Below are positions 1-64,000 of a stretch of 64,000 bases of DNA, piece after piece; position 1 is the stretch's first letter; the number at the start of each line of letters is the position of its first letter. The notes under the pieces are model-generated. The model ran no database searches. It worked only from the letters and a program-made list of their open reading frames with translations, and had not been told where the DNA came from. The stretch spans positions 220,389-284,388 of the forward strand of contig JAFGFJ010000006.1 of assembly GCA_016931155.1 (NCBI GenBank), in the 5' to 3' direction. The stretch comes from Candidatus Dojkabacteria bacterium. GTDB lineage: Bacteria > Patescibacteriota > Dojkabacteria > B142 > JAFGFJ01. The position numbers and the translations under genes were made by a program.

Positions 1-2
1 CC

Positions 3-449
3 AGTCCGGTTCTAGAAGATAGAGTACTTACTGCGGTAGAATTGTATAAAGCAGGGAAGGTAGAAAAGATAATTATGTCAGGTGACAATCGAACGCTTGA
101 TTATGATGAGCCGTCTGCAATGATTTCTCTAGCTATCCAGAATGGGGTAAAAGCTGAGGATCTCCAGCCTGATTATGCTGGGAGAAGAACTTATGACTCG
201 TGTTATAGGGCAAGAAATATATTCTCTCTTTCAGAGGTGATTGTGGTCACTCAAAAATTTCATCTTGACAGGGCGATGTACACCTGTGGGGCACTTGGTA
301 TAAAAACTTATGGAATGACTGCGGACAAGCGTGAGTACCTGGATCAGGAGTATGTTTATGTAAGAGACACATATGCTTTTTTATTAGCAATCTGGGATGT
401 CAATTTCCGCAGACCAGAGGTGGTTCTGGGAGACAAGATAGAAATATGA
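3..449 (+). CDS. DUF218 / SanA-YdcF-ElyC family protein, 5'-partial (frame is open to the window edge)
   Basis: Translation upstream of the listed ATG stays open to nt 3 (PVLEDRVLTAVELYKAGKVEKIIMSGDN...). The GKxxKIIMSGDN block and length fit the DUF218 fold. Confidence 0.55.
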   Translation, partial: SPVLEDRVLTAVELYKAGKVEKIIMSGDNRTLDYDEPSAMISLAIQNGVKAEDLQPDYAGRRTYDSCYRARNIFSLSEVIVVTQKFHLDRAMYTCGALGIKTYGMTADKREYLDQEYVYVRDTYAFLLAIWDVNFRRPEVVLGDKIEI

Positions 450-629
450 GTTATTATACTATTAAGACGAAGGTTATTCTTGTTGTTTGATGAGTATATC
501 AGGTGCATGATGGTTGGAGTGGTTTGTAATAATGGGGATACTTCTGACTGTGGTTTAGTGATGGGGTTAATTTTATCGACAAGGCAATCAAATGAAGGAC
601 AATATTTCTCTTATCCTTTATAATGCAAT

Positions 630-2066
630 ATGTCTATATACGAACCAGTAATCGGTCTTGAGGTTCATCTTCAGACTAAGACAAAATCGAAAATGTTCTG
701 CGGTTGTTCCTCAAACTATTTTGGAAGTGAGCCGAATACCAGGACTTGTCCAGTCTGTTTGGGTTTGCCTGGAGCTCTTCCCGTACCAAATGAAAAAGCG
801 ATTGAACATACTCTCAAACTTGCTCTTGCACTCAATTGTTCTATTAACAAAAAGAGTAAATTTGACAGAAAGAATTATTTTTTCCATGACCTACCAAAGG
901 GCTATCAGATTTCGCAGTATGACCTTCCAATAGGTTACGATGGCTGGGTGGAAATTGAGGTCAGAGATGACAGCAAAAGGATCAGGATAAAAAGGGTTCA
1001 TCAGGAAGAAGATACAGCGAAGACAATTAATGAAGGGGAAAATTTGCTGATCGATTTTAACAAGTCAGGTGTACCTCTTACTGAAATAGTAACAAAGACC
1101 GATTTTGAATCGATTGAAGAAGTTATAAAATTTGCCAAAAGAATGAGGCAAATAGTTCGCTATCTTGATGTAAGCGATGCTGACATGGAAAAAGGCCAGA
1201 TGAGATTTGAACTGAATATGAGTTTGAGAAAACAAGGAGAGAAGCAATTGCCCTCATATAAAGTGGAAGTAAAAAATATTGGATCAATTAGTGTTCTCGA
1301 AAAAGTAATTATTAGGGAAGTAGAAAGACAGACAAAGATTTTGGACGAGGGAGAAATACCTGACCAGGAAACCAGAGGATTGAAAGACATGACTGGAGAG
1401 ACTGTGTCTCAGAGAGTGAAAGAAGACTCTGATGATTACAGATACTTTCCCGAGCCGGACATTCCACCACTTGAATTTAGTGATAATTATATTTCTGAAA
1501 TTAGAAAAACAATCCCTGAACTTCCTCACGAAAAGAAAATGAGATTTGAGGAAGAATATGGACTTGATGGGGGAATGGCTGAGGTACTGATCAGTACAAA
1601 GGACTTTGCTGATTGGTATGAGATGGCATCTGAAGGGAAAAAGAAAGAACAGGCGATTGATATTGCAAGCTGGATAATTGGAGACCTGAAAAAACTTATG
1701 ACGGCAAAAAAAGTCAGTTTGAAAAAATTGAAAATAAAACCTGTTCATATTTCGAAAATTTCAGAAATGGTCTCTTCCGGCATAATCTCAGGTACGACAG
1801 GTAAACAAATACTTGAAGAAAGCTTTGATACAGGAAAAGATCCTGAGATAATTGTAAAAGAAAGAAATCTCGGACAGATAGGCGATAAAGAGGAAATTGA
1901 GGAAGTAGCAAGTAGAATAATAGAGAAAAATCCGAAAGTTGTCAGTGATTATAAAAACAAAAATGAAAATGCGTTAAAATATCTTGTCGGGCAAGTTATG
2001 AGGGAGACGAAAGGAAGGGCAAACCCGAAATTAACAGAAGAAATTTTAAAAAGCATATTAGAGTAA
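630..2066 (+). CDS. gatB: Asp-tRNA(Asn)/Glu-tRNA(Gln) amidotransferase subunit B
   Basis: N-terminus MSIYEPVIGLEVHLQTKTKSKMFCGCS...CPVCLGLPGALP and C-terminal GatB/YqeY-like tail. 478 aa is typical for GatB. Confidence 0.95.
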   Translation: MSIYEPVIGLEVHLQTKTKSKMFCGCSSNYFGSEPNTRTCPVCLGLPGALPVPNEKAIEHTLKLALALNCSINKKSKFDRKNYFFHDLPKGYQISQYDLPIGYDGWVEIEVRDDSKRIRIKRVHQEEDTAKTINEGENLLIDFNKSGVPLTEIVTKTDFESIEEVIKFAKRMRQIVRYLDVSDADMEKGQMRFELNMSLRKQGEKQLPSYKVEVKNIGSISVLEKVIIREVERQTKILDEGEIPDQETRGLKDMTGETVSQRVKEDSDDYRYFPEPDIPPLEFSDNYISEIRKTIPELPHEKKMRFEEEYGLDGGMAEVLISTKDFADWYEMASEGKKKEQAIDIASWIIGDLKKLMTAKKVSLKKLKIKPVHISKISEMVSSGIISGTTGKQILEESFDTGKDPEIIVKERNLGQIGDKEEIEEVASRIIEKNPKVVSDYKNKNENALKYLVGQVMRETKGRANPKLTEEILKSILE

Positions 2067-2669
2067 ATGCATAAAAATTTTAGACTTCTTACTACAATAA
2101 CTTTATTAGTAATACTGTTAAGTATTATGATTATATGGCTTTTTTCTGGAAACTTGAGGCTAAAAGCTAAAGAACAGGAGACCATATCGGTGGGAGGAGA
2201 AACGACACTTTCTTTGAGTATAAAACAGCTTACTCAGGATCCGAAAACAAAAGAGATTCCCCTTGCCCTTTCTATTGTTTCAACAAAAGACTCAGACAGA
2301 GTACAGGTCACATGGGAAGTTCCAAAAGAAATGGAAATTATTGGAGAAAGTTCATTTTTTACAACAGTTAAAGTTGGTACTCCGAGAGTTATTCAGACAA
2401 ATTTCCTCGTTCATAGTGCAGGAAGATTTGAAGTAAAGGCAAAGGTTCAGATTTTTGGTGCAGATGTAAATTATGTAAGCTCAACAAGTTATACAGTTCC
2501 TGTCGGGAATACACTTGAAGTATTACCACTCAGTGATGAATATCTTGCAGCAAAGAGGAGTTATCAGACACAGGAAGTACTGAAGTATCTTGGAATTGGT
2601 TCAGTTATTTTGGCTGTGGTAGTGGTAGGGGGAATTGTATTTGTAAAATGGTTAAATGCTGAAGATTAA
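2067..2669 (+). CDS. hypothetical membrane-anchored protein (N- and C-terminal TM segments)
   Basis: ATG abuts the gatB stop. Hydrophobic N-terminal helix and a C-terminal helix. No recognisable motif. Confidence 0.4.
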   Translation: MHKNFRLLTTITLLVILLSIMIIWLFSGNLRLKAKEQETISVGGETTLSLSIKQLTQDPKTKEIPLALSIVSTKDSDRVQVTWEVPKEMEIIGESSFFTTVKVGTPRVIQTNFLVHSAGRFEVKAKVQIFGADVNYVSSTSYTVPVGNTLEVLPLSDEYLAAKRSYQTQEVLKYLGIGSVILAVVVVGGIVFVKWLNAED

Positions 2670-3024
2670 ATTATTAATATTTTTTATGGCAATGGAAGTA
2701 AAACCAATAACAGAAGCAAAAGTGAAAACAAAAAAACAAACTGCTGCTGCAAAACAGCCTTTCGATGCAGTTGCTGAAGCGAAAGAAACTGCAACAACCA
2801 CCCTGAAACTTATTATTTCTTCTCTTACTCTTGTTGCAGGTCTTGCATGGAATCAGGTGATAAAAAAATTTGCTGAAGTATACATTGCGAGTTGGTTCAA
2901 AGACTTCGGTGAGCTTGTTGGACTTTTAATTTACGCTATTGTTTTGACTGTTGTAACAGTGCTTGTGATAGGAAGATTGAGGGTAGTAGACTCAAGAATC
3001 AAAGCTAAGAAAGAAGAGAAATGA
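2656..3024 (+). CDS. small hypothetical membrane protein
   Basis: 122-aa ORF with two hydrophobic stretches. Overlaps neighbours by a few nt (operon-like packing). Confidence 0.35.
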   Translation: MLKIKLLIFFMAMEVKPITEAKVKTKKQTAAAKQPFDAVAEAKETATTTLKLIISSLTLVAGLAWNQVIKKFAEVYIASWFKDFGELVGLLIYAIVLTVVTVLVIGRLRVVDSRIKAKKEEK

Positions 3025-3515
3025 TCATACTTTCTTTTTCAAGTATTAAGGAAACAGAGGAGCTCGCTGGTCAGTTGGCTTCAAAACTCGATGGCGGGGA
3101 AGTGATATTTCTTGAAGGAGAATTGGGTGCAGGAAAAACACTTTTTGTTAAATTTCTGGCAAAACATCTTGGTGTAAGTGAAACAGTAAAAAGTCCTACT
3201 TTTGTATTGTTCCAGAAATATGAGGGCGAAAAGCTGGGCATTTATCATTTCGACCTTTACAGGCTGGAAGATCAGCTCAAGAAAAAATCCATTACTATGG
3301 AGGAGATAGGAATTAGTGAGGCTTTGAATGATACAAGCGGAGTCGTGGTAATAGAGTGGGCGGATCTCTTGGGGGAGAATGGTTGTGAGAGCAAGATAGG
3401 GTCTTATTTACAGATAAGATTTAACATAAAGGATTATCAGAAAAGAGAAGTTGAAATAATTGGCAAAGGTGAGAAATATATTGGTCTTATGGAGAGCCTG
3501 AAAAACAAATTGTAA
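3021..3515 (+). CDS. tsaE: tRNA threonylcarbamoyladenosine biosynthesis ATPase TsaE (YjeE)
   Basis: Walker A GELGAGKT followed by the SPTFVL motif characteristic of TsaE. Adjacent to tsaB. Confidence 0.85.
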   Translation: MIILSFSSIKETEELAGQLASKLDGGEVIFLEGELGAGKTLFVKFLAKHLGVSETVKSPTFVLFQKYEGEKLGIYHFDLYRLEDQLKKKSITMEEIGISEALNDTSGVVVIEWADLLGENGCESKIGSYLQIRFNIKDYQKREVEIIGKGEKYIGLMESLKNKL

Positions 3516-3525
3516 ATTATTTTTT

Positions 3526-4257
3526 ATGATCCTTAATATTAAATACTTGCTCGCAATACAAACAGCAGAGTTCCCCAATTCTGTAGCGCTTTTTAATGAG
3601 AAAGGAGGTCTTGTTGATGAAAGGGTTATTGAGGTGAAGGGAAAAAGTGAAAAACTTCTTGGTGAAATGACAAAGGATCTGATAAAAAAGAATGGAATCA
3701 CTTTTGATTCCATTCAGACTCTGGCAGTCTGTCTCGGACCGGGTTCTTACACCGGTCTTCGGGCGGGAGTCGCTTTTGCGAAAGGGCTTTGTCAATTTAG
3801 CGGAATAAGACTTGTCGGCGTTGATATTTTTGAGGCCTTTGACGAAAAGGGGATAAAAGACGGAATATTTTTACTTGATGCAAAGAACAGGAGGGTCTAT
3901 TACAAAATCGGTGACAAAATAAAAGTCAATAATATTGAAAAGGCCTTAGTTGACCTGGAGGTTTTGAATGAACCGAAGACGTTGGATGAAGCGAAGGCTT
4001 TGAATGAACCGAAGACCCTGGACGAACCGAAGGTAAACAAAACAAAACTCTTCGGGAACGGAGCGAAAGAAAACGAGAGTTTTATAGCTGGGAAGCTGGG
4101 AAAAGATATTGTCTCAAATATTTCTGATGAGAATCTGGTGAACGCAGAATTTATAGGTCGAGCGGCGTTGAAGAAGAAAAGACCTGATTCGGTTTTTGAG
4201 TTGAAACCCATATATGTTCAGGAGGCAAATATTACAATAAAAAATAATGCAGATTAA
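3526..4257 (+). CDS. tsaB: tRNA t6A biosynthesis protein TsaB (YeaZ, inactive Kae1 paralogue)
   Basis: Conserved CLGPGSYTGLRAGVAFAKGL block. Located between tsaE and recJ. Contains an in-frame 36-bp duplication (LNEPKTLDEAKA / LNEPKTLDEPKV). Confidence 0.8.
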   Translation: MILNIKYLLAIQTAEFPNSVALFNEKGGLVDERVIEVKGKSEKLLGEMTKDLIKKNGITFDSIQTLAVCLGPGSYTGLRAGVAFAKGLCQFSGIRLVGVDIFEAFDEKGIKDGIFLLDAKNRRVYYKIGDKIKVNNIEKALVDLEVLNEPKTLDEAKALNEPKTLDEPKVNKTKLFGNGAKENESFIAGKLGKDIVSNISDENLVNAEFIGRAALKKKRPDSVFELKPIYVQEANITIKNNAD

Positions 4258-5947
4258 TCTTGCTCCAGAAATTTCTTCAAATGTATCGAAGAATCTCTCG
4301 ATGTATCCAGAGATTATAAGGCAACTTTTGTTCAATAGAGGAATTGAGAATGAGCAAAGTGCAAAAGTATTTTTCGATCCAAAGAAAGAATTTGGTGATC
4401 CTTTTTTGCTTTACGGAATGGACAGGGCGGTAGAAGCTATTTTGAAAGCGGTCAGGGAAAAAAAGAAAATTTTTATTCACGGTGATTATGATGTCGATGG
4501 AGTTTGTGCAACTTCGCTGATCTGGGATTATCTTTATCGCGAACTAAAGGCTGATGTCCTTCCTTACATCCCCAGCCGTTTTGAGGAAGGTTATGGTATG
4601 ACAGATTCGAGCATTAACCAGATTGTGGAAAATGGTGGACAACTTATCATTTCTGTCGATTGCGGAGTGAAAGATATAGAGCTGGTGAGGAAATTTAAAA
4701 AGGGAAAAGGATTGGAATTCATTATTACAGATCATCATACCCTGCTTCAGGACAAGAAAGGCAATAGTGTTGTTTCAGAAGGAGCAATTGCAGTAATACA
4801 TCCGAGCCATCCAAAGAGTAAATATAAGTTTAAAGAGCTTTGCGGAACTGCAGTTGCCTGGAAATTGGTGTGTGCAATTTCGAGTAATCTTGGAAAAAGT
4901 GTTTTGAAAAATGATAAATATCTTGAGCTTGTTGCACTTGCGACATCCTGTGATGTTATGCCCCTTGTTGGAGAAAATAGAGCAATTGTAAAATTTGGGC
5001 TTGAAAAACTCAAAGATACAGATATTATAGGACTTAGAATTCTTATGCTTGAGGCAGGGATAGACCTTCAAAAAATTGAAGCATATCATTTAGGTTTTGT
5101 AATTGGACCAAGAATAAATGCGGCAGGAAGAATTGAACATGCAATGGATGCTCTCCGTCTGCTTACAACGACTGATACAGAGAAAGCAAGAGAATATGCG
5201 GAAAAACTCTCAAAATTGAATCTTAAAAGACAGGAGATAACTCAAGAGTTGATTGCCAAAGCTGAAGAGCAGATTCTCGCAAAAGGAAAAGAGAAAAAAT
5301 TGTATTTTGTGTGGGGCGTGGAATGGCCAGAAGGGGTAGTTGGTCTCGTTGCCGGAAAGCTTACCGAGAAATATAGCAGACCTGTGATTGTTGCTACAAA
5401 AAACAGAGAAGAAGTGAAAGGATCTGCCAGAAGTACAAGTGCTCTAAATATTGTGGAAGCAATAGGAAATTACTCCCATATTTTGGAAAGGTTTGGCGGG
5501 CACTCACAGGCTGCAGGATTTTCTTTGAAACCTGAGCATTTAGAATTATTTATTGAGAATCTTGAAAAATATGCGGAGGAGACTCTGACGGAAGAAGACG
5601 TGGCAGGTTCGGTAAATGTTGATATGAGCTTAGACCTTTCCGATATTACGATTGAACTTGCTGAGTGGCTTGAGAAGTTTAAGCCTTTCGGGTTTGAAAA
5701 TATTACTCCGTCATTTCTGCTGGAAAATGTCCGATTGGTTGAGAAGATGGAAGTTGGGAAGGATGGCGCTCATACACGAGCTGTAGTTGAGCAGGATGGC
5801 AAAAGGCTTGTCGGCATAGGTTTCTTTATGTCAGAGAAGTTTAAAAATATCGAAGTTGGAGATGAAATATCGCTTTGCAGTACCATTGAGCTGGATGAGT
5901 GGAATGAACAGAGAAGAGTGCAGATGAAGATTAAAAATATAGTATAA
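4247..5947 (+). CDS. recJ: single-stranded-DNA-specific exonuclease RecJ
   Basis: DHH motifs (IHGDYDVDG, ITDHH) and a DHHA1-like C-terminal region (GGHSQAAGF). 566 aa. Confidence 0.9.
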   Translation: MQINLAPEISSNVSKNLSMYPEIIRQLLFNRGIENEQSAKVFFDPKKEFGDPFLLYGMDRAVEAILKAVREKKKIFIHGDYDVDGVCATSLIWDYLYRELKADVLPYIPSRFEEGYGMTDSSINQIVENGGQLIISVDCGVKDIELVRKFKKGKGLEFIITDHHTLLQDKKGNSVVSEGAIAVIHPSHPKSKYKFKELCGTAVAWKLVCAISSNLGKSVLKNDKYLELVALATSCDVMPLVGENRAIVKFGLEKLKDTDIIGLRILMLEAGIDLQKIEAYHLGFVIGPRINAAGRIEHAMDALRLLTTTDTEKAREYAEKLSKLNLKRQEITQELIAKAEEQILAKGKEKKLYFVWGVEWPEGVVGLVAGKLTEKYSRPVIVATKNREEVKGSARSTSALNIVEAIGNYSHILERFGGHSQAAGFSLKPEHLELFIENLEKYAEETLTEEDVAGSVNVDMSLDLSDITIELAEWLEKFKPFGFENITPSFLLENVRLVEKMEVGKDGAHTRAVVEQDGKRLVGIGFFMSEKFKNIEVGDEISLCSTIELDEWNEQRRVQMKIKNIV

Positions 5948-6000
5948 TGGAATAATTATGGTAGAATCAGTCAATTAACTTCGACTTATGGTCATACGGA

Positions 6001-6492
6001 GTGCCTATGAAATTTCTCCAGAAAAACGCTTACAATATATTTTTATTTATCATTCTACTTCTCAATGTAGTTCCCTGGCTTGCTCCGATTTTTCTACATT
6101 TCGGATGGCATGATCCAGCGAAAATAGTATATAGAATTTACTCCTTTTTTTGTCATCAAATAGCGTGGAGATCATTGCATGTCTACGATCATCAGTGCGC
6201 CTGGTGCACTCGTGATACAGCAATATGGGGTGCTTTTCTGCTGGTAGCATTACTTGTTAAGTTTAGAAAAACAAAGGGACTCAAATGGTACTGGATTATT
6301 CCATTTATTATTCCTATTGCTCTTGATGGGGGAATTCAAACAATTGCTACCGTTTTAGGTTATGAAAGTGAGGAGCCGTTTTATACAAGTACTAATTTTG
6401 TGAGAGCTACCACAGGTGCGATTTTTGGTATTGGACTTGGAATGACTCTTTTGCCGACTTTAAAAAATGACATGGAATATGAAGAAGCATAG
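6001..6492 (+). CDS. DUF2085-family membrane protein
   Basis: CHQxxxRS ... CxWCTRD cysteine/histidine pattern embedded in TM helices, typical of DUF2085. Confidence 0.55.
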   Translation: MPMKFLQKNAYNIFLFIILLLNVVPWLAPIFLHFGWHDPAKIVYRIYSFFCHQIAWRSLHVYDHQCAWCTRDTAIWGAFLLVALLVKFRKTKGLKWYWIIPFIIPIALDGGIQTIATVLGYESEEPFYTSTNFVRATTGAIFGIGLGMTLLPTLKNDMEYEEA

Positions 6493-6751
6493 AGCAATTA
6501 AAAAACTTTTAGAAAATGATTGGACATGGGTCGTGATAATTTTTATTGTAACTATGATGGGTTACATCTTTCTGGTGCAAGTCTGGAAAAATACTTCGTC
6601 ACTTTATCCACCTGCGAATTCTTTGGATCATGAAATCAGACTTCCAGAAAATAGGGGGGACTGGCTTGTTCGTAGAGAGAATGGAGTATGCCCATTTGAT
6701 GCAGGAAAGTTCAATTTGAAAGATCCTTTCGCAGGTTTTCGAAATTGTTGA
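6467..6751 (+). CDS. small hypothetical protein with one TM helix
   Basis: 94-aa ORF. Followed by the conserved hairpin element L1. No homology recognisable. Confidence 0.3.
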   Translation: MTWNMKKHRAIKKLLENDWTWVVIIFIVTMMGYIFLVQVWKNTSSLYPPANSLDHEIRLPENRGDWLVRRENGVCPFDAGKFNLKDPFAGFRNC

Positions 6752-7044
6752 TTTTTATATGAGGAGGAATTTTATTGTTTCTTTTTAGTATAATCGATCT
6801 TAAATCTACGGGCGAAGCCTGTAGAGTCTCAGTATAACCCGCGAGTTCACCAGAAATTTTTTGTCAACTATCAAACCAACCCGCCCCACGTCATACTATA
6901 ATCTAATGTCTATACCATAAGAAAATCATCTTCGGATGCAAATAAACACAAGCAAATTCAATAAATTCAAATAAACTCTCTTCTTTTTAGTGGAGGAATA
7001 GGGTATCTTGTATTTATTCTCTGATTAATTTTTATACTTCACTT

Positions 7045-9354
7045 ATGGCCACACCAGAAAAAATACCTGACCCAATAAAAAAATCCAAAAGTAAATCTGT
7101 TCTTCCCGCTGTATTATTAATTCTTGTGTTTTCAGCCGGACTTGTTTTTGCCATATATTACTTTTTCATTAAGGGTGAGGCAGAACAAAGTAGTATCTCA
7201 GACACACAGGAAACACCCGGGGTGTTGGATGTGAGTTATTTAAAGTTTGGGGATTATAATCTACCCGATATTGATGTAACTCCCAACGTAAAAAATTACG
7301 AAGTAAAGGAAGATTTGTCGAATGTTTTCTATAACAAAAAGGATGATCCGGCAGGAAATTATAAGGCGGTTTTAAACAAAGAGCTGACTTCGAATTTGAA
7401 AATTGAACTTGCTAGAGATAATTTCATTATTACTCCGGGGAAAAATAAAGAATTCTTCAGTGTTTATGAGCAAAACAGATATGACTTTGTGCCAAACTTT
7501 GTGACTACGGATGCGATTTTGCACACATATCATTTGATATTTGACTCCAGTTTAAAAAATTTGGAGGAAGAGTATCTGTATGAGAACTCAGTCAAACTTT
7601 CAGAGAATGCTGTCCAAAAGTCTTTAGAGCAGTACAACAGTTTTGATGCGGGAGAATTGAAGGACGCAGCAAGAAGAAATGTCGCTTTCTTTTCTGTGGG
7701 TGCAAAACTGTTGAATCCCGAATTTAAAATACCTGCCGAGGTTGCTACAGAAGTCAATAAAGAGCTTGAGATGATAACGGAGCATACCGAAACTGCAGAA
7801 ATTTCTGAGGTTATGGCAATAGGGTTCAGTAATCCGGATTTACTGAACAATCTAAAAGAGGATTACACGCAGTATATCCCGCGTGGTCACTATACAAAAT
7901 CCGAAGATCTTAAGAGATATTTCAATGGCATGATGTGGTTTGGAAGGATGACTTTCTTAACAAAAGATAAATCAACAACAATGTCTGCATTTTTGATTGT
8001 GGAGGGATTGAAAGACAATGAATCTGAATTCAAAATCTGGGAAAGCATCTTCTCTGTTGTAAATTTCTTTGTAGGGAAAGCGGATGATTTGACGTACTAT
8101 GAATATGAAAAGATTTATAAGGATAATCTTGGAGGAAGGAAAATATCAGAGGCAACTGCTGAAGATTTGGATAAGCTTTGGGAGGAAGCAAAAAAGCTTG
8201 AACCTCCTCAGATAAATTCTATCCCAATATTTGATGCAAGTATTCAACCGGACAGGGACAAAGAAATAAAAGGCTTCCGTTTTTTCGGACAGAGATTTAC
8301 TGTCGATGCGATGATATTTCAAAGACTTATGTATCGGGATGTTGAGGAAAAGGAAACCGGTGAGAGGAAAATGCTTCCCAGCTCAATTGAAATTCCAGCT
8401 GCAATGGGTGATGAAACAGCGAGGGATATTATTAAGAGTGATACTGATTTTTATACTTATCCGAATTATGAATCGCAATTGAAGAAATTGAATGAAAAGA
8501 TTGTTGCCTATCCTCAGGATCAGTGGACGCAAAATCTTTACTGGAGCTGGATGTACACATTAAATGGTTTTGTCGGATCGATAAATGAGGGTTATCCTCA
8601 GTTTATGAATTCAACTAAATGGGAAAAGAAAGAATTGAATACTTATGTAGGAAGCTGGACTGAGCTGAAGCACGATACCATCCTCTACAGCAAACAAGCT
8701 TATGCTGAGATGGGAGATGCAGGACCGGTGAGTGCTCCTGATGACCGGGGCTATGTTGAGCCAAATATTGATGTATGGGGAAGATTGCTAGCTCTAACCG
8801 GGATGACAAAGGACGGGTTGGAGAAGAGAGGTCTTGTTACACGTCTTCAGATAGATGAAGACAGCTATGGGACTTGCTCATATAACGATGACTATAAGAA
8901 AAGGATTTATTGTAGTCTCTCAGAAATGGAGTATGTTCTGGATAATCTGTTGAACATTTCGGTGAAGGAACTTGAAGAAACGGAATTGACAAATGAGGAA
9001 TATCATTTTATTAGGAATGTGGGAGGATTTTTGGAAGACATGTTTATGTCAACCCTTAATCCGTCTTCTGACAAGTGGACAGCAGTCACTGACAATCCTG
9101 CCATGCTTGTCGCGGACGTCGCCAGTGATTCAGGTGGTAGTGTGTTGGAGGAAGCAACTGGATACATCTACAACATCTATGTGATTGTTCCGGTGGATGG
9201 CAGTTTAAGAATTACAAAAGGAGGTGTGTACTCTCAGTATGAATTTGTACATCCGGCAAGTGACAGGCTTACTGATGAGAAATGGAGGGAAATACTTGAG
9301 GACGGCAAAGCTCCTGAAATGAAGAAATGGCAGAAATCATTAATAACTGAATAG
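7045..9354 (+). CDS. large secreted/membrane-anchored hypothetical protein (769 aa)
   Basis: Lys-rich N-terminus then TM/signal anchor (VLPAVLLILVFSAGLVFAIYYFFI). Long hydrophilic ectodomain. No motif I can name with confidence. Confidence 0.6.
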   Translation: MATPEKIPDPIKKSKSKSVLPAVLLILVFSAGLVFAIYYFFIKGEAEQSSISDTQETPGVLDVSYLKFGDYNLPDIDVTPNVKNYEVKEDLSNVFYNKKDDPAGNYKAVLNKELTSNLKIELARDNFIITPGKNKEFFSVYEQNRYDFVPNFVTTDAILHTYHLIFDSSLKNLEEEYLYENSVKLSENAVQKSLEQYNSFDAGELKDAARRNVAFFSVGAKLLNPEFKIPAEVATEVNKELEMITEHTETAEISEVMAIGFSNPDLLNNLKEDYTQYIPRGHYTKSEDLKRYFNGMMWFGRMTFLTKDKSTTMSAFLIVEGLKDNESEFKIWESIFSVVNFFVGKADDLTYYEYEKIYKDNLGGRKISEATAEDLDKLWEEAKKLEPPQINSIPIFDASIQPDRDKEIKGFRFFGQRFTVDAMIFQRLMYRDVEEKETGERKMLPSSIEIPAAMGDETARDIIKSDTDFYTYPNYESQLKKLNEKIVAYPQDQWTQNLYWSWMYTLNGFVGSINEGYPQFMNSTKWEKKELNTYVGSWTELKHDTILYSKQAYAEMGDAGPVSAPDDRGYVEPNIDVWGRLLALTGMTKDGLEKRGLVTRLQIDEDSYGTCSYNDDYKKRIYCSLSEMEYVLDNLLNISVKELEETELTNEEYHFIRNVGGFLEDMFMSTLNPSSDKWTAVTDNPAMLVADVASDSGGSVLEEATGYIYNIYVIVPVDGSLRITKGGVYSQYEFVHPASDRLTDEKWREILEDGKAPEMKKWQKSLITE

Positions 9355-9428
9355 ATTGAACAGATAAATGAAAAAGTTGAATGAGGTTGCTGAAATGTCT
9401 GAATAATCTGAATAAATAGAACAGATAA

Positions 9429-10022
9429 ATGAGAAAGTGGCTGGTTCCGATAATCCTGATTACGATGATCGGTGTTTTGTCGTTTCTTGCCCTGTTCCTC
9501 CCAAAACTTACCGGGTCGCTTTTTGGCTCCTGGCCAAGTAAATCCCAGGTCTACGATTTCGACTCTGATGGTGTTGTAGAAAAAGTGATAATGGAGGCGG
9601 GTCGTTTATATGTTGAGTCGGAAGGGGTGAGAATATTTTCTTCGTCAAGTGAGCAGAAGGTAAATGATTTTGAGATTGGGGATATCAATAATGATGGCAA
9701 AGATGAGCTTTGTTTCGGTTTTTGGAGAGTTGGGGATTATGGCAAGAATAGACCTTACGCAAAAGCCAGAAGAGATCCACTAAAATCCTATCATTTGTAT
9801 CTTTATGAGTACCTTAAAGAGCAAAAAGTCTTCCACCTTTTGTGGGGATCCTCAACTTTGCCTGAGCCAATTTATGATATGGAAATAGTAAATAACGGGC
9901 AAGAAAATTTTCTCAAAGTCAGCGAGGGGACTTATGAAGATTATGATAGAGATGGTTTTATCAGGCCAGTAAAAACTACTGAGTGGGTTTGGAACGAATG
10001 GTGGTTTGAGGAGGCGGAATAG
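9429..10022 (+). CDS. membrane-anchored hypothetical protein with FG-GAP/VCBS-like Asp-rich repeats
   Basis: N-terminal TM. DFDSDGVVEKV and GDINNDGKDEL calcium-binding-like repeat motifs. Confidence 0.4.
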   Translation: MRKWLVPIILITMIGVLSFLALFLPKLTGSLFGSWPSKSQVYDFDSDGVVEKVIMEAGRLYVESEGVRIFSSSSEQKVNDFEIGDINNDGKDELCFGFWRVGDYGKNRPYAKARRDPLKSYHLYLYEYLKEQKVFHLLWGSSTLPEPIYDMEIVNNGQENFLKVSEGTYEDYDRDGFIRPVKTTEWVWNEWWFEEAE

Positions 10023-10096
10023 TATACTAATCCTAAAATCGCTGATTATACTTATTATTATCTTGGATTAATATACAATTTGATTCATTTGTTTGA

Positions 10097-11443
10097 TTAA
10101 TCTTTAAAGGGGAAGTGACGACAGAGTGATATGACCCCTCTGCAAATCTCTTTTATTCTTCCATCATTTTTTACTTTCTGCTGGAATTTCTCAAAATCGA
10201 GCTGGGTATACTTCTTTGCTATCTCTGTTACCTCAGCTATCCATCCTGCAATTATTTTCATTTCTTTTTCTTTCATTCCTCTCGTCGTGAGGGTAGGGGT
10301 GCCAAGTCTCAGCCCGGAAGGATCAGCTGGCGATCTTTGTTCACCTGGGATTGTGTTCATATTTGCAACAATTCCGGCAATGTCCAGGGCACGGGCAAGA
10401 TATTTTCCAAAAATTCCTTTACCAGTAAGATTGATTAGAATAAGGTGTTTGTCTGTTCCTCCAGACACCAGCTCAAATCCGTATTTTTTTAATTCTCCTG
10501 CCATGTACTTAGCATTTTTCACTACCTGTTTTGCGTACATTTTAAAGGAAGGTTTCAGCGCTTCCCCGATCCCAACAGTAATTCCTGCAATGTTGTTGTT
10601 GAATGGTCCTCCTTGAAGGCCTGGCAGAACCGCTCTATTTATTTTTTTAATAATGTCTTTATGTGCAAGAATTATCGCTCCTCTTCCAGACCTCAAAGTC
10701 TTATGAGTTGTCATCGTTACGATATCGGCAATTCCTACTGGAGATCTATTTACTCCTGCCGCGATTAACCCTGCCTCGTGAGCGATATCTGCCATGTAGA
10801 GTGCTCCAACTTTTTTTGCAATTGTTTTCATTCTCTTGTAATCTATCTCCCGAGGATAAGCAGTCCCCCCGGTAATTATTAGATTGGGCTTATATTTGTT
10901 TGCGATTTTTTCTATTTCTTTATAATCAAAAACTTGTGTTTCAGGATTCGTCTTGTATTGTACAGTCTTAAAAATTTTTGAGGTGATATTTACTTTTTTC
11001 TTACCTCCAAGATACACTGGATTATCCGGGTCAGGTTTTTTGTCTGTATCATAAGACCACCCGTGAGAAAGATGTCCTCCATCGGGAAGGTACATCCCCA
11101 TCATGGTATCGCCGGGACTCAAAACTGCGAGATAAACTGAAAGGTTTGCATTGCTCCCAGCAAGAGCTTGAACATTTACATCCCAGTCTCCCGGCAGTTT
11201 GAATAGTTTTTTAATTCTATTGATGGCAAGAGATTCAAGTTCGTCCACATGCTGATTTCCTTCATAATAGCGTGCATTTATATTTCCCTCGGCGTACTTG
11301 TGCATAAAAACTGAACCGACTGCTTCTCTTACAGCTATAGAGAAGAAATTTTCGGAAGGTATCATGGAAAGTTTGCTTTGCTGTCTTCTTTCCTCTTTTT
11401 TTATTATTTTAAAAACCTGCGGGTCACTTTGTTTCAGTTTCAT
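10097..11443 (-). CDS. glyA: serine hydroxymethyltransferase
   Basis: SENF motif (MIPSENFFS) and PLP-lysine block TTHKTLRSGRGAII. 448 aa. Confidence 0.95.
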   Translation of the reverse strand: MKLKQSDPQVFKIIKKEERRQQSKLSMIPSENFFSIAVREAVGSVFMHKYAEGNINARYYEGNQHVDELESLAINRIKKLFKLPGDWDVNVQALAGSNANLSVYLAVLSPGDTMMGMYLPDGGHLSHGWSYDTDKKPDPDNPVYLGGKKKVNITSKIFKTVQYKTNPETQVFDYKEIEKIANKYKPNLIITGGTAYPREIDYKRMKTIAKKVGALYMADIAHEAGLIAAGVNRSPVGIADIVTMTTHKTLRSGRGAIILAHKDIIKKINRAVLPGLQGGPFNNNIAGITVGIGEALKPSFKMYAKQVVKNAKYMAGELKKYGFELVSGGTDKHLILINLTGKGIFGKYLARALDIAGIVANMNTIPGEQRSPADPSGLRLGTPTLTTRGMKEKEMKIIAGWIAEVTEIAKKYTQLDFEKFQQKVKNDGRIKEICRGVISLCRHFPFKD

Positions 11444-11486
11444 TGGGGTAATGAATTTAAAAACATAAATGTATAAGTTTGTTTTT

Positions 11487-12452
11487 TCATACTTTTGGTC
11501 TCCAGCTTTCCCTGCTTTTTTCCAATGTTAGCAAATTTTTGAAAAGCATTGCGACTGTGAGTGGTCCGATTCCGCCAGGGACTGGAGTGAGCCAACTGGC
11601 TTTTCCTATAACTGATTCCTTCTCAATATCACCAGCAACTCCTTCAGCTGTTTTGTTTATTCCTATATCGATTACAATTGCTCCCTTTTTTATCATATCT
11701 CCTTTTAGGAATTTCTGTACTCCCGTTCCGGAAATAACAATGTCTGCTCCTTCCGTAACCTTCTTAATATCTCTCGTTTTTGAGTGAGCGACAGTTATGG
11801 TTGCATCAAGATTTATCAATGCGGCAGCTAGAGGTTTCCCGACAATATCTGATCTGTTTACTATTGTAATGTTTTTACCGCAAAGGGCTTTCTTTAAATT
11901 CTTTGTTTGAAAAATCTCTTCCAAAGAAGCAAGTACGGCTTTGGGTGTTGCCGAAAGCAAGGACTTTGGAGAATCGTGAAAAACCATTCCTAGGGTAGCA
12001 GAGGAAAGACCATCAGCGTCTTTGCCTGGATCAATTTTTGAAAAAATTTCTTTTATTGTCATCCAGTAAAGATTATCTTTCTTGACTGAGCTATCTTTTT
12101 TGAAATCAACTGGTCTGACATCTTTTAGAGTATCCAACTCAAGTGATTCTTTGGGTATTGGCATTTGGATAATGTAGCCTGTTGTCTTGTTATCCTTATT
12201 AAGGTTATTGATAAGCATGAACAACTGACTTGTCTTGATCTGTGGGAATCTATGGACTTTAACAGGTACCCCGATTTCTTCACCCTTCTTCTTTTTCAAG
12301 TCAACGTAGAGATGACTGCTTTTGACATTCCCAATAATGATAATGTCAAGATGAGGTTTGTAATTGTTCTCTGAAAGTTCAACTTTTAATTCCTTAAAAA
12401 TTGCTTCAGAAAGAGCTTTCCCATCTAATATCTTTGTCTCCATTCGTTGCAA
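11487..12452 (-). CDS. folD: bifunctional 5,10-methylene-THF dehydrogenase / methenyl-THF cyclohydrolase
   Basis: N-terminal ILDGKALSEAI...IIIGNVKSSHLYVDLKKKKGEEIGV and the NAD(P)-binding region ITIVNRSDIVGKPLAAAL...ATITVAHSKT. Carries an internal insertion relative to typical FolD. Confidence 0.85.
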   Translation of the reverse strand: MQRMETKILDGKALSEAIFKELKVELSENNYKPHLDIIIIGNVKSSHLYVDLKKKKGEEIGVPVKVHRFPQIKTSQLFMLINNLNKDNKTTGYIIQMPIPKESLELDTLKDVRPVDFKKDSSVKKDNLYWMTIKEIFSKIDPGKDADGLSSATLGMVFHDSPKSLLSATPKAVLASLEEIFQTKNLKKALCGKNITIVNRSDIVGKPLAAALINLDATITVAHSKTRDIKKVTEGADIVISGTGVQKFLKGDMIKKGAIVIDIGINKTAEGVAGDIEKESVIGKASWLTPVPGGIGPLTVAMLFKNLLTLEKSRESWRPKV

Positions 12453-12510
12453 AGGATACTTGATTAAACTAGAATGGATTTTAACTTAACGCATAAATAC
12501 TTGCAAAGGG

Positions 12511-13959
12511 ATGAAAAAAACTTTTGACATAAAGTTGAGTAAATCAGATTGTTTTAGTTTCAATGTTATTTATCCCAACTTTAATAGGGAGGGGTTGGCG
12601 GCACTTTTTCCGATTCTTGACTGGATCGTGTGGGTTGCCTCTTTTTTATTCTTTTTGAAACTTTTTGGGACTCAGAATTATGCATTCAGCATAATAAATG
12701 AGCAATCAACTCTTTCAAATCTTTACACATTTGTAGTGGTTTTGTTTGCTGTGCAGCTTGTGAGATTTATTATTGGAGGAATTGGTCATTATCCTAAAAC
12801 AGCTTTTGATGTTGCCGTTCTTGTCTTTGTTGCGGCTGTTGTGATTTCAATATTGCTCTCAAGTTCCCAAAGCAGTTCAGTCTTTGGGGTAGAAGGAGTT
12901 AAGATTTTCAGTGGGGTCAGTAATTTTGCATTATTACTTCTCTACTACCTGCTTGTTTCCCAGACAATAACTTCAACTTTTATCTCCTTGAGGAGTATTT
13001 TGTTTTTTACAATTATTCCATTTTTGTTATCTTCACTCAATATTGTGGGGTACTCACTTCAGGGGATAGAGTTGGGTCAGAATGCGAATTATGTCCTCTT
13101 TCTGTTTCCTTTATTTTTTCTTATCTTTCTATCTTCGAAAAGTGCGATTTTAAAAACTATTTCTTTTGTAGTAACAGCTGCTGCGATATTGATTGTTAAT
13201 TTCAATTCGTACTATATTTCTCTTTCGCTATTCATATCTATTTTTATTTCCACGATAATTTTTCTTGGGCTGAGAAGTGATTATGTATTTACTTATCTTG
13301 TTTCATTATGTAAGGATTTGAAGGGTTTATTTAAGAATAAGGGAGTTGTTTTTAGTACTTTTTTAAAAAGAAATTGGAAAATTCTTCTGTTTGTTCCTGT
13401 CTATTTGTACCTTTTTATTGGGAGTACAGTGAATACTGTTGAATTTTACACTCTAGTTTATTTTGAAAAATTTAAGAGTAATTTTAATTCTGTGAAGATA
13501 AGTCTTTCTGGAATAAAAGAATTGCTATTTGGAGTTGGTCTTACTGAGCCTTCCGAAGCCTTCGTTCCCAGGATCTTTGTCAGTTATGGTCTTTTGGGGG
13601 TAGTGGGTTTGGTTCTATTGGTTTCTCTGTTTGCATACTATTCGGTCAGAGCAATCAGGGCATTGAAAACAGACTTCGAACAAATTGCGATTCTGGCTGG
13701 TTCTTTCACTGGAGTTTTGATGATTATTATTTTCGGTATTTTTGTGGAGCTTCCTGCTCCACTTTATATTCTTTTTTGGTTGTTTATAGGTATTGGAGGT
13801 ATTGTTTCGACCAAAGCTTTATACAAACAAAAATATAAATATGACTCTGTCACTGTGATAAAAAGAGGAAAGTATAAAAATATATTAAATGAGCTTCGCT
13901 ATATTGGTTTGATAATTATTCTAGCAGGATCCGTTTTTTTAATTCAGTCTTTATCTTAG
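12511..13959 (+). CDS. polytopic integral membrane protein (>=10 TM), possibly an O-antigen ligase/polymerase-like protein
   Basis: Almost entirely hydrophobic helices with one larger loop. Functional guess from topology only. Confidence 0.35.
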   Translation: MKKTFDIKLSKSDCFSFNVIYPNFNREGLAALFPILDWIVWVASFLFFLKLFGTQNYAFSIINEQSTLSNLYTFVVVLFAVQLVRFIIGGIGHYPKTAFDVAVLVFVAAVVISILLSSSQSSSVFGVEGVKIFSGVSNFALLLLYYLLVSQTITSTFISLRSILFFTIIPFLLSSLNIVGYSLQGIELGQNANYVLFLFPLFFLIFLSSKSAILKTISFVVTAAAILIVNFNSYYISLSLFISIFISTIIFLGLRSDYVFTYLVSLCKDLKGLFKNKGVVFSTFLKRNWKILLFVPVYLYLFIGSTVNTVEFYTLVYFEKFKSNFNSVKISLSGIKELLFGVGLTEPSEAFVPRIFVSYGLLGVVGLVLLVSLFAYYSVRAIRALKTDFEQIAILAGSFTGVLMIIIFGIFVELPAPLYILFWLFIGIGGIVSTKALYKQKYKYDSVTVIKRGKYKNILNELRYIGLIIILAGSVFLIQSLS

Positions 13960-14088
13960 ATAAACTATAGTCCTTTTTTATTCTTTAATAATACCGAAAC
14001 GTTGTAGAAATGTGGTTGAATTATTTGGCTGATTGAAAAATTATTTAGTTATATCTATACTATTTGTGCTTATTATTCTTTTAGCTTT

Positions 14089-14709
14089 ATGAAATTTGCA
14101 GATGTAGTTATCGTAATTCTTTCTATTGCTATTGTAATTGTTGTTGGATATGTTGGATGGACATTTCTGACATTGCCTGATTCTGCAACTATTGCAAATA
14201 CAAATCCTATTGAAGAGGAAAACTCTGGTGAGCCAGAGAAGTTTGATTTTGAAGAGTGCAATGTCTCTCTGTTAAAAAATAAACTATGGACTCCACAATA
14301 TGAGAATAAAACAAAATTAATACTTGCGAGGGGTGATTATAGTTTGGTGATAACATGTAATCAGGAAATAATTTCTGGAGGATCAATAGAATACTACGAT
14401 CTTCAGGATATCATAATAGGAGAAGAAACATACCAAAAGATTACAGTTTATACAGATGAGAAAAAAGATTTTATTAGAGAAGTACGTTTCACCGATAAAT
14501 TAGAAAGCAATGATGTGTTAACTGGTACGAATAATGCAATATCTAGCAAAGACATATTAGGAATTAAGGTTAATGATAATAAATACTATATATATTATGA
14601 GTTTGTTGATTATATGAAGGATAAGGTTTATGTAAAGAGTGAAATGGTCATAAGTATTATTAATGAGATGGATGAGATAGTAAAAAGTATAAATTTTATA
14701 AACAGATAG
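14089..14709 (+). CDS. membrane-anchored hypothetical protein
   Basis: N-terminal TM (VVIVILSIAIVIVVGYVGWTFL). Stop abuts the start of the next surface-protein gene. Confidence 0.45.
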   Translation: MKFADVVIVILSIAIVIVVGYVGWTFLTLPDSATIANTNPIEEENSGEPEKFDFEECNVSLLKNKLWTPQYENKTKLILARGDYSLVITCNQEIISGGSIEYYDLQDIIIGEETYQKITVYTDEKKDFIREVRFTDKLESNDVLTGTNNAISSKDILGIKVNDNKYYIYYEFVDYMKDKVYVKSEMVISIINEMDEIVKSINFINR

Positions 14710-17127
14710 GTGAAAAAAGGTAGAATTATTGCAGCACAGATAGTGATATTGTTTTTGGGGGTTTCCATGGCAATAATAGGACATAGTATGAGGACGAGTC
14801 TGGCTCCTGGAGCCGGTAAAGCTCAGACATGTGGTGCTGGTTGTTGTCCGGATGGTTGGTGTTATGGGGAGGATACAAATTATCCAGATTGGAGTGATTG
14901 CAGTGCCAGGGCATGGGATGCCTGCAGGAATCATCAGGGCAGTTGTTTATGCGATGGATGGGCTGCATGTGGAAGCACACATTGCAATACGGATCAGGGA
15001 GTAAAGTATTATTGCAATAATCGTTCCTGGCAGAATACAGGTCAACCCTGTGGTAGCCCTAGTAGTAGTAGCAGCAGCAGTAGTAGTAGCAGCAGTAGTG
15101 GAGGAGAATCGTGTAGGTATTATTCGTGCAATTTTCAGATAGTAAATGGACAGATTGTACCGGGATTTTGTGGTACTGATTATCCTGCAAAAGATCCTTG
15201 TTCGTTAAATCAGACAATATATTGTAGCAACAATACGGATTGTGGCACTGGTTGCTGTAAAGACGGAGTATGTGGAGTTGGCTGTACTTCTACCTGTAGT
15301 AAAAAAAGTGACTGCTGTATTGGTTTGGATTTGTCGAGTTGTACAGTGGAATGCACAAATGGTGTATGTATCGGTTCTGGAGGTCAGGAGCCTACTCCTA
15401 GATGTGGGGATGGAGTATGTGGTAGTACAGAAAGTGCGGCAACATGTCCTTCAGATTGTCCTGGAACTCCGGGGACACCGGGGGGTGAAGATGGAGGAAC
15501 ACAAACGGGAACTGTGATAGCTTGTAGTTCAAACAGTCAGTGTCCAGCAGCTGCTCCAACATGTAAAAATGGTGTTTGTGTTCTAAATATTACTGGAGAT
15601 GCCGATGGAGTTTGTCCGGCAGGTTATACAAATCTGCCAAAATCTGCTGATGTAGTCAATGGAAACTGGGACATTATCTGTATTTTGGGAGTTCCTGGGG
15701 TTATATCAGGTTTTCAACCTGAAAATTCTGCTTGTGTGCTGGGTACTAGGACTGCCTGCGGCTCTGGGTGCAACTCGTCGAAACAGCAACAGATATGTTA
15801 TGTAACAGGTTGGAGTGAATGTGTGGGTACTGATGCTTGTGCTCCAACAATACAGCCGGGAATTCCTTGTGATAATCTTTCTCGATATAGCGAAGGGGAA
15901 CCAAGCAAAGGAGCATTTGTGGGATGTCAGGGAACAAAGAATTGTTTTTGCCAGGTAAATAGCACATTAGGTCAGGCTGGAGGACTGACAGGTAATGTTG
16001 TTTGCTATGACGATCCTGGAAATGATTCCTGTGGTATATCTGTCCCTGCTGAAGTTGTACCTTCAACCTCTCCTTCACCATCTGTAGTTCCTTCTGGTCC
16101 GGTTCCACCACCGACTATTCCTCCCTCACCTCCACCGGGTGGTGATGCATATTGTGAAAGACTTGATGATAGTCAGACAGAAGACGGGAGCAGGGTGTTT
16201 GCCGTAGTTAGAGGGGAGGACTTTAGTGTAAGACTTTATACAGATGTTGCAACGAGAAGCGGAGGATCTGTTACAAATTACAGGTACAATGCAAGTGACG
16301 GGAGTGTGGATCCAGTAGGAAATACAAGTCAGAGTTATACGGACTACACAATTTCCGGCACGATAACAGCTGCGCTTCCTCTTGGTCTGATAGATGCTGC
16401 TGATGTAATAGTAACAGATAACAATGGGAGAACATCAGGTGGGATAGGAACGCTCTGTTCAGTGAGACTTTATGTTACGGATACACCAGTGGAAGGTCCC
16501 TTCTTTATAATTGAGAAGCTTGCAGGCAGTGTCTGTATAGATGAGCCTCAGAGAGCACTTGTTGGCTATACGATTACTCTGACAAATATTGGAGATACTG
16601 CGGGAACTGTTAATGAAGTTGTTGATACACTTGATAGCAGAATTACTACAAGTATGATATCAAATATAAGTCAGGGGGGGACTTTCAATAGTTCGACGCA
16701 TCAGATCACATGGAATAATAATGGGGCAGGTTTTACGCTTGATCCGGGGGAAGAGATGACGTTTACTTATGAGGTGACCTTTGCTGCAAGTCAGTTCGGA
16801 ACTTATACTAATACTGTAGAAGCTGTTGTTCCGCCTGATATACCGCCGCCTTCTCCGGCAACTGTTACAATTACGACAATTTGTTCAGGTCTTCCGGGGA
16901 CTGCAATCTTCGGTGATTCGATGGATAGAATACTTCTGGGTCTGGTACTTGTTACATTTGGGGCACTAGTCTATAGGCTGGGTATTCACAATCTTCTTGG
17001 TGAGAAATTCAGTATGTCTGAAGTGGGTTTCTTTCTTTCAGGATTAAGCAGGAGGGATAGAGAAGACATAATGAGAAGAAGAAAAGAGAGTCTTGAAAGC
17101 AATCTTTTGAGGAGAAAAAGAAAGTAA
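14710..17127 (+). CDS. Cys-rich cell-surface protein with poly-Ser tract, DUF11 (conserved repeat) domain and a C-terminal LPxTG-like (LPGTA) / hydrophobic / basic-tail sorting-type signal
   Basis: Signal anchor. Repeated CGxGCCxDGxCG modules. S13 tract encoded by (AGY)13. DUF11-like block VGYTITLTNIGDTAGTVNEVVD...TFTYEVTF. C-terminus ...GLPGTAIFG..ILLGLVLVTFGALVY..RRRKESLESNLLRRKRK. Confidence 0.6.
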   Translation: MKKGRIIAAQIVILFLGVSMAIIGHSMRTSLAPGAGKAQTCGAGCCPDGWCYGEDTNYPDWSDCSARAWDACRNHQGSCLCDGWAACGSTHCNTDQGVKYYCNNRSWQNTGQPCGSPSSSSSSSSSSSSSGGESCRYYSCNFQIVNGQIVPGFCGTDYPAKDPCSLNQTIYCSNNTDCGTGCCKDGVCGVGCTSTCSKKSDCCIGLDLSSCTVECTNGVCIGSGGQEPTPRCGDGVCGSTESAATCPSDCPGTPGTPGGEDGGTQTGTVIACSSNSQCPAAAPTCKNGVCVLNITGDADGVCPAGYTNLPKSADVVNGNWDIICILGVPGVISGFQPENSACVLGTRTACGSGCNSSKQQQICYVTGWSECVGTDACAPTIQPGIPCDNLSRYSEGEPSKGAFVGCQGTKNCFCQVNSTLGQAGGLTGNVVCYDDPGNDSCGISVPAEVVPSTSPSPSVVPSGPVPPPTIPPSPPPGGDAYCERLDDSQTEDGSRVFAVVRGEDFSVRLYTDVATRSGGSVTNYRYNASDGSVDPVGNTSQSYTDYTISGTITAALPLGLIDAADVIVTDNNGRTSGGIGTLCSVRLYVTDTPVEGPFFIIEKLAGSVCIDEPQRALVGYTITLTNIGDTAGTVNEVVDTLDSRITTSMISNISQGGTFNSSTHQITWNNNGAGFTLDPGEEMTFTYEVTFAASQFGTYTNTVEAVVPPDIPPPSPATVTITTICSGLPGTAIFGDSMDRILLGLVLVTFGALVYRLGIHNLLGEKFSMSEVGFFLSGLSRRDREDIMRRRKESLESNLLRRKRK

Positions 17128-17164
17128 ATGAGTATGCGGATACAGGAGGTAACCTGGAAGACTA

Positions 17165-17848
17165 CTACAAAAGATAATCCTTCGCAAAATTAAGAATCTC
17201 GGCTATTATAGATACTTTAATTTTCTTATCCTCTTTTATTGGTATCTCAAAATTTAATATCCTGTCAGAAATTTTATTTTCTAATATCCAGTCCCAGAAA
17301 CATCCTCTTTCGGGGATTACCTCGTCTTTCAGTGAAGCATATCCTTCTTTGAGTTGATAACCAAGATACTTGTCCTTTGTATCATCCACTCCTGAGTATA
17401 GCCTTGTGCCTGTGGAAGATAATTTGTTTTTAAAAAACTTTAATTCTCCTTCACTCAAAGATCCGCTGTCATAAAAGTAAAAAGAATTGATGTATTTATC
17501 TTCATGAAAATCAAGGCAAAGTTTAAGATTAAAATCTTTGAGAAATTTCATAATTACGACTGCTTCATTATCGGTTGTGCCTTCAAAAAACTGTCTATTT
17601 AAATCGTTTTTATTTTTATTAATTCTTGTTTTTGCTGTCAGTGCACTTGGGCTTATTGTGGGGATAAATAAAAAAGAGGGTAGTATAGTAAAATTGTTTT
17701 TCAGATAAAATTGCAATAGTTCTATTATTTTATATTCGTCTCCGTGTATTCCTGAGATTATGAGAAGTTTAGGATTTTCCCCGCTCAGGAAATATTTTAC
17801 GGAAGTATTTTTATACTTGAATTTTTTTTGTAGTAGTCTTTTTTGCAT
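17165..17848 (-). CDS. M14-like zinc hydrolase (succinylglutamate desuccinylase / aspartoacylase / MpaA-type) family protein
   Basis: LLIISGIHGDEY (HGxE zinc motif) and a downstream DFHED block. 227 aa. Confidence 0.4.
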   Translation of the reverse strand: MQKRLLQKKFKYKNTSVKYFLSGENPKLLIISGIHGDEYKIIELLQFYLKNNFTILPSFLFIPTISPSALTAKTRINKNKNDLNRQFFEGTTDNEAVVIMKFLKDFNLKLCLDFHEDKYINSFYFYDSGSLSEGELKFFKNKLSSTGTRLYSGVDDTKDKYLGYQLKEGYASLKDEVIPERGCFWDWILENKISDRILNFEIPIKEDKKIKVSIIAEILNFAKDYLL

Positions 17849-17851
17849 AGA

Positions 17852-18036
17852 GGTTTACAATAGAATCTTTTGTGTAAAAATTACGACAGTTTTTTTGTGT
17901 ACTAATTGTCATTAGTTTTTTTGGATAAAAATTTATGATAGTCTCTTTTGTGTAAAAATTTGCAATAGTCTTTTTGCGTGAAAATTTACGTTAATTTTTT
18001 TGCATAAAAGTTTACGATTTTTTCGTTGAGTATAAC
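17852..18036. repeat. seven degenerate head-to-tail ~26-29-bp direct repeats (iteron-like), consensus roughly TTTACnATAGTnTTTTTGTGTAAAAA
   Basis: Units start at 17852, 17881, 17906, 17932, 17959, 17985 and 18011. AT-rich, no intervening spacers. Lies between the M14-like gene and the tRNA-Arg/tRNA-His pair. Confidence 0.7.
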
Positions 18037-18220
18037 ACTTCGAGTATTTTACTATAAAATATCACCAGACTTTCTGTAGTTCGTAAATAATATTTATATG
18101 ATGCACTGTTGCTGAATCTGAATATCCTACTTCGGGACTTCCTTTGAAGCTGAAACCTACAATAATTCGCTCTATTTGTGATAAAATCTCCTTGTTCTTT
18201 GAGAGTAATGGGAGTATAAA

Positions 18221-18293
18221 GCGTGAGTAGCTCAATGGATAGAGCAACTGCCTTCTAAGCAGTAGGTTGTGGGTTCGAGTCCCGCCTCGCGCA
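18221..18293 (+). tRNA. tRNA-Arg (anticodon TCT)
   Basis: Manual fold. Acceptor GCGTGAG/CTCGCGC, D-arm AGCTCAATGGATAGAGC, anticodon stem ACTGC/GCAGT with loop CTTCTAA, T-arm GTGGGTTCGAGTCCCGC. No encoded CCA. Confidence 0.85.
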
Positions 18294-18359
18294 CTTTGTT
18301 TTCTGATCTTTGGAAATAGAAAGTAAGAAAATCCATCTACTTGACGATCTCTTAGAGAT

Positions 18360-18437
18360 GGTGGCTGTAGCTCAGTTGGTTAGAGCTTCGGTTTGTGGAA
18401 CCGAGTGTCGTGGGTTCGAGTCCCACCAGCCACCCCA
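18360..18437 (+). tRNA. tRNA-His (anticodon GTG) with encoded G-1 and encoded CCA
   Basis: G-1 (18360) pairs with discriminator C. Acceptor GTGGCTG/CAGCCAC. Anticodon loop TTGTGGA. T-arm GTGGGTTCGAGTCCCAC. The 3' end is followed by CCA. Confidence 0.85.
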
Positions 18438-19919
18438 ATTTAGACTGCTACTCGTTTCAAAGATGCTATCAAAAGGCTTTTGCATTGTGTAGATTATCTT
18501 TCCAGCTTTATATGACAGGTTCTGAAGTGTAAGTTGAATAATTTCCCTTTTTTCTTCTGGTTCTGAACCTGTAAATAGCTCAAAACTCTTGGAAGCCAAT
18601 TCCAGTAAATAAGAAGCATTTATATAATATTCTTCATCTGCCTGTTCCAAGCGAGCTAATTTATCCTTAAATTCCTGCTGTTCCTGTCTAAAGCGTTTAC
18701 GCAAATTGTCATATTCTTCCTGAGTAATACTACCATCAAGCTTATCTATATAGAGCCTTTCTATTCTACCTTCGAGTTTCTTTATCTGGTTATTATATTC
18801 ATCGAACATTTCGGTATTGAAATTGATTTTACCTTCATGTGCTTCTTTGAGTGTACCAACCATATGCTGTAAATAAGTTTTGGGAATATGCATCTTCTTA
18901 TATATTTCAGAAAACTGCTTAGTAAGGCTCTTTTCTTCTATCCAGATGTCCTCGTGTTTTCCTCTCGCACCTGTGCAGTGATAGTAGATATAAGAATGGA
19001 TGTTCCCGTTTTTTTGCTTCTTGGTGTGTAATTCAGGGGTCATACTGCAACCACACTCTTTGCAGTATATTAAGCCCCTGTAGCTACCATGTTTACCTAC
19101 GAACTTACCTTTGCGATTATTTTTATATCGTCTATTTCTGACACTTTCACACATTTGCCAGACATCTTTAGTAACTAATGTCGCATACTTATGTGGACCG
19201 ATTTCACCATTTAGTTCCCGCATTCCATAATAGAAAGGGTTCTTAAGAATTTTTTCAACTTTACTTTTGTAAATATCTGCATTTATGTCTAACTTAAGTT
19301 TTTGTGATATTTGTAAATAAGAGTAAGAACCAGAGGAGTACCAATCAAATATTTTTTTAACAATCCCAGATTCAAAAGGAAGCACCATAACCCCTGCTTT
19401 TTTAGTATTTTCATCCCTGCAATTCTTATACCCATAGGGTACTCGACCATATACTTCATGAGTTCTTAATTTACTTTGTATAGTATTATGAGTATCTTCC
19501 TGACATCTATTAATATGTTGCTTTGCAAGAAACACTTTCATATCCCAGTCTACTATATCTCTTCCGAAGCTCTTTGAAGTAAGGACAAGCCTATCATCAA
19601 CAAAATGGAGTTCTTTATCAAAATCGATTCTTAGAGAGTCCATTTCAACTGCATCCCTGTAGTTTCTTGTTAATCTATCAACTCGAAAGCCTATGATGGC
19701 TTTTATTTCACTATCAGTCTTAATAAAATCAATCATTTCATCGAATTTCTTTCTCAGTTTCTGACTGGCAGTTTCCTGAAAAACAAACTCCTTTATTACT
19801 TCAAGGTTATTGTCCATGGCGTACTGTCTTAGCTTGGGCAACTGAATTTCCTCGATTGACAATCCCTGTTTTTGTTGTTCTGGGGTAGATACTCTAGCCA
19901 GAATTATTGCTTTTTTCAT
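18372..19919 (-). CDS. large serine recombinase (phage-type serine integrase); last ~22 codons of the ORF are antisense to tRNA-His
   Basis: Resolvase N-domain AIILARVSTPEQ (Ser nucleophile) ... RVDRLTRN. Recombinase domain. Zn-ribbon CKECGCSM...YYHC. Coiled-coil C-region. The ORF stop is supplied from inside the tRNA-His gene. Confidence 0.85.
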   Translation of the reverse strand: MKKAIILARVSTPEQQKQGLSIEEIQLPKLRQYAMDNNLEVIKEFVFQETASQKLRKKFDEMIDFIKTDSEIKAIIGFRVDRLTRNYRDAVEMDSLRIDFDKELHFVDDRLVLTSKSFGRDIVDWDMKVFLAKQHINRCQEDTHNTIQSKLRTHEVYGRVPYGYKNCRDENTKKAGVMVLPFESGIVKKIFDWYSSGSYSYLQISQKLKLDINADIYKSKVEKILKNPFYYGMRELNGEIGPHKYATLVTKDVWQMCESVRNRRYKNNRKGKFVGKHGSYRGLIYCKECGCSMTPELHTKKQKNGNIHSYIYYHCTGARGKHEDIWIEEKSLTKQFSEIYKKMHIPKTYLQHMVGTLKEAHEGKINFNTEMFDEYNNQIKKLEGRIERLYIDKLDGSITQEEYDNLRKRFRQEQQEFKDKLARLEQADEEYYINASYLLELASKSFELFTGSEPEEKREIIQLTLQNLSYKAGKIIYTMQKPFDSIFETSSSLNWGGWWDSNPRHSVPQTEALTN

Positions 19920-20319
19920 TTAAAAAATTTAATATTTTCTCTACAGAATCACTCAGACTCTTTTCAATTTCGCATTCCCAAATATACAAGGTATTCCATC
20001 CCTGTGACTCCAGAATTTCCTTTACTTTTTTATCTCTAGCAATATTGCTATCGAGTTTTGTATTCCAGAATTTTTTATTAGTTTTAGGTCTATAAGTATT
20101 GCTGCAACCATGTTGATGCCAGAAACAACCATGAACAAAAACCACACTCTTCTGCTTCAGAAATACAAGGTCAGGTTTACCAGTGAGTTTATATTTCAGT
20201 CTATATCGAAACCCTTTCCTGTGAAGTTCTTTTCTAATAAGTATTTCTGGCTTTGTATCATTGCCTGTTATTCTGGACATGTTCCAGCTTCTTCTTGTTT
20301 TCGTCAGTTTGTCTGTCAT
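19894..20319 (-). CDS. vsr: very-short-patch-repair (T:G mismatch) endonuclease Vsr
   Basis: DTKPEILIRKELHRKGFRYRL...KPDLVFLKQKSVVFVHGCFWHQH...LYIWECEI. Near-canonical Vsr signature. Confidence 0.9.
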   Translation of the reverse strand: MTDKLTKTRRSWNMSRITGNDTKPEILIRKELHRKGFRYRLKYKLTGKPDLVFLKQKSVVFVHGCFWHQHGCSNTYRPKTNKKFWNTKLDSNIARDKKVKEILESQGWNTLYIWECEIEKSLSDSVEKILNFLNEKSNNSG

Positions 20320-21497
20320 TATTTCTGTACATAATCAACGTATTTAATGAAAGTTCCGAGAGAGTAAATCTTTCTTTGATATTCTTTAGGGTAAGCAGAA
20401 ATATAATCTTTAGGGACAACCAGTTTTACATCGTTTTCGTACATCTCTTTCAATTGATTAGATGAGATACCCTGTTGTAAGGTGAACAGATGTTTAACTC
20501 TTATTCTGTCTGCCTCATTAAGAATCTGTCTCCATCTATCTTTACAGGTAGTTTTTGCAGCTAGAAATATGAGTTTGTCTGTCTTAAAACTGCCGTTTCT
20601 GTATGATTCTATATCTGGAAAAATAAAATCAGGTTTTTTATTCCCTTCAGTCACTGGTTGTTCGTCAAATTTTAATTCGAAGATATTGAACATTTTAGAT
20701 AGATGATGTTCAAGTGATTTCCCAGCCCTGCTTTTTCTTCTCTGTAAAACTGAATTTGCAGATTTTATGAAATCGTCAATACTTTTGAATGGGTTCTTTA
20801 TTAAAGGCGCATATCTATCATTTTCTATAGCTTTGAACAATTGATACTCTGTATCCAGCCATCTTAAAAGTTCTCTATCTGGCATCTTTTTTATCTCAGG
20901 AGTATTTATATTTTGTGCTTTGATAATAATTCCCCTTGCATTATCGGCAAGTTCCGTAGAGGTAGGAAAATCTACTTTTAAGGTTTCAATATAACTTTGG
21001 AATAAGTCTTCAAGTTTTGCATCAATATCTATAACATTACTCTTTGGTATTATCCTATTTGTTTCACTTGGACTTAAACCGAAAGCGCTTAAGAAATCTT
21101 CTGTATCATCATCTGAAGAGAGAACAAACGCTTCATAATAATCATCAGTAATTCTGCCTATAACTATAAGATTTCCTATATTATTCTCTTGCAGAAAAGG
21201 AAAATTTCTTCCAAATCTTGTCAACCTGTATTCATTTCTAGTTCCTGTCCCATAATAAATGAATCTGCTTTCTGTTTCGAAATCTCCTTGCCATTTAATT
21301 TTTACAAATTTATCTTTATTGCTTCCCTTGACACCTGCCTTATCGAAGAATAAAGGATAGGAATTTCTATGAAGGTAAAAGCCGCTTTGATGAGCCCCTG
21401 TGGCTACGGTGTCGTTAGCAGTAATGAACTTGGTAAATGCAATATCACTTTTATTAACAAGATTTATTGCGTTATTTACAAGATTATTTTCTGTCAT
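20319..21497 (-). CDS. EcoRII-family type IIE restriction endonuclease (expected specificity CCWGG-like)
   Basis: N-terminal effector block FITANDTVATGAHQSGFYL (EcoRII: LSANDTGATGGHQVGLYI). C-terminal catalytic region ANSVLQRRKSRAGKSLEHHL...TEGNKKPDFIFP...AAKTTCKDRWRQILNEADRI...HLFTLQQG is almost colinear with EcoRII. Confidence 0.85.
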   Translation of the reverse strand: MTENNLVNNAINLVNKSDIAFTKFITANDTVATGAHQSGFYLHRNSYPLFFDKAGVKGSNKDKFVKIKWQGDFETESRFIYYGTGTRNEYRLTRFGRNFPFLQENNIGNLIVIGRITDDYYEAFVLSSDDDTEDFLSAFGLSPSETNRIIPKSNVIDIDAKLEDLFQSYIETLKVDFPTSTELADNARGIIIKAQNINTPEIKKMPDRELLRWLDTEYQLFKAIENDRYAPLIKNPFKSIDDFIKSANSVLQRRKSRAGKSLEHHLSKMFNIFELKFDEQPVTEGNKKPDFIFPDIESYRNGSFKTDKLIFLAAKTTCKDRWRQILNEADRIRVKHLFTLQQGISSNQLKEMYENDVKLVVPKDYISAYPKEYQRKIYSLGTFIKYVDYVQK

Positions 21498-22717
21498 TAC
21501 AAGTATTTAATAACTGATTTTGCCAGATGTTCCATTAGTGGAACAACTACTGAGTTGCCAAACTGCTTATAGGCTTGAGTATCTGAAACAGGAATGATGA
21601 AATTTTCTGGAAAACCCTGCAGCCTTGCACATTCCCGTGGGGTTAATTTTCGTGGATTTTTACCTTCCTGTGGAATCAGTATTTCTGAACCATCCTTGTA
21701 ATATCTGGCACTAAGTGTTCTAGTTACCCCGTTAAAATCAGCGAGTCCAAAACCAAATCCATTGCCCTTTTCTCTATGTTTTTTTGCATAGCTTTGAAGA
21801 TATTCCCATAGCTTGTCTGAGAGAGTGTATTTTTCATCGATATCCTTATCCAGAATATCAGAGAGTTTAGTCTTATTTAGTGGTACTTCAGGGAAACTGA
21901 AATTTTCTTCATTATTAAAAATGTCATTATTGAAGGCTACTACTATCGTTCTTTCTCGATGTTGAGGGACAAAATGTTTGCCATCAAAAACCTGAAAGTA
22001 TGGTGTGTAGTTCAAATCAGTAAGAGTGTTAAGTATGACTTTAAAGGTATTTCCTTTATCGTGAGACATGAGGTTTTTTACATTCTCTAAAAAAAGTATT
22101 TTAGGTCTCTTTTCTTTTACAATTCTTGCTATATCAAAGAATAATGTTCCCTTTGTACCATCAAGAAATCCATGATTAACTCCCATGCTTATCTTTTTGG
22201 ATACACCAGCGATTGAAAAAGGTTGACATGGAAATCCTGCAAGTAAGATATCATGATCTGGAATATCTTTTTCATCAATCTTTGTAATGTCACCTGCAGG
22301 AGTTTCTTTGAAGTTTGCTTCGTAAGTTTTACAAGCATAAGTGTCAATTTCAGAAGAAAAGACAGAAATACCCCCCTGTTTTTCAAATCCGATTCTTATA
22401 CCGCCAATTCCTGCGAACAGGTCTATGAATTTGAACTTGCCTGTTTTCTTCTCAGGTTTAATATCGTTGGGAAATATACCTGAGTTATCAAAACCCAGTT
22501 GAGGTTCAATAAGTGTATCTATTCTTACATCAAGTGCATTTGCAATTCTGACTACAGTTTCTATAGTTGGATTATGTTGAACCCCGCTTTCCAGTTTTGT
22601 AATAGTAGAGTAGGTAACACCCGATCGTTCAGCCAGGTCTTTTTGGGTCAGACCTCGAATTTTTCTCTCCCTTTCTATCTTTAATGCTATGTTTGACATA
22701 TGTGTTAATAATTTCAT
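21497..22717 (-). CDS. DNA (cytosine-5)-methyltransferase (Dcm/M.EcoRII-like) with fused N-terminal XRE-type HTH domain
   Basis: HTH (LTQKDLAERSGVTYSTITKLESG). C5-MTase motifs FDLFAGIGGIRIGF (I), GFPCQPFS (IV), ENV (VI). TAATG overlap with the REase start. Confidence 0.9.
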   Translation of the reverse strand: MKLLTHMSNIALKIERERKIRGLTQKDLAERSGVTYSTITKLESGVQHNPTIETVVRIANALDVRIDTLIEPQLGFDNSGIFPNDIKPEKKTGKFKFIDLFAGIGGIRIGFEKQGGISVFSSEIDTYACKTYEANFKETPAGDITKIDEKDIPDHDILLAGFPCQPFSIAGVSKKISMGVNHGFLDGTKGTLFFDIARIVKEKRPKILFLENVKNLMSHDKGNTFKVILNTLTDLNYTPYFQVFDGKHFVPQHRERTIVVAFNNDIFNNEENFSFPEVPLNKTKLSDILDKDIDEKYTLSDKLWEYLQSYAKKHREKGNGFGFGLADFNGVTRTLSARYYKDGSEILIPQEGKNPRKLTPRECARLQGFPENFIIPVSDTQAYKQFGNSVVVPLMEHLAKSVIKYL

Positions 22718-22741
22718 TCTATTGATATATTATACCCAGTG

Positions 22742-23887
22742 TTAATTCATATCAAGTTTATTTAACTTAACTTTTTCAAACTTACTTAATTTACTTAGTA
22801 ACGACTTGAAAGGACTCTTTGTTTTACTTACAACAAGCTGTTTCATTTCCTTATTTAGTCTATACCAGCTTGTTTTTCCAAACCTGTCTGTCACCTTCCT
22901 AAACTTTCTAACACCTATTTCCTCAAGTGCTACTTTTGCTCCAAAATAGACGAGTAACTTTCTGTAGCCAAGCTTTGGATTATTCAGTTGCAGTTCGGTT
23001 AAGATTCCTTCAAATGTCTCAGTTTCAACCATTAGTAGCTTTGGATAAGAAGATTCTATCTCTTTAATTATAGCAAGTAGTAGCTTCTTAGATAGTTTTT
23101 TGCTGTAGAGGTCTGTAAAAATGAGCTGTTTATTCTTAAAGGAGTATTTTTCAAGCAATTGCTTCATCTTTCTTCTGCTTCCTATCCTTACTTCGACTCG
23201 TAGGACTTCGAAAGGCTTCTTTGACTGTGGTTGGTCAAATAAACTCAATTGTGTGTAGTTATCCTTCTCTATAGCACGTTTTTCAGATAGTTTTGCCTGT
23301 TTTAGGTCTTTTAACTTGTCGTATAGAATAACTTCAAAATCATTACTGTGATATTTAATTGAGTGACCTTCATTTCTGAAGTCTGTACTATTCATGTCTA
23401 ATAGTCTATTTACGTTTATTTTACTTACCTCTTTCAGGATGGAGTAGGGCGTAGAATAGTCTGTAAGTACAATATTCTTTGAATAATGGACAGTAGATAC
23501 ATCTGCATTTGCTAGAATTTGTATATCCTCGATCTTTACTCCCATAATAAACAGTAAATCCTTTAGTTTCCAGCATATTTCACCGAAGTCTGATTCTTCT
23601 ACTTCATCAAAGTTGTTTCCATGAAGCAGTTTGGGGATGGAGAACTCAACCTTGAGGAATATAGTAAAACCACCTCTTCTAAGAGCTTTAAATATGGTTA
23701 GACGGGGTAAGTAGCCATGTTGCTGTTTGTCTGCCTTCGTGGGGTTATTTGTAGCCTTAAAAGGTGCTCTGGCAGTGACTTTAATGAAGGGGGGTACAAA
23801 TAGGTTTTCTGTTGAAGGTGAAAACTTATTATGGTCTAGAATCTTGAAGTCTTTTTCTTCAATTGTCAGTGAAATTGTATCTATCAT
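22742..23887 (-). CDS. hypothetical protein, possibly a Rep_trans-type (rolling-circle) replication initiation factor
   Basis: 381 aa. Blocks such as EVILYDKLKDL and VRIGSRRK resemble the conserved G-S-R...Y-D-K region of phage/plasmid Rep_trans proteins. Not verifiable without a profile search. Confidence 0.3.
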   Translation of the reverse strand: MIDTISLTIEEKDFKILDHNKFSPSTENLFVPPFIKVTARAPFKATNNPTKADKQQHGYLPRLTIFKALRRGGFTIFLKVEFSIPKLLHGNNFDEVEESDFGEICWKLKDLLFIMGVKIEDIQILANADVSTVHYSKNIVLTDYSTPYSILKEVSKINVNRLLDMNSTDFRNEGHSIKYHSNDFEVILYDKLKDLKQAKLSEKRAIEKDNYTQLSLFDQPQSKKPFEVLRVEVRIGSRRKMKQLLEKYSFKNKQLIFTDLYSKKLSKKLLLAIIKEIESSYPKLLMVETETFEGILTELQLNNPKLGYRKLLVYFGAKVALEEIGVRKFRKVTDRFGKTSWYRLNKEMKQLVVSKTKSPFKSLLSKLSKFEKVKLNKLDMN

Positions 23888-24146
23888 TGTTCATTACGTT
23901 TTTTAAGTAATTATTTACTTCCTCCTCAATCAGGCTACCTGTCTGTTTGTTTATTGGATGAAAAAGATTCATATCCCTGTTCCCAATGTGTTTGGTAGGG
24001 TAAACAAGCCTGTAATCCCTATCGGGCTTGGTAAAGATAGCCACAGAACTGCAATAAATAGCTTCAAATAAGACAAAGCTACAAAACGCAATTAAGCCAT
24101 TGTTTGGTTTCACTGGAATTACTTGTATTTCACTTATTATTTTCAT
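23859..24146 (-). CDS. SpoVG-family nucleic-acid-binding protein
   Basis: 95 aa. IQVIPVKPNNGLIAFCSFVLFEAIYCSSVAIFTKPDRDYRLVYPTK...FHPINKQTGSLIEEEVNNYL matches the SpoVG pattern (V.P....GL.A.ASI.LD..F.VH.IRVI....G.FVA.PS......DIAHPIN...R..I...V...Y). Confidence 0.55.
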   Translation of the reverse strand: MKIISEIQVIPVKPNNGLIAFCSFVLFEAIYCSSVAIFTKPDRDYRLVYPTKHIGNRDMNLFHPINKQTGSLIEEEVNNYLKNVMNNDRYNFTDN

Positions 24147-24341
24147 TGCTTTGTCTTTTTGAGTCTTTTGTCTATATCAATAAATATCTGAAATAGTTTT
24201 AGAACTCGCTCTTGTTCTTCAGAGGTTTTACAAACAGAACAATTGTCAGGTAAAGGCACCTGATCCTTGTTGTATATAGTTTGTAAATGCTTATCCTCAG
24301 TTTGCATATACTGAGGATACAGAGTGGGTAGTTACGTAAAG

Positions 24342-24962
24342 TTACGTGACAAGTGAAGGATTTACCTGAATAGTCTTAGTTTTTACAATTAGAAACTTTT
24401 TAACGTCAGTTTTCTTAGCAACTTTCTCATTAACTCTCTTTCCTGCTCTGTAAACTACTTTGTTATCGATATTTTCTGTTGATTCACCCCATTCCTCAAC
24501 GATTTCATCCCATGACCATTCTTTTTTCATGGACTCTGTGTCTTTGAGGATAACCTTTAGAAGCTTATTTTCTAGGGAATCGGAGGGAAAATCCCTAATT
24601 AGTTCATTCTGAAGTAAAAGTGCTGGAATGTCGGGGTAATACTTTGGGATACTCTTTCTCTTTGACCTTCTTAGATTCTCCTTCATTTCCTTAAGCTCGA
24701 TTCGGAGTTTTTCATATTGTAAGTGCTTCGTCCTGTCTTCTTCTGTGTCGTAAGTATACATTCCGTCAGCGCTACCGTGTAGTAGAAATTCTGCTATACG
24801 CCTTAATTGCTGAACAACTGGGTCTTCTCCTATTGTTGGAGTTCTTTTACCAACAAACCCAATTTGGAACTCTATTTTGCCCAATATTTTATTTAGTTGA
24901 ACAAGTTCTTCTTTGATTTCGTTTAGTGAGGAAGTTATGTTTTCATTTGAATCATTTTTCAT
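24342..24962 (-). CDS. hypothetical protein (charged, coiled-coil-like)
   Basis: 206-aa ORF co-directional with the integrase / R-M / Rep-like genes. No recognisable motif. Confidence 0.4.
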   Translation of the reverse strand: MKNDSNENITSSLNEIKEELVQLNKILGKIEFQIGFVGKRTPTIGEDPVVQQLRRIAEFLLHGSADGMYTYDTEEDRTKHLQYEKLRIELKEMKENLRRSKRKSIPKYYPDIPALLLQNELIRDFPSDSLENKLLKVILKDTESMKKEWSWDEIVEEWGESTENIDNKVVYRAGKRVNEKVAKKTDVKKFLIVKTKTIQVNPSLVT

Positions 24963-24999
24963 TACGTCTTCGTTCTACTACTCTACAATAAGTTATGGA

Positions 25000-25731
25000 C
25001 TATTTACATTCTTCATCCTTGTTCTTATCAAGAATATAGTCCTTTATCTTCCAGTAATTATCTACTATTTTTTGATAGTTGTTAGCAAATATCTCCTGTA
25101 AATTACTGTCAGTTCTTAACTTTTCTTTAAGGTCTTGTAGATAGTTAATTAAATCAAAAAATAAGCAGAAGTTATTAACCAAAATCTCGTTCCTATGATA
25201 CCTTAAATGGCAATAACCTTTCCTGTTTTTTGCGATTTTGAAGTACTCAGATAGTTCCTCTAATGATTTAGGAGCATCGTGTTTTAAGTAATTAGACTGA
25301 AAGAACCACGACTCCTGTCTATCTTTCCTAGTTGCTCCTTTTCTTATAGTATCAATTATATGGGGTAGGGGACGGACATTATGGACTAGATCATGCCTAT
25401 AGACCTGCACAAGATAGCTCCTGTACCTTTTGTATTTTGAATTTACATATTTATCGTAAGGCATAAAGTCATTAAGTACTATTTTTATTCTTTCTGTTTG
25501 TTTTTTCCCTGTGTGAATATACATTAGAGAAGCAATGTGATCTGTAAAACAAAAAATATTCCTTGCTATAGTAAAAAGGCCTATTTGACTTTCTAATAAA
25601 GGGAAAATATCTCCTTTTAGTTGGTCTATTAAATCAGATACATATTCATAAGGTTGGAAACTTTTTCCTGGAAGAACGGCTAAATGAAATAGACCTTTAT
25701 CTTTGTTCACTACTGTAAGGTGTGTGGTCAT
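25000..25731 (-). CDS. hypothetical protein
   Basis: 243-aa ORF, first gene of the minus-strand string. No recognisable motif. Confidence 0.4.
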   Translation of the reverse strand: MTTHLTVVNKDKGLFHLAVLPGKSFQPYEYVSDLIDQLKGDIFPLLESQIGLFTIARNIFCFTDHIASLMYIHTGKKQTERIKIVLNDFMPYDKYVNSKYKRYRSYLVQVYRHDLVHNVRPLPHIIDTIRKGATRKDRQESWFFQSNYLKHDAPKSLEELSEYFKIAKNRKGYCHLRYHRNEILVNNFCLFFDLINYLQDLKEKLRTDSNLQEIFANNYQKIVDNYWKIKDYILDKNKDEECK

Positions 25732-25953
25732 GAAAAGGTGGAATAACTATAGAATTATACTCTAATGTACAAGCCTATAATTGAAGAGCAATGTTTTCCA
25801 TATATGAACTTTCTATGAGCCTTTTTATATTGTTTACGTTTATAGTAATCTCAGTAGATTGGTTCATGAACGAGTCTAATAAGTGACCCCACTACCAGGA
25901 AACTCGCCCTAAAAGACGCTTGCACTCCATAAATACTCGTGTTATTATCGATT

Positions 25954-27207
25954 ATGGTAATAAAAAGAGCAATCGAAAAAGAAATAGTCGAGCATCTCTC
26001 CTCACCAGAAATAACTCTCATAGTCGGGCCAAGGCAGGTTGGTAAAACTACATTGATAAATAAAATAGCCGAATCACTGAAGAACAAAGGGGAAAGTGTC
26101 TTTACACTCAACCTGGATATAGAAGATGATTTTGGTTTGCTTGAAAGTCAGTCAAGGCTTGTGAGTCAAATTGGACTCAATATAGGAAAGGATAAGGGAT
26201 ATGTATTCATAGATGAAGTGCAACGGAAAGAAGACGCAGGAAGGTTTTTCAAGGGAATTTATGACATGAAACTTCCTTACAAGTTTATCTTAACAGGTTC
26301 CGGAAGTGTAGAGTTAAAGGAAAAGGTTTCGGAATCGCTTACTGGGAGAAAAAAGATTTTTGAAATGAGGCCGATAAGTTTTTTCGAATTTATAGACTAC
26401 AAAACTCAATATCAGTATTCGGATAGATTGGCTTCCTTTTTCTCTCTCAAAGATCCAAGACTTGAACCTTTGTTTAATGAGTACATGCAGTTTGGCGGAT
26501 ATCCACGCGTTATGCTTGCGGACAGACTAGAGACAAAGCGTGCGGAAATGCAGGAAATATATAAAAGTTATCTAGAGAAGGACATTACGCAACTTCTGAA
26601 TATTCAAAAAGCAGAATCATTTAGCAAATTAATTACTTTACTATCAAGTCAGGCAGGTAAGCAGATAAATATAGAAGAATTAAGTACTACTCTCTCTCTC
26701 GATTCAAAAACAATAAAAAACTATTTGTGGTATTTAGAAAAGACTTACATAATAAAAGTCTGCAGACCGTATTTTACGAACCCAAGAAGCGAACTTGTTA
26801 AATCGTCAGTTTACTACTTTCTTGACCTTGGAATGAGTAACTATGCACTCAATAGATTTAGTAATTTTGATCTTACTTTACATGGAGGACAATTGTTCGA
26901 GAACTTTATATTTAACCACTTGATCAATAAATACTACAAAACTGATCCTACAATCAATTTCTGGAGAACAAAAGATGGAGCAGAAGTTGATTTTATCTTT
27001 AGGGTGGGAGCACAGGTAATACCGATCGAAGTAAAGTATAAGAAACTCTTAAAACCCACCGCAGGGCGCTCTTTGTATAATTATTTAGAAAAATACAAAT
27101 CTGCTGAAGCTCATATAGTAAACTTAACGCTGGATGAGGAAATAAAATCTAGGAAATCAAAACTCATATTCAGTAGTTATCCAAAATTTCTGTCTATGGA
27201 TATATAA
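25954..27207 (+). CDS. AAA+ ATPase of the AAA_14 / DUF4143 family
   Basis: Walker A GPRQVGKTTL, Walker B VFIDEVQ, and the typical ~400-aa architecture. The ATG at 25954 is preferred over the upstream GTG at 25939. Confidence 0.75.
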   Translation: MVIKRAIEKEIVEHLSSPEITLIVGPRQVGKTTLINKIAESLKNKGESVFTLNLDIEDDFGLLESQSRLVSQIGLNIGKDKGYVFIDEVQRKEDAGRFFKGIYDMKLPYKFILTGSGSVELKEKVSESLTGRKKIFEMRPISFFEFIDYKTQYQYSDRLASFFSLKDPRLEPLFNEYMQFGGYPRVMLADRLETKRAEMQEIYKSYLEKDITQLLNIQKAESFSKLITLLSSQAGKQINIEELSTTLSLDSKTIKNYLWYLEKTYIIKVCRPYFTNPRSELVKSSVYYFLDLGMSNYALNRFSNFDLTLHGGQLFENFIFNHLINKYYKTDPTINFWRTKDGAEVDFIFRVGAQVIPIEVKYKKLLKPTAGRSLYNYLEKYKSAEAHIVNLTLDEEIKSRKSKLIFSSYPKFLSMDI

Positions 27208-27210
27208 TAG

Positions 27211-27239
27211 TACCAAAATTCCTTCCACCAGCCACCCCA
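27211..27239 (+). repeat. att-like direct repeat copy A (TACCAAAATTCCTTCCACCAGCCACCCCA); last 15 nt identical to the 3' end of tRNA-His including CCA
   Basis: CCACCAGCCACCCCA at 27225-27239 equals 18423-18437. Lies 4 nt after the ATPase stop. Confidence 0.8.
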
Positions 27240-27404
27240 GACGCAATAAAACATAACAAACCTTCCAGAACGCTCTCCTGTTAATAGAATTCGAGGTTCG
27301 AATTTATAAAAAATCAAATATAAAAACACTTCTGTTAGTAATATTGCATTTAAAGACTGTTTAGAATATAATACGGAAGTGTATGTTATCTTAAGTAGTC
27401 AGAA

Positions 27405-28019
27405 ATGAGAAGAAAAACACTTTTTACAAATTTTATAAACACACCCTACTTTACAAAGCAGGATCTATTGGTTTTGGCTGATAAATTCAATATCTCTGAG
27501 ACAAGTATTAACACGTTAATTCAGAGATCTATCAAAAGCAAGGAAATCATCTCATTAAAAAGAAATTGTTATGTTAATAGAGAATTTTTTCTTAAGAATA
27601 GAGATAATCTAGAGTATAAGTTCTTTGTTGCCAATATATTGATAAAATCCTCGTATATTAGCCGAGAAACCGCTCTACAGTATTACGGACTACTTTCCGA
27701 AGCATCACTGAACTATTTTACTTCTACTACTATCAAGCTACCTAGAAAATTTGAGAAATCACTCGGTATTTTTGAATACAGAAATATTAAGGATGAACTT
27801 TTTAATGGATATAAGAGTGTAAGATTTTCGATTGGTGGAAATGAATATTCGTACCTAATAGCAGAACCCTACAAAGCAATATTTGATTATATATATTATC
27901 GTACAAGTAAAAGGTCAATATCTGAAGGATTACTTATGTCAGTAATGAATGAGCTCAGAATAAATTACCATGACCTTGAAAAGGATCAGCTAGATAAATT
28001 AATTAATTCTTTTAAATAA
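27405..28019 (+). CDS. AbiEi-like antitoxin / transcriptional regulator (type IV TA system), putative
   Basis: 204-aa protein immediately upstream of, and abutting, an AbiEii-type nucleotidyltransferase gene (stop at 28017-28019, ATG at 28020). N-terminal wHTH-like region. Assignment is mainly by synteny. Confidence 0.45.
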   Translation: MRRKTLFTNFINTPYFTKQDLLVLADKFNISETSINTLIQRSIKSKEIISLKRNCYVNREFFLKNRDNLEYKFFVANILIKSSYISRETALQYYGLLSEASLNYFTSTTIKLPRKFEKSLGIFEYRNIKDELFNGYKSVRFSIGGNEYSYLIAEPYKAIFDYIYYRTSKRSISEGLLMSVMNELRINYHDLEKDQLDKLINSFK

Positions 28020-29285
28020 ATGTTAATAGATAAATTAAAACTAAAATTTAAAGAACTTAAAGAGGAAGGTAAAACGGAAGATTCAATATTAATAGCCTTA
28101 AAGGAAATTTTGCAGCACTATATATTGAACTTCATTTACACAAGCAAAAATTATTCTTATTTGACAATGTATGGTGGGACTGTTTTAAGAATAGGATATA
28201 ACCTTCCTAGAATGTCTGAAGACTTAGATTTTCAGACACATAAGAAATTAGATTTAGAGAAATTTACCGAGGAAATAAAGAGGTATTTTAAGGATAATTA
28301 CGCATTTGATATAGAAGTAAAGCACAAAAGCTCACCAGAGAATAATACAAGCACATTATTTATAAAGTTCTTCACGTTAAAAGAACTAGGTTTTAAAAAA
28401 TTAAAGCTTGAAAGACTTCATGTCAAAGTAGATGTAAACTACTTTGAAACGGCAAATAAATTTGTAAACGATACTGTACCAGGTGGTAAAGGCACGGAGT
28501 TAGCCTATACAATTAAAACTTATCCCCTTTCTACTCTAATGGCGAGTAAGGCTGTTGCATTCCTAAAGAGAGATGCCAGAGGTATAGGTGATATTTTAAC
28601 GAATGTAAAATCAAGAGATGTATACGATATGATGTGGTATATGAATCGAGGAACTATGCCTGATTTGGAATATCTTAAAGCAAAAGATATAAGCTTTGAC
28701 ACATTTTTAGATTTTAGAGATAAAGTCAAGATTAGAGCAAACAAGATTGAAGACAACGCCTTTAGAAATGATTTATCTCAGTTCTTTTATGATAGAAATG
28801 AACTTGAAAACTGGCTATCTAGCTGGAGACCAAAATTTATGCAGTTATTAGATTCATATAAAGTATATGAAGTTGGGGAATTAGAGAGGATTTATGGGCA
28901 TGTAGATTTCAGTACAGATAATAGATCTATTTCTTATACATTTAATGCTTTAGACAATCAAAATCAGAATGTGATCTTTAGTGTGACACTTACAGATTAC
29001 TGGTTCGAGTTTAGAGATATAAAAATAAATAGAGGTCACAGAGTAGCAGAGATTGAAGATAAGGCTGAGAAAGGAAGAGGTGAAATGACTGAGTTAGACT
29101 ATGAGTATATTGGACTCTTCTACACAAAGATTAAAGATTACTTAAAGCGAAATAAGAACGTGGTTTTCCAGAATGAATTTGAAACTAAAGTAATACGGGC
29201 TTCAGCAGACAATTTAGATCCAAAAAAGCAGATTTATCTTGATAAAAGGCTTTTGGAGAAGATAGATTTTGAAGAATTATTGTGA
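28020..29285 (+). CDS. AbiEii-family nucleotidyltransferase toxin (DUF1814) with a long C-terminal extension
   Basis: LTMYGGTVLRIGYNLPRMSEDLDFQ matches the (K)GGTAL...R.SEDIDF signature of AbiEii/DUF1814. 421 aa versus ~300 aa typical. Confidence 0.6.
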   Translation: MLIDKLKLKFKELKEEGKTEDSILIALKEILQHYILNFIYTSKNYSYLTMYGGTVLRIGYNLPRMSEDLDFQTHKKLDLEKFTEEIKRYFKDNYAFDIEVKHKSSPENNTSTLFIKFFTLKELGFKKLKLERLHVKVDVNYFETANKFVNDTVPGGKGTELAYTIKTYPLSTLMASKAVAFLKRDARGIGDILTNVKSRDVYDMMWYMNRGTMPDLEYLKAKDISFDTFLDFRDKVKIRANKIEDNAFRNDLSQFFYDRNELENWLSSWRPKFMQLLDSYKVYEVGELERIYGHVDFSTDNRSISYTFNALDNQNQNVIFSVTLTDYWFEFRDIKINRGHRVAEIEDKAEKGRGEMTELDYEYIGLFYTKIKDYLKRNKNVVFQNEFETKVIRASADNLDPKKQIYLDKRLLEKIDFEELL

Positions 29286-29326
29286 ATATTAATGAACAAC
29301 TCTCAAGAGAATACGGTTTAACCAAC

Positions 29327-29349
29327 GTTCCAAAATTCCTTCCACCATT
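29327..29349 (+). repeat. att-like direct repeat copy C (GTTCCAAAATTCCTTCCACCATTA), degenerate
   Basis: Shares GTTCCAAAATTCCTTCCACCA with copies A and B. Sits 42 nt after the AbiEii stop. Confidence 0.6.
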
Positions 29350-29437
29350 AAGCCTAAATTTCCCTTTAGTTGTAGCAGAAGCTTTTCAATTTTACTGAGA
29401 ATTGATAATCTACTGATGAATATGTCGATCAAACAGA

Positions 29438-30598
29438 ATGAATGAAACTGAATCAGGTATAAAAATAAGTACGGCTGATTTCAGACTACTCCAACCCTAT
29501 TCAGACTATTTAACGAAAGCTGTGAGTCCTTTGTGGGGAGAAGTTTCTTCATCTAAACCTGGAGATTCGCTTTTCGAACTTGGGCGGATCGCGTTATCCA
29601 ATAAGGCTTTAGTCGAAGATATCCATGTTTCTCACTTGAGAGATACAATTATAGAGAATGAAGTCAATCCATACCTGGTCAAGTTAGTCTCCAATTTTGA
29701 CAAGTACAGTGAATTGATAGACAAGATCCAGAGAAAAAAAACTGACTTAACTTGGGATGATGAGCGACTTCATGAGGATGGATTACCTGAGAATCTTTTT
29801 GAAGAACACAGGGCATATCAGAAGGAACTGTATCATCCAACACCAGTATGCTTACGAGATTTACATATAGAGAGTTTGGACATTCTGTGTGAATATGAGG
29901 TTAATCCCAAATTAAGAAAATTTATCAATAAAATTGGTGGGATTGCTCTGTTCGAAGAACTAATTGCTCTTGCAACTAAGCAAGACTCTGTGGACTTGGA
30001 TAGAGTAGTCCCCTTTACTGACCTCGCCTACCAAGGACTAAATAAATGGTCAGTCCTATTAGAGCCTGTTTCGCCACCTCTTTTTTGTTTGCTCAGTAAA
30101 GATAATAGATTACTTCTGAAAGAACAGAATCCCAAGTTGCTAGAAATTCTTGAAAGATTTTTTCTACTAGAATTTGGACCTCATAATTCATCAGTGTATG
30201 TTGTTCCTTCGGTCGAAAATCCAACAGGATCTTTGTCAAGGGAGTACGAATTAGATTTATTATATTTAGAGCAACATAAAATGAAAGAAGAGGAATATAT
30301 TAACCTTCTTGGTGAATTATGTATGAGTTTTCATAAAGTTAAAGAAGGGACGCGAAGTTACACCTTTAAGGGAGTAGAATTTAGAAAATTGTCTATTTCT
30401 CATTATGATGAGAGATCCCCATTCACTGGGGAAATACCAGAACAGGAAGATTTTGATTTGGTTCTATACAAGGGAGGGAAAGAGGTTGGGGTAATTCCGA
30501 GTTGCTGGAAATACTTTGCGAGTGAGGGTATTTATGAGTCACCTGGTGCAAGATTCTCTTTTAGCCCTAGAAAGATTCTCCCCTTATTTGCTAAATGA
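29438..30598 (+). CDS. hypothetical protein (386 aa), single-gene module between two att-like repeats
   Basis: Good-length ORF. No motif recognised. Flanked by repeat C upstream and repeat B downstream. Confidence 0.45.
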   Translation: MNETESGIKISTADFRLLQPYSDYLTKAVSPLWGEVSSSKPGDSLFELGRIALSNKALVEDIHVSHLRDTIIENEVNPYLVKLVSNFDKYSELIDKIQRKKTDLTWDDERLHEDGLPENLFEEHRAYQKELYHPTPVCLRDLHIESLDILCEYEVNPKLRKFINKIGGIALFEELIALATKQDSVDLDRVVPFTDLAYQGLNKWSVLLEPVSPPLFCLLSKDNRLLLKEQNPKLLEILERFFLLEFGPHNSSVYVVPSVENPTGSLSREYELDLLYLEQHKMKEEEYINLLGELCMSFHKVKEGTRSYTFKGVEFRKLSISHYDERSPFTGEIPEQEDFDLVLYKGGKEVGVIPSCWKYFASEGIYESPGARFSFSPRKILPLFAK

Positions 30599-30616
30599 GA
30601 AGTTCAAGGGAAATAG

Positions 30617-30644
30617 TTCCAAAATTTCTCCCACCAGCCACCCC
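30617..30644 (+). repeat. att-like direct repeat copy B (GTTCCAAAATTTCTCCCACCAGCCACCCC); 16 nt identical to the tRNA-His 3' end
   Basis: TCCCACCAGCCACCCC at 30629-30644 equals 18421-18436. Lies 19 nt after the 386-aa gene stop. Confidence 0.8.
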
Positions 30645-30684
30645 GCAAAATTTCTAGGTCCATTATCAATAAAGGCCTTCTTGT

Positions 30685-31611
30685 TCATTTTGTTATTTGC
30701 TTCGAGTTCTGTAACATACTTTTTACTTTAGCGAGAGCAGAAGAATCGGATTTGCATTTGATAAGGTAACTATATGCTGAAAACAAATGAAAAATGTAAT
30801 ATCCTCGCACTTTTTCCATTGTTACTGGTACATTCATAATTTTTTCATATTGTTTAACAAAAGTGATGAAGTTCTCAGAAATGTCATAGAAATTAAACCA
30901 ATACATGATTATCCCCAGTTCTGCATGATTGTCTCCAATACGATGACTTTCAAAATCCAGTACAGCAGTTACATTAGTGTCCTTTACCAATATATTCTGA
31001 GGATTGTAATCCCAATGCAACGGGCATAACATCGGAAGTGAATTTGAGATTAAGCCAACTAATTCTTGAATTTTACTGTCAAAATATTTATGTGCATTTG
31101 AATCTATAATGCCCTGTCTTGTGAGTAACATTAGGTCTGGGCGCCATTTTTTTACTGCAGATATCCAGTCTGAATTGTTGTTGCATGGAGCATTCTCATT
31201 TTGCCATATCTCTTTGTTGGGTAGTTTGTGAAGTCCAGCAAGATTTCCAGCAATACTGTGAAGTAATTTCTTAGAGACAGTCTTATCAATTATTCTATAA
31301 TAGAAGGTCTCTCCTTCCAGGTACTCCTGGATTAACAAACTAAACTCAGTAGTAAAACAGAAATCAAGGAATAATGTTTTGGGAACAGGATACTTATATC
31401 GAATGAGCAAATCATCAATGTCGGTTGATCTTTTAATTCTCTCCTTGTAACTGATGGGAAAGATTTTACAGATGTACTTTTTGCCAGTACTTAATGCTGC
31501 AACTTTAAATACTTGACTTTTTGAGAGACCAGTATCGAATTTGTTTATTGAAAGGGGAGGCGAGGGGCTCTTCAAAAACTTACTAAAACCTTCAGTAATG
31601 ATATCTTCCAT
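30685..31611 (-). CDS. protein-kinase-like phosphotransferase (APH / choline-kinase fold)
   Basis: Brenner/catalytic-loop motif HWDYNPQNILV and DFE(S) in place of DFG. N-terminal ATP-binding lobe. 308 aa. Confidence 0.55.
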   Translation of the reverse strand: MEDIITEGFSKFLKSPSPPLSINKFDTGLSKSQVFKVAALSTGKKYICKIFPISYKERIKRSTDIDDLLIRYKYPVPKTLFLDFCFTTEFSLLIQEYLEGETFYYRIIDKTVSKKLLHSIAGNLAGLHKLPNKEIWQNENAPCNNNSDWISAVKKWRPDLMLLTRQGIIDSNAHKYFDSKIQELVGLISNSLPMLCPLHWDYNPQNILVKDTNVTAVLDFESHRIGDNHAELGIIMYWFNFYDISENFITFVKQYEKIMNVPVTMEKVRGYYIFHLFSAYSYLIKCKSDSSALAKVKSMLQNSKQITK

Positions 31612-31652
31612 AAACTATTATAGCGAATATTCTGTAGAGGAATGCAGGATTA

Positions 31653-31677
31653 GTTCCAAAACTCTTTCAAGGAGGGC
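31653..31677 (+). repeat. possible degenerate att-like repeat copy E (GTTCCAAAACTCTTTCAAGGAGGGC)
   Basis: About 17 of 23 positions match the repeat consensus. Sits just upstream of the kinase-like gene start. Confidence 0.3.
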
Positions 31678-31943
31678 TAAGGTTTATGAGAGTGGCAAGA
31701 TGACCCTAAAGTTCCGCAAACTTCACGAAATTCGTTCATAACACCTGTACCAAATTTGGGGGTCTTGACATACTTAAAGCCGAGGCTATAAAAAGCAATA
31801 CAAAACGTATATAATCAAATTATCAAAAGGGACTGCTTGATTGTTTTACCGACAAAACCTGATCATTACTGTCACAAAGTACCTAGACAAAATTTGTACC
31901 GAAAAACTGTGATTGATCCCTAGCTAACTCTTTAAAATGCTTT

Positions 31944-32519
31944 ATGGGTAAATATATTATTCCATTCTACTTCTTTTTCCTATTTATAACCGGAATACTC
32001 GTTGGTCCACAGATGGTCTTTTTGTTGGTCGGCTGGGTCGGTATATTTGCTTTCATTAAAATTAAAGGTTTTGATAGTGGTCTTCCTTCCAGATATGAAA
32101 AAGTATTTACTGCCACCGCATTGCTCTATCCACTTATAGAAACAGCAATAAAATTTGTAATTGAAAGGGATTTGATTCCTTATTCATGGATCTGGCTTAA
32201 TAGGATCGAACATTTTGGTTTCAGTGCTTTTCTTGTAATACTTATCTTTCCTGTTATTAGACGATTCTATATAAAGCTGGACTTGATCGGTCAGATAGTA
32301 TTTGTAGTTGGAATTATTGTGTTTCTTGGAAATATTAATGAATTTGTTGAATACCTGGTACGTTTAATGCTTAATCTTCGCTCAAAATTTGGACATTACT
32401 ATGAAGATACTATTATTGACTTGTTTGTAAATATGTTGGGAGCATTTGCGGGTTTTGGCCTGTTAAAACTTGTACTCGATAAAAAGAGAAAGAATAAGGA
32501 GAGAAATAATCTAAGATAA
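31944..32519 (+). CDS. hypothetical integral membrane protein (about 5 TM)
   Basis: 191-aa hydrophobic ORF with a basic C-terminal tail. Confidence 0.45.
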   Translation: MGKYIIPFYFFFLFITGILVGPQMVFLLVGWVGIFAFIKIKGFDSGLPSRYEKVFTATALLYPLIETAIKFVIERDLIPYSWIWLNRIEHFGFSAFLVILIFPVIRRFYIKLDLIGQIVFVVGIIVFLGNINEFVEYLVRLMLNLRSKFGHYYEDTIIDLFVNMLGAFAGFGLLKLVLDKKRKNKERNNLR

Positions 32520-33096
32520 TTTCTTTTAGAAGACCTATCAATTTAGGAGCATTTTTAAATGCGTAGTGGCGTGTGAGTTATTTTTGTCGTAATGCACTTT
32601 ATATTATTTTTTGAAGTAGCTTTGAAGTAGCTTTGAAGTAGCAAGTTATTCCATCAATAGAATATATCTTTAATGAAAGAAGGTGAGGAAACGCTTTTAC
32701 TATAAAAGTGTTTAAAGCTTGAATGTTTAGAGGTAGTGGGGGGAATGTATTGATATGGCAGTGTTTTGTATTATAATCACTCATACAATTCCAATTATAA
32801 TGCCATCGGAAGTTGATAGACAAAATAATACTGATGAAATAAGTGAATTCATGAATCAACGGGCGGGGGAGTTTTCTCATTTAGGTTCAGATCATACAAG
32901 AGAAGGATATATTCGCTTATCAGAAGATATGTTTATTGGTATATGTAGGTTATGTCCTGATTCACCAAAAATTCCTCCTGGAACTCTTCGTTATTTAGGG
33001 CAGGATTTAGGTAACAGCTGCTTAAGCAGTATTACCCATAGTGAAGAATTTTAGGCTAATAAACCTGAAAGCTATGATAGGATTGATATTTCTTAT

Positions 33097-33948
33097 GTGA
33101 GGAATGGAAATGGCTATTACTTTTTTTATAGGGGAGCTTTTCATGATGCTTATGACAGATATATTGAAGCTCAAGTGGTAACAATGGATACTTCTTCACC
33201 AATTACTCAGGAGGAGATGTTACATGCAGGAGAAGAAATTCTCAGAGAAAACGTATTGGATCTGGAGACAGTTGAGCCACATTTGGATAGAGCAGCAATA
33301 CTGGCAGTACACAGCTCGATAGTTTTAGATTCGATTTTGACGATGGCTGCAGTTGAAATGGGTGAGGAAGAATATTTGTATTGGCATGATAGAGCAAAAG
33401 AACAAACGGTGAAAGATGCTTTGGAGATAAGTGCAAAGAAAAGGGAGTCGCTTACTTTAATGGGGAAAAAGGTAAATGAAAGATTTATTTATCCATTTAT
33501 CACCAGAGAATACTTAGAAATTATATTGAATAACTTTCAAGAAATGTACATTGATTTAATGTTTTGCGGGAATATGAATCGAGAGAAGACAAGAGTTAGC
33601 GAGGATATGGCAAGTATGCTTGAGCTCGTATTGCTATCTTATGGTGAAGAACATAGAGGATTGCTACAGCAACTATTACATATTGAAGATGAGGTCAATG
33701 GGAAAATTGTTAATGTTGCGGATCAAGCAATAGAATTTGGCAAAAGATTGCTTCAATATGCCAAGGGAACCGCCCTTGAGGTAGCCATAGTAAGGCATCA
33801 TAAGCCTTTAACTAGACCACTAAAAGAACTTAGCTTAGACTACAAGATAGGGGACTTATGTGCAGTATCAGATATTGACAAGTTATCCAATTTGGGACTG
33901 CCTGCAATGTTAACCTTGAGAGATCTTAAAAGAATAGGTTCTTTATAA
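33097..33948 (+). CDS. hypothetical protein (GTG start)
   Basis: 283-aa ORF. No recognisable motif. Abuts the next gene. Confidence 0.4.
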   Translation: MRNGNGYYFFYRGAFHDAYDRYIEAQVVTMDTSSPITQEEMLHAGEEILRENVLDLETVEPHLDRAAILAVHSSIVLDSILTMAAVEMGEEEYLYWHDRAKEQTVKDALEISAKKRESLTLMGKKVNERFIYPFITREYLEIILNNFQEMYIDLMFCGNMNREKTRVSEDMASMLELVLLSYGEEHRGLLQQLLHIEDEVNGKIVNVADQAIEFGKRLLQYAKGTALEVAIVRHHKPLTRPLKELSLDYKIGDLCAVSDIDKLSNLGLPAMLTLRDLKRIGSL

Positions 33949-33957
33949 TTTCTTTTT

Positions 33958-35544
33958 ATGGTGAGTTCTATTTTGAAGGAAAAAGTAAGAATGATACTTA
34001 AGAACAAAATGCTTCTTATCTTAATCATATCTGCCCTGGTTTTAATTCCCCTTGTGACGGCAATCTCTGTTTATGCAATTTATAAGAATAATGAACGGAA
34101 ACAAAATAAAGAGAAGATTGAACAACAGGTATCACAAAATGAAACAACAAATGAGGAAGTAGAAGTGTTTACAGTACCTACTCCTCCCGGCATATGCGAA
34201 TTAGCAGTTAATAAGCTCTCAACAACAGTATCCCAAAAAATTGATGATAAAAGTAGAAAAGTATCAGTTGATTATTCATTTAAACAGGATGAGGAAGTCG
34301 ATTGTTTAGATCCAATAAAGGCCATGATAGATTCACTTACCTCCTTCAAGTATGATAACGGCTCTGAAGTGAATTTCCCGGGACCGGAAATAACGAAAGA
34401 TAAGATAATATTTGACCTATCAGAAGTGAAAAAACTTGGTAAAGGCAAGCTTTATTGGTTAGTTCAGTATGATGACAATTCGAATTCAATCGAAATTGGA
34501 AGCGTGGAAATTTTGGGTGCTGAGATCAGACAACCAACTACTACACCGACACCAACAACTGCACCATCATTAACAAAGGTGAAATACGAAGTTAAGGTTT
34601 TGTCGCTTTCATATTTCCCGATAAAGGAGGGGAAACTTGATACTACTATCTTGAATAATTCCTGGGGTGAGTACAATATGACGCTAGCACAAGTAAGACA
34701 AAAAGTTAGTGCAACTCAAAGCGAACTTATTTCTACTTTGGAAGAGGGCAGTAGATATAGGGCATATAAAGATGTTTCTGCTCCAATTGTAGTGGACTAC
34801 AATATACATAGTGCCAAAGAATATCTTGCCGCTGTACCTATTTCTACAAAGCCTAATCCATGGGATGGAAGTGTGTACATGACTGACTACAGGAAAATTC
34901 TTGAGGATCACGGGATATGCAACCTTGTTGAAAATCAGGGGGTTAAAGAGGTGTGGCTTTGGAGTTATACAGGTATTGGAAAATCCGGATGGGAATCCAA
35001 CTTTGCAGGGAAGAATGGCAGAGATATAAGTAATAGTGACAGAGATCCAGGTGATATGCCTATATGTGGGAAGAGCTACACAGTATACGAGTATAATTAC
35101 GGACGTGGTACCTCAGAAGCAACCGAAGATCACATGCATCAGTTTGAAGCAATATTTAATTTCGTAGATAGTAACCTGTTTTGGAATAAATTTGTGGGGT
35201 ATCACCCTTCAAATGGATCATATTCAGGGGATTCCAATAGAAGATGTGGATGGGCTCATTATCCGCCAAATGGAAGGCATGATTACGATTGGACTAATCA
35301 GAATTATGTTCAAAGCGATTGTATGGACTGGAATCCGGACTCTTTAGGTAAAACAACAACAATGAATTGCTCCAGGTGGAATTGTGATAGCAGAAGATTT
35401 TTCATATTCTGGATGCAAAGCCTGCCGGGTTATGGAAATACTATTACTTACCAGGGCAAGCAATTTAAGAATTGGTGGGGCTTCATTGCAGATTTTGATA
35501 ATGAAATGAATAAAGGACAAAGCCTAACGTTCCAGCAGAATTAA
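33958..35544 (+). CDS. secreted/membrane-anchored hypothetical protein (528 aa) rich in Trp/Asn/Cys in the C-terminal region
   Basis: N-terminal TM (MLLILIISALVLIPLVTAISVYAIY). PTTTPTPTT linker. C-terminal Trp/Cys-rich domain. Confidence 0.5.
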   Translation: MVSSILKEKVRMILKNKMLLILIISALVLIPLVTAISVYAIYKNNERKQNKEKIEQQVSQNETTNEEVEVFTVPTPPGICELAVNKLSTTVSQKIDDKSRKVSVDYSFKQDEEVDCLDPIKAMIDSLTSFKYDNGSEVNFPGPEITKDKIIFDLSEVKKLGKGKLYWLVQYDDNSNSIEIGSVEILGAEIRQPTTTPTPTTAPSLTKVKYEVKVLSLSYFPIKEGKLDTTILNNSWGEYNMTLAQVRQKVSATQSELISTLEEGSRYRAYKDVSAPIVVDYNIHSAKEYLAAVPISTKPNPWDGSVYMTDYRKILEDHGICNLVENQGVKEVWLWSYTGIGKSGWESNFAGKNGRDISNSDRDPGDMPICGKSYTVYEYNYGRGTSEATEDHMHQFEAIFNFVDSNLFWNKFVGYHPSNGSYSGDSNRRCGWAHYPPNGRHDYDWTNQNYVQSDCMDWNPDSLGKTTTMNCSRWNCDSRRFFIFWMQSLPGYGNTITYQGKQFKNWWGFIADFDNEMNKGQSLTFQQN

Positions 35545-35563
35545 TAGGTTTGTGTACAAATTT

Positions 35564-35613
35564 GTATAATCGATCTTGACTCTTCGGGCCTTGCCCCTAG
35601 AGTCTGAGTAAAT
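35564..35613 (+). ncRNA. conserved hairpin element L2 (GTATAATCGATCTT - GACTCTtcGGGCcttGCCCctAGAGTC - TGAGTAAATA); homologous to 6783-6837 and 40206-40260
   Basis: Perfect nested stem (outer 6 bp, inner 4 bp). Flanks are about 75% identical to element L1. Directly downstream of the 528-aa gene and directly upstream of repeat copy D. Could be a terminator-like RNA element or a small repeat family. Confidence 0.45.
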
Positions 35614-35618
35614 ATTGA

Positions 35619-35647
35619 TTTCCAAAATTCTTCCCACCATCCGCCCG
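35619..35647 (+). repeat. att-like direct repeat copy D (TTTCCAAAATTCTTCCCACCATCCGCCCG), degenerate
   Basis: Shares TTCCAAAATTCTTCCCACCA with copies A, B and C. The 3' part has diverged from the tRNA-His sequence. Confidence 0.55.
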
Positions 35648-35752
35648 ATTTATAATAGCTTCCAGTTGGGATGTTGAGTGAAATATTTTGATTATTAATC
35701 TTTCCATTATTTTATCTTATTGCTAAGCTTTGGCAGAAATTATTACTGAATT

Positions 35753-36199
35753 ATGAGCGACAAAAGAAATAGTCCTATGGACATTGTAAACGAGCTAGAA
35801 CGTTTGTATGGAACAAAAGAACACCCCAAAGTATCAGCTGTAGAAAATGTTCGAGAGTTAATGAATAGTGGAGTGGAGGCATTGACGATTGAAGGTCTGG
35901 ATAAGGAAAAGTATCTTGTTCCTGAGGCAGTTGGTGGAGATGAAAGACTTATAGATCCGAATTTTGAAATTACTCAAGATCTTTTTAAACAAAGAGTAAG
36001 GGAAGCTTGCCATGAAGTATATCCTGGCTATCCGCCTCTTGATGCAAGGTTGAAATTATCAAAGAAGGATGCGCACGACTTATCTGAAAGGGCAAAGACA
36101 GGAGAATTATCTATTCAAGCTATTCATAATGGAACAAATGCATGCTATGAACACCCAAATAGAGACTCAGGTAATGTTTATTTTGAATTTGAAATGTAA
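35753..36199 (+). CDS. hypothetical soluble protein (148 aa)
   Basis: ORF with no TM segment and no recognised motif. Followed at 36219-36245 by a weak, interrupted att-like repeat (GAGAAAATTTCATAAACCTCCCAATCA). Confidence 0.4.
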   Translation: MSDKRNSPMDIVNELERLYGTKEHPKVSAVENVRELMNSGVEALTIEGLDKEKYLVPEAVGGDERLIDPNFEITQDLFKQRVREACHEVYPGYPPLDARLKLSKKDAHDLSERAKTGELSIQAIHNGTNACYEHPNRDSGNVYFEFEM

Positions 36200-36277
36200 C
36201 AGATCCTTTTCCAGATGTGAGAAAATTTCATAAACCTCCCAATCAATATGACTTTTTGTGTCCCTAAAGAATATTTA

Positions 36278-37228
36278 CTAGAACTTTTTAATCAGCAGGA
36301 TTACTTCAGATATAATCCACAGAACATAAATACCAAGAAGAAAAAAACCTTCTTTTCTTGTTATTTCTCTTCCGGAAAAAGCTATCAGGGCAAATACAAT
36401 CAGGGTCAAAGCTAAAACCGCCATTGCCGGAACAAGAACTTGAAAATATTCAATCTTGTGAGGACTCAAAAGTGAAAGCAATCCAAGTGTTGGGACATTG
36501 ATCATCGCGCTCCCTATGAAATTTCCGACGGCAAGTTTTTCTTTTTCCAGGGTATTACTTCTAATAAGTAGTGTCAGTTCGGGGATGTTTGTTCCAATAC
36601 CAAGCATTAATAAGCCAATAACTGCATTAGGTATTCCAAAGAAAAGGGCGATGCCTACAGTTTTTTCTACAAGAAGATGCGAAGAAATAATTAGTCCTGC
36701 AAGACCAAGCAAACCTCCGGCATAAAGCTTCCAGTTCTGCTTTTTTCTGTATTTCTTTGTTTTGTGATGAGAGACAACATTTTTTACAATAAATAGTATG
36801 AGCAAAATGTAGCTGGTTATCAGAATCAATCCATCAGTAGGCACGAGTTCTCCATCTGCAGTGAGAATAACCATCAAACCAATAAGAATAAGTGATAGTA
36901 GAAGAAAAGAAAAAGAATAGCTTCCTTTAAAGGGAATACTTTTATGCTTTATTGCATTCAATCCTATTATCAAACTTAGGATTACAATTGTTGCACCAAA
37001 GAGGTTGCCTATCGAAATACCCGGTACACCCTCAAGAGAAGAGTTTACTGCCACTGACATTTCAGGCAATGAAGAAGCGATTGCCAAAACTAAAAATCCG
37101 ATCAGGAAAGGACTCAGTCTTGCTTTTTGTGCGATTTGTACAAAGGTGTCTTCCAATAGATCTGCTGATTTTATCAGCAGGTAAAGAAGACCAAAAGACA
37201 ATAATATATCAAGTGCAATTCTTTCCAT
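36278..37228 (-). CDS. Ca2+/cation antiporter (CaCA / YrbG family)
   Basis: Two alpha-repeat signatures GNLFGATIVILSLIIGL and GNFIGSAMINVPTLGLL in a 10-TM protein. Confidence 0.75.
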   Translation of the reverse strand: MERIALDILLSFGLLYLLIKSADLLEDTFVQIAQKARLSPFLIGFLVLAIASSLPEMSVAVNSSLEGVPGISIGNLFGATIVILSLIIGLNAIKHKSIPFKGSYSFSFLLLSLILIGLMVILTADGELVPTDGLILITSYILLILFIVKNVVSHHKTKKYRKKQNWKLYAGGLLGLAGLIISSHLLVEKTVGIALFFGIPNAVIGLLMLGIGTNIPELTLLIRSNTLEKEKLAVGNFIGSAMINVPTLGLLSLLSPHKIEYFQVLVPAMAVLALTLIVFALIAFSGREITRKEGFFLLGIYVLWIISEVILLIKKF

Positions 37229-37497
37229 CGCTCATTATAACAACAAATACAGAATTGAGAGAAGGGGAATTACTCAACTTCTCTTGGAATAAGTAGAGTT
37301 GGAAGAATAATTGTTCTAGATAACGTTTACTAAATCGTATCTAAACAGGTTCTTAAGAAATTCTTTCAGTTATATACCAACTAATTCTCAGTAAATGAGT
37401 GAACAATTTGTAAAGAAATACCGTAATATCTATACTGTTAGCATAATTGTTTCCAGGTGTCTTATAACTTAAAAGAAAAAATGAGTAATAATTTGAG

Positions 37498-40212
37498 ATG
37501 AAGGATTTGTCGAAGGCGAAATTAATTATTATTGTTTTCATACTCGGTCTTTTTGGGCTTGCACTTTATTCTATTCCTGCGATAAAGGATGCAGAAAGAA
37601 ACTATGGATTTGGAATAAAACCAGTAGGAACAAAGGTACTTAGTGCATTTAGTTGGCCGACAGATATGCAGTGGTCCGTTTTGACCAGGAATGGAGCGGT
37701 TCTTGTAGATCATGAGGATAGGGCAAGCTGTGAGGATCCGACAAGAAATACCGCAATCTCAGGTAGTCTCGATATTGGTTCGCAGTCACAATGTTCTTCA
37801 GGACAGTACAATCCTGGCAATAATGGGCAGCCTGGAGCAAAAGCAAAAAATACTTATAGTGCAGGTTTTTATTACGATGACCCAAATAGAGATTCTATTG
37901 GCTACTCAAATTTGGCTGATGACTCTGCATATTTTCGGTTTAGGCTTGCTGGAAACCCGATGCAGACAAACCAAAATCTGGGGCTTCAGAATTACTACTG
38001 GTGGATCGTATTAGATGACGATGGAAATGGAACACCCGATTTTTATATAGTTTTAGATGGAAATGGTCCCAGACCTGTAGAAACTCTCACTTTGAAATAC
38101 GAAACAACTGGAGACAGTAGTCCAACTGGTGAACCTGATATTGTTTCTTACGGGAATCCGATTGGAAATGGACTTGTGAGATCTGTTCTGACACCGGACA
38201 ATGGATCCATCGGAGATACGACTGAGTACTTTCTCGATATTCAATTACCACTTGGAGATTTTGATGATATAAACGGAATTCAGCAAATCTATCAAGGAAC
38301 TAAAACATATTTGAAGTATTCTACTTCCGCCAGCGAAGATGATCCAGTTCAGGGGGATTATATATTACCAGGTAATGCTTTTGCTGATCCTGTTGTTTTT
38401 TCCTTAAGTAATTATTATGCGGTAAAGAGTGTCGATGATATAAATGGTGGGTCATTTGAACCTGGCGATATAGTTGAGTATACAGTGACAGTAAATAATT
38501 CCGGGAACAACTTAACAGATATTAATCTTTCAGATGTAATTCACGAAGAAGGGGTTTTTGAAGAAAATGCATACGGTTCTGGCTCAGGAATCCAGGCAGT
38601 AATCAATGGGAATACTTATAATTTGAGCAATATTTTTGATCAGCCTGATGCGGGAGGCTGTTATGTATACTCTAACTGTAGAGCAGATTTCTCTAATAAC
38701 ACAATCAATTTTTATAGCGAAATTATCAATATTGCTGGTTTGGGAGTACAGTCTTTTGATTCCTTCTCGATAAAGTATCGGGTTACATATTTATCTGAAG
38801 GAAACTATTCAAATCAGGCTATACTGAAAAGTAATGAAATAAATGGACAGAGGTATAGTGATGATCCTTCAGTTGATGATTCTGTAGATTGTATTGTTGC
38901 AGGTGTGATAAATTGCAATGATGGAATAACGGGAAATGATGATCCAGTGGTCATTAATAATGTACCAACGCCAACGCCAACGCCAACGCCAACGCCAACG
39001 CCAACGCCAACGCCAACGCCAACACCAACGCCAACACCAACACCAACACCAACGCCAACACCTAAAGCTGACTCTGGATCAACTTCCAAATCTACCACCA
39101 CCCTCGTAATTAGTGAAATGCCAGAGACACATAAAGGCTATTATGATGGAGAGCTTATAGTTAGTTTGAAAGCCGATCCACCTCCTGATTTGACACTTTC
39201 GTTTGGGGATGTTGTGACCTATACCTTGATAATAAAGAATACTTCAAGTTCAGCAATTACAGGTGTTACTGCAATAAACCAGATCCAACAGGGTCTTTTA
39301 TACGTTCCCGGGAGTTCGATTTTAAATGGAGTACTACTAACAGATAAGGAAGACAAGGATTCAGGTTATTACGATAAGGAGAATAGTATCTTCCAGGTTA
39401 TGGTTGGAGACATAGCTGGGGAATCTGAAATTAGTCTGGTGTTTAAGTTGGAGCTTGATGATCTGGAACTTACAGGTAAAGAAGTATTAAAAAAGGTAAT
39501 GATAAAGACAGAAAAACTCGGTTTTATCTACTCAAATGAAATCAAACACTTAGTTGATCTATCAACTATTTCTAAAGGAATTGATGAAACATCAATAAGC
39601 ACAAAAGATATTATAAAGTGGATGGCAGATATTAAGAACATGGGGTTACTATTAATCATTCTTTTTTCCCCGGTTCTAATTGTATTGCTCCTGTACAATC
39701 GCAAACGTGGTTTTCTTTACTTGACAGCTCCAAACCCAAAGGGAATTAACACGCCGATTGAGTCTTTCAACTTCATGGGGGTGAATTCTGAATCTGACAT
39801 TCAAATAACTGAGTGTCTTGAGTATTCTTTGTGTTCTCTTGTTGAGATGGATTCATCCTGGGGTCGAATCATAAAGTATGACAATAGCCCATGGATAGTT
39901 GTTATTAGCAATAAAACGCAATATAAGAAAAATGATAATGGAGGAACTCTCTTTATCTTATCCAAGAAAGATTTTAATTATAAGAGTGGTATATGGACAA
40001 CTAACAAGGAGGTGAAGCCAATTGAAAAATTATTTTTTCATACTGGTCTTGAAGCTTTGATGAGTAATAAAATCCAGGTATTTTTTGTGAATAAAGCAGA
40101 CTTTGATGTTGTGATCAAGGATGACGAAAAAGCTATTTGCAAGCTAAAGGAGCTTAAATCAGAAAATGAAAAAGAGGGGATCAATTCAATAAACCTGAAA
40201 TCACTTTTTTAG
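37498..40212 (+). CDS. large cell-surface protein with two DUF11 (conserved repeat) domains, a (PT)16 linker, a TM segment and a C-terminal cytoplasmic domain
   Basis: Signal anchor. DUF11-like GDIVEYTVTVNNSGNNLTDINLSD and GDVVTYTLIIKNTSSSAITGV. The (PT)n linker is encoded by a CCAACG microsatellite. Hydrophobic MGLLLIILFSPVLIVLLLY followed by NRKRG. Confidence 0.65.
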   Translation: MKDLSKAKLIIIVFILGLFGLALYSIPAIKDAERNYGFGIKPVGTKVLSAFSWPTDMQWSVLTRNGAVLVDHEDRASCEDPTRNTAISGSLDIGSQSQCSSGQYNPGNNGQPGAKAKNTYSAGFYYDDPNRDSIGYSNLADDSAYFRFRLAGNPMQTNQNLGLQNYYWWIVLDDDGNGTPDFYIVLDGNGPRPVETLTLKYETTGDSSPTGEPDIVSYGNPIGNGLVRSVLTPDNGSIGDTTEYFLDIQLPLGDFDDINGIQQIYQGTKTYLKYSTSASEDDPVQGDYILPGNAFADPVVFSLSNYYAVKSVDDINGGSFEPGDIVEYTVTVNNSGNNLTDINLSDVIHEEGVFEENAYGSGSGIQAVINGNTYNLSNIFDQPDAGGCYVYSNCRADFSNNTINFYSEIINIAGLGVQSFDSFSIKYRVTYLSEGNYSNQAILKSNEINGQRYSDDPSVDDSVDCIVAGVINCNDGITGNDDPVVINNVPTPTPTPTPTPTPTPTPTPTPTPTPTPTPTPTPKADSGSTSKSTTTLVISEMPETHKGYYDGELIVSLKADPPPDLTLSFGDVVTYTLIIKNTSSSAITGVTAINQIQQGLLYVPGSSILNGVLLTDKEDKDSGYYDKENSIFQVMVGDIAGESEISLVFKLELDDLELTGKEVLKKVMIKTEKLGFIYSNEIKHLVDLSTISKGIDETSISTKDIIKWMADIKNMGLLLIILFSPVLIVLLLYNRKRGFLYLTAPNPKGINTPIESFNFMGVNSESDIQITECLEYSLCSLVEMDSSWGRIIKYDNSPWIVVISNKTQYKKNDNGGTLFILSKKDFNYKSGIWTTNKEVKPIEKLFFHTGLEALMSNKIQVFFVNKADFDVVIKDDEKAICKLKELKSENEKEGINSINLKSLF

Positions 40213-40272
40213 TATAAACAATCTTAAACCTACGGCTGAGACATGGCACCTCAGTTATTATATTTATTCCGA

Positions 40273-40764
40273 TCACTCTTGTTCCTGTACATTTTTGAGA
40301 TTAAAATCTTGAAGACCTTTTTGTCCGAAGACACTTACAATTTCCGATTTTATAAAATCAATCGCAGAGGTAAGATTACTTCTTTCTGTAAGGCTTAAAG
40401 TATGATTCTTTTCCTGTTTTATTTTCGCTACAGAGTGTAGCATTCTAATAAGTAAAACTGCATCCTCTGTTGCACCTGTAGCGAGTTTCTCTTTTGAAAT
40501 ATCTGCAAGATTACTCATTGTTTCATCTTCTATATTGATTTTTTTATTCAAGTCTTTCAGTACTTTTGCTAGATCTTTTTTTGAAAGAGGATGTCTCATG
40601 CCGAGCTTATTTGCCTGGTCTGTAGGAACGGAAACGTAGAGACCATTTTCGAAAGCTATTTCGTAGTATTCTTTGTCTACTCCTTCAACCTTTTCTTTAT
40701 AAATTCTTTTAATTTTACTTATTCCATAAAGAGGGTAGATGATTGTCTCGCCTTTTTTGTACAT
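40273..40764 (-). CDS. CarD / CdnL-family RNA-polymerase-binding transcription regulator
   Basis: N-terminal Tudor-like block MYKKGETIIYPLYGISKIKRI...YYEI. ATG at 40764 preceded by an AGGA Shine-Dalgarno-like motif. The longer listed ORF starts with TTG. Confidence 0.7.
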   Translation of the reverse strand: MYKKGETIIYPLYGISKIKRIYKEKVEGVDKEYYEIAFENGLYVSVPTDQANKLGMRHPLSKKDLAKVLKDLNKKINIEDETMSNLADISKEKLATGATEDAVLLIRMLHSVAKIKQEKNHTLSLTERSNLTSAIDFIKSEIVSVFGQKGLQDFNLKNVQEQE

Positions 40765-40791
40765 AAAATTTATCCTAATGAATAAACTCAA

Positions 40792-41985
40792 TTAAACAAA
40801 CGTAAGTGCTTTACCAGTATTATTCGCTCTTCCGGTTCTTCCTATCCGATGAACGTAGTCCTCATAAGTCTTTGGTAATTCGTAGTTAATCACATGACTT
40901 ACTTGTGGAATATCAAGACCTCTTGCGGCTACATCAGTTGCTACCAGAATGTCAATCTTTCCCTCTTTGAACAAGCTAAGAGCTCTCTGCCGCTGTGACT
41001 GACTTTTGTTTCCGTGGATGCATTCAGCTCTTAAACCTCCTTTGTTGAGTTCAACCATAAGTCTTTGAACACCATGTTTTGTCTGTCCAAAAATTAGTGT
41101 TCTAGTAAAGTCTTTCCTTATAAGTAACTCACGGAGAGTATCAAGCTTTTTGGACTTGTCCAATACACGCACAATATCCTGATCAACATTTTCTGCAGTA
41201 TCCCTTGTCTTTACGGAAACTGTTACTGGCTGGTTTGAGTGCTCCCTTATAAGTGTTTTGATTTTTTCATCAACTGTTGCCGAAAAAAACAATGACTGTC
41301 TTTGTTTTGGAAGCGAGCCTATAAGGAATTTGATGTCTTTTGAAAAACCCATATCAAGCATTCTATCAACCTCATCAAGAACAATACTACGGAAAGTTGT
41401 CAAATTTATTGCTCCTCTGTTTATTAGGTCAACGAGTCTTCCTGGTGTTCCTATCACGAAATTACAATTTCTTCTCAGATTCGAAAGTTGTTTCCAAATG
41501 CTCGTCCCTCCAATACAAATAGCTGAAAATATACCAAGTTGAGTTGTAAGTCCTTTTAGTTCTGAGTCAATCTGTAAAGCAAGTTCTCGAGTTGGAGCAA
41601 TGATCAAAACTTTTTCTGATTTGTTATTAATTATTTTATTGATTAAGGGAATCAAAAATGCCAGTGTTTTTCCCATTCCTGTATTTGCAATTCCGATTAA
41701 ATCTTTCCCTTCAAGCAAATAGGGAATTGATTGATCCTGAATTGGCATAGGCTCCTCAAAATTCTTTTTTTTAATATTTACCTTGAGAGTTTCGCTTATG
41801 TTGAAATCATCAAATTTATGCTGAGCAATATATTTTTCAGTCGTGACCGGGGAAGCCCTATTGATAAATCTGGCTATGTCTATCTTGCTCTCCCCTGACT
41901 GTCTACGTTTAGGTCTCCGTCCATAACTGCTCCTGTTGCGACCATATACACCTGAACCCCTGTGATTGTAAGCACGTTGATACAC
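40792..41985 (-). CDS. DEAD-box ATP-dependent RNA helicase
   Basis: Q-motif F...PMPIQ, motif I ANTGMGKT, motif II DEVD, motif III SAT, motif VI HRIGRTGRA. Arg/Gly-rich N-terminal tail. Confidence 0.9.
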   Translation of the reverse strand: MYQRAYNHRGSGVYGRNRSSYGRRPKRRQSGESKIDIARFINRASPVTTEKYIAQHKFDDFNISETLKVNIKKKNFEEPMPIQDQSIPYLLEGKDLIGIANTGMGKTLAFLIPLINKIINNKSEKVLIIAPTRELALQIDSELKGLTTQLGIFSAICIGGTSIWKQLSNLRRNCNFVIGTPGRLVDLINRGAINLTTFRSIVLDEVDRMLDMGFSKDIKFLIGSLPKQRQSLFFSATVDEKIKTLIREHSNQPVTVSVKTRDTAENVDQDIVRVLDKSKKLDTLRELLIRKDFTRTLIFGQTKHGVQRLMVELNKGGLRAECIHGNKSQSQRQRALSLFKEGKIDILVATDVAARGLDIPQVSHVINYELPKTYEDYVHRIGRTGRANNTGKALTFV

Positions 41986-42240
41986 AAAAAAATGTTAACA
42001 GATATTATTTCAATGGAATAAGAGGATCTTATACTTTTGAAGAAACTTTTACACCAGCTCGTATTTTGATTGGAGCATTCGATTATAACACAGAGGAACA
42101 AGCTCACTATGTTTCTGAGTTCTAAAACGAATTGCAACGGTATAATTCTAAACTATGAAAAAACAAGAATTAACCGCTGCAAATCGTGGAGCAATAGAAA
42201 TATTGCTTAAAGACAATCTTACACCAGGTGAGATTGACTT

Positions 42241-43110
42241 TTAGTTTATGTATAATGAAATTCCAAGGATTATTGAAAAAGAATAAAGAAGTGGATCATA
42301 AATAAGTCTGTTGTCAAAATGGAGAAGAGATTTTTTAGTCTTTAGTCTGTTATAGAGTATGACAGCTATTATTACTATGGGGATAATAAGTAAGGAGGGA
42401 AGATAGATTCTTTTATATGCTATAGAGAAAAGAACGAACAGTATTATTACACTTGTAGCAGCCATAACATTTTTAAGTATTGTAGTTATTTTGATTCCAA
42501 GAATAGAAACTGTATTTTTGAGTCCTGATTTTCTATCAACCTCATAGTCCCTAAGTTCGTTATAGAGGTCACCTGACATTGAGAAAAGTCCTACTCCAAT
42601 AAAAGCCGGAATGATCTCGATATCAAAATGCTTGAAACTGAGATAACTTGAGAGAAGTATCCCGGCCGCAAGAAAGTATCCGTGCGAGAGGAAATCCGCC
42701 CATGCTATGCCTTTAAACCTGACTTGTTTCCATGAATAAAAAAAACCACAGACAAGGAGGCTGATTCCTACTCCCAGTGCTGAAAAATTGACTAGAGCAA
42801 ATAAGATAAGGGATATTCCTGCTACAACAAATGAAGCTGCGTATGCATCTTTCTTTGATAGAATGCCAGCTGAAACAGGATTTCTGTGTATCTTTTTTGG
42901 ATCCATTGCATCATCATCCGCATCTTCTGTATCATTTATCATAAATGCGAAAGATACAGAAGAAAGATTTGCCATAAAGATCAGAAAAAGTTTAACAGGG
43001 GTTATATCCTTGCCGGCCATGAAGGCTCCAAGTATTGAGAGGAATATGACAAAAGAGGTAAATGTCTCCAGTCGAGTAAGTTTATAAATATTCTTGAACT
43101 TTTTAATCAT
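42241..43110 (-). CDS. UbiA-family aromatic/isoprenoid prenyltransferase (integral membrane)
   Basis: NDTEDADDD (NDxxDxxxD) motif in the first cytoplasmic loop. About 8 TM helices. 289 aa. Confidence 0.7.
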   Translation of the reverse strand: MIKKFKNIYKLTRLETFTSFVIFLSILGAFMAGKDITPVKLFLIFMANLSSVSFAFMINDTEDADDDAMDPKKIHRNPVSAGILSKKDAYAASFVVAGISLILFALVNFSALGVGISLLVCGFFYSWKQVRFKGIAWADFLSHGYFLAAGILLSSYLSFKHFDIEIIPAFIGVGLFSMSGDLYNELRDYEVDRKSGLKNTVSILGIKITTILKNVMAATSVIILFVLFSIAYKRIYLPSLLIIPIVIIAVILYNRLKTKKSLLHFDNRLIYDPLLYSFSIILGISLYIN

Positions 43111-43124
43111 TCGGAATTATACAG

Positions 43125-43838
43125 TTAAAACTCTTTATTTGAAACTAAATATGCACCAATGGATTTGCCAGTATAACCTTCAGGATTGCTTTCTGATGTT
43201 GTCATTACAATTCTTAATCTTAGATCAGACAGATCGATATTATTTTTAATTTCAGGATTAACGGTAAAACTGTAGTCTTGCACATGGTTTCCTGTCCTGA
43301 GAATTGCATAACCATAGCCATTGTTACTGGTTGTATATGTTTTGGCAGGTTTGTTGTGGGGCACTCTGTCTCCAAAATTAAAAACAAATAGTGGTAACCC
43401 ATACTTTCGGGAAAAATTTATATTTGCCTCATCCATAAGTTTCCCAAGCGTACTTGTGCTCCAGCAAACTCCTGAAGCGTAATAAAAGGGTTTTTCTGCT
43501 TTGACGTAACCAGCATTTTTCGAGAAAGTAATATATCCATCGGCAATTACTCTTATTCTGTCTCCCGGCGTGAGAACAGGTATTTTATTTAATTGGTACG
43601 CTCCTGCAGCTGCATTAATAAATTTCCCTGTGTAGTAGTCATTTCTGACAAGCGGTAGTTCAACTAGTATATTATTAAATTCTCTACATTGTGAATTTTT
43701 CGCATCAAGGCAGATGAAGTGATCATTTTTTCTAAAAATTTTATTTTCGTCTGTTTCATTTCCGGCAGAATTCAAAGAGACTGTCCCGGAAATTATAATC
43801 ACAATTATAATTGTGGTGATTTTTCTGTAGCTTCCCAA
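43125..43838 (-). CDS. secreted protein, possibly VanW-like
   Basis: N-terminal signal/TM. YASGVCWSTSTLGKLM resembles the GGGVCQVSSTLYNA core of VanW domains. Weak. Confidence 0.35.
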   Translation of the reverse strand: MGSYRKITTIIIVIIISGTVSLNSAGNETDENKIFRKNDHFICLDAKNSQCREFNNILVELPLVRNDYYTGKFINAAAGAYQLNKIPVLTPGDRIRVIADGYITFSKNAGYVKAEKPFYYASGVCWSTSTLGKLMDEANINFSRKYGLPLFVFNFGDRVPHNKPAKTYTTSNNGYGYAILRTGNHVQDYSFTVNPEIKNNIDLSDLRLRIVMTTSESNPEGYTGKSIGAYLVSNKEF

Positions 43839-43984
43839 CTATTTCTAGAAATCTCAATAATGTTATTGGATAGGCTATTCTATTACTAACGGTTCCTCTT
43901 TGGTAGATTACTATTGAGAAATATCCGTAAAGGGTAGCGAAGTTTGTTGTTTTATTGATATTATTGTCAATCTCGAAAAATAAT

Positions 43985-44551
43985 ATGTCTTTAGAAGAAG
44001 AATTGGCATTAGTGGCAAAAGCCAAAAAAGATATCAGATCATTTGATAAACTCTATGAGTATTATCTCCCGAGGATTTTTGCTTATTGTCTTAACCGTCT
44101 GGCAAATCGAGAGACTGCTGAAGATATTACCAGTCAAGTCTTCGTTGGGGCAGTAGAGGGAATAAAGAGATTTGATCTTAAAAAGAGAAATAAGTTTGGT
44201 ACGTGGCTTTACAGGGTTGCACACAATAAGATTGTTGACTATTACAGAAAGAAAAAACCAAAGTTTTTTGGTCTTTTCGGGAATGAAGTAGAAGAAGATT
44301 CTGATCCTGATGAAAAAATGGATATGTCACAGAGGCAGAAACAGATTGTGATTGTTTTGAAAAAATTGAAACCTCGTTATCAGCAGATTATTTCGCTAAG
44401 ATTTTATTCCGAAATGAAGAATGAGGAGATTGCTCAGACAATGCGAATGAAGAAATCGAATGTAGCTCTGGTATTGCATCGTGCACTTCGTGCGTTTAGA
44501 TCTCAATATACAAAAATGCATCCAGAAAGTGAAATTTTTAACCTAGGTTAA
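43985..44551 (+). CDS. ECF-type RNA polymerase sigma-70 family factor
   Basis: Region 2 (YEYYLPRIFAYCLNRL...DITSQVFVGAVEGIKRFD) and region 4 HTH (IISLRFYSEMKNEEIAQTMRMKKSNVALVLHRALRAFR). ATG at 43985 preferred to the TTG at 43955. Confidence 0.8.
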   Translation: MSLEEELALVAKAKKDIRSFDKLYEYYLPRIFAYCLNRLANRETAEDITSQVFVGAVEGIKRFDLKKRNKFGTWLYRVAHNKIVDYYRKKKPKFFGLFGNEVEEDSDPDEKMDMSQRQKQIVIVLKKLKPRYQQIISLRFYSEMKNEEIAQTMRMKKSNVALVLHRALRAFRSQYTKMHPESEIFNLG

Positions 44552-44567
44552 CGAAGAACTAAGTGCA

Positions 44568-45758
44568 ATGAAAACTAATATTAAGGAGAAAAATATAAGT
44601 GTGGAAGAGTTTTTCAAAGGGCAAGGGATCCAGCCCGGCGATAAGCTTCTCAGCTCTAACTTTTCAAATTCTCTTAGAGAAAAGGTTCATTCATTGTATT
44701 TAGTTTTTACAGATCAAAAAATGAAGTGGTTAATTGCGAAAAAGAAACTTCTTCTTTTCGGAGGAGGTTTACTTGCTTTTATTTTTGTTGCGACTGCTTT
44801 AGTTACTCTTACGGTTCCTTCAGTGCGAGATCAGGTTACTTCCACTGCTGCTAATCTTTTTGGGATTGGGGACAAGAATCAGGAAGATAATTCAGAAAGA
44901 CCAGAAAAAGAGGAGACTGACACAGAAGCCCCGGAACTATCCATTACTTCGCCTGAAGATGGGGCAAGTATAGTTGAGGCAAAGATTACTATTTCCGGGA
45001 AGACTGAGCCTGGAGCAACAGTTTTTGTTGGTGAAAGTGAGGTTGAGAATGTTGAGGGTGAGTTTAGTAAAGAAGTGGAGCTTGCAATAGGTGAAAATAA
45101 GATAGTTGTAAGAGTAAAGGATGAGGCTGGAAATGAAAATGTTAAGACCTTAACCATAATAAAGGCAGAGGTTACACCGGAGCCGACTCCAGTACCTGCG
45201 AAGATATCTTTATCAGGAGTCGCAGTTGAAAATGGAATCAAACTGACTTGGGGTGTGACAAATGTAAATACAAGTAGTGGATTTAAGATATTGAAGGGTT
45301 CAACTCCAAATCTAACCTATCCTGCTAATGGATACTATAAGTACATAAGTACTGGATCAACAAGAGCATATGTCGCTCCTATTACAAATGGAGAAACATA
45401 TTACTTTAGGGTCTGTCAGTACCAAAACAATGGGACTTGCGGTGTATACAGTAACAGCGTAAAAGTTACGGCACCGAAAAAATCGGGAGGTGCCGTGAGT
45501 TCGATATCACTTAGTGCAGGTGCTGAGTCAGTTAGTTGGAGTGTGAATGGATACTCTGATATGGGTTTCAAAATAGTATGGTCAAAGACATCTGGACCGA
45601 CTTATCCTACAAGGGGTACTGACCAGTATCAGTATAATTCAAGTCCTGAGGCAAGAAGCTACTCTTTTGGTGATGGTGAGGCATTCGATGGACCTGGCAC
45701 TTATTATGTGAGAGTATGTGAGTATCTTGGAGGAAAGTGTGGAGTCTACTCGAACTAG
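44568..45758 (+). CDS. single-pass membrane protein with two homologous Cys-containing beta-rich extracytoplasmic domains; putative anti-sigma factor / sigma-factor-coupled sensor
   Basis: Cytoplasmic N-region, TM (LLLFGGGLLAFIFVATALVTL). Duplicated modules ending YYFRVCQYQNNGTCGVYSN and YYVRVCEYLGGKCGVYSN. Immediately downstream of the ECF sigma gene. Confidence 0.5.
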   Translation: MKTNIKEKNISVEEFFKGQGIQPGDKLLSSNFSNSLREKVHSLYLVFTDQKMKWLIAKKKLLLFGGGLLAFIFVATALVTLTVPSVRDQVTSTAANLFGIGDKNQEDNSERPEKEETDTEAPELSITSPEDGASIVEAKITISGKTEPGATVFVGESEVENVEGEFSKEVELAIGENKIVVRVKDEAGNENVKTLTIIKAEVTPEPTPVPAKISLSGVAVENGIKLTWGVTNVNTSSGFKILKGSTPNLTYPANGYYKYISTGSTRAYVAPITNGETYYFRVCQYQNNGTCGVYSNSVKVTAPKKSGGAVSSISLSAGAESVSWSVNGYSDMGFKIVWSKTSGPTYPTRGTDQYQYNSSPEARSYSFGDGEAFDGPGTYYVRVCEYLGGKCGVYSN

Positions 45759-45892
45759 GTACAAGTCACTTTAAATTAGATGAGTATGGATTTGAATCAG
45801 GAATAAGGTCGTAGACAAGAGTGAAGAGTGAAGAGTGAAGAGTGAAGAGTGAGAGTCAAGAATAGGGATGAAAGTAAGAATAAGGATGAGAA

Positions 45893-45927
45893 GGGCGAGT
45901 CCCTGAAAGGGACTCGCCCTTTGTTTT
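45893..45927 (+). terminator. Rho-independent terminator (perfect 11-bp stem GGGCGAGTCCC / GGGACTCGCCC, loop TGAAA, then TTTGTTTT)
   Basis: Direct reading of the sequence. Downstream of the sigma/anti-sigma operon and convergent with the minus-strand tRNA pair. Confidence 0.8.
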
Positions 45928-46058
45928 CCTGATTAAACTCTTAACCATTGGTACAACCAATCAAGAGAGACAGGAGAAAAAAAGATATTAGAAATAATGC
46001 CTTTGTACGGAGTTGATTTATAGGAAAAGTTAAACTGAGACAGGATATAAGGATACTG

Positions 46059-46130
46059 TGAGCGCGAGAGGATTCGAACCTCCGACCAATCGGTTAAGAG
46101 CCGAGTGCTCTACCACTGAGCTACGCGCCC
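46059..46130 (-). tRNA. tRNA-Lys (anticodon CTT)
   Basis: Reverse complement folds with acceptor GGGCGCG/CGCGCTC, anticodon loop CTCTTAA, T-arm GGAGGTTCGAATCCTCT. One mismatch at the top of the anticodon stem. No encoded CCA. Confidence 0.75.
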
Positions 46131-46173
46131 GCTTCAAGGCTTTTGATTTTACTACAAAAACAATAATAATTCA

Positions 46174-46249
46174 TGGTGCACCCGGAGGGAGTCGAACCCA
46201 CAACAACTTGTTCCGAAGACAAGTGCTCTATCCATTGAGCTACGGGTGC
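46174..46249 (-). tRNA. tRNA-Arg (anticodon TCG), CCA encoded
   Basis: Reverse complement GCACCCG TA GCTCAATGGATAGAGC A CTTGT CTTCGGA ACAAG ... TTCGACT ... CGGGTGC A CCA. One T:T mismatch in the T-stem. Confidence 0.75.
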
Positions 46250-46317
46250 TCCTTTGAATTATACATTATTGTTCCATTTTTATTGACAATTTTGCTATTA
46301 TTAATTTAATTATTATC

Positions 46318-47172
46318 TTGATACCCATGTCATCTATTAATTTTAATTCAGCCTCATTTCTCAAAAGAATTTGGCTGATAGTTTTCGTTGTTTTTGTTTT
46401 TGCCTCACTCAGTTCCACACTTGTTTCTGTTCAGTACGGAACGGTTGCGGTTGTTACGAGGTTTGGACAGGTTACCGATCGTGTTCTTCAGCCTGGTCTG
46501 AATTTTAAGATTCCATTTGTTGAAAGAACGGTAGTATACAGAACTCAAAAGGTTGTTTATGAAACGAGTGATAATCCTCAATCTTCGCAAGCTGCTTATA
46601 CTGACTACCCAGTTGATACAACGACAAAAGACGGGCAGGTAATAGGAGTAAGATATTCGGTGAGATTCTCTATTGATCCCAAACAAGCTGCCTGGATTGC
46701 AAATAACCTTGGGACGGAAGAGGATGTCGTTTATAAGATAGTTCAGACAGACTCACGAATTCACACAAGAAATATTCCAAAGGAATTTAATGCAGCGGAT
46801 CTCTACACAGGAAATATTCAAGATGTTCAACAGAAGATTGATGATGAGTTGAGACCAATTTTTGAACAGAATGGGCTAATTCTTGATGAATTTGGAATTA
46901 GAAATATCTCGTTTAGCGAAGAGTATGTCCAGGCAGTTGAAGCAAAGCAAATAGCAAAAGAGGTAGTTACAACGGAGCAGTATATTGCAGAGCAGGAGCA
47001 ATACAAGAAAGAAGCGGCAATAACAAAGGCAGAAGGAGAGGCACAAGCTCAAAGACTTCAGCAACAGACATTGAGCAACGAGCTTCTTTCAAAACTTTGG
47101 ATAGAGAAATGGGATGGAAGACTACCTACATATATGGGGCAGGGAACTCCGCTCATACAGTTTCCAAAGTAG
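46318..47172 (+). CDS. SPFH / band-7 (prohibitin/HflC-like) domain membrane protein
   Basis: N-terminal TM, then the VQYGTVAVVTRFGQV...LQPGLNFKIPFVE SPFH core and a coiled-coil C-region. Confidence 0.75.
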   Translation: MIPMSSINFNSASFLKRIWLIVFVVFVFASLSSTLVSVQYGTVAVVTRFGQVTDRVLQPGLNFKIPFVERTVVYRTQKVVYETSDNPQSSQAAYTDYPVDTTTKDGQVIGVRYSVRFSIDPKQAAWIANNLGTEEDVVYKIVQTDSRIHTRNIPKEFNAADLYTGNIQDVQQKIDDELRPIFEQNGLILDEFGIRNISFSEEYVQAVEAKQIAKEVVTTEQYIAEQEQYKKEAAITKAEGEAQAQRLQQQTLSNELLSKLWIEKWDGRLPTYMGQGTPLIQFPK

Positions 47173-47206
47173 GCTGATAAACAACCTAACAAGTTAGTTA
47201 TTTAAT

Positions 47207-48112
47207 ATGAGTAGAAGGCTTGTTTTTGGACTGGTAATACTGTTTTCTGTCTTGTTTATGACGTCGGTTTTTCTTTACACGGGAAGCAGAAGTGACTTGG
47301 ATGAAAGAGGGAAGCTAAAAATAGCTGCGAGTATTTTTCCACTCTATGATTTCACAAGAGAAATTGCCGGTGATAAGGCTGAGGTGATCCTTATTCTTCC
47401 TTCAGGATCGAGCCCTCATACTTTTGAGCCTACTCCCAGGGATCAGGAAAAGCTCATTGGTACGGATGCAGTATTTGTAATAGGTCATGGTCTCGACGGC
47501 TGGGCAGAATATCTTGCAACTTCGATATCAGTAAATACGAAAGTGGTACCGGTAGATAGAGGAATTGCTCTTCTTGAGAGTAGAGATGAGGATGCCGGGG
47601 ATTTTTTCGATCCTCATTACTGGCTATCTTTGACCAATGCGGGAATAATTGTTGATAATATCACAGAGGAGCTTACTTTGCTCGATCCAGCAAATTCGTA
47701 TTTCTATACAAGGAATGCAATCAAGTATAAGGAAAAACTTTTTACACTCAGAGAAAATTCTCTTGGCGAATTATCCTCTATAAGAACAAATAAGATAATT
47801 ACTTTTCACAGCGCTTTTAGTTATTTCGCTCAAGATTTTGGTCTGGAAGTAGTTGCTACTATAGAGGAATATCCCGGGAAAGAACCTACAATTCAGTACA
47901 TTGCTAGTGTTCGTGAAATTATGGGACAACACGAGACAGATGTTTTGTTTAGAGAACCTCAGTTGTCTGACAGTGTAGTCATGGCCTTATCGGAAGATAC
48001 AGGTGCACAAATATATACAATTGATCCGGAAGGTGGAGGAATTGCAGGTATTGAGAGCTACATAGAGCTTATTGAGTACAACGTAAGTACAATTAAGAAA
48101 GCATTGAAATGA
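47207..48112 (+). CDS. metal (Zn/Mn) ABC transporter substrate-binding protein (ZnuA/TroA family)
   Basis: Signal anchor. IFPLYDF...ILPSGSSPHTFEPTPRD...HYWLS motifs typical of cluster-9 metal-binding SBPs. Confidence 0.8.
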   Translation: MSRRLVFGLVILFSVLFMTSVFLYTGSRSDLDERGKLKIAASIFPLYDFTREIAGDKAEVILILPSGSSPHTFEPTPRDQEKLIGTDAVFVIGHGLDGWAEYLATSISVNTKVVPVDRGIALLESRDEDAGDFFDPHYWLSLTNAGIIVDNITEELTLLDPANSYFYTRNAIKYKEKLFTLRENSLGELSSIRTNKIITFHSAFSYFAQDFGLEVVATIEEYPGKEPTIQYIASVREIMGQHETDVLFREPQLSDSVVMALSEDTGAQIYTIDPEGGGIAGIESYIELIEYNVSTIKKALK

Positions 48113-48113
48113 A

Positions 48114-48872
48114 ATGGATAAGAAAAATTTTGCGATTGAAACCACAAACTTGACAGTTTCTATTAATGGAAATAGTATTCTTAATTCTGTTAATTTATCC
48201 ATTGATACTGGTGGGTTTGTCTTTGTTGTCGGACCTAATGGTTCCGGAAAGTCGACTTTGGTAAAAGCTATCATGGGGCTTATTGATATTGATGGGGGTG
48301 AAGTAAAAGTATTTGGGGAAAAAAATACGCAGAAGAATATTGCATCCAATATTGGTTATGTTCCACAGTATGTCGGACTGGATCGTGAGTTTCCAATCAC
48401 TGTTGAGGAGATGATTAATCTGGAATGTGAGGACAAAGGTAAATGTCATAAAGAAATTGGCGAGCATTTTGAGTATTTGGATTCCCATTATTTACTTAAA
48501 AGAAAGATCAATCAGCTTTCGGGTGGTGAAATGCAGAAAGTATTGATAGTTAGAGGGCTTGTTAAAAATCCAGAGATACTTATTCTGGACGAGCCAACGA
48601 GCAATCTCGATACTGCGAGTCATAGGGATTTATATTTGTTACTGGAAAATTTGAACGAAAGGGGAAAAACAATCATCTTCATTTCTCACGATCTAAATGT
48701 TGTAAACAAATTTGCATCAAAGGTGTTGTATCTCTATGAGCACGAAGTAGTCACAGGCGACAGGGAGTCAATTCTTTCTCAGTACAGGGATCTTTTTGAT
48801 AATCGAAGCGATAGTAATATTCACGGATCGAATCATATCAACTATAAGAATCACAAAAACACTGATGGATAA
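48114..48872 (+). CDS. metal ABC transporter ATP-binding protein (ZnuC-like)
   Basis: Walker A GPNGSGKST, signature LSGGEMQK, Walker B ILILDEPTSNLD. Confidence 0.85.
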   Translation: MDKKNFAIETTNLTVSINGNSILNSVNLSIDTGGFVFVVGPNGSGKSTLVKAIMGLIDIDGGEVKVFGEKNTQKNIASNIGYVPQYVGLDREFPITVEEMINLECEDKGKCHKEIGEHFEYLDSHYLLKRKINQLSGGEMQKVLIVRGLVKNPEILILDEPTSNLDTASHRDLYLLLENLNERGKTIIFISHDLNVVNKFASKVLYLYEHEVVTGDRESILSQYRDLFDNRSDSNIHGSNHINYKNHKNTDG

Positions 48873-49686
48873 TATAGACATAGTTGAAATACTAAAACTT
48901 GAGTTTATGCAGAGAGCAATTATTGGTGGCTTTGTTGTTGCAATGATTACTGCAATGATAGGGGTGTTTGTTACTCTTAGAAAAGAAGCCTTTATTGGTG
49001 ACGGTATATCACATGCTTCTCTAGCTGGGATAGCTCTGGGCTTTTTTATTTCGGTTGCTCCGTTCTGGATGGCAGTCGCTGTCGCAGTTTTTATGGCGGT
49101 TGGAATTACTTTTTTACAGAAAAGATCTACACTTTCATCGGACTCGATAATAGGGGTATTTTTCACTCTTCTTTTTGCACTTGGTATTGTGATTTTTAAT
49201 CTAACACCAGGCTATAGGCCAGAAATTTCCACTTATCTTTTTGGATCAATTCTCTCCATAACCTGGGCGGATATTTTTTATGCCTTTGGAGTTGCGTTTC
49301 TGGTAATTTTATCCTTTGCGCTATTTTACAGGCAGTTTTTGTATACAACGCTGGATTCTGAGGCGGCTTATTTGAGAAACGTAAAAGTGAGGCTGATGAA
49401 TTATTTAATAAGAATCCTGACCGCTATCGTAATAGTCGTGAGTATAAAAGTCGTAGGCGTGATACTGGTGTCTGCGCTTTTGATAATACCTGCATCAGCT
49501 GTAAAGTTGATAGCGAAAAACTTTGGTCAGATGATTCCGCTCACAGTTACTTTCAGTATCTTCGGGACTATGATAGGTCTTTTTATGTCCTATATACTGA
49601 ATCTTCCATCCGGAGCAACAATTGTTCTTGTATTTGGAATAATATTTATGGTAGTTTTTCTCCTTAAAGGTATTCCCAGGGACTGA
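48865..49686 (+). CDS. metal ABC transporter permease (ZnuB / ABC-3 family)
   Basis: About 8 TM helices. ATG at 48865 overlaps the ATPase stop (ATGGATAA). The longer listed ORF start lies inside znuC. Confidence 0.8.
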   Translation: MDNIDIVEILKLEFMQRAIIGGFVVAMITAMIGVFVTLRKEAFIGDGISHASLAGIALGFFISVAPFWMAVAVAVFMAVGITFLQKRSTLSSDSIIGVFFTLLFALGIVIFNLTPGYRPEISTYLFGSILSITWADIFYAFGVAFLVILSFALFYRQFLYTTLDSEAAYLRNVKVRLMNYLIRILTAIVIVVSIKVVGVILVSALLIIPASAVKLIAKNFGQMIPLTVTFSIFGTMIGLFMSYILNLPSGATIVLVFGIIFMVVFLLKGIPRD

Positions 49687-49754
49687 TATCTCCATTTGGG
49701 TTATTTCTGAAGTTATCGTTATATGTTGTTTGTATCGGGGAAAAAGGAGGCTCT

Positions 49755-49828
49755 GCGGGACCGACCGGATTCGAACCGGCGACCTCTCGCGTGACAGGCG
49801 AGTGCTCTAACCAATTGAGCTACGATCC
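49755..49828 (-). tRNA. tRNA-Asp (anticodon GTC)
   Basis: Reverse complement GGGATCG TA GCTCAATTGGTTAGAGC A CTCGC CTGTCAC GCGAG AGGTC GCCGGTTCGAATCCGGT CGGTCCC G. Confidence 0.8.
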
Positions 49829-50001
49829 CGCAGAGCCTTCAAGAACTTCTTCAAAAGTATACTATTTTTGAAAGACTTTATTTTTCTTTCAAATAGACAA
49901 GCTTCTGATCGAGTTGTGAACCTCCTCTTTAAAAAGAGTGATGAGATTATAACAAAAAGTCATAATAAGTATCCATTTTATTGATGACAAATTGCTTCCG
50001 A

Positions 50002-51303
50002 TTAAATAGTATGATTTTCCTTCTTTTTTTTCTTGAATCCTATTTCCATGGTCAATATCTTTTCCGACGTAAAAATTTTACTGGCAAAGTAAATACAGAT
50101 GCAAACAAGAGCCAGAACATAAATAATCCCATAAATAACCAGGTCGTATCGTTGGAGGAAAATATTGTTTGCTGCAGTAAAGGTATGAGTAAACGGAATA
50201 GCATATATAAAAATTCTCAGTGGGACAGCAAACTGATTGATGTCAAAAAGCATTGTCAGTAAGTAGGGGATTAATACCACTATCATAAGTGGTGTTGTAA
50301 GTGCTTGACTGCTTTTAGTGTCCTCGGCAAAAGATCCAATGATAAAGGCAATCGAAAGTGCTACTAGTATCCCCAAAAATAGACATGCCCCGAGTAGAAC
50401 AAAGTCAGTAAAGCCTAGTGTTAGATTAAGGGATTCGAGAGCCTGCTTTATTCCTTCTGTTTTCACTGAATTCTGCGATTCTCCGGTTATTCCACTTGTG
50501 TAAGATTGAATTCCAATGAGATAAAGAATGGCCATTACTAGAGAAACTGTTCCTGCAGCGAGAAGTTTGGCTGCTACTATCAATTTTCTATTGATAGGTG
50601 TTGATAATAAAGTCTCTAGAGTTTTGTTTTCCTTTTCTGTTGCAATTGCACCTGCAACAAGTTGTGAGGCCAGACTAATAACAAGAAATAATACAATAGG
50701 GATAAAAAGCGTCTGTGAATATAGGTGACTAATAATTGATGTAGGATCAACATTTGTTATCTTGTCTTTGAGAATTACGAAGTTATTTGGTGTAATTGGA
50801 TTTTTTAGAAATATCTGATCAATGCTTGAGACATTTGCCTGAATAAGCTGACTACTGAGATACTCATTGAGAATTGCCGGAATCTGGGTGGTGATTCCTG
50901 AATCTATATTATTGAATAAAGACAAAGAATGGAAAACAGAATATACTTTTATCTCCTGTTGCTTATTCTTTCTGAGATTTTCTTCCGTTGCTTCTGGAAA
51001 GACAATTAAAAACTTTTCTCCATTTTCCTTTATCTGTGTGATTATTTCTTCAGTTGGAGCATCTTTATAATAGTCGACTTTATAATTATTTTGTTTGATG
51101 ATTTCAACAAAGCTGTTAGTAGTCTGACTCTCGTCGAGATCAAGGATAGCTACTGTAACTTCCTTCTCCTGATTTTTTGTTTCGGATCCAATAAATTTTC
51201 CAATGGAAAAAAACAAGAAGGTCATAGCAAAAAAAGGTACTATTACCTGAGGAGACAGCAATTCCCTTAATTCTTTTTTAAATAGCATGAAGAATTTTTT
51301 CAT
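50002..51303 (-). CDS. ABC-2 family transporter permease
   Basis: N-terminal TM, large extracytoplasmic loop, then 5 C-terminal TM helices. Overlaps the upstream ABC ATPase gene by 4 nt. Confidence 0.7.
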   Translation of the reverse strand: MKKFFMLFKKELRELLSPQVIVPFFAMTFLFFSIGKFIGSETKNQEKEVTVAILDLDESQTTNSFVEIIKQNNYKVDYYKDAPTEEIITQIKENGEKFLIVFPEATEENLRKNKQQEIKVYSVFHSLSLFNNIDSGITTQIPAILNEYLSSQLIQANVSSIDQIFLKNPITPNNFVILKDKITNVDPTSIISHLYSQTLFIPIVLFLVISLASQLVAGAIATEKENKTLETLLSTPINRKLIVAAKLLAAGTVSLVMAILYLIGIQSYTSGITGESQNSVKTEGIKQALESLNLTLGFTDFVLLGACLFLGILVALSIAFIIGSFAEDTKSSQALTTPLMIVVLIPYLLTMLFDINQFAVPLRIFIYAIPFTHTFTAANNIFLQRYDLVIYGIIYVLALVCICIYFASKIFTSEKILTMEIGFKKKKKENHTI

Positions 51304-52037
51304 GTCTTATTTGTTTTACTGGTGATTTTTGCAAAGACTTCCTCCAGATTTGCTGCTCTATATTTTTTCTTTAAGAAAACTGGAGTTCCAATTTCAATAA
51401 TTCTTCCTTTGTCAATGATACCAACTTTGTCCGAAAGAAATTCAATTTCAAGCATATTGTGTGATGATAAAAGAACAGACATCCCTATTTTCGACAAGTC
51501 CCTTATCACTTTCCTGATGTAAAGAGCATTGATTACATCAAGTCCGCTTGTAGGTTCATCAAGTATTGCAAGTTTTGGTTTTGTCATTACAGCTCTTGCA
51601 AGTAAAAGTTTACGTGTCATGCCCTTACTGTAAGTTTTAATTTTATCATTAAGTCTCTCTCTTAAATCTGCAATCCCTTCGGCAAATTCCAGGCACTTAT
51701 CTCTCTCCTCCTTTGTGCTTGTGTAAAGAGAGGCCATAAAGTCCAGGTAGTCAATGCCCCGCATGTTCTTATATGCTCCAGCCTCTTCAGGCAAATAAGC
51801 GATTATCTGACGGATTTGACTCGATTGTTTTACCAGATCATTGCCGAAGACAGAAATAGTACCCTCTGTGGGACTGAGTACAGTTGCAACAATTTTTAAA
51901 GTGGTGGATTTTCCTGCTCCATTAGATCCGATAAGGGCAAAGATTTCGTTTTGATTTATTTCAAACTCAATATTGTTTACGGCGATTATTTCTCCGTACT
52001 TTTTTGAAAGATGTTTTACTGATAATGCTTTTTGCAA
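51300..52037 (-). CDS. ABC transporter ATP-binding protein (ABC-2 exporter partner)
   Basis: Walker A GSNGAGKST, Q-loop, LDEPTSGLD Walker B, H-loop SSHNM. Confidence 0.85.
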   Translation of the reverse strand: MQKALSVKHLSKKYGEIIAVNNIEFEINQNEIFALIGSNGAGKSTTLKIVATVLSPTEGTISVFGNDLVKQSSQIRQIIAYLPEEAGAYKNMRGIDYLDFMASLYTSTKEERDKCLEFAEGIADLRERLNDKIKTYSKGMTRKLLLARAVMTKPKLAILDEPTSGLDVINALYIRKVIRDLSKIGMSVLLSSHNMLEIEFLSDKVGIIDKGRIIEIGTPVFLKKKYRAANLEEVFAKITSKTNKT

Positions 52038-52127
52038 TAATTGTGTTTGGTTAAGCAGTAAATTTAAAACTAATAAATATAAAAATCAAAACTGTCTCTT
52101 GAGATTTTCAGCAACAATATAATTGTC

Positions 52128-52214
52128 TGGTGCTCAGAGAGGGAGTTGAACCCTCACGCCCCGAAGGGCACTGCCTCCTGAAGACAGCGTGTCTACCAAT
52201 TCCACCACCTGAGC
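52128..52214 (-). tRNA. tRNA-Leu (anticodon CAG), type II with long variable arm, CCA encoded
   Basis: Reverse complement GCTCAGG TG GTGGAATTGGTAGACAC G CTGTC TTCAGGA GGCAG TGCCCTTCGGGGCGT GAGGGTTCAACTCCCTC TCTGAGC A CCA. Confidence 0.8.
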
Positions 52215-52263
52215 GCAGAAATATCATAATTATTGCCCACCTCCTTTTTCTTATCTCTTTTAT

Positions 52264-53604
52264 TTAGCTACGTTTTGGGGGCAAGTCTGCTAAATACCGG
52301 CCGTCAAAGCGAAACAATTCATTAATCCCGTTATCTTCTGTGGCTACCAGTGTATCATTTTTGTAAATTGAGACCTTTGATCCAAATCTGAGGTAAGACC
52401 CGACAATTTTCCAGGTCAGACCAGCAATAAAATCAAAAATTTTCTGCAGAATCTTTGGATAATTCTCTGTATCAAGTAAAAGCTTTAGAGTCGGTACTGC
52501 TAACCACGTCTTTATATCTTCAACTTTAATCAGATATTTATCTTTACCGACTTTTCCATCTATATAGTATACTTTTGGTCGCTGATTGTGTGTCTCCTTA
52601 CTATATGGATCATCCCCACGGGTAAGAACCCACTCATCAGCGTTGGCGGAAATTACTGTTCCGTCATTCTGAGCAAGAACCATTGTTTGAACAACTGCAT
52701 CTTTGTACTTTCGAGTTCCTACATTGTAACCAAATAACATCATATACTGTCCCAGTTTACAGCTTAACCAGATCCAGTATGAGAATAGCCCAATCGGTTT
52801 TGTCCCGGCACCCATGTCTGCATAACCATCTCCACTGAGATCAATTTTCTCCTTCTGCCAGATCATGTGTCCCTTTACTTTCGAGAATGGTTGGGGAATA
52901 AGCCAGGCAAGGATGTCATTGAATTCAGATCCCCCGCAATAAAAACCAGTTTTAACTCGATGTGGTCTAACAAGTCCCTTATGCTCAACTACCATTTCTT
53001 CAAGACCTATCTCCGGCAATGAAACTCTTGAGTGAACCAAACCCGGGTTGCCGTTAATTGCTTCTATCAATATTTCTCTTTTTAACCATTCCTTACCTTT
53101 TTTAACCTTACCGTTTACTTTTATATATAAAGATTTATTGCTAAAGCTGACTTCTTCCGGCTTAAATTTTACTTCTTTAACAGAACCTCGTTTGTTTTTT
53201 GGATGAATTTCTATGCGAAAGTATGGAGCCCAGTTCTGCAATTTGTATAGAATAAAATTTTTCGTAACAAATCCAAATACTATTGATAGTTTCTCAGTTT
53301 CTATATGGAAATATCTCCACTCGAGATGGCCTTTCTTTCGAGGTGTTCTTTCTGCGTATTCCCAGTCCTGCATTAAACCGTTTTGGTCAACTTCGTCAAG
53401 ACGGTACATTTTCCGCAACTCTGGACTGTCAGGTAGTCCATATACTATTCCAGGTCTTTCAAGTTTTTCAGTTACTTCTGTGTTTTTACCTATAGTAGAT
53501 TCTTGTTGCATTGCTTGAAGATAAAAAATAAGTGTTGAGCGAATTAAATGCTTCAGAGATATTATATATAAACCCAGGAGGTAATCAATTCCCTCAGCAA
53601 ACAA
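52264..53604 (-). CDS. hypothetical protein (446 aa; an alternative start at 53511 would give 415 aa)
   Basis: Long ORF between two tRNA-Leu genes. No motif recognised. Confidence 0.45.
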   Translation of the reverse strand: MFAEGIDYLLGLYIISLKHLIRSTLIFYLQAMQQESTIGKNTEVTEKLERPGIVYGLPDSPELRKMYRLDEVDQNGLMQDWEYAERTPRKKGHLEWRYFHIETEKLSIVFGFVTKNFILYKLQNWAPYFRIEIHPKNKRGSVKEVKFKPEEVSFSNKSLYIKVNGKVKKGKEWLKREILIEAINGNPGLVHSRVSLPEIGLEEMVVEHKGLVRPHRVKTGFYCGGSEFNDILAWLIPQPFSKVKGHMIWQKEKIDLSGDGYADMGAGTKPIGLFSYWIWLSCKLGQYMMLFGYNVGTRKYKDAVVQTMVLAQNDGTVISANADEWVLTRGDDPYSKETHNQRPKVYYIDGKVGKDKYLIKVEDIKTWLAVPTLKLLLDTENYPKILQKIFDFIAGLTWKIVGSYLRFGSKVSIYKNDTLVATEDNGINELFRFDGRYLADLPPKRS

Positions 53605-53658
53605 ATTTTAGTGGAAGTTCAGATTGAATGACTTGTCTGTTAAGTTGAGAAGTGAATT

Positions 53659-53744
53659 TGGTGCTGAGGAGAGGAGTTGAACCTCCACACCCTTGCGGGC
53701 ACTACCACCTCAAGGTAGCGTGTCTACCATTCCACCACCTCAGC
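53659..53744 (-). tRNA. tRNA-Leu (anticodon GAG), type II, CCA encoded
   Basis: Reverse complement GCTGAGG TG GTGGAATGGTAGACAC G CTACC TTGAGGT GGTAG TGCCCGCAAGGGTGT GGAGGTTCAACTCCTCT CCTCAGC A CCA. Confidence 0.8.
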
Positions 53745-53824
53745 ATGGATAATTATATCAAATCAATAAACATTCTTTCATTTCTAAATTCTCCTGTCTA
53801 TAATCTAATATTGAAAATAATAAT

Positions 53825-55414
53825 ATGAAAATCAGAAAACTATTCGCAGATAAATACAAAATTATTTTTATTCTTGCAATTCTTATTCTTATACTTCTGA
53901 GAATTCCGAGTCTTTTTGAGCCTCGCTGGCACGGAGATGAAGGGATTTACGCAGCTGTAGCAAATGAAATGTCTCATGGAGAAAAGCTATATGTTGATGC
54001 GTGGGATCACAAGCCTCCGGCAATCTACGTACTTTACTGGATTGGTAGTCATTTTGGAAATAACAATCTTTTTTTTGTAAAGACATTGAATCTGGTCGCT
54101 GCAATTGGAACTCTTATTTTTATAAAAAAACTGGCAACACAATTTTTCAACAAGAAAGTCAGTTTGATTGTAAGTGCATTGTTTGTACTAATGATTGCTT
54201 CAAAAATATTTGAAGGGAATATTGCAAATGCGGAAAATTTTTTTATGTTTTTCACGACTCTCGGGATGTATCTGTATTTAAATGCCAGGAATTCCAAATC
54301 AAAAGTGTTTTCTGGTCTTTCCTTTTCAGTTGGAGTACTGTTCAAGATCCATCCTCTTTTTGATTTTATTGCTCTGATCTTTTTTATTCTCTTAATTGCA
54401 ATTAGAAAAAAAGAAAAAATTAAGAATCTGGTTTTTGATATGGTCTATGTTGTAACTCCATTTGTGCTGCTTCAACTCTGGACTTTTGTTATTACGGGTC
54501 TTTTAATTGGCAGTTTTTCTGAGTATATATTTACAAATATTACATATAATCTGGGCTATACTGGTTATACTGAAGCAGCAAAGGCTCCATCGATCCTTTC
54601 ATTTGAATCTCTGACCTTCAGAGCAGGACTAACGGTGCTCGTATTTGTGATATCTGGATTTCTCTATTACAGAAAAAAAATCTCGGACAAACTACTTTTG
54701 TTAATTCTCTGGTTTACTGCAGGACTATTTGCCGCATTCCTTTCGGCAAGGGCATATCTTCATTATGCTTTGCAGGTATTGCCTGCCTTTGTTCTTATGG
54801 TTGGTATGATTGTTTACTGGGTAGAAAAGAGCAAGAAGTTGTCAGTAAAGATTCTTCTAGCTCTGGTGCCAATTGTACTATTGATTGGTACATTCTCGGG
54901 CTTTTTCCCAGTAGTAAAAAGCGTTAAAGGTATATTGAAAGAAGACGACCCTGTTTATTATACTAGTTTCTTGAAAAGGGCTATGGGTAAGATTAGCACC
55001 AGAGAATACAACGATGTCTTCGATAAAAAAGTGAATGATATGTACGACCTTATAGAATTTATAAGAGAGTCGGCTGGAGTAGCTGGTAAAGAAAATGACG
55101 GGCAAAGGATATCTGTCTTTCTTTGGGGGAAAAGTGCCTGGTTTTATGACTTAGTGAATGCAGATAATCCAAGCAGATATGTGGTAGATTTCCATATTGG
55201 TTCCAAGCTTGGAAGAAGAAGTGAACTTATGTATGACCTTGAAACTACAAGGCCTGAATTTATTGTTCAGGAAAAGGGAAAGAAGCTTTTTGAAAAAAAG
55301 GGGAATAAACTCAGAGCTGGTCAGAGAAGTCTGGATGAATTTGTAAAAGAAGATTATGAGCTTATTGGAGTTGATATTGGGGGTAGATATATGGTGTACA
55401 GGATAATAAATTAA
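53825..55414 (+). CDS. GT-C-fold membrane glycosyltransferase (ArnT / PMT / GT39-83-like)
   Basis: About 11 TM helices. DE-containing first periplasmic loop (RWHGDEGIYAAVA) typical of undecaprenyl/dolichyl-phosphate-sugar transferases. Soluble C-terminal domain. Confidence 0.55.
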   Translation: MKIRKLFADKYKIIFILAILILILLRIPSLFEPRWHGDEGIYAAVANEMSHGEKLYVDAWDHKPPAIYVLYWIGSHFGNNNLFFVKTLNLVAAIGTLIFIKKLATQFFNKKVSLIVSALFVLMIASKIFEGNIANAENFFMFFTTLGMYLYLNARNSKSKVFSGLSFSVGVLFKIHPLFDFIALIFFILLIAIRKKEKIKNLVFDMVYVVTPFVLLQLWTFVITGLLIGSFSEYIFTNITYNLGYTGYTEAAKAPSILSFESLTFRAGLTVLVFVISGFLYYRKKISDKLLLLILWFTAGLFAAFLSARAYLHYALQVLPAFVLMVGMIVYWVEKSKKLSVKILLALVPIVLLIGTFSGFFPVVKSVKGILKEDDPVYYTSFLKRAMGKISTREYNDVFDKKVNDMYDLIEFIRESAGVAGKENDGQRISVFLWGKSAWFYDLVNADNPSRYVVDFHIGSKLGRRSELMYDLETTRPEFIVQEKGKKLFEKKGNKLRAGQRSLDEFVKEDYELIGVDIGGRYMVYRIIN

Positions 55415-55415
55415 A

Positions 55416-57170
55416 CTATTTTTTCCTTGTGACCCAGTAGCTGAGATACCTTGAAAAAAGTAGTCTGGTATTGGCATCCAGTCCGGGTATTGCCATAAAA
55501 AATATCGCAACAAATGGATTTAAAAGCCACTGAAAAGGGCTTATCAATTTCTTCAGGAGGCTTTCTTTTCCTTCTTTTAATGGCTGAAGAAGGTAGTTTA
55601 TGAGAATGGTGACAGCAAAGGTCAGAAGTGTCAATCTTATTATGAATGATGACACAACAGGTAGTCTTGCTCCCAGAACAGTATTTCTTAAAATTGGATT
55701 TACAAGTGGCGGGATGTTTCCTCCGATCAGAAGAACAAATCCTACTGTACTTCCAAAAACATGATCTAAAAGTGTGTCGAAACTACGATAAAGCACGTAA
55801 GGTGTCAGTTCACCTTTAAACAGAGCTTTGAAAACAGACTTTATAATAAATTTGTCGTCAGATATTCCCCATGCCCACCTTCTTGTCTGCAGGTAATTAT
55901 TTTTTGTTACTGCAAATAATGTATCTCCTTCTGCTGCATCTGACATAACTTTTAAAAATATAGGGACTGTACTTACCTTGTTTTTATATTTAAACAATGC
56001 TCTATGAAATGTATCCCAGTCCTCTCCAGATGAATTCGGATTCCAGAAGTCTATTCCTTTGGCAAGAAATAAAGGGAAGCAGTATGTTGAAAAGGGGATT
56101 AGTTTATCAGTTCTTATTGTGCGGCTTACGCTATTTGTTACATCAATGGTTGCTTTCATTCTAAGAAAGAACGGAAGTTTCCAGATATTTGCATAAAACA
56201 CTATAGGCGCCCAGTAGAACTTGTATAGCCTGTCAGGGTTCTTTACGAATTCGTATGCAATATATGAATAGTATTGAGCAGGTAATTTGGAATCGGAGTC
56301 ACTGTCAGTTATTAGGGTAAGTTTGTCATCCCATCCAAGTCTTTCTGCTTGCTTGCTTACATACCTCGATGCGTAGTTCATGTTTGCAGATTTTCCTCTA
56401 ATTTCGTCTTCTGAAAGTACATGTCTGGTTACCCAAATATTTTCAAAGATTCCTTCGTACTCCTTTTGCAATTTTCTCCCTATTTCATAACCTGCTGGAA
56501 TAGCTGCCTCACTTGCCAGGCAGACCGATATCCGTCTTATTGGAAAAGTCTGTTTTGCAAGGTACTCCATTGTTTTTTTCATCACTTCATAAGGCTCCAT
56601 AACAAAAGGGATGATGAGGACGAATCTCATATCCTTCCAGTTCGGCAGATCTTTTCTTTTTGATAATTTTTCAAGCTCCTTGATTTCGGACTTCAAGAAT
56701 TTTATTTGTTTTCTTTTTTCAAGCAAGAATGCCAGTCTGTGTAGGAAGCTTGGCAGCTTGTCTATTAAGTGAAGAGATCTTATGTCATCTTTGTCTATTT
56801 TTTCCTTTAGTTCAGCTGAATGCTTTAGGTCAATTTTGAATTGTTTGCTCCATTTCTGTTTTTTTATCCTTGCAAGGTCTTTCTCAAGGTGCTTCACAGT
56901 TGCATCAGGATTTATGGTACTCTCCAGCTTCTTCTGCCAGTCTATTTGCTCACTTGCTCTTATTTTCAGGAAGGAAATAATGAAGTATATACCGGTAGTT
57001 GTTGCTCTGTAGAAAAAATATACGTTGTAAAGGATAATAAAATATGCCGTAAAATCAGGCAGAAGGAATCCTCCCCAAATAGGGAGTGTGATAATTAGAT
57101 ACACAGCGATTGGTACAAATTTTTCAACAATCTGATCTGTTTTTGTCGTTCCTGGTGGAGGAGCCATCAA
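55416..57170 (-). CDS. processive family-2 glycosyltransferase (cellulose/chitin-synthase-like) with flanking TM helices
   Basis: DxD-type acidic motifs (LITDSDSDS) and the Q(Q/R)xRW signature QTRRWAWG, within a protein with N- and C-terminal TM bundles. Confidence 0.7.
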   Translation of the reverse strand: MMAPPPGTTKTDQIVEKFVPIAVYLIITLPIWGGFLLPDFTAYFIILYNVYFFYRATTTGIYFIISFLKIRASEQIDWQKKLESTINPDATVKHLEKDLARIKKQKWSKQFKIDLKHSAELKEKIDKDDIRSLHLIDKLPSFLHRLAFLLEKRKQIKFLKSEIKELEKLSKRKDLPNWKDMRFVLIIPFVMEPYEVMKKTMEYLAKQTFPIRRISVCLASEAAIPAGYEIGRKLQKEYEGIFENIWVTRHVLSEDEIRGKSANMNYASRYVSKQAERLGWDDKLTLITDSDSDSKLPAQYYSYIAYEFVKNPDRLYKFYWAPIVFYANIWKLPFFLRMKATIDVTNSVSRTIRTDKLIPFSTYCFPLFLAKGIDFWNPNSSGEDWDTFHRALFKYKNKVSTVPIFLKVMSDAAEGDTLFAVTKNNYLQTRRWAWGISDDKFIIKSVFKALFKGELTPYVLYRSFDTLLDHVFGSTVGFVLLIGGNIPPLVNPILRNTVLGARLPVVSSFIIRLTLLTFAVTILINYLLQPLKEGKESLLKKLISPFQWLLNPFVAIFFMAIPGLDANTRLLFSRYLSYWVTRKK

Positions 57171-59545
57171 TTACTTATTGTCTTTTCAAATAATGGTTTG
57201 TAATTTTTTTCATAAATTTCATCCCACAAAAAATTCTTCACCTTTTTAAAATTGGTATTTTTGATCTTTTCAATTCTTGTTTTTGATTTGAATAATCTTA
57301 CAAATTTTTGTTTCAGTTCCTCTAAATTCCCGAAATCGAATAGATATCCGTTTTCTTCTTCTTTAATTAAAAAATTCCCCCCCTCAGTTCTCGTACTTAT
57401 TATCGCATTCCTCTTTGCCATTGCTTCTACTATGACGATCCCAAATGCTTCCCACTGGCTTGGAAGTATTGAGATGTCGGATCTTTGTACAATTTGGTCT
57501 CTAATTTCATCAGAAGGATTCTCCAGTATTTTTACGTACTTTTTCAATTTGTTTTCTTTTATTATCATTTCATAGACAACCTTTTCTGTAACATCACGAC
57601 CCATAATAAAAAACATAATGTCTTTATACTTTTTAGTCAGTTCAGGAAGTACGTTCAAAACCTGATCAACTCCTTTGTATTTATTAAATCTGCCGACATA
57701 TGAGATTACAGTCTTCCCGGCAAGCCTGTACTGCCTCTCAATTTTTTTTGTATTTAGTTCCTCAAGTAACTCCGTGTCAATTCCGTTTGGGACATATCTG
57801 ATCTTTTTCCGATCCATCCCATAAAGAGAAGACATCCACTCTTTTTGAGTATCATTGTCGTCTATCATTATATTGAAAAGTGAATTCGCATAAAGTCTAA
57901 TGATTGATGAAAATATTTTTTTGATAAGATTTTTAACAATTCCGTAATCTGGTAGCGACATAAAAGGACCGTGCGGTGTATTAATAAATCTGGTGTGTTT
58001 ACTAAATATTTTTTTGATTATCAAACAAAAATCCTGCCACAAAAATCCTATTCCGATCGAGTGCACGTAGTCCAGCTTTGTGTGTAGAAGTTTAAATAGA
58101 AGACCGGGATAAAATAGCAGGTAATATGAATTATTTAATTTTTTGAATCTGTGGATTCTGATTCCTTCATACTCCTCTTCAGCAGGAAGACCTTTGTTTC
58201 CTGAGGTAAAGACTTCAACTTGATAGTTATCCTTTGCAAGCCTTTTCCCAAGGCTGAGAGCATTGTGTTCAGCACCACCTTTTTGAGGATAGAAAAACGG
58301 GATTACTATTCCCACCTTACCTCTGGTGCTGGAGTATAAATTTTCAAATGAGCTTACTGTCATTTCTGTTGTTTTTGTCCAGCTGAATTGTTTTGCTCTT
58401 GCGAGTCCTTTTTTTCTCATTTCTTTTCGGAGACCCTGTTCGATCAGGATACGATTCATTGCCAGAGAAATTTGTTTTTCATTTTTTGGTTCTACAAGGA
58501 TCGCTGCATCACCCAGTACTTCAGGATATGAAGTTTTATTTGCTGCAATGACGGGTGCCCCTGCGGCAAGAGCCTCAAGAACTGATAACCCGAATCCTTC
58601 ATACTCGGAAAGATGAACAAATGCTTCTGCATTTTGAAGCAAGGTGGTCATATGTTTTTCATCTATTCGTCCAGGGAAGTGTACTCTGTGTTCAAGCTGA
58701 AGTTTTTTAATTTTTTCAAAAAGTAGACTTGCAGTTTTAGTTTGGGGGTGTGCTTTGTTGTCCCATCCAAGCTTAAACTCATTCGAAACAATCACCAGTT
58801 TAAGGTCAGGATGTCTTTGTGAGATCCTCTGAAAGGATGATATAAGTGTCTCTATGTTTTTATTTGGTTCCAGTCCACCATAGTATAGGAAATATGGTCT
58901 TGTAATTCGATAAGTCATTAACGTTCTTTTTTTATCTTTTTCTTCTTCCGTGCTTGCGTCATTAAAAAAATTTTCTGAAACGGCGAGTGGGGTAACGACA
59001 ATCTTTTTGGGATCAAATCCTCCTTTGTTTACGAGCTCATTTTTTGAAAATTCAGAGATAGTAATTATTAAATCTGCTTCTCTTGCTCTTATGAGATTAT
59101 TCCGATAGAAGTCTCCTTTGAGCGAATTAAAAATACCTCCTTTACTGGAGTATTTATTGGTTACAAGAGGAACGATGTCGTGGACAACAACTGCTACTCT
59201 AGTTTTTCCAATAGGCAGACCCCTTTCCATGTGGGTTGCAAAATATAAATCGGGTTTCACCTTTTTAATAATTGGAAGGTATTTAAGAGAAAAAAAAAGA
59301 GAATTAAAAACATTTGAAGGTCTGGTTTTTCCTAGTGAATGGAAAACAATTTTATCGCCTTTTCTTGTTTTAAGAAGTCGCAGATTACTTTTTTCATCAT
59401 CAAAACCAAGCAGGTGCCACTCATGGTTTGGAATTTTTACAAGACCGGAAGTAATATTCAGTCCATATCTCCCTATACCTCTTCCGGAATATTGGTCTTT
59501 TAAAAAAGTTATATCAATAGCAATTTTCATTTTTCTCTCTATCAA
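57167..59545 (-). CDS. fused tandem family-4 (GT-B) glycosyltransferase, 792 aa
   Basis: Two copies of the EX7E region (EGFGLSVLEALAAGAPVIA and EAFGIVIVEAMAKRNAIIS), each preceded by a Rossmann-like N-half. Confidence 0.8.
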   Translation of the reverse strand: MIERKMKIAIDITFLKDQYSGRGIGRYGLNITSGLVKIPNHEWHLLGFDDEKSNLRLLKTRKGDKIVFHSLGKTRPSNVFNSLFFSLKYLPIIKKVKPDLYFATHMERGLPIGKTRVAVVVHDIVPLVTNKYSSKGGIFNSLKGDFYRNNLIRAREADLIITISEFSKNELVNKGGFDPKKIVVTPLAVSENFFNDASTEEEKDKKRTLMTYRITRPYFLYYGGLEPNKNIETLISSFQRISQRHPDLKLVIVSNEFKLGWDNKAHPQTKTASLLFEKIKKLQLEHRVHFPGRIDEKHMTTLLQNAEAFVHLSEYEGFGLSVLEALAAGAPVIAANKTSYPEVLGDAAILVEPKNEKQISLAMNRILIEQGLRKEMRKKGLARAKQFSWTKTTEMTVSSFENLYSSTRGKVGIVIPFFYPQKGGAEHNALSLGKRLAKDNYQVEVFTSGNKGLPAEEEYEGIRIHRFKKLNNSYYLLFYPGLLFKLLHTKLDYVHSIGIGFLWQDFCLIIKKIFSKHTRFINTPHGPFMSLPDYGIVKNLIKKIFSSIIRLYANSLFNIMIDDNDTQKEWMSSLYGMDRKKIRYVPNGIDTELLEELNTKKIERQYRLAGKTVISYVGRFNKYKGVDQVLNVLPELTKKYKDIMFFIMGRDVTEKVVYEMIIKENKLKKYVKILENPSDEIRDQIVQRSDISILPSQWEAFGIVIVEAMAKRNAIISTRTEGGNFLIKEEENGYLFDFGNLEELKQKFVRLFKSKTRIEKIKNTNFKKVKNFLWDEIYEKNYKPLFEKTISN

Positions 59546-59640
59546 AAAGACTAATGCTGATTATACCACTTCGTTTATCTAGTTTGGCGAAATGTTCATT
59601 AAAAGATATAATCAGCAATAATACTTCTAATTATTTTCTT

Positions 59641-60618
59641 ATGGATAAAAAAGGATGTTTGATTTTCGGAGGAATTTTCTTTCTGATCTTCGTGATTTGT
59701 TTTTGTTCTTTTTCTTTTTTTCTTGTGAGCATAGGAAGCTCGACCGGTATGACTCAGGAAGGGATAATAGAGACAACACTTAAGGATGGAATCTCAAAAG
59801 AAAAGATTGCTGTAATTGATCTGGAGGGAGTAATTATTTCAGATTCCTCAGGTGTTTACAATGGAGATGATATGGTTCAAAGAGTGGTTAAGAAGCTTAA
59901 AAAAGTGCAGAAAGATGATTCATATAAAGCTGTAATTTTAAGGATAAACACTCCTGGAGGGACGGTCTTTGACAGCGACAAAATCGCAAATGAAGTAATA
60001 AAGACAAAAAATAAGGGGAAAATAGTCGTTGCTCTGATGGAAGAATCAGCGACTTCGGGTGGATACTACGTTGCCTCAGCAGCAAATAAAATAATAGCCT
60101 CTGAGGTTACGGTTACGGGTAGTATAGGTGCTGTCAGCCAGATAATTGAGCTTGGTGGGCTCTATGAGAAACTTGGGGTCGAAGTTATAACTATTACCAA
60201 TACCAGCGGGGATGTCAAAACCTTTGAGAATATTGGGGATCCGGATAGTAAAGATAGAAAAGTATATGAGCAACTTCTTGATGATAATTTCGATGCTTTT
60301 GTGAATATGATTGACGACAACAGGGAGCTTTCAAGAGAGGAAATATTGGAACTCGCTGATGGAAGTATTTACAGTGGGAAAAGAGCATTGGAACTTGGTT
60401 TGGTTGACGAACTTGGTGATATGGACGATGCGCTGGATACGGCTTCATGTGAAGCAGCTCTTTCAAATCCTAAAGTAATTGAGCTTGCTGATCCACAGGA
60501 TTTTTTCTCCAGCTTATTTGGACCTTCCTATATCAAGTCTTTGAAAGTAATTGATAACTTTAACAATAAAACGAATGTGGAACCGGGAATTTATACCTGG
60601 TACATAGCTGTTCCTTAG
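59641..60618 (+). CDS. sppA: signal peptide peptidase SppA (S49 family, 36K type)
   Basis: Signal anchor after MDKKG. ATSGGYYVASAANKIIASEVTVTGSIG catalytic Ser region and the downstream Lys region. ATG at 59641 preferred over 59554. Confidence 0.8.
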   Translation: MDKKGCLIFGGIFFLIFVICFCSFSFFLVSIGSSTGMTQEGIIETTLKDGISKEKIAVIDLEGVIISDSSGVYNGDDMVQRVVKKLKKVQKDDSYKAVILRINTPGGTVFDSDKIANEVIKTKNKGKIVVALMEESATSGGYYVASAANKIIASEVTVTGSIGAVSQIIELGGLYEKLGVEVITITNTSGDVKTFENIGDPDSKDRKVYEQLLDDNFDAFVNMIDDNRELSREEILELADGSIYSGKRALELGLVDELGDMDDALDTASCEAALSNPKVIELADPQDFFSSLFGPSYIKSLKVIDNFNNKTNVEPGIYTWYIAVP

Positions 60619-60632
60619 TTGGACTTAATAAT

Positions 60633-61292
60633 ATGGAAATTACTGCTCTTGTTAGGGGTAAAAGGTCGAGCAGAATAAATGTGTTTGTTGATAAGGAGTA
60701 TTCCTTTTCTGTTGAGGAAACTACCCTTACCAGGGAAAATCTTTTCAGAGGGAAGAAAATTTCAGAAAAAGAAATAGACAAAATTAAAGAAAAGGATTTG
60801 GTTGAAAAACTCATATTCCGGTGCGTTGAGCTGATTGGAAGGAGACCAAGAAGCAGGGGGGAAATTAGGCGTTATGTGGAAGGAAAGCTGAGGAATAAAA
60901 AGTATTATGATTTTTCGAAGGAGGAAATTGAAAATGTTTGCAGCAAGGTCGCTGAAAGAATGGAATCTAAAGGATATGTAGATGATAAAGAATTTGCTGG
61001 GTGGTGGGTGAGAAGTAGAAAGGAACATCGGCCCAGAGGTCAGATTGTTTTGAGGCAGGAGCTCATTAAAAAAGGAATAGAAAAGGAAATAATTGATGAA
61101 GTATTGGAGAATAGTTATGATAAAAGTGTTGAATTAGAAACAGCATTAAGCCTTGTCAAAAGAGAATTGGAAAGTCTCAGGAATAAGGATATAGCAAAAA
61201 TAGAAATCAAATTAAAGCTTTCAAGATTTCTAGGAGGAAAAGGCTATAGATGGGGAATTATCAGCGAAGTATTTAAGCAATTGGGTTTGTGA
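60633..61292 (+). CDS. recX: RecX-family regulatory protein
   Basis: Three-helix-repeat architecture with RINVFVDKEYSFSV...RCVELIGRRPRSRGEIRRYVEGK, typical of RecX. Confidence 0.6.
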   Translation: MEITALVRGKRSSRINVFVDKEYSFSVEETTLTRENLFRGKKISEKEIDKIKEKDLVEKLIFRCVELIGRRPRSRGEIRRYVEGKLRNKKYYDFSKEEIENVCSKVAERMESKGYVDDKEFAGWWVRSRKEHRPRGQIVLRQELIKKGIEKEIIDEVLENSYDKSVELETALSLVKRELESLRNKDIAKIEIKLKLSRFLGGKGYRWGIISEVFKQLGL

Positions 61293-61474
61293 AAAGTACA
61301 GTATTTTTTATTAAGCAATAATAATACTTGACAGGCTTACCGCAGCATTAAGTCTTTTTCAATTCTTATGATGATACTGAAACAGGCAAGGGCTGTAATC
61401 AAATTTTTTGACTATTGTCAAAATAGAGAAGATGTATTATTATCTGTCACATCAAATTTTTTCTGATTATTTTT

Positions 61475-61789
61475 ATGAATACTCTTGGTGAAAGAATAAA
61501 GCAGGCACGTGTTGAAGCAAAACTTTCTCAGCTTGAGGTGGGGGTGGCTCTTGCTGTTTCAGATAAAACAATAAGCGGGTATGAGTCGGGGCGCATTAGT
61601 CCTCCGATCGATAATCTTATGAAGTTAGCTGATCTACTAAAGAAGCCTGTAGGCTATTTTATCGGTGTTGATCCCAGACAATATAGTGTAGGATCAAGAC
61701 TTAGAGGAGTTGAAATAGCACTTCGGGAAATTAGAAAAGAGTTGAGAGAAATTAAAACTGGACTTGGAGGTAGTTATCCAGGTTCGTGA
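61475..61789 (+). CDS. XRE-family helix-turn-helix transcriptional regulator
   Basis: LGERIKQARVEAKLSQLEVGVALAVSDKTISGYESG HTH_3 pattern. Confidence 0.75.
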   Translation: MNTLGERIKQARVEAKLSQLEVGVALAVSDKTISGYESGRISPPIDNLMKLADLLKKPVGYFIGVDPRQYSVGSRLRGVEIALREIRKELREIKTGLGGSYPGS

Positions 61790-61878
61790 ATCTGGGCTGA
61801 GAAATACGTAATTAGTCACTTATTCTTGTTCGATTTACTCTGAGGTGATAAAATCAAACCTGCTATCAATATAAATCA

Positions 61879-62478
61879 ATGAATACAAATGTGCTGGAAA
61901 AAATAGAAAAGGGTCAGAGAAAAGGTAAAATGGTCAGCTTCAATGTGGGTGACAGTATTGCTGTTCATAGTGTTATTGATAAAGATAAAGAAGGGAAAGA
62001 GCGTGTTCAGATCTTTAAAGGTATTGTTCTGAAGGTTAAAGGATCCGGGATTGGAAAGACCTTTGTAGTAAGAAAAATCGCTCATGGGGGGATTGGTGTG
62101 GAAAAGACGATTCTTATGAATTCTCCTCTTATCAAAAAAATAGAATTTATAAAAAAGGGTAAGGTCAGGAAGGCAAAGCTTTATTACATGAGAAAAAGAA
62201 TAGGAAAAGCTGCCTTGAAAATAATGGAGGGGACAATGAGTGAAAAGGAGATGAAAGAGTTGGAGGAGGCTATGGAGGAACAGAAAAAGGAGAGGAAAGA
62301 GGGAACTGAAGAAGAAAATAATTCAGAAATTTCTGAAGGACAAACGAAAAAAGAGGAACAGAATTCTGCTGTAGAGAATATGGAGAAAACAAAGGACAAA
62401 AAGGAAAATCAAATGACTAATGAAAAGGACGGGGAGAAGAAAGATAATAAGAATGTCGAAGAAGAAAATAAAGGATAA
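61879..62478 (+). CDS. rplS: 50S ribosomal protein L19 with a long Lys/Glu-rich C-terminal extension
   Basis: FNVGDSIAVHSVIDKDKEGKERVQIFKGIVLKVKGSGIGKTFVVRKIAHGGIGVEKT...KVRKAKLYYMRKRIGKAA L19 core. About 80 extra KE-rich residues. Confidence 0.9.
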   Translation: MNTNVLEKIEKGQRKGKMVSFNVGDSIAVHSVIDKDKEGKERVQIFKGIVLKVKGSGIGKTFVVRKIAHGGIGVEKTILMNSPLIKKIEFIKKGKVRKAKLYYMRKRIGKAALKIMEGTMSEKEMKELEEAMEEQKKERKEGTEEENNSEISEGQTKKEEQNSAVENMEKTKDKKENQMTNEKDGEKKDNKNVEEENKG

Positions 62479-62586
62479 AGAAAAGATAAAGATAAAGACA
62501 AAGATAAAGACAAAGACAAAGACAAAGACAAAGACTCGAGGCTTTAGTTGCGATGAGTCTACAGAATAACAACTTCTAGAATTACA

Positions 62587-63207
62587 ATGTCCATTAGCTG
62601 TAAGGGTTTAAAGCCAGACTACGAATACGAGTTGTTTGCAAAGGGTTTTAGTCGGGTAGTGGGAATAGATGAAGTTGGGAGAGGGGCATGGGCTGGACCG
62701 CTTGTACTTGCCGCATATATTTTTACCCAGGAAGGAGAATTTGTTGAAGGAGTAAATGACTCGAAGAAAATTTCAAAAAAGAAGAGAAAAATGTTATCGG
62801 TTGACCTCAAAAGCAATTCTTCAATCATTGAGGTAGAGGCTAAAAGAATAGATGATATGGGTGTGGGTGTTGCAACTGAATGGGCAATTTTGGAGCTTAT
62901 TAATAAGTTAAATTCTCCGGATACCTATTTTCTGATTGACGGAAAATTCCCTTCAATTCAATCTGTAAGGACAGAAATAGTAATTGGTGGCGATGCAAGG
63001 TTCTATTCAGTTGCCTGTGCATCAATTATTGCAAAAGTTTACAGAGATAATCTCATGTGTAGTTACTCCGTTAATTTTCCTCAATATGGTTTTGAAAAAC
63101 ATGTTGGTTATGGAACAGAAATGCACCTGAAAGCAATAAGAAGCCTTGGTTTAACTTCCCTACACAGGAAGTCCTACAAGCCAATCCGGGCATTTATTTG
63201 TGATTGA
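62587..63207 (+). CDS. rnhB: ribonuclease HII
   Basis: GIDEVGRGAWAGPLVLAAYI catalytic DE block plus the downstream D and hGYG regions. Confidence 0.85.
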   Translation: MSISCKGLKPDYEYELFAKGFSRVVGIDEVGRGAWAGPLVLAAYIFTQEGEFVEGVNDSKKISKKKRKMLSVDLKSNSSIIEVEAKRIDDMGVGVATEWAILELINKLNSPDTYFLIDGKFPSIQSVRTEIVIGGDARFYSVACASIIAKVYRDNLMCSYSVNFPQYGFEKHVGYGTEMHLKAIRSLGLTSLHRKSYKPIRAFICD

Positions 63208-63289
63208 CGAAGAAAGATGCGAAATTTGTAAGGATTTTGTAAAGTTTTTGTACTCATAATGATAACGTATTACTTTTTACATTATCTAA

Positions 63290-64000
63290 ATGAGCAAATT
63301 AAAGACAGCTCTAGCTAGTTCGTTTGCTGTGCTTATTGCCCTAACTTTGCTTCTTGTGGGCTTCTCTCAAGCCAAGGCGTGCAATGGGAACAATATGGGC
63401 AAGTGGAAGAAGTATCTTTTCTACGATGATTTTGTAGGCAGAACTTTTTTTAAGGATGAGAAAAGCTGGGCGCAGTGGTATAGGTATGAATACAATTTGG
63501 ATGGAGCAGCAAGTTATGTAAAACTACCTAGAGCCAGTGCATTAAGATTGATGGTAGATGAAAAAGCTACAGATGTTTATTACTCCAATGCCGACATATC
63601 TACTTCAGAAATAAACAATTATCAGGGAAGGTTTTTGTTCGGGGAAAATACCAAGGTATCGGTAAGAATGAGGTATAGTCCGAATATAAATGCAGATCCT
63701 GCAACTCCAGCGGGAGCGAAAGGCTCGGCCGGATTACTATTTTGGAACTATTTTCTTGGACCAGTTGATCCTGAACTTAAAGATCTTACAAAAGTTAGGG
63801 ATGCGTTTGGCTTTGTCTGGCAGGATGAAGGTTCTGTTCCCACTCCTGGTTTTTGGGAAATTGCAGTTGCACAAGGAGTTCCAGGTGAGTATCTACCTGA
63901 CTATGATGTAGATCTCTCACAGTATCATGTGTACTCACTGGAAAGAAGACATGATTCAATGAAGTACTTTATTGATGGGCAGCTTGTCCATACTGTACTT
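63290..64000 (+). CDS. secreted hypothetical protein, 3'-partial (runs off the window); possibly a concanavalin-A-like lectin/glucanase fold
   Basis: ATG at 63290 with signal peptide MSKLKTALASSFAVLIALTLLLVGFSQA. Frame remains open to nt 64000. Fold guess is from composition only. Confidence 0.4.
   Translation, partial: MSKLKTALASSFAVLIALTLLLVGFSQAKACNGNNMGKWKKYLFYDDFVGRTFFKDEKSWAQWYRYEYNLDGAASYVKLPRASALRLMVDEKATDVYYSNADISTSEINNYQGRFLFGENTKVSVRMRYSPNINADPATPAGAKGSAGLLFWNYFLGPVDPELKDLTKVRDAFGFVWQDEGSVPTPGFWEIAVAQGVPGEYLPDYDVDLSQYHVYSLERRHDSMKYFIDGQLVHTVL

What the first reader, a model, noticed from the sequence alone, without database searches (positions are those of the whole stretch)
17852..18036. 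Seven-unit iteron-like tandem repeat immediately upstream of the tRNA-Arg / tRNA-His / integrase junction
There are seven contiguous, degenerate 26 to 29-bp AT-rich units (TTTACnATAGTnTTTTTGTGTAAAAA-like) with no spacers. The arrangement resembles plasmid/phage origin iterons or a multi-site protein-binding array. Its position on the chromosomal side of the tRNA integration target and next to a possible Rep-encoding element makes an origin, partition or integration-host-factor-like platform plausible. It could also be a UP-element/promoter array for the tRNA operon.
Basis: seen in the sequence. Interest (0 to 1): 0.6.

Follow-up and report, generated by a model that had tools for sequence, protein, structure and literature searches.

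The report
Degenerate 26-bp minisatellite beside tRNA genes
A real but decaying run of seven 26-27-bp AT-rich repeats fills the space between a small enzyme gene and two tRNA genes in an uncultured Dojkabacteria genome; it looks like an ordinary slippage-born minisatellite in a promoter or leader region, not a replication origin.

Summary
TRF finds 7.0 head-to-tail copies of a 26-bp unit at 17834-18018 (67% match), far above chance, and the motif occurs nowhere else in the window.

The origin or iteron reading does not hold:
- The array is chromosomal, about 400 bp outside the attL of an island integrated at the tRNA-His 3' end.
- Twelve loci from seven related islands, three of them also at tRNA-His, contain no such array.
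- There is no GC-skew switch, no DnaA-box enrichment and no Par genes.

What the array is: the whole stretch between the ATG of a divergent AstE/AspA-family gene (the ATG lies inside unit 1, with no Shine-Dalgarno sequence) and a predicted back-to-back promoter pair at 18026-18060. Differences between units are 71% transitions and are not clustered by column, which looks neutral.

Best reading: a slippage-generated minisatellite that now serves as the 5' leader or upstream AT-rich DNA. A multi-operator array cannot be excluded. No close relative exists in any database searched, so conservation is untestable.

Interest is low. The island family is the more interesting by-product.

The parts
17831..18017 (.). 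Seven head-to-tail units of 24-30 bp: u1 17831-60, u2 17861-88, u3 17889-912, u4 17913-38, u5 17939-65, u6 17966-91, u7 17992-18017. Consensus TAGTyTTTTTTGyrTAAAAATTTAyrA; 76% A+T, T-rich on the + strand.
   Evidence: TRF; shuffle control and autocorrelation; alignment A1; pairwise unit identity 56-85%; base counts.
18018..18043 (.). Decayed eighth unit (TTTTTTCGTTGAGTATAACACTTCGA). On the minus strand it supplies the -10 (TATACT, extended TGt) of the best predicted promoter.
   Evidence: Alignment A1; PWM scan; consensus scan.
17803..17830 (.). Possible further decayed copy inside the first codons of the AstE-like gene. Weak evidence.
   Evidence: 61% identity to the reference copy in the repeat finder family D1; row u0 of A1.
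17165..17848 (-). AstE/AspA-family (M14-like deacylase) gene, 227 aa. Its ATG (17846-17848) is the GCAT of unit u1. No Shine-Dalgarno sequence precedes it. The first 4 codons lie upstream of the Met of the two homologues with short N-termini.
   Evidence: Pfam PF24827, E=4.4e-08; NCBIfam weak hits to MpaA, aspartoacylase and AstE; homologue alignment A3; sequence read directly.
18029..18058 (-). Predicted sigma-70 promoter TTTATA-18-TGtTATACT. The inferred start near 18022 would transcribe the whole array as a roughly 173-nt leader of the AstE-like mRNA. Inference only.
   Evidence: Best-scoring candidate in the region, 99.98th percentile of the window; also found by the consensus scan.
18026..18055 (+). 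Predicted promoter TTGAGT-18-TACTAT facing the tRNA genes, with an inferred start near 18062. The array would then lie directly upstream of its -35.
   Evidence: PWM scan, 99.97th percentile.
18177..18187 (+). Alternative tRNA promoter: extended -10 TGTGATAAAAT, of the same TGnTAnnnT type as the other tRNA promoters in the window. If this one is used, the array sits about -176 to -360 from the start.
   Evidence: Read directly; compared with the tRNA upstream regions.
18221..18294 (+). tRNA-Arg (TCT).
   Evidence: ARAGORN; Rfam, 73.5 bits.
18361..18437 (+). tRNA-His (GTG). Its 3' end is the island attachment site (attL).
   Evidence: ARAGORN and Rfam; direct repeats of its 3' end at 27225-27239 and 30629-30644.

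Best explanation
The array is a chromosomal, AT-rich minisatellite. It most likely arose by replication slippage or unequal exchange of a roughly 26-bp segment at the 5' end of the AstE/AspA-family gene, and it has since decayed to 56-85% identity between units. It has no dedicated replication, partition or integration function.

Today it forms the roughly 170-bp stretch between that gene's start codon and a back-to-back pair of predicted promoters at the array's right edge. The start codon is itself supplied by unit 1 and has no Shine-Dalgarno sequence.

The most likely consequence is passive and cis-acting:
- The array is transcribed as a long A/U-rich leader of the AstE-like mRNA. That leader carries decoy AUGs, including a 4-codon uORF in u7 that repeats the gene's first three codons.
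- It also provides AT-rich, locally bent DNA upstream of the tRNA-Arg/tRNA-His promoter.

Shown: the repeat, its position, its uniqueness, its exclusion from the island, and the neutral-looking substitution pattern. Inferred: the promoters, transcription of the array, and any effect on expression.
For: - The repeat is real and confined to this locus.
- The ATG of the 227-aa gene lies inside u1. The gene's first codons read as repeat sequence, and the homologues with short N-termini begin 4 codons later.
- The 31 mismatches to the unit consensus are 71% transitions. Their spread over columns does not differ from random placement (variance p=0.09; invariant columns p=0.26).
- The two most variable dinucleotides are CG/TG/CA, as expected from mutational decay.
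- The best promoter candidates lie at 18026-18060, at the array's edge. The consensus scan finds no excess of promoter-like sites in 17000-19000 (7 against 6.3 expected).
- The AstE homologues at 43% identity or less have no array upstream.
- Three other genomes carrying the same island type at tRNA-His have none upstream of tRNA-His.
- A wedge model shows no net curvature over the array (37th percentile), only local bends that cancel at the 2.5-turn period.
- There is no match in Rfam, plasmids, phages or viral contigs.
Against: - A 185-bp non-functional array is unexpected in a streamlined CPR genome.
- TTTTG and the T three bases later are invariant in all 7 units, and the A5T3 core is largely kept. 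With only 7 units, the column test has little power to detect constraint.
- The + strand RNA folds better than shuffles (z=-3.6).
- No transcription data and no close relative exist, so neither the promoters nor neutrality is demonstrated.
Confidence: 0.45

Rival explanations
1. The array is a multi-site operator or nucleoid-protein platform. Each unit would carry an imperfect dyad (yrTAAA-AA-TTTAyr) bound by a dimeric regulator. Cooperative binding along 7 sites would control the divergent AstE-like and tRNA promoters.
For: TTTTG-NN-T is invariant and the A5T3 core conserved in the units. Four units match YRTAAAWWTTTAYR with 1 mismatch. The array sits in a divergent promoter region. The 53-bp higher-order period equals 5 helical turns, so alternate units share a helix face.
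Against: The dyad is mostly the trivial self-complementarity of an A-run followed by a T-run. The pattern is not significantly enriched window-wide (6 hits against 2.9 expected; 8 of 100 shuffles reach 6). No other site lies in a promoter, so there is no sign of a regulon. No column-specific constraint was detectable. No regulator gene is adjacent. The 26.4-bp spacing puts neighbouring sites on opposite faces.
Confidence: 0.25
2. The array is a UP-element or tandem-promoter array that boosts transcription of the tRNA-Arg/tRNA-His operon.
For: The array is AT-rich and directly upstream of the -35 of the + strand candidate at 18026-18055. One unit pair scores as TTTACA-16-TGtAAAAAT. The unit core TTTTGTGTAAAAAT resembles the proximal extended -10 TGTGATAAAAT at 18177-18187.
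Against: In the units TG is followed by two bases, not one, before TAAAA. None therefore matches the TGnTAnnnT form used by the other tRNA promoters here. Promoter-like sites are not enriched. If the 18177-18187 promoter is the real one, the array lies at -176 to -360, too far for a UP element. Other tRNA genes in the window manage with a single promoter abutting the tRNA.
Confidence: 0.1
3. The array is an iteron-type origin or a partition centromere serving the adjacent Rep-encoding island.
For: Seven direct repeats in AT-rich DNA. The neighbouring island encodes a protein with a replication-initiator fold.
Against: The array is about 400 bp outside attL, separated from the island by two tRNA genes. 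The Rep-like protein has the Rep_trans rolling-circle fold. By established knowledge of the pT181 family, that class acts on a nick-site inverted repeat, not on iterons. Twelve loci from seven related islands have no such array. No unit copy lies inside the island. No ParA, ParB or ParR was found among the window ORFs scanned. The period of 26.4 bp is not a whole number of helical turns. There is no match to plasmids or phages.
Confidence: 0.04
4. The array is a chromosomal DnaA-box cluster, either oriC or a datA-like titration site next to a tRNA operon.
For: Unit u4 contains TTATCCAAA, an 8/9 match to a DnaA box. As I recall, the E. coli datA locus lies next to the glyVXY tRNA operon.
Against: There is only one box with 1 mismatch or fewer in the array. 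The window-wide count is at chance level (28 against 20.1 expected; 7 of 100 shuffles reach 28). Cumulative GC skew rises on both sides, with no switch. No dnaA or dnaN was found among the window ORFs scanned.
Confidence: 0.02
5. The + strand of the array is transcribed into a structured non-coding RNA or a structured tRNA-precursor leader.
For: The + strand folds at -40.4 kcal/mol against -28.5 for shuffles (z=-3.6), while the minus strand gives z=-1.0.
Against: The strand asymmetry is what G-U pairing gives any G/T-rich repeat with A-runs and T-runs. The predicted helices pair neighbouring units rather than forming one module per unit. There is no Rfam match. No good + strand promoter lies upstream of the array. 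There are no homologues with which to test covariation.
Confidence: 0.05

Closest known systems
Bacterial intergenic minisatellites / VNTRs (for example MIRU-type repeats of mycobacteria)
   Same: Head-to-tail units of tens of bp in non-coding DNA next to a gene start. They are degenerate, lineage-specific and generated by slippage, with at most a passive effect on expression.
   Different: Copy-number polymorphism, the defining practical property of VNTRs, could not be tested because only one genome exists. The units here are more diverged (56-85% identity) than in most typed VNTRs.
Iterons of theta-replicating plasmids (pSC101, F, P1, R6K, RK2 type)
   Same: Several direct repeats in one orientation within AT-rich DNA.
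   Different: The units are 26-27 bp at 2.5 helical turns, not 17-22 bp at about 2 turns. No adjacent cognate initiator exists. The array is not inside a replicon. It is absent from related islands. The only Rep-like protein nearby is of the rolling-circle type.
Upstream activating regions of stable-RNA promoters (UP element plus FIS sites of E. coli rrnB P1 and tyrT)
   Same: AT-rich, locally bent DNA upstream of a tRNA operon.
   Different: Those regions have 1 UP element and about 3 helically phased FIS sites, not 7 tandem duplicates. FIS is not expected in CPR bacteria. The distance to the likeliest tRNA promoter here may be more than 170 bp.
Rep_trans (pT181/RepD family) double-strand origins and MOB_T oriT sites
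   Different: Those origins are inverted repeats carrying a nick site, located in or beside the rep gene. The array is a direct repeat outside the element.

Membership tests
Iteron-type replication origin | Three or more direct repeats of one binding motif in one orientation | tested here: met
   Seven units plus a decayed eighth, all direct.
Iteron-type replication origin | Unit and spacing of about 17-23 bp, so that sites share one helix face | tested here: not met
   The mean period is 26.4 bp, or 2.5 turns. Neighbouring units face opposite sides.
Iteron-type replication origin | Cognate iteron-binding initiator gene next to the repeats | tested here: not met
   The neighbours are an AstE-like gene and tRNAs. 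The only Rep-like protein is 4.7 kb away and has the rolling-circle Rep_trans fold.
Iteron-type replication origin | Located inside the replicon or mobile element it serves | tested here: not met
   attL is at 18421-18437 and attR at 27225-27239. The array ends at 18018-18043, outside the element.
Iteron-type replication origin | Conserved in related elements | tested here: not met
   No tandem array in L104-L115. The upstream regions of tRNA-His in L111 and L115 were read directly.
Partition centromere (parS/parC) | Adjacent ParA/ParB or ParM/ParR genes | tested here: not met
   No Par family was found among the window ORFs scanned against Pfam.
oriC / DnaA-box cluster | Cluster of DnaA boxes and a GC-skew switch | tested here: not met
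   One 8/9 box lies in the array and the window-wide count is at chance. Cumulative skew rises on both sides.
UP element of a sigma-70 promoter | AT-rich block at -40 to -60 of a functional promoter | tested here: inconclusive
   This is true only if the predicted promoter at 18026-18055 is the real one. With the 18177-18187 promoter the array is too far away. No transcription-start data exist.
Tandem promoter array | Each unit carries a competent -35/-10 pair | tested here: not met
   One unit pair reaches the 99.9th percentile and the rest score lower. There is no excess over shuffles. The TG-NN-TAAAA spacing differs from this genome's TGnTAnnnT form.
Bacterial minisatellite / VNTR | Head-to-tail non-coding units of 10 bp or more, above chance | tested here: met
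Bacterial minisatellite / VNTR | Substitutions between units without position-specific constraint | tested here: inconclusive
   71% transitions, with the column spread not different from random (p=0.09 and p=0.26). Seven units give little power.
Bacterial minisatellite / VNTR | Copy-number variation between strains | not testable with these tools
   Only one genome is known. A Logan assembly of run SRR13394437, probably the same population, is identical. There is no protein relative above 43% identity.

The most novel reading that the evidence does not exclude
The array is a phased multi-operator. A 14-bp dyad (yrTAAA-N2-TTTAyr) would recur every 26-27 bp, with alternate sites on one helix face. 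A so-far unknown CPR DNA-binding or nucleoid protein would use it to co-regulate a tRNA operon and a divergent deacylase gene. This would be a Dojkabacteria-specific analogue of FIS-type upstream activation.
Probability: 0.2. Interest if true: 0.45.

Novelty: new member of a known kind. Interest (0 to 1): 0.2.

Why it matters
Taken alone it matters little. It is one more lineage-specific minisatellite, interesting mainly because such "spare" DNA is rare in streamlined CPR genomes and because it has overwritten a gene's translation start. If it proved to be a protein-binding array, it would give a first handle on transcription control of stable-RNA genes in Dojkabacteria.

The practical value of this check is negative. 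The array should not be annotated as an origin, and it is not part of the neighbouring mobile element.

Tried and rejected
- **Orthologous loci in GTDB genomes.** The AstE-like protein found nothing. GlyA with 10-kb flanks gave 80 loci, none syntenic; AstE, p805, p482 and p206 were all absent.
- **Protein homologues.** The AstE-like protein has 3 relatives at 43% identity or less, with no array upstream. The adjacent 805-aa protein has none useful. No close relative exists, so a conservation test is impossible.
- **Two-unit DNA pattern scan.** Metagenomes gave 18 hits. All were AT-rich coincidences or satellites, for example L089, a gene-free 24% GC contig. Viral contigs gave 0 hits.
- **BLAST** against plasmids and phages: no match.
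- **Rfam:** tRNAs only.
- **Transposon-end idea.** No inverted copy of the unit exists anywhere in the window.
- **The 15-nt perfect inverted repeat bracketing the AstE gene.** Perfect inverted repeats of 14 nt or more turn up in 59% of Markov-shuffled windows, so it is not significant.
- **Global DNA curvature.** The array is unremarkable at the 37th percentile.
- **DnaA boxes:** at chance level.
- **Dyad motif regulon:** not enriched.
- **Literature searches** found nothing on such repeats in Dojkabacteria or upstream of CPR tRNA genes.
- **Sequence-level link of the 381-aa family to Rep_trans.** None was found in Pfam, PDB sequences, NCBIfam or PHROGs. Only the fold match supports it.

Full report
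**1. Observation**

The repeat is real. TRF reports 17834-18018, period 26, 7.0 copies, 67% matches. It also reports a 53-bp higher-order period at 17868-17990 with 76% matches.
- Dinucleotide-preserving shuffles of 17800-18220 never exceeded a TRF score of 66, against 139 for the real sequence (500 shuffles).
- Self-match peaks at lags 26-27 and 52-53.
- Aligning the units gives the consensus TAGTyTTTTTTGyrTAAAAATTTAyrA. There are seven clear units (17831-18017), a decayed eighth (18018-43) and perhaps another decayed copy on the left.
- The motif occurs nowhere else in the 64-kb window.

**2. Organism and context**

NCBI names the adjacent protein as from a Candidatus Dojkabacteria bacterium, on a 559,650-bp contig. 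TsaE, a TsaB-like protein, RecJ and GatB in the window confirm a bacterium.

To the left of the array, on the minus strand, is a 227-aa AstE/AspA-family gene at 17165-17848.
- Its ATG is the GCAT of unit 1.
- No Shine-Dalgarno sequence precedes it, although other genes here have GGAGG.
- Its first four codons lie upstream of the Met of the two homologues with short N-termini.

To the right are tRNA-Arg(TCT) at 18221-18294 and tRNA-His(GTG) at 18361-18437. Beyond them on the minus strand come a large serine recombinase, Vsr, EcoRII and an HTH-Dcm methylase.

**3. The island and the "Rep" question**

The last 15-16 nt of tRNA-His recur as direct repeats at 27225-27239 and 30629-30644. This delimits two tandem islands. 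The array is therefore chromosomal, about 400 bp outside attL.

The 381-aa island protein (22742-23887) belongs to a very large CPR family: 1414 hits, with no Pfam domain.
- Foldseek found nothing significant, and sequence profiles found nothing.
- An invariant LYDK (Y189) resembles, as I recall it, the catalytic-tyrosine motif of that family.

Homologous islands share one module. In order it is a 54-aa ORF, a SpoVG-like protein, this protein, usually an HTH_17, restriction-modification cargo and a large serine recombinase.
- Three of them are also inserted at tRNA-His, with the recombinase 3' end overlapping the tRNA in antisense.
- None of the 12 loci from seven elements contains a comparable tandem array.
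- The regions upstream of tRNA-His in L111 and L115 show none.

By established knowledge of pT181-type plasmids, rolling-circle initiators act on a nick-site inverted repeat, not on iterons. The origin reading therefore fails on location, on initiator class and on conservation.

**4. Other origin-type readings**

- Cumulative GC skew rises on both sides of the array.
- DnaA-box-like 9-mers are at chance, with only one in the array.
- No Par, DnaA or DnaN family appears among the window ORFs scanned.
- There is no similarity to plasmids, phages or viral contigs.

**5. Promoter analysis**

Other tRNA genes in the window have classic promoters of the TTGnnn-17/18-TGnTATAAT type, abutting the tRNA.

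A PWM scan places the best candidates of the region back-to-back at the array's right edge:
- Minus strand: TTTATA-18-TGtTATACT at 18058-18029, at the 99.98th percentile. It would transcribe the array as a roughly 173-nt leader.
- Plus strand: TTGAGT-18-TACTAT at 18026-18055.

A further extended -10, TGTGATAAAAT, lies at 18177-18187.

The units themselves carry TG-NN-TAAAA, one base off the extended -10 form. Promoter-like sites are not enriched. The array is therefore in a promoter or leader region but is not convincingly a promoter array.

**6. Constraint or decay?**

- The 31 departures from the unit consensus are 71% transitions.
- Their distribution over columns is compatible with random placement (p=0.09 and p=0.26).
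- The two most variable dinucleotides alternate between CG, TG and CA.
- TTTTG and the following T are invariant, but seven units give little power.
- The apparent dyad yrTAAA-AA-TTTAyr is largely the self-complementarity of A5T3. It is not enriched elsewhere in the window.
- A wedge model (parameters from memory) gives local bends that cancel over the array, placing it at the 37th percentile.
- The + strand RNA folds better than shuffles (z=-3.6) and the minus strand does not (z=-1.0). This fits G-U pairing in a G/T-rich repeat rather than a modular structure.

**7. Comparative dead end**

- No GTDB representative genome carries the AstE-like gene or its neighbours.
- Among 5.8 billion proteins, the AstE-like protein has three relatives at 43% identity or less.
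- The adjacent 805-aa protein has none useful.
- A two-unit pattern scan of metagenomes returned only AT-rich coincidences and satellites.

Conservation and copy-number variation therefore cannot be tested.

**8. Verdict**

The finding is a genuine but ordinary feature: a degenerate minisatellite that has colonised the 5' end of one gene. It sits between that gene and a tRNA operon.
- The most likely effect is passive, as a leader or upstream AT-rich DNA (confidence 0.45).
- An operator array remains possible (0.25).
- Origin, partition and integration-platform readings are disfavoured.

Interest is 0.2. Novelty: a new member of a known kind.

Noticed in passing
[not shown]
   Followed up: partly
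window 18361-18437; L111 11484-11560; L113 13813-13889; L115 14652-14728: In four different genomes this island type sits at tRNA-His(GTG). In each, the 3' end of the serine recombinase gene overlaps the tRNA in antisense (by about 66 nt in the window).
   Followed up: partly
window 27225-27239 and 30629-30644: There are two direct repeats of the tRNA-His 3' end, each preceded by CCAAAATTyCyT. This implies two tandem islands. The second (27240-30644) carries an AbiEi/AbiEii toxin-antitoxin pair and a 386-aa unknown protein.
   Followed up: partly
window 17158-17172 and 17826-17840: A perfect 15-nt inverted repeat (AAGACTACTACAAAA / TTTTGTAGTAGTCTT) brackets the AstE-like gene exactly, from the stop codon to codons 3-8. 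Perfect inverted repeats of 14 nt or more occur in 59% of shuffled windows, so this may be chance. Its position next to the array remains unexplained.
   Followed up: partly
window 18256 and 18357: Two Logan contigs of run SRR13394437 end at these positions, leaving a 100-bp gap across the 3' half of tRNA-Arg and the spacer. No duplicate of that segment exists in the window. Population heterogeneity or low coverage are both possible.
   Followed up: no
window 46250-46290 and 53745-53765 (minus strand): The promoters of tRNA-Arg(TCG) and tRNA-Leu(GAG) end their -10 hexamers only 7-8 nt before the mature tRNA 5' end. The transcripts would start at or within 2 nt of the mature end, making these nearly leaderless tRNAs.
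   Followed up: no
window 10097-11443 versus 11487-12452: GlyA is 70% identical to GlyA of MAGs labelled Woesearchaeota, and 77% identical to a Dojkabacteria MAG. The adjacent FolD is at most 37% identical to anything in the same loci. This points to gene transfer, mislabelled bins or very uneven evolutionary rates.
   Followed up: no
window 38965-39059, 45817-45861, 62468-62535: Other short tandem repeats: CCAACG x15.8 inside the 904-aa DUF11 protein gene; AAGAGTG x6.6 downstream of a Glucodextran_B-domain gene; and ATAAAGACAAAG x5.7 at the end of an unusually long (199-aa) ribosomal protein L19 ORF.
   Followed up: no
L089 1456-1798 and 2003-2825: A gene-free metagenome contig at 24% GC carries 27-bp x13 and 26-bp x32 satellites whose unit (TTTTTGTCTAAAAATTTTGATTATTAA) superficially resembles the array's unit. 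It is probably a eukaryotic satellite and a coincidence of AT-rich sequence.
   Followed up: partly

Follow-up and report, generated by a model that had tools for sequence, protein, structure and literature searches.

The window, a stretch of 64,000 nucleotides from Candidatus Dojkabacteria (CPR), carries 17 kb of foreign DNA at tRNA-His, which was probably assembled by serial site-specific integration at this gene and later loss of the older backbones. The locus is a tidy example of a known mobile-element pile-up at one hot spot, building a defence island. Positions 18438-25891, next to the tRNA, hold an integrative element that is intact and belongs to a large CPR family with members of 7-10 kb, and five consecutive integrase-less modules of 1.0-4.0 kb each follow it. 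Serial tandem integration at tRNA-His was one of two options proposed in an earlier note on this DNA and is the better supported of them; the label given there to the source, Patescibacteria-like, was right since the host is Candidatus Dojkabacteria. Close relatives of the source genome are absent from the databases, in which every 90% cluster is a singleton.

The resident integrase element

The target gene and the resident element comprise the following features.
18361-18437, + strand: tRNA-His (GTG); ARAGORN; Rfam tRNA, 69 bits
18372-19919, - strand: large serine recombinase (integrase), 515 aa; Pfam PF00239, PF07508, PF13408
19894-20319, - strand: Vsr (cargo); Pfam
20319-21497, - strand: EcoRII-like endonuclease (cargo); Pfam
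21497-22717, - strand: HTH-fused C5 cytosine methyltransferase (cargo); Pfam
22742-23887, - strand: Rep_trans-fold protein, 381 aa (conserved backbone)
23859-24146, - strand: SpoVG-like protein, 95 aa (conserved backbone)
24342-24962, - strand: unknown, 206 aa (conserved backbone)
25000-25731, - strand: unknown, 243 aa (conserved backbone)
25860-25891, + strand: canonical attR (P arm and core) of the resident element, TGGTTCATGAACGAGTCTAATAAGTGACCCCA; PWM

The 515-aa protein has a Resolvase domain with the nucleophilic Ser (PF00239, E = 9.6e-12), as well as a Recombinase domain (PF07508, E = 1.3e-9) and a Zn_ribbon_recom domain (PF13408, E = 1.3e-7), both of which exceeded their curated cut-offs. 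Judged by these domains it is a large serine recombinase (phage-type serine integrase), and attP x attB integration is its predicted activity. Its homologues number 752, mostly of 496-517 aa; R9 and S11 showed no variation across 41 of them, and Cys 286, 289, 291, and 315 were invariant in the homologue alignment. Orthology to CcrA/B/C was rejected, with NCBIfam scores of 55 bits for CcrB and 46 bits for CcrC against cut-offs of 900 bits. The integrase ORF had been noted to read into tRNA-His, and the 66-nt overlap is there, but it results by accident from the lack of a stop codon; homologues stop 0-12 nt inside their own tRNA. The family-conserved sequence stops at about residue 495, a near-invariant Trp (W495) whose codon reads the tRNA CCA in reverse complement. 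The final ~20 residues come from reading through into antisense tRNA, and the real overlap is the conserved Trp codon on the CCA end only.

Members of the family have genes for a large serine integrase, for a protein of the Rep_trans fold (rolling-circle initiator-like), and for a SpoVG-like protein, and carry variable restriction-modification cargo, with different R-M systems occupying the same cargo slot in the homologous elements. The 381-aa backbone protein has the Rep_trans fold without a Pfam match (PF02486 membership); Y59 and Y189 were invariant in 43 homologues, and its homologues number 1414. The window's element and 7 of the 8 homologous elements examined had tRNA-His as their integration target; in the window, this gene is the attB, or the left arm of attL. 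In Patescibacteria such a family of 7-10-kb integrative elements is apparently undescribed.

Attachment sites of the family

The 32-nt arm at 25860-25891 scored 42.7 bits against the consensus from the distal ends of six homologous elements on other CPR contigs. With the same PWM, built from five attR arms at other loci, the maxima of shuffled windows averaged 8.7 bits and reached 15.0 bits at most, and no site in 880 kb of unrelated loci scored above 16.1 bits. This sixth junction, of a distinct sequence type, had been overlooked. As the right end of the integrase element lies here, the element spans 18438-25891 and measures 7.45 kb; what had been taken as an 8.8-kb first module is therefore two units, the 7.45-kb integrase element and a separate 1.35-kb DUF4143 ATPase module.

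Among seven homologous elements whose fetched DNA included a tRNA-His, five had at their distal end a P arm of the conserved form (C/A)GGTTnnnRAAnnnGTCYAnTAAnnnACCC(C)A, as did the window's own element. Its distance to the tRNA was 6.8-8.7 kb, and the tandem array at locus L006 measured 9.6 kb from junction to junction. Intersecting the blocks of attL/attR identity at seven loci left only ACCCCA (18432-18437) common to the family, with AC (18432-18433) as the predicted central dinucleotide. The dyad scan peaked at an offset of -5, and the loci agreed in where the dyad of the reconstituted attP is centred. The sites thus combine what is expected of the att sites of large serine recombinases, namely a small identity core, a conserved P arm of ~32 nt, and imperfect dyad symmetry.

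Decay was evident at related loci. L006 is a tandem array: a P arm with no tRNA beside it adjoins the 3' end of integrase P0004, and the far end has a canonical P arm next to a truncated integrase of 275 aa, which is of another lineage. At L002, lspA and a DUF4352 gene lie between an inner arm that has decayed and an outer arm that is intact. Both loci show decay intermediates, not cassettes.

Modules and repeats beyond the element

The modules to the right of the element and the repeat copies between them are as follows.
25954-27207, + strand: module 2, DUF4143/AAA_14 ATPase, PADLOC candidate defence system PDC-S01; Pfam; PADLOC E = 3.7e-89
27210-27239, + strand: repeat copy A, full-length arm, GTACCAAAATTCCTTCCACCAGCCACCCCA
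27405-29285, + strand: module 3, AbiEi/AbiEii toxin-antitoxin (abortive infection) pair; Pfam AbiEii; PADLOC E = 4e-30 (AbiEi) and 9e-33 (AbiEii)
29327-29347, + strand: repeat copy B, truncated, GTTCCAAAATTCCTTCCACCA
29438-30598, + strand: module 4, orphan protein, 386 aa, without family match
30616-30644, + strand: repeat copy C, next nucleotide G, not A, GTTCCAAAATTTCTCCCACCAGCCACCCC
30685-31611, - strand: module 5, APH-family phosphotransferase, the sole inverted module; Pfam PF01636
31653-31668, + strand: repeat copy E, outer half of the arm only, GTTCCAAAACTCTTTC
31944-35544, + strand: module 6, four membrane/secreted unknowns of 191, 99, 283, and 528 aa
35619-35647, + strand: repeat copy D, outermost, three substitutions in the inner tRNA-like half, TTTCCAAAATTCTTCCCACCATCCGCCCG

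The junctions attR1, A, B, C, E, and D bound five units, all without a recombinase gene. No relic of an integrase or of the backbone was detectable in them by tblastn or the family HMM; one marginal tblastn match (35547-35600, - strand, E = 0.007) was not confirmed by the family HMM. The left ends of the modules had no conserved motif. The gene content reported before was recovered, with Vsr, EcoRII-N/C, DNA_methylase, DUF4143/AAA_14, AbiEii, and APH supported by Pfam and AbiEi by PADLOC, according to which several modules carry one defence system apiece. Searches of Pfam, PHROGs, NCBIfam, and PADLOC gave no match for the 386-aa orphan. A DUF2238 match is listed for the 191-aa gene of module 6 in the Logan record.

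The repeat array is real: the 20-nt pattern gave five matches against 0.08 expected, a count equalled in none of 100 shuffles. Four strong copies lie on the + strand (27210, 29327, 30616, and 35619) together with the half-copy at 31653. Each copy has an outer box, GTTCCAAAAT, followed by an inner half that reproduces as many as 16 nt of the tRNA 3' end; all five copies retain the outer 16 nt, and the inner half varies. Of the two weaker candidates proposed earlier, the one at 31653 held as an outer half-copy, with no mismatch to GTTCCAAAAYTYYTYC (8 matches in the scan against 1.5 expected) and four to the 21-nt pattern (such matches expected 0.13 times per window), while the one at 36219-36245 found no match in any pattern scan of the window. 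The 15-16 nt of tRNA 3' end had been assigned to copies A and B; the correct pair is the first and the third, with 15 nt including CCA in copy A (27225-27239) and 16 nt in copy C (30629-30644). In copy B, unrelated sequence follows CCACCA, and no more of the tRNA end is kept. All sites have a uniform orientation, 2-74 nt past the last gene of a module, and are confined to the 8.5 kb adjoining the tRNA-His island. The repeat was not found outside this locus, and no second genome had the same site.

Gapless alignment showed that the repeats share their register with the canonical P arms. In the register set by the tRNA CCA end, their outer 16 nt matched the P arm of locus L136 at 10-11 positions, where at least 10/16 matches occur at a background frequency of 0.001 per position and the canonical arms match one another at 8-14/16. 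The family PWM gave the repeats 7-9 bits and the tRNA itself 6.4 bits. The five repeats belong to the same arm family as a diverged subtype, and the suggestion that they descended from related attP arms is borne out by the match to the L136 arm. That the array is driven by the resident integrase does not follow, since the attR of that enzyme differs from the repeats, sharing 16 of 32 positions with them.

Origin of the array

Under accretion, tRNA-His would be an integration hot spot at which foreign DNA piled up. The integrase would recombine attP (a P arm of ~32 nt and a P' arm) with the tRNA-His 3' end, and an exchange inside ACCCCA, at the discriminator/CCA end, would leave the tRNA intact and only about 6 nt duplicated. 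The 7.45-kb integrase element would be the youngest arrival, and the five units on the right what is left of elements that had entered this site before it and were moved outward by each later integration. Deletion would have stripped the older integrases and backbones, retaining useful cargo (PDC-S01, AbiE, the orphan, the kinase, and the membrane proteins), and the older right ends may survive only as the diverged P-arm subtype fused to at most 16 nt of tRNA 3' end. We infer the event order, the backbone loss, and the enzyme of the older junctions, as well as the exact crossover dinucleotide. The truncated older integrase at the junction in L006 and the decayed inner arm of L002 support the model. 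Against it, five independent complete losses of integrase and backbone are not parsimonious, the repeats agree with the resident arm at 16/32 positions only, tRNA 3'-end repeats of at least 14 nt were found in none of the seven other loci, and the array repeat was found nowhere else. Large serine integrases normally recombine attP x attB only, and repeated integration beside a resident element, at attL, therefore needs a special explanation.

The absence of such repeats from the other serine-integrase loci would fit accretion by another enzyme, for example a tyrosine integrase, whose attR scars with a 15-16-nt identity segment the repeats would then be, the serine-integrase element being the latest, unrelated arrival. 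Tyrosine-integrase islands typically carry a direct repeat of 14-16 nt from the tRNA 3' end, and the family PWM separates the repeats little from the tRNA. We consider this explanation unlikely, however, because the CCA-registered outer arm matches the L136 P arm (p ~0.001 per comparison) and no tyrosine recombinase was found in the window ORFs tested or in the called upstream genes. The repeats might also belong to the host's ordinary intergenic sequence, as terminators, regulatory sites, or small RNAs with no link to mobile DNA, and they do lie directly downstream of genes. This reading is highly improbable and already contradicted by the results: folding z-scores were -1.6 to +0.7 with no hairpin common to the copies, terminator-like sites were found at none of them, no RNA structure or Rfam match was detected, and the repeats contain the tRNA 3' end and keep one orientation within the 8.5 kb by the island. 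The repeats are best regarded as attachment-site arms, chance and ordinary intergenic sequence both being ruled against.

The other option of the earlier note was a cassette-capture system. Here the modules would never have had an integrase; each would consist of 1-4 genes and one ~30-nt site, made of a serine-integrase P-arm box and a copy of the tRNA-His attB arm, and they would be inserted at the tRNA-His end, and could be excised and reshuffled, by a serine integrase working in trans. Five modules in succession without recombinase or backbone relic, co-oriented sites just past the last gene, the constant outer 16 nt beside a variable inner half, and the single defence system in several modules are all consistent with this. 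As copies A and C exactly reproduce the tRNA (attB-left) arm in their inner half, they could act as secondary attB-like sites. Such cassettes are nevertheless quite improbable and gained no positive support: the same site occurs in no second genome, the left ends of the modules share no motif, truncation or mutation affects three of the five sites where the crossover should lie, the resident integrase arm differs at half its positions, and decay, not cassettes, is what L006 and L002 show as related arrays. Serial integration with later loss of the older backbones is the preferred reading.

Relation to known systems

The organisation had been thought undescribed, but the same kind is documented for CIMEs (PMC5704250), SCC/ECC islands (PMC6222049), and tycheposon islands (10.1101/2020.12.28.424599). 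Accretion that leaves remnants without an integrase (CIMEs) is known, for example, from ICESt1/ICESt3 and streptococcal IMEs (PMC5704250). Like this locus, these systems occupy a single hot spot, the 3' end of a conserved gene, as tandem elements with att sites between them and older units that lack recombination genes but keep an att site, and composites of this type can arise via internal-site loss, as in L002. The locus here differs in its large serine integrase, its CPR host, the absence of conjugation genes, and remnants of only 1-4 cargo genes in which no pseudogenes were detected. In SCC/ECC islands, several attR sites accompany a single recombinase set, with multiple attR in 16 of 32 ECCs (PMC6222049). 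SCCmec/SCC/ECC also share large serine recombinases, the 3' end of a housekeeping gene, and highly variable cargo with this locus, whose target, however, is tRNA-His and not rlmH (orfX), whose single integrase is non-Ccr, and whose element is far smaller and carries an RCR Rep-like gene.

In the tRNA-anchored tycheposon islands of Prochlorococcus, new integrations push older elements outward (10.1101/2020.12.28.424599). These resemble this locus in their streamlined genome, partial tRNA copies, and scattered degenerate remnants; many tycheposons have replication genes, and a minority have large serine recombinases. Their hallmark is a deep-branching tyrosine recombinase, their remnants include integrase fragments, of which none was seen here, and their cargo is nutrient-acquisition genes, unlike the defence genes of this locus. 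With only a serine recombinase here, membership was rejected. Integrons are similar in their small, mostly co-oriented, promoter-poor units, each with a site-like repeat, beside an integrase gene. They differ in using the IntI tyrosine recombinase, and an attI site and Pc promoter are undefined here; membership was rejected, as the recombinase is not IntI and the repeats, by the folding scores above, lack attC-like hairpins. The cassette reading, if true, would give CPR bacteria a serine-recombinase, tRNA-anchored counterpart of the integron.

By accretion, a very small CPR genome would have gathered defence genes via one tRNA landing pad, deletion sparing the useful cargo. The 386-aa orphan, the kinase, and the membrane proteins are candidate defence genes by context. 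The att sites of this Patescibacteria family are predictable from sequence, and the family could give a site-specific integration tool for organisms currently without genetics.

The resident integrase and its family

The 515-aa ORF at 18372-19919 (minus strand) contained Resolvase, Recombinase and Zn_ribbon_recom domains, all above the Pfam cut-offs, which makes it a large serine recombinase. At the 3' end it runs into the second of two tRNA genes, for which ARAGORN and Rfam agreed:

18221-18294, +, tRNA-Arg(TCT)
18361-18437, +, tRNA-His(GTG)

The earlier note had the integrase gene reading into tRNA-His, and an overlap of 66 nt was indeed present, but in homologues whose tRNA supplies the stop codon the ORF ended 0-12 nt into the tRNA, and the conserved integrase sequence stopped at a near-invariant Trp (W495), encoded by the CCA end read in reverse complement. 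The overlap is read-through and no functional extension. The integrase protein was recorded only from the Logan assembly, and its neighbours have NCBI accessions (MBN1915872, MBN1915876 and others). Annotation of the gene is probably missing from the GenBank record, for which the tRNA overlap may be the reason. A 26-nt unit (consensus TAGTTTTTTTGCATAAAAATTTACGA) repeated seven times in tandem at 17834-18018 occupied the intergenic space between a divergent 227-aa gene and the tRNA-Arg/tRNA-His pair, and these units may form a stack of sites, either promoter-like or for protein binding.

The search for homologues of the integrase returned 752 proteins at E <= 1e-10, most of them from Patescibacteria. 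Contigs were fetched for eight with 56-70% identity (P0002, P0003, P0004, P0008, P0012, P0014, P0017 and P0022), and in seven of these the integrase gene abutted the 3' end of tRNA-His, as in the window. The gene order was conserved: the integrase came first, then a variable R-M system, frequently followed by an HTH_17 gene, and after these a protein of ~380 aa, a SpoVG-like protein and small unknowns. The window's 381-aa version of the ~380-aa protein has a Rep_trans fold, and its residues Y59 and Y189 are invariant. No close relative was found in the viral collection, searched with the integrase and with the integrase alignment, and identity to the phage integrases in GenBank phage records was at most 29%. 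The closest relatives in the phage collection, 28-29% identical over the full length, are encoded by MT837677.1 (6.4 kb) and MT836653.1 (9.3 kb). Both are short GenBank entries from human faeces, titled "Bacteriophage sp." and lacking annotation, and they may represent the free form of related small elements. No account of this CPR family of elements came up in the literature searches. Delimiting it as a widespread family of integrative elements, with att sites predicted, is one of the two most useful products of the analysis.

Element boundaries and predicted crossover

The distal ends of the homologous elements at five loci (L002, L006, L136, L145 and L148) carried a conserved arm of ~32 nt, (C/A)GGTTnnnRAAnnnGTCYAnTAAnnnACCCCA, beyond which the sequence was unrelated in each locus. 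The position weight matrix (PWM) built from these five P arms scored 42.7 bits at 25860-25891 of the window (TGGTTCATGAACGAGTCTAATAAGTGACCCCA) and 35.8 bits at the site in a further locus, L132, compared with maxima that averaged 8.7 bits (largest, 15.0 bits) over shuffled windows and reached 16.1 bits over 880 kb of unrelated loci. The site in the window is flanked by the 243-aa backbone gene on one side and the DUF4143 gene on the other. Given this canonical arm, the resident element spans 18438-25891 (7,454 bp), a length that fits the 6.8-8.7 kb covered by the family from the tRNA to attR, the distal junction of P arm and core (9.6 kb between the two L006 junctions). The DUF4143 ATPase, which had been placed in the first module together with the integrase, is separated from the integrase element by this junction and is a unit of its own.

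The sequence ACCCCA, the discriminator and CCA end, was the only one common to every attR and every attL (the tRNA-side junction) across the loci. In a dyad scan of the reconstituted attP, five of seven loci had their peak at one common offset, centred between A and CCCCA, with the maxima of L002, L132 and L136 at a neighbouring offset, and the predicted central dinucleotide, AC, corresponds to 18432-18433 of the window. Crossover at the CA of CCACCA, with the repeat copy at 27210-27239 as attR, was considered and dropped after the arm at 25860 and the intersection of identity blocks across loci; a dyad search on attP reconstituted from that copy gave noise only.

Repeat copies to the right of the element

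The repeat reported in the earlier note is real. Its consensus, with up to three mismatches, matched at 27210 and 30616 with no match expected by chance; a 20-nt pattern matched at 27211, 29328, 30617 and 35620 and once elsewhere in a coding region, with 0.08 matches expected; and a repeat search of the window returned one group, consisting of the same four copies. The 16-nt outer box GTTCCAAAAYTYYTYC also matched at 31653 without mismatch. The weaker candidate at 36219-36245 gained no support from the pattern or outer-box scans. The copies recovered were:

27210-27239, +, copy A, complete
29327-29347, +, copy B, cut after CCACCA
30616-30644, +, copy C, ending CCCCG in place of CCCCA
31653-31668, +, copy E, outer 16 nt only
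35619-35647, +, copy D, inner half with three substitutions

The 14-mer CCACCAGCCACCCC was present only in tRNA-His and copies A and C, so that the retention of 15-16 nt of the tRNA, ascribed to copies A and B, held for A but not for B; on the basis of the 14-mer it is the first and third copies that retain it. The original observation was sound but incomplete.

In a gapless alignment that took the CCA end as its anchor, copies A, C, D and B stood in register with the family arm. Their outer 16 nt matched the L136 arm at 10-11 of 16 positions, compared with 8-14 of 16 among the canonical arms themselves, and at least 10 matches to the L136 arm occurred with a background frequency of 0.001 per position in the window. 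The inner half was unlike the canonical arm and in copies A and C reproduced the arm of the tRNA itself exactly for 15-16 nt; because of this inner half, the PWM gave the repeats only 7-9 bits, compared with 6.4 bits for the tRNA itself. Our interpretation is that the repeats belong to this P-arm family as a diverged subtype, which agrees with the earlier proposal of related attP arms. The repeats matched the resident element's own arm at 13-17 of 32 positions over the full length, and a specific link between them and the resident integrase, including their use as its sites, is only putative.

Other identities of the repeats were ruled out: folded RNA by folding z-scores of -1.6 to +0.7, terminators since no copy lay at a terminator-like site, and a known RNA family by the lack of an Rfam match. 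The repeat was not found in public genome, metagenome or viral contigs; the pattern was too degenerate for the genome-contig scan (119 matches, all chance, in coding sequence), and the metagenome and viral scans each gave a single chance match, the former in a GC-rich gene. Repeats of at least 14 nt of the tRNA 3' end were absent from the other seven loci, and no shared motif was found at the left ends of the modules. A possible P' relic after copy E (TATCAAAAGG) was dropped as within chance expectation.

Probable accretion and decay

Two related loci gave evidence for accretion and decay in the family:

L006, 428-1255, 1215-1300 and 10840-10930, tandem array: tRNA-less junction, P arm and truncated integrase of another lineage
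L002, 4721-6058, lspA (signal peptidase II) and a DUF4352 gene, between decayed and intact copies of the terminal arm

The integrase of L006, P0004, did not adjoin a tRNA; its 3' end abutted a junction with arm-like sequence ending AGCTACCCCA on the left side. At the far end of its element, a canonical P arm met a second, different serine integrase at the latter's 3' end. Only a 275-aa remnant of this second integrase was left; it was 23% identical to P0004, aligned to residues 218-486 and had lost the catalytic domain. L006 is a tandem array caught mid-decay. Duplication was seen in L002, where a 41-nt stretch of the element terminus had an inner copy without the core and an outer copy that is a canonical attR; this suggests that accretion followed by loss of the internal site adds cargo to an element. 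The L002 element thereby carries lspA, normally a housekeeping gene.

With these loci showing accretion and decay, serial integration, one of two options in the earlier note, is the best-supported reading of the window and a fairly probable one. Its main weakness lies in the five older modules. When all backbone proteins and 120 integrase homologues were compared with 27.2-37.3 kb by tblastn, one marginal match was obtained (E = 0.007), at 35547-35600 (minus strand) between the 528-aa gene and copy D. Its translation LGARPEESRSIIQICTQ resembled GSEPEEKREIIQLTLQ, a motif conserved at the C-terminus of the family's integrases, and it was dropped as an integrase relic since the family HMM gave no support. 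The older modules therefore contain no detectable relic, and this is the main argument for the alternative, a cassette-like origin of these five modules in place of decay. No further recombinase was present among the downstream ORFs tested or the upstream genes called.

Large serine integrases normally recombine attP with attB only. Under serial integration, insertion beside the resident element might have been possible if the proximal parts of P' and B' were mutually similar, if the resident element had decayed before the next integration, or if the incoming integrase differed from that of the resident, as in L006. Exact look-ups of both flanking genes returned this genome only. So did clustering at 90% for nine proteins of the island and its flanks, all nine clusters being singletons, and SRR13394437 was the one sample in which the strain was present. 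The left flank gene had its closest homologue at 43% identity, in a position that was not syntenic.

This kind of organisation, which the earlier note took to be undescribed, is already known. Site-specific accretion with integrase-less remnants, as in the window, is documented in streptococcal ICE/IME/CIME tandems (PMC5704250), in SCC and the Enterococcus cassette chromosome, where several attR sites accompany one Ccr set in 16 of 32 ECCs (PMC6222049), and in the tRNA-anchored tycheposon islands of Prochlorococcus (10.1101/2020.12.28.424599). In contrast to SCC/ECC, the integrase of the window is not a Ccr orthologue.

Defence genes of the array

The second useful product is a clean defence island in a minimal genome. 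Pfam identified Vsr, EcoRII-N/C, an HTH-fused C5 methyltransferase, DUF4143/AAA_14, AbiEii and an APH-family kinase in the window, and a Na/Ca exchanger beyond the array. In PADLOC, the DUF4143 ATPase matched PDC-S01, a candidate defence system (E = 3.7e-89), the 204-aa protein was AbiEi (E = 4e-30) and AbiEii was upheld (E = 9e-33). The module genes named earlier (Vsr, EcoRII-like, Dcm-like, DUF4143, AbiEi/AbiEii and kinase-like) were thus confirmed. No match in the libraries searched, Pfam and PADLOC among them, was obtained for the 386-aa orphan or for any of the four genes in the last module. The orphan (29438-30598, plus strand) forms a module of its own between AbiE and the kinase in this defence-rich array, and by this context it is a candidate new defence gene.

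Follow-up and report, generated by a model that had tools for sequence, protein, structure and literature searches.

Escherichia coli K-12 carries dcm-vsr on its chromosome without a restriction endonuclease (REase), EcoRII is plasmid-borne, and elements that target tRNA genes overwhelmingly use tyrosine integrases. Furuta, Abe & Kobayashi (2010, PMC2853133) described restriction-modification (R-M) genes beside an integrase at a tRNA 3' end and interpreted the arrangement as R-M in mobile form. In Firmicutes, integrative mobilizable elements (IMEs) pair a serine recombinase with a relaxase of the Rep_trans type, MobT (Libante et al. 2020, PMC7563843; Guedon et al. 2017, PMC5704250). Targeting of t(m)RNA genes was found for 14 of 297 serine-integrase elements and called previously unreported (Mageeney et al. 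2020, PMC7192596), and of the 937 tycheposon-like elements examined by Hackl et al. (bioRxiv 10.1101/2020.12.28.424599) only 27 have a large serine recombinase.

The locus described here lies in a 64,000-nucleotide stretch of a Candidatus Dojkabacteria MAG, referred to below as the window. We read it as an integrative element of 7,454 bp (18438-25891, between ACCCCA cores) made up of an integrase with its att sites at tRNA-His, a backbone, and an exchangeable slot that holds an acquired R-M-Vsr cassette, and we put the probability of this reading at about 0.75 (Table 1). In the units of Furuta et al. the integrase homologues are of the tyrosine type and the 3' part of the tRNA forms long direct repeats, whereas this element has a core of 6 bp, an integrase of the large serine type and five backbone genes, and its slot is exchangeable across the family. 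It resembles the Firmicutes IMEs in being smaller than 12 kb and in combining a serine recombinase with cargo and a protein of the Rep_trans fold, but it inserts at the 3' end of a tRNA gene where they use oriT or protein-coding genes, and R-M, not antibiotic resistance, predominates in the cargo. We know of no conjugative helpers in the host phylum. With tRNA-targeting elements and tycheposons it shares the stacking of cargo, integration and replication modules at tRNA genes; in contrast to the tycheposons and the Mageeney set, an entire serine-integrase clade is here specialised on the 3' ends of tRNAs and has its attP within the int ORF.

Table 1. Features of the element and its target, in window coordinates
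Feature	Position	Strand	Basis or remark
Intact tRNA-His (GTG), the gene that the element targets	18361..18437	+	ARAGORN; Rfam tRNA 69.1 bits
Large serine integrase (int), 515 aa as integrated	18372..19919	-	Pfam Resolvase + Recombinase + Zn_ribbon_recom
int-proximal att core ACCCCA (TGGGGT on int strand)	18432..18437		Hexamer identical at both ends
Vsr very-short-patch-repair endonuclease, 141 aa	19894..20319	-	Pfam PF03852 5e-27
EcoRII-like type IIE REase, 392 aa	20319..21497	-	Pfam EcoRII-N 1.7e-23 + EcoRII-C 1.5e-62
SsoII-type C5 cytosine MTase	21497..22699 (longest ORF to 22717)	-	Pfam; 51% identity match
Predicted cassette promoter and leader	22700..22755	-	DNA-level conservation; promoter scan matches
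Conserved leader block CTGGGTATAATATATCAATAGAATGAAA	22739-22712	-	Contains -10 and candidate operator
Candidate operator TCAATAGAATGA	22725-22714	-	Inside CTGGGTATAATATATCAATAGAATGAAA
Predicted -10 TATAAT	22734-22729	-	Inside CTGGGTATAATATATCAATAGAATGAAA
Predicted -35 TTGATA	22755-22750	-	Within last p381 codons
p381, conserved backbone protein	22742..23887	-	Putative rolling-circle Rep / MobT-like nickase, fold level only
p95, conserved backbone protein	23859..24146	-	Weak SpoVG similarity, Pfam E 0.004, below cut-off
p54, small backbone protein	24143..24307	-	tblastn vs L002, L005, L012, L014
p206, variable distal gene	24342-24962	-	Inside att-bounded segment
p243, variable distal gene	25000-25731	-	Inside att-bounded segment
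Far-end junction	25868..25891	-	TGGGGT (25891-25886, int strand), then arm CACTTATTAGACTCGTTC

The integrase matches PHROG 95 (integrase) at 1e-50, and its R9 and S11 are invariant in an alignment of homologues. The earlier note had rightly placed the gene chain at the tRNA-proximal end of the island, and left unremarked that int, in its final 22 codons, is antisense to the 3' 66 nt of tRNA-His. The conserved part of the integrase ends in ...LNWG, its conserved Trp codon being the CCA of the tRNA, and the tail GWWDSNPRHSVPQTEALTN is tRNA antisense. Among homologues that are 36-70% identical, the 3' end overlaps an antisense tRNA (Asn, His, Gln or Arg) in the same manner at 25 of 31 genomic loci, an arrangement that is unusual for serine integrases.

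The int-proximal core spans the last acceptor-stem base, the discriminator and the CCA of tRNA-His, with a geometry alike in nine related elements. The same hexamer stands at 25886-25891 between unrelated flanks, and the arm beyond it resembles the 3' half of the tRNA, with GACTCG in register in the attP and attB arms. The far-end motif, consisting of the core and TNNNR GACTYRTTC, was found in nine other elements of 7.3-15.8 kb, the 15.8-kb outlier being a tandem locus (L014) and the others measuring at most 11.4 kb. The reconstructed attP, AGCATCTTTGAAACGAGTAGCAGTCTAAATTGGGGTCACTTATTAGACTCGTTCATGAACC, has only partial dyad symmetry. Logan contigs from the source sample break within tRNA-His on both sides; for this exact element, with one sample on record, no empty site, circular junction or second copy was found. 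Palindromes are strongly avoided in these elements, which we count as a signature of mobility, and CCNGG occurs in this one twice against 11.7 expected (observed/expected 0.96 in the remaining window). Since this avoidance is family-wide and CCNGG is not the palindrome most strongly affected, it is uninformative on the specificity of the cassette. Elsewhere in the window, tandem accretion is seen at 27224-27239 and 30630-30645.

Of the backbone genes, p95 overlaps p381 by 29 nt and adjoins it in more than 20 loci, and p54, which overlaps p95 by 4 nt, is kept in the closest relatives. The p381 fold resembles rolling-circle initiators of plasmid or IME type, and a comparison with Rep_trans gave no relation at the sequence level; judged by this fold, p381 probably acts on the excised circle, either by nicking and replicating it or by mobilising it. 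For p206 and p243, Pfam, PHROG and NCBIfam gave no family matches.

The four genes MTase, REase, vsr and int, all seemingly intact, follow one another on the minus strand in the order and at the positions first reported, as the ORF list confirms. MTase and REase are joined by TAATG (...ttg TAATG aca), REase and vsr share nt 20319 (...aaa TAATG aca), and vsr overlaps int by 26 nt, as int starts from an ATG at 19919, 26 nt ahead of the TAG that ends vsr. The identities that the earlier note had given all four proteins from the letters of the sequence are borne out by Pfam, and NCBIfam and PADLOC concur. Vsr scores 136 bits against TIGR00632 (NCBIfam cut-off 97.85); in a C-terminal alignment its final 7 residues come from reading on into the 5' end of int, and its closest relative terminates at the point where int starts here. 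The REase has its effector domain at the N terminus and its catalytic domain at the C terminus and matches PDB 1NA6 along residues 17-385 (phmmer, 3e-60), where the blocks SRAGKSLE, NKKPDF and KTTCKDRWRQILNEAD are kept. The likeness to EcoRII and to the Dcm/Vsr pair, which in enterobacteria make up the set that methylates, restricts and repairs at CCWGG, extends to a full-length EcoRII homologue with both domains and its catalytic blocks, a bona fide Vsr, and an MTase that matches PRK10458 at 5.5e-115 (NCBIfam, below the subfamily cut-off), but here the three genes form one translationally coupled cassette, with a predicted promoter of its own, on an integrative element of a Patescibacterium.

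The N-terminal XRE HTH previously noted on the MTase was recovered as HTH_3 (1e-16), together with DNA_methylase at 1.3e-97 (full model, covering all ten C5 motifs). Over its full length the enzyme is 51% identical to the MTase of a 4.2-kb Shigella sonnei plasmid with a divergent type II REase and an intergenic palindrome, AGGACAAATTGTCCT. We take this to be the SsoII plasmid, of specificity CCNGG, and the palindrome to be the SsoII-type operator; the closest characterised relatives of the MTase are presumably CCNGG enzymes. On family membership, a CC(W/N)GG specificity is predicted for the cassette. The likeness to R-M systems of the SsoII / Ecl18kI / Kpn2kI type, in which an HTH-fused C5 MTase regulates its own expression, covers the whole MTase including its HTH, as well as a dyad 3' of the -10 in a position analogous to that of an autoregulatory operator. 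On the other hand, the genes are divergent there and collinear here (M->R->V, TAATG-coupled), the reference palindrome is absent here, and the REase, a two-domain enzyme of type IIE, resembles EcoRII and not SsoII.

The MTase reading frame does extend to 22717, as had been claimed, but homology favours the second ATG, at 22699, which is probably the start (400 aa, as in the NCBI annotation); the ATG at 22717 sits within the conserved non-coding leader. The leader block is also found upstream of three other HTH-MTase cassettes, conserved as DNA, with a short imperfect dyad conserved immediately 3' of the -10. Promoter-like matches in the region number 28, against 29 in shuffled sequence, so that the promoter case is carried by conservation in the four cassettes alone. 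A direct repeat, GTGTTAAT, proposed earlier as the operator, is indeed present at 22702-22709 and 22739-22746, but homologous promoters lack it, and it is at chance level because 8.4% of 80-nt segments of the sequence hold an exact 8-mer direct repeat within 60 nt. The leader motif TCAyTAAATTGA is the better operator candidate.

In related loci p95 and p381 are conserved upstream, and the slot immediately before int is empty or holds other cargo in more than 20 elements: the interval from p381 to int contains a 53-72-aa HTH_17 gene alone, or HTH_17 with 1.1-4.8 kb of cargo. R-M genes (Type I-like, IIG and III) occupy 10 of 14 filled slots, and the last cargo ORF mostly stops no more than 18 nt from where int starts or runs into int. 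Here the slot holds the cassette (~19920-22741, 2.8 kb), and the HTH_17 gene, found at 22 related loci, is absent from the entire window. The M-R-(V) order, junctions of 0-14 nt and the same upstream DNA block recur in three loci, where the cassette adjoins an unrelated serine integrase (L059), is chromosomally fixed in another Dojkabacteria genome with no integrase (L060), or adjoins an IS1595 transposase (L062); more distant M-R-V cassettes occur in gut metagenomes.

The absence of HTH_17 raises the possibility, which we consider unlikely but deserving of some weight, that the locus is an immobilised relic that integrated once and lost its excision function when the cassette replaced HTH_17. 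It would now be a chromosomal defence operon with a leftover integrase, its chaining a matter of genome compaction only. Occurrence in one sample, the compactness of patescibacterial genomes, in keeping with an element that is overlap-chained throughout, and the fixed cassette of L060 fit this history; the nine ORFs, all intact and with catalytic motifs present, the identical att cores and the break of the assembly graph at the junction do not. The closest relative (L002-L004) also lacks HTH_17, yet it occupies tRNA-His of another genome and carries other cargo, which indicates that HTH_17-less variants have spread, and the role of HTH_17 as recombination directionality factor of the serine integrase is itself something that we infer.

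Contiguity and overlap of the four genes had led the earlier note to regard the R-M-Vsr operon and the integrase as a fused, self-mobilising unit. For such a minimal, co-evolved module moving alone Furuta et al. (2010, PMC2853133) provide a precedent, in which R, M and an integrase homologue lie together in a tRNA gene, and L059 places the cassette near a second serine integrase. However, the stretch from MTase to p381 contains nothing that resembles an att site, five further genes lie between the att cores, and the cassette also occurs without any integrase, beside an IS, or beside an integrase unrelated to this one. The integrase clade goes instead with p95 and p381 and with many different cargoes or none, and since this backbone is constant while the cargo varies, fusion to int is a property of the cargo slot and not of the R-M system. 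The fused module is thus largely refuted and quite improbable, and the general idea of an R-M system on mobile DNA stands. A prophage remnant or phage satellite, with a phage-derived backbone and movement by transduction, is more improbable still, for although a PHROG 95 serine integrase, small size, a tRNA site and defence cargo as in satellites would suit it, none of the five backbone proteins matches a PHROG family, capsid, terminase and packaging genes are absent, and the p381 fold points to plasmids or IMEs.

In the preferred reading of an integrative element with an exchangeable slot, the integrase would have recombined attP, located in the int 3' end, with the extreme 3' end of tRNA-His. 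A crossover within ACCCCA would leave the tRNA intact and let the int frame run on antisense into it. All genes of the element, with p243, p206, p54, p95 and p381 as backbone, lie on one strand with minimal spacing, and the cassette, bringing a promoter and leader of its own, would have come in as a single unit. Judging from the families, the MTase would methylate CC(W/N)GG at its inner C, sites lacking this modification would be cut by the type IIE REase and Vsr would repair T:G mismatches from 5mC deamination, with termination-reinitiation at TAATG coupling translation in the order M, R, V. The cassette could serve as host defence and, because the host chromosome holds ~1.3 CCWGG sites per kb, as an addiction module for the element. 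As there is no room for an int promoter, int may depend for its expression on the transcript of backbone and cassette reading through into it, which is the weakest step of this scheme. Acting on the conserved leader, the MTase HTH could shut down M, R, V and int jointly after establishment, and would then take over the role of HTH_17, which is at that position in most relatives and missing here. If HTH_17 is the excision factor, the present copy may be locked in. The family to which it belongs is apparently a large, undescribed one of elements in ultra-small Patescibacteria that carry mostly R-M cargo.

We give a probability of about three in four to the reading that the minus-strand chain of an HTH-bearing C5 methyltransferase (MTase), an EcoRII-like endonuclease (REase), Vsr and a large serine integrase (int) consists of a cargo cassette and the integrase of the element that carries it, which is integrated at tRNA-His; this best explains the gene content, junctions, att geometry, family conservation and cassette modularity, all of which we observe directly. 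The earlier note had taken the restriction-modification (R-M) genes, vsr and int for a self-mobilising unit, and while its observation is confirmed, its interpretation is supported only in part. The four reading frames are present as it described them, and their overlaps hold: the MTase/REase junction reads ttgTAATGaca, the REase/vsr junction reads aaaTAATGaca, and the int ATG at 19919 lies 26 nt before the vsr TAG. The gene identities it proposed are matched by Pfam, NCBIfam and PADLOC (which calls MTase_II, REase_II and Vsr), and all four genes appear intact by their reading frames, their domains in these databases and an alignment in which REase residues 17-385 match the sequence of the EcoRII crystal structure 1NA6 (phmmer, E 3e-60), with the blocks SRAGKSLE, NKKPDF(I/L)FP and KTTCKDRWRQILNEAD identical or near-identical. 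The phmmer matches of the REase include PspGI and Ecl18kI, and the target of relatives that share its core is CCWGG or CCNGG. The MTase, which also falls in the dcm superfamily of NCBIfam, shows the C5 motifs FAGIGG, GFPCQPFS, ENV, QHRER and GNSV. Vsr scores 136 bits with TIGR00632 (NCBIfam cut-off 97.85) and 94 bits with PF03852 (Pfam cut-off 27), and its HGCFWHxHxC block, present as VHGCFWHQHGC, is invariant among aligned Vsr homologues, as are R9, S11 and R79-D81-R82 of the integrase in an alignment of 16 homologues. By itself the R-M trio is ordinary; the surrounding element family is the interesting part.

Features of the chained genes and the surrounding element, with cassettes and slot cargo at comparison loci (L numbers); positions are those of the window unless a locus is named
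Feature	Location	Strand	Content or evidence
MTase reading frame	21497-22717	minus
MTase HTH_3	residues 14-68		Pfam 1e-16
MTase C5 domain			PF00145 1.3e-97, model positions 1-324 of 324
REase reading frame	20319-21497	minus
REase EcoRII-N effector (B3-like) domain	N-terminal		Pfam PF09217 1.7e-23, above cut-off
REase EcoRII-C PD-(D/E)XK catalytic domain	C-terminal		Pfam PF09019 1.5e-62, above cut-off
vsr	19894-20319	minus
int	18372-19919	minus	Resolvase, Recombinase and Zn_ribbon_recom, all above Pfam cut-off
tRNA-His	18361-18437	plus
Element	18438-25891		7,454 bp
Core ACCCCA	18432-18437 and 25886-25891
Far end, TGGGGT CACTTATTAGACTCGTTC	25891-25868	int strand
p381 stop codon	22744-22742		TAA
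Dyad, TCAATAGAATGA	22725-22714
Copies of tRNA-His 3' end, TCCACCAGCCACCCCA and CCCACCAGCCACCCCG	27224-27239 and 30630-30645	plus
Segments bounded by these copies	25892-27239 and 27240-30645
805-aa protein gene	14710-17127	plus
L059 cassette	L059, 7001-12486		M-R-V, then a 281-aa gene, then an unrelated serine integrase at antisense tRNA-Glu
L060/61 cassette			M-R only; complete Dojkabacteria chromosome, no integrase
L062/63 cassette			IS1595 transposase, then M-R-V
L005 cargo			type III Mod + Res
L026 cargo			N6_N4 MTase + 842-aa protein
L006/7, L012, L017, L018/19, L027 cargo			N6_Mtase or HSDR_N_2-N6_Mtase fusion, + S subunit
L015, L035 cargo			MmeI-like single-chain enzymes
L021 cargo	L021, 9110-9997		RrnaAD-family (Erm/KsgA-like) rRNA adenine dimethylase, Pfam 5e-54
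L014 cargo			kinase + EEP nuclease
L002, L033 cargo			no family assigned by Pfam

The tRNA-His gene, one of two tRNAs that were the sole hits when window 17-31 kb was searched for non-coding RNA, overlaps the int reading frame, whose final 22 codons are the tRNA in antisense. Across 16 homologues (56-70% identity) the conserved integrase protein ends in L-x-W-G, past which the homologues either stop or have tails such as DSNPxPSVPQTDALTN, which come from antisense translation of the T-arm and anticodon arm of a tRNA. At all inspected loci the tRNA-encoded CCA, read on the opposite strand, gives the conserved Trp codon, TGG. Among 31 loci from a species-representative genome collection that have an intact int C-terminus, an antisense tRNA lies exactly at the int 3' end in 25 (Asn 14, His 4, Gln 4, Arg 3). 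Serine integrases are not known for such placement: elements with these enzymes at t(m)RNA genes made up 14/297 in the work of Mageeney et al. (PMC7192596), where such use was called previously unreported. A second serine-integrase lineage, at L059 and 25% identical to that of the window, has its 3' end over an antisense tRNA-Glu; its tRNA-end geometry is thus that of the window integrase, and it too has captured this cassette.

An upstream search for similarity to the tRNA 3' end placed the far end of the element in the intergenic region after the backbone gene p243. Nine other elements have the same build upstream of the backbone, a match of a few bases to the tRNA end and then TNNNR-GACTYRTTC, so that the arm motif is found in 10 elements. 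In tRNA-Asn elements the far-end copy starts TTG, CTG or GTG in place of TGG, and beyond GCTCC it agrees with the consensus of the elements and not with the host tRNA; because of these divergences the crossover can be placed ~3-7 nt from the tRNA 3' end. Joining the outer flanks of the window's element restores an intact tRNA-His followed by host sequence (reconstructed attB, predicted junction ...GAGTCCCACCAGCCACCCCACTACCAGGAAACTCGCC...), and joining the inner flanks gives a reconstructed attP (predicted junction ...GCAGTCTAAATTGGGGTCACTTATTAGACTCGTTC...) with apparent partial dyad symmetry, AACGAGT...TCTAAAT / ATTAGA-CTCGTT, in whose right arm GACTCG is in register with the tRNA T-arm. An attL and attR with a short shared core, together with a plausible attB and attP, are thus in place, as for large serine recombinases. 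Because the attP core is embedded in the C-terminal codons of int, integration would swap the integrase C-terminus: the protein has 515 aa in the integrated state versus a predicted 532 aa in the circle, the two tails diverging after LNWG.

Other placements of the ends fared worse. There is no long direct repeat of the tRNA-His 3' half within 3 mismatches that could be the far att site, the core being only 6 bp, and an inverted copy of the int-proximal arm was sought at the far end with no convincing match. The 15/16-nt direct copies of the tRNA-His 3' end at 27224 and 30630 have arms unlike the family motif, whose site is at 25868-25891. Exact-protein look-ups of the flanking genes returned no empty site or second sample. 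In the independent Logan assembly of the source sample (SRR13394437), one contig of the L001/L009 pair carries the element and breaks off inside tRNA-His, 15 nt beyond the int stop codon. The other, with the left flank, breaks off ~400 nt before a 227-aa gene, at ~window 18.25 kb, which is in the tRNA-Arg/tRNA-His pair or just ahead of it; these breaks could fit population heterogeneity at the junction or an assembly artefact.

The two extra tRNA-His copies, each with a similar ~19-nt arm 5' (AATAGTWCCAAAATTYCTY), bound two integrase-less segments beyond the element. In the first is a gene for an AAA_14/DUF4143 ATPase, which PADLOC matches to its candidate system PDC-S01 (E 3.7e-89); in the second are AbiEi/AbiEii and a 386-aa protein without assigned function. 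The layout resembles tandem accretion, with another integration system adding defence islets at this tRNA. A short way to the left of the two tRNA genes, a gene in a region of GC 0.445 (vs ~0.36 elsewhere) encodes a Cys-rich protein of 805 aa, which has a run of 12 Ser residues, linkers rich in Pro, and hydrophobic segments at the N-terminus and near the C-terminus.

If R-M and integrase made up the whole mobile unit, as the earlier note proposed, there would be precedent in integrase-linked R-M genes inserted in a tRNA gene (Furuta et al. 2010, PMC2853133). The minimal unit of that work consists of R-M and integrase only, whereas the insert here has five further genes (22742-25731), so this part of the claim falls. 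Three of these backbone proteins, p381, p95 and p54, are 50-62% identical to same-position proteins in the closest relatives, L002 and L005, and p95 and p381 lie upstream of int in >20 loci. The p381 protein has 1,414 database homologues of ~380 aa, none with a Pfam domain; among its residues Y189 is invariant. We consider it a probable Rep_trans/MobT-like nickase, probable and not established because Foldseek matched its model to nothing in the PDB, a profile search against the PDB sequences came back empty, and none of the 30 members had a Pfam hit. At the sequence level p381, p95, p54, p206 and p243 have no significant match in Pfam, PHROGs, NCBIfam, PADLOC or PDB, and conjugation genes are absent from the genes examined in window 14.7-35.5 kb and from the examined loci. 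Small integrative elements that pair a serine recombinase with a Rep_trans relaxase are known from Firmicutes (PMC7563843, PMC5704250).

Two further tRNA-His loci show other states of such elements. At L014 (9928-20125) a complete element whose int lacks a following tRNA is in tandem with a second, distant serine recombinase and then an int fragment abutting tRNA-His, evidence of successive insertions into the same site. At L006-L008 (P0008) the integrase, 67% identical, is truncated at 470 aa, with the rest of its C-terminus and the antisense tRNA-His in another frame ~30 nt downstream; this is likely a decayed copy that still has type I-like R-M cargo.

The interval between p381 and int is where these elements differ. 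Most relatives have there a gene for a 53-72-aa HTH_17 (excisionase-family HTH) protein. At seven loci the interval is short (25-253 nt) and cargo-free; in six of them HTH_17 directly abuts int, an "empty slot", and in the seventh, L023, there is only a 25-nt gap and no HTH_17. Other loci have 1.1-4.8 kb of cargo between HTH_17 and int, or, where there is no HTH_17, L002 and L033 being examples, directly between p381 and int, and the last cargo reading frame usually overlaps the int start or stops within 18 nt of it. By Pfam classification of the cargo, R-M systems fill 10/14 occupied slots (window included), so the "fusion" of R-M genes to the integrase, which had been read as a trait of this particular R-M system, is the general design of the slot. 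The rRNA methyltransferase at L021, in a Shapirobacteria genome, is a possible macrolide-resistance-type cargo. No HTH_17 gene was found anywhere in the 64 kb of the window.

A conserved block, CTGGGTATAATATATCAATAGAATGAAA, starts five bases past the p381 stop and also precedes three other Patescibacteria HTH-MTase genes (68-79% protein identity). Of the four promoters, three also have a -35-like element, TTGAAA or TTGATA, at 15-17 nt before the -10; in L062 none is evident. The L059 cassette is 79% (MTase), 66% (REase) and 64% (Vsr) identical to that of the window, and its Vsr, the closest homologue, stops exactly where the window Vsr begins reading into int; the seven extra residues of the latter, EKSNNSG, are read-through. 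Because the block is conserved in other contexts and the end of the L059 Vsr matches the int start, the cassette (~19920-22741) must have gone in as one unit, with its own promoter, exactly into the gap from the p381 stop to the int start, the position that HTH_17 occupies, with or without cargo, in relatives. More distant M-R-V cassettes occur in gut metagenomes amid polysaccharide genes, with 0-1-nt junctions and no recognisable HTH.

This block also bears on the MTase start. A reading frame reaching 22717 exists as claimed, but the ATG at 22717 sits within the non-coding leader kept at the DNA level 5' of three other cassettes, and the N-termini of the closest homologues (MSPLAIRIQKEREIRGLTQ...) line up with the second Met, at 22699, where the start is better placed; NCBI annotates 400 aa. 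The proposed N-terminal XRE-type HTH of M.SsoII type stands, both on its Pfam match and on BLASTP to the MTase of a 4.2-kb Shigella sonnei plasmid (51% identity over the full length, HTH included), the alignment beginning at residue 9 of the window protein vs residue 4. We take this plasmid to carry the SsoII system, its specificity presumably CCNGG, and the palindrome AGGACAAATTGTCCT in its intergenic region to be the SsoII operator. There the type II REase is encoded divergently, the SsoII-type layout with a common regulatory region, whereas in the window they are collinear with TAATG in common. A Runella plasmid homologue (54% identity) is partnered with an MvaI/BcnI-family REase, and hence this MTase lineage pairs with different CC(N/W/S)GG nucleases.

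The direct repeat GTGTTAAT put forward as the MTase operator exists, but at chance level: an exact 8-mer repeated within 60 nt occurs in 8.4% of 80-nt windows of this sequence (~8.5% of random ones), and the repeat is missing from the aligned homologous promoters. Nor can a 7-nt inverted repeat, TTGATAT/ATATCAA, be favoured, since such repeats occur in ~8.5% of random 80-nt windows, and a search of the window for an SsoII-type operator gave chance-level matches, none close to the MTase. The best candidate operator, judging from its conservation in four sequences, would be an imperfect dyad, TCAyTAAATTGA, which the leader block has just downstream of the -10, TATAAT (22729).

Site counts do not help to assign specificity. 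Under a third-order Markov model the window has 85 CCWGG sites (O/E 0.83), and CCNGG outside the element stands at O/E 0.96, so the host is not depleted, and an active REase would leave it dependent on methylation. The element itself has 2 CCNGG sites vs 11.7 expected, but a shortage is seen too in eight related elements whose cargo differs (31 observed vs 87 expected; 70.5 kb pooled from the element parts of L002, L012, L017, L018, L021, L027, L033 and L034), and they avoid GGCC (O/E 0.11), GGNCC (0.13), GATATC (0.14) and other palindromes such as CGCG (0.20) more strongly than CCNGG (0.36). The depletion is thus family-wide and part of a general avoidance of palindromes, which identifies the family as DNA that moves horizontally and is under pressure from restriction. 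The most under-represented host 5-mers in the 64 kb are GGCCC/GGGCC (O/E 0.29) and GGACC/GGTCC (O/E 0.50), not CCWGG, which suggests that the restriction met over the long term was of GGNCC/GGWCC type and not that of the resident CCWGG-type system.

From what is established for these protein families, the MTase would methylate CC(W/N)GG, the REase would cleave as a type IIE enzyme and Vsr would repair 5mC-deamination mismatches, with TAATG coupling translation by termination-reinitiation and post-segregational killing stabilising the element. With lower confidence, p381 may nick the excised circle, and int may be expressed by read-through only, in which case it would come under the control of the MTase HTH. 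HTH_17 may be the excision factor (a putative RDF), whose loss may have fixed this copy.

A wider reading, which we find possible and lean somewhat against, is that these elements form an undescribed Patescibacteria family, large (at least 1,400 p381 homologues on record) and made up of 7-11-kb integrative elements. Three features would be new: a clade of serine integrases specialised in the final few nucleotides of tRNA genes (His, Asn, Gln, Arg), an attP core inside the C-terminal codons of int with the Trp codon corresponding to the tRNA CCA, and a fixed slot translationally abutting int that acts as a shuttle for type I-like, II, IIG and III R-M systems. The int tail swap could act as an integration-state switch for integrase expression or stability, and so could the MTase HTH that in this copy stands in place of the usual HTH_17. 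Each idea singly has precedents, pipolins and tycheposons among them for defence-carrying integrative platforms and tRNA-stacked islands. The full combination of tRNA-3'-end serine-integrase clade, attP inside the int reading frame, R-M-dominated int-abutting slot and patescibacterial hosts was not found in the open-access literature searched, and a prior description is possible.

Patescibacteria (CPR) have tiny genomes and few described mobile elements and, to our knowledge, mostly lack CRISPR. For the R-M field, the cassette shows a regulatory MTase of SsoII type brought together by recombination with Vsr and an EcoRII-type nuclease; the resulting module is collinear, carries its own promoter and hops among four or more genomic contexts. 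The family would clearly contradict the rule that tyrosine and not serine integrases target tRNA genes (PMC7192596). Its large serine integrases have diversified in nature and have attB sites, at tRNA 3' ends, that are short and predictable, which makes them potential genetic tools for an intractable phylum. A widespread family of elements with a mainly R-M-loaded slot would explain how Patescibacteria gain and exchange restriction barriers.
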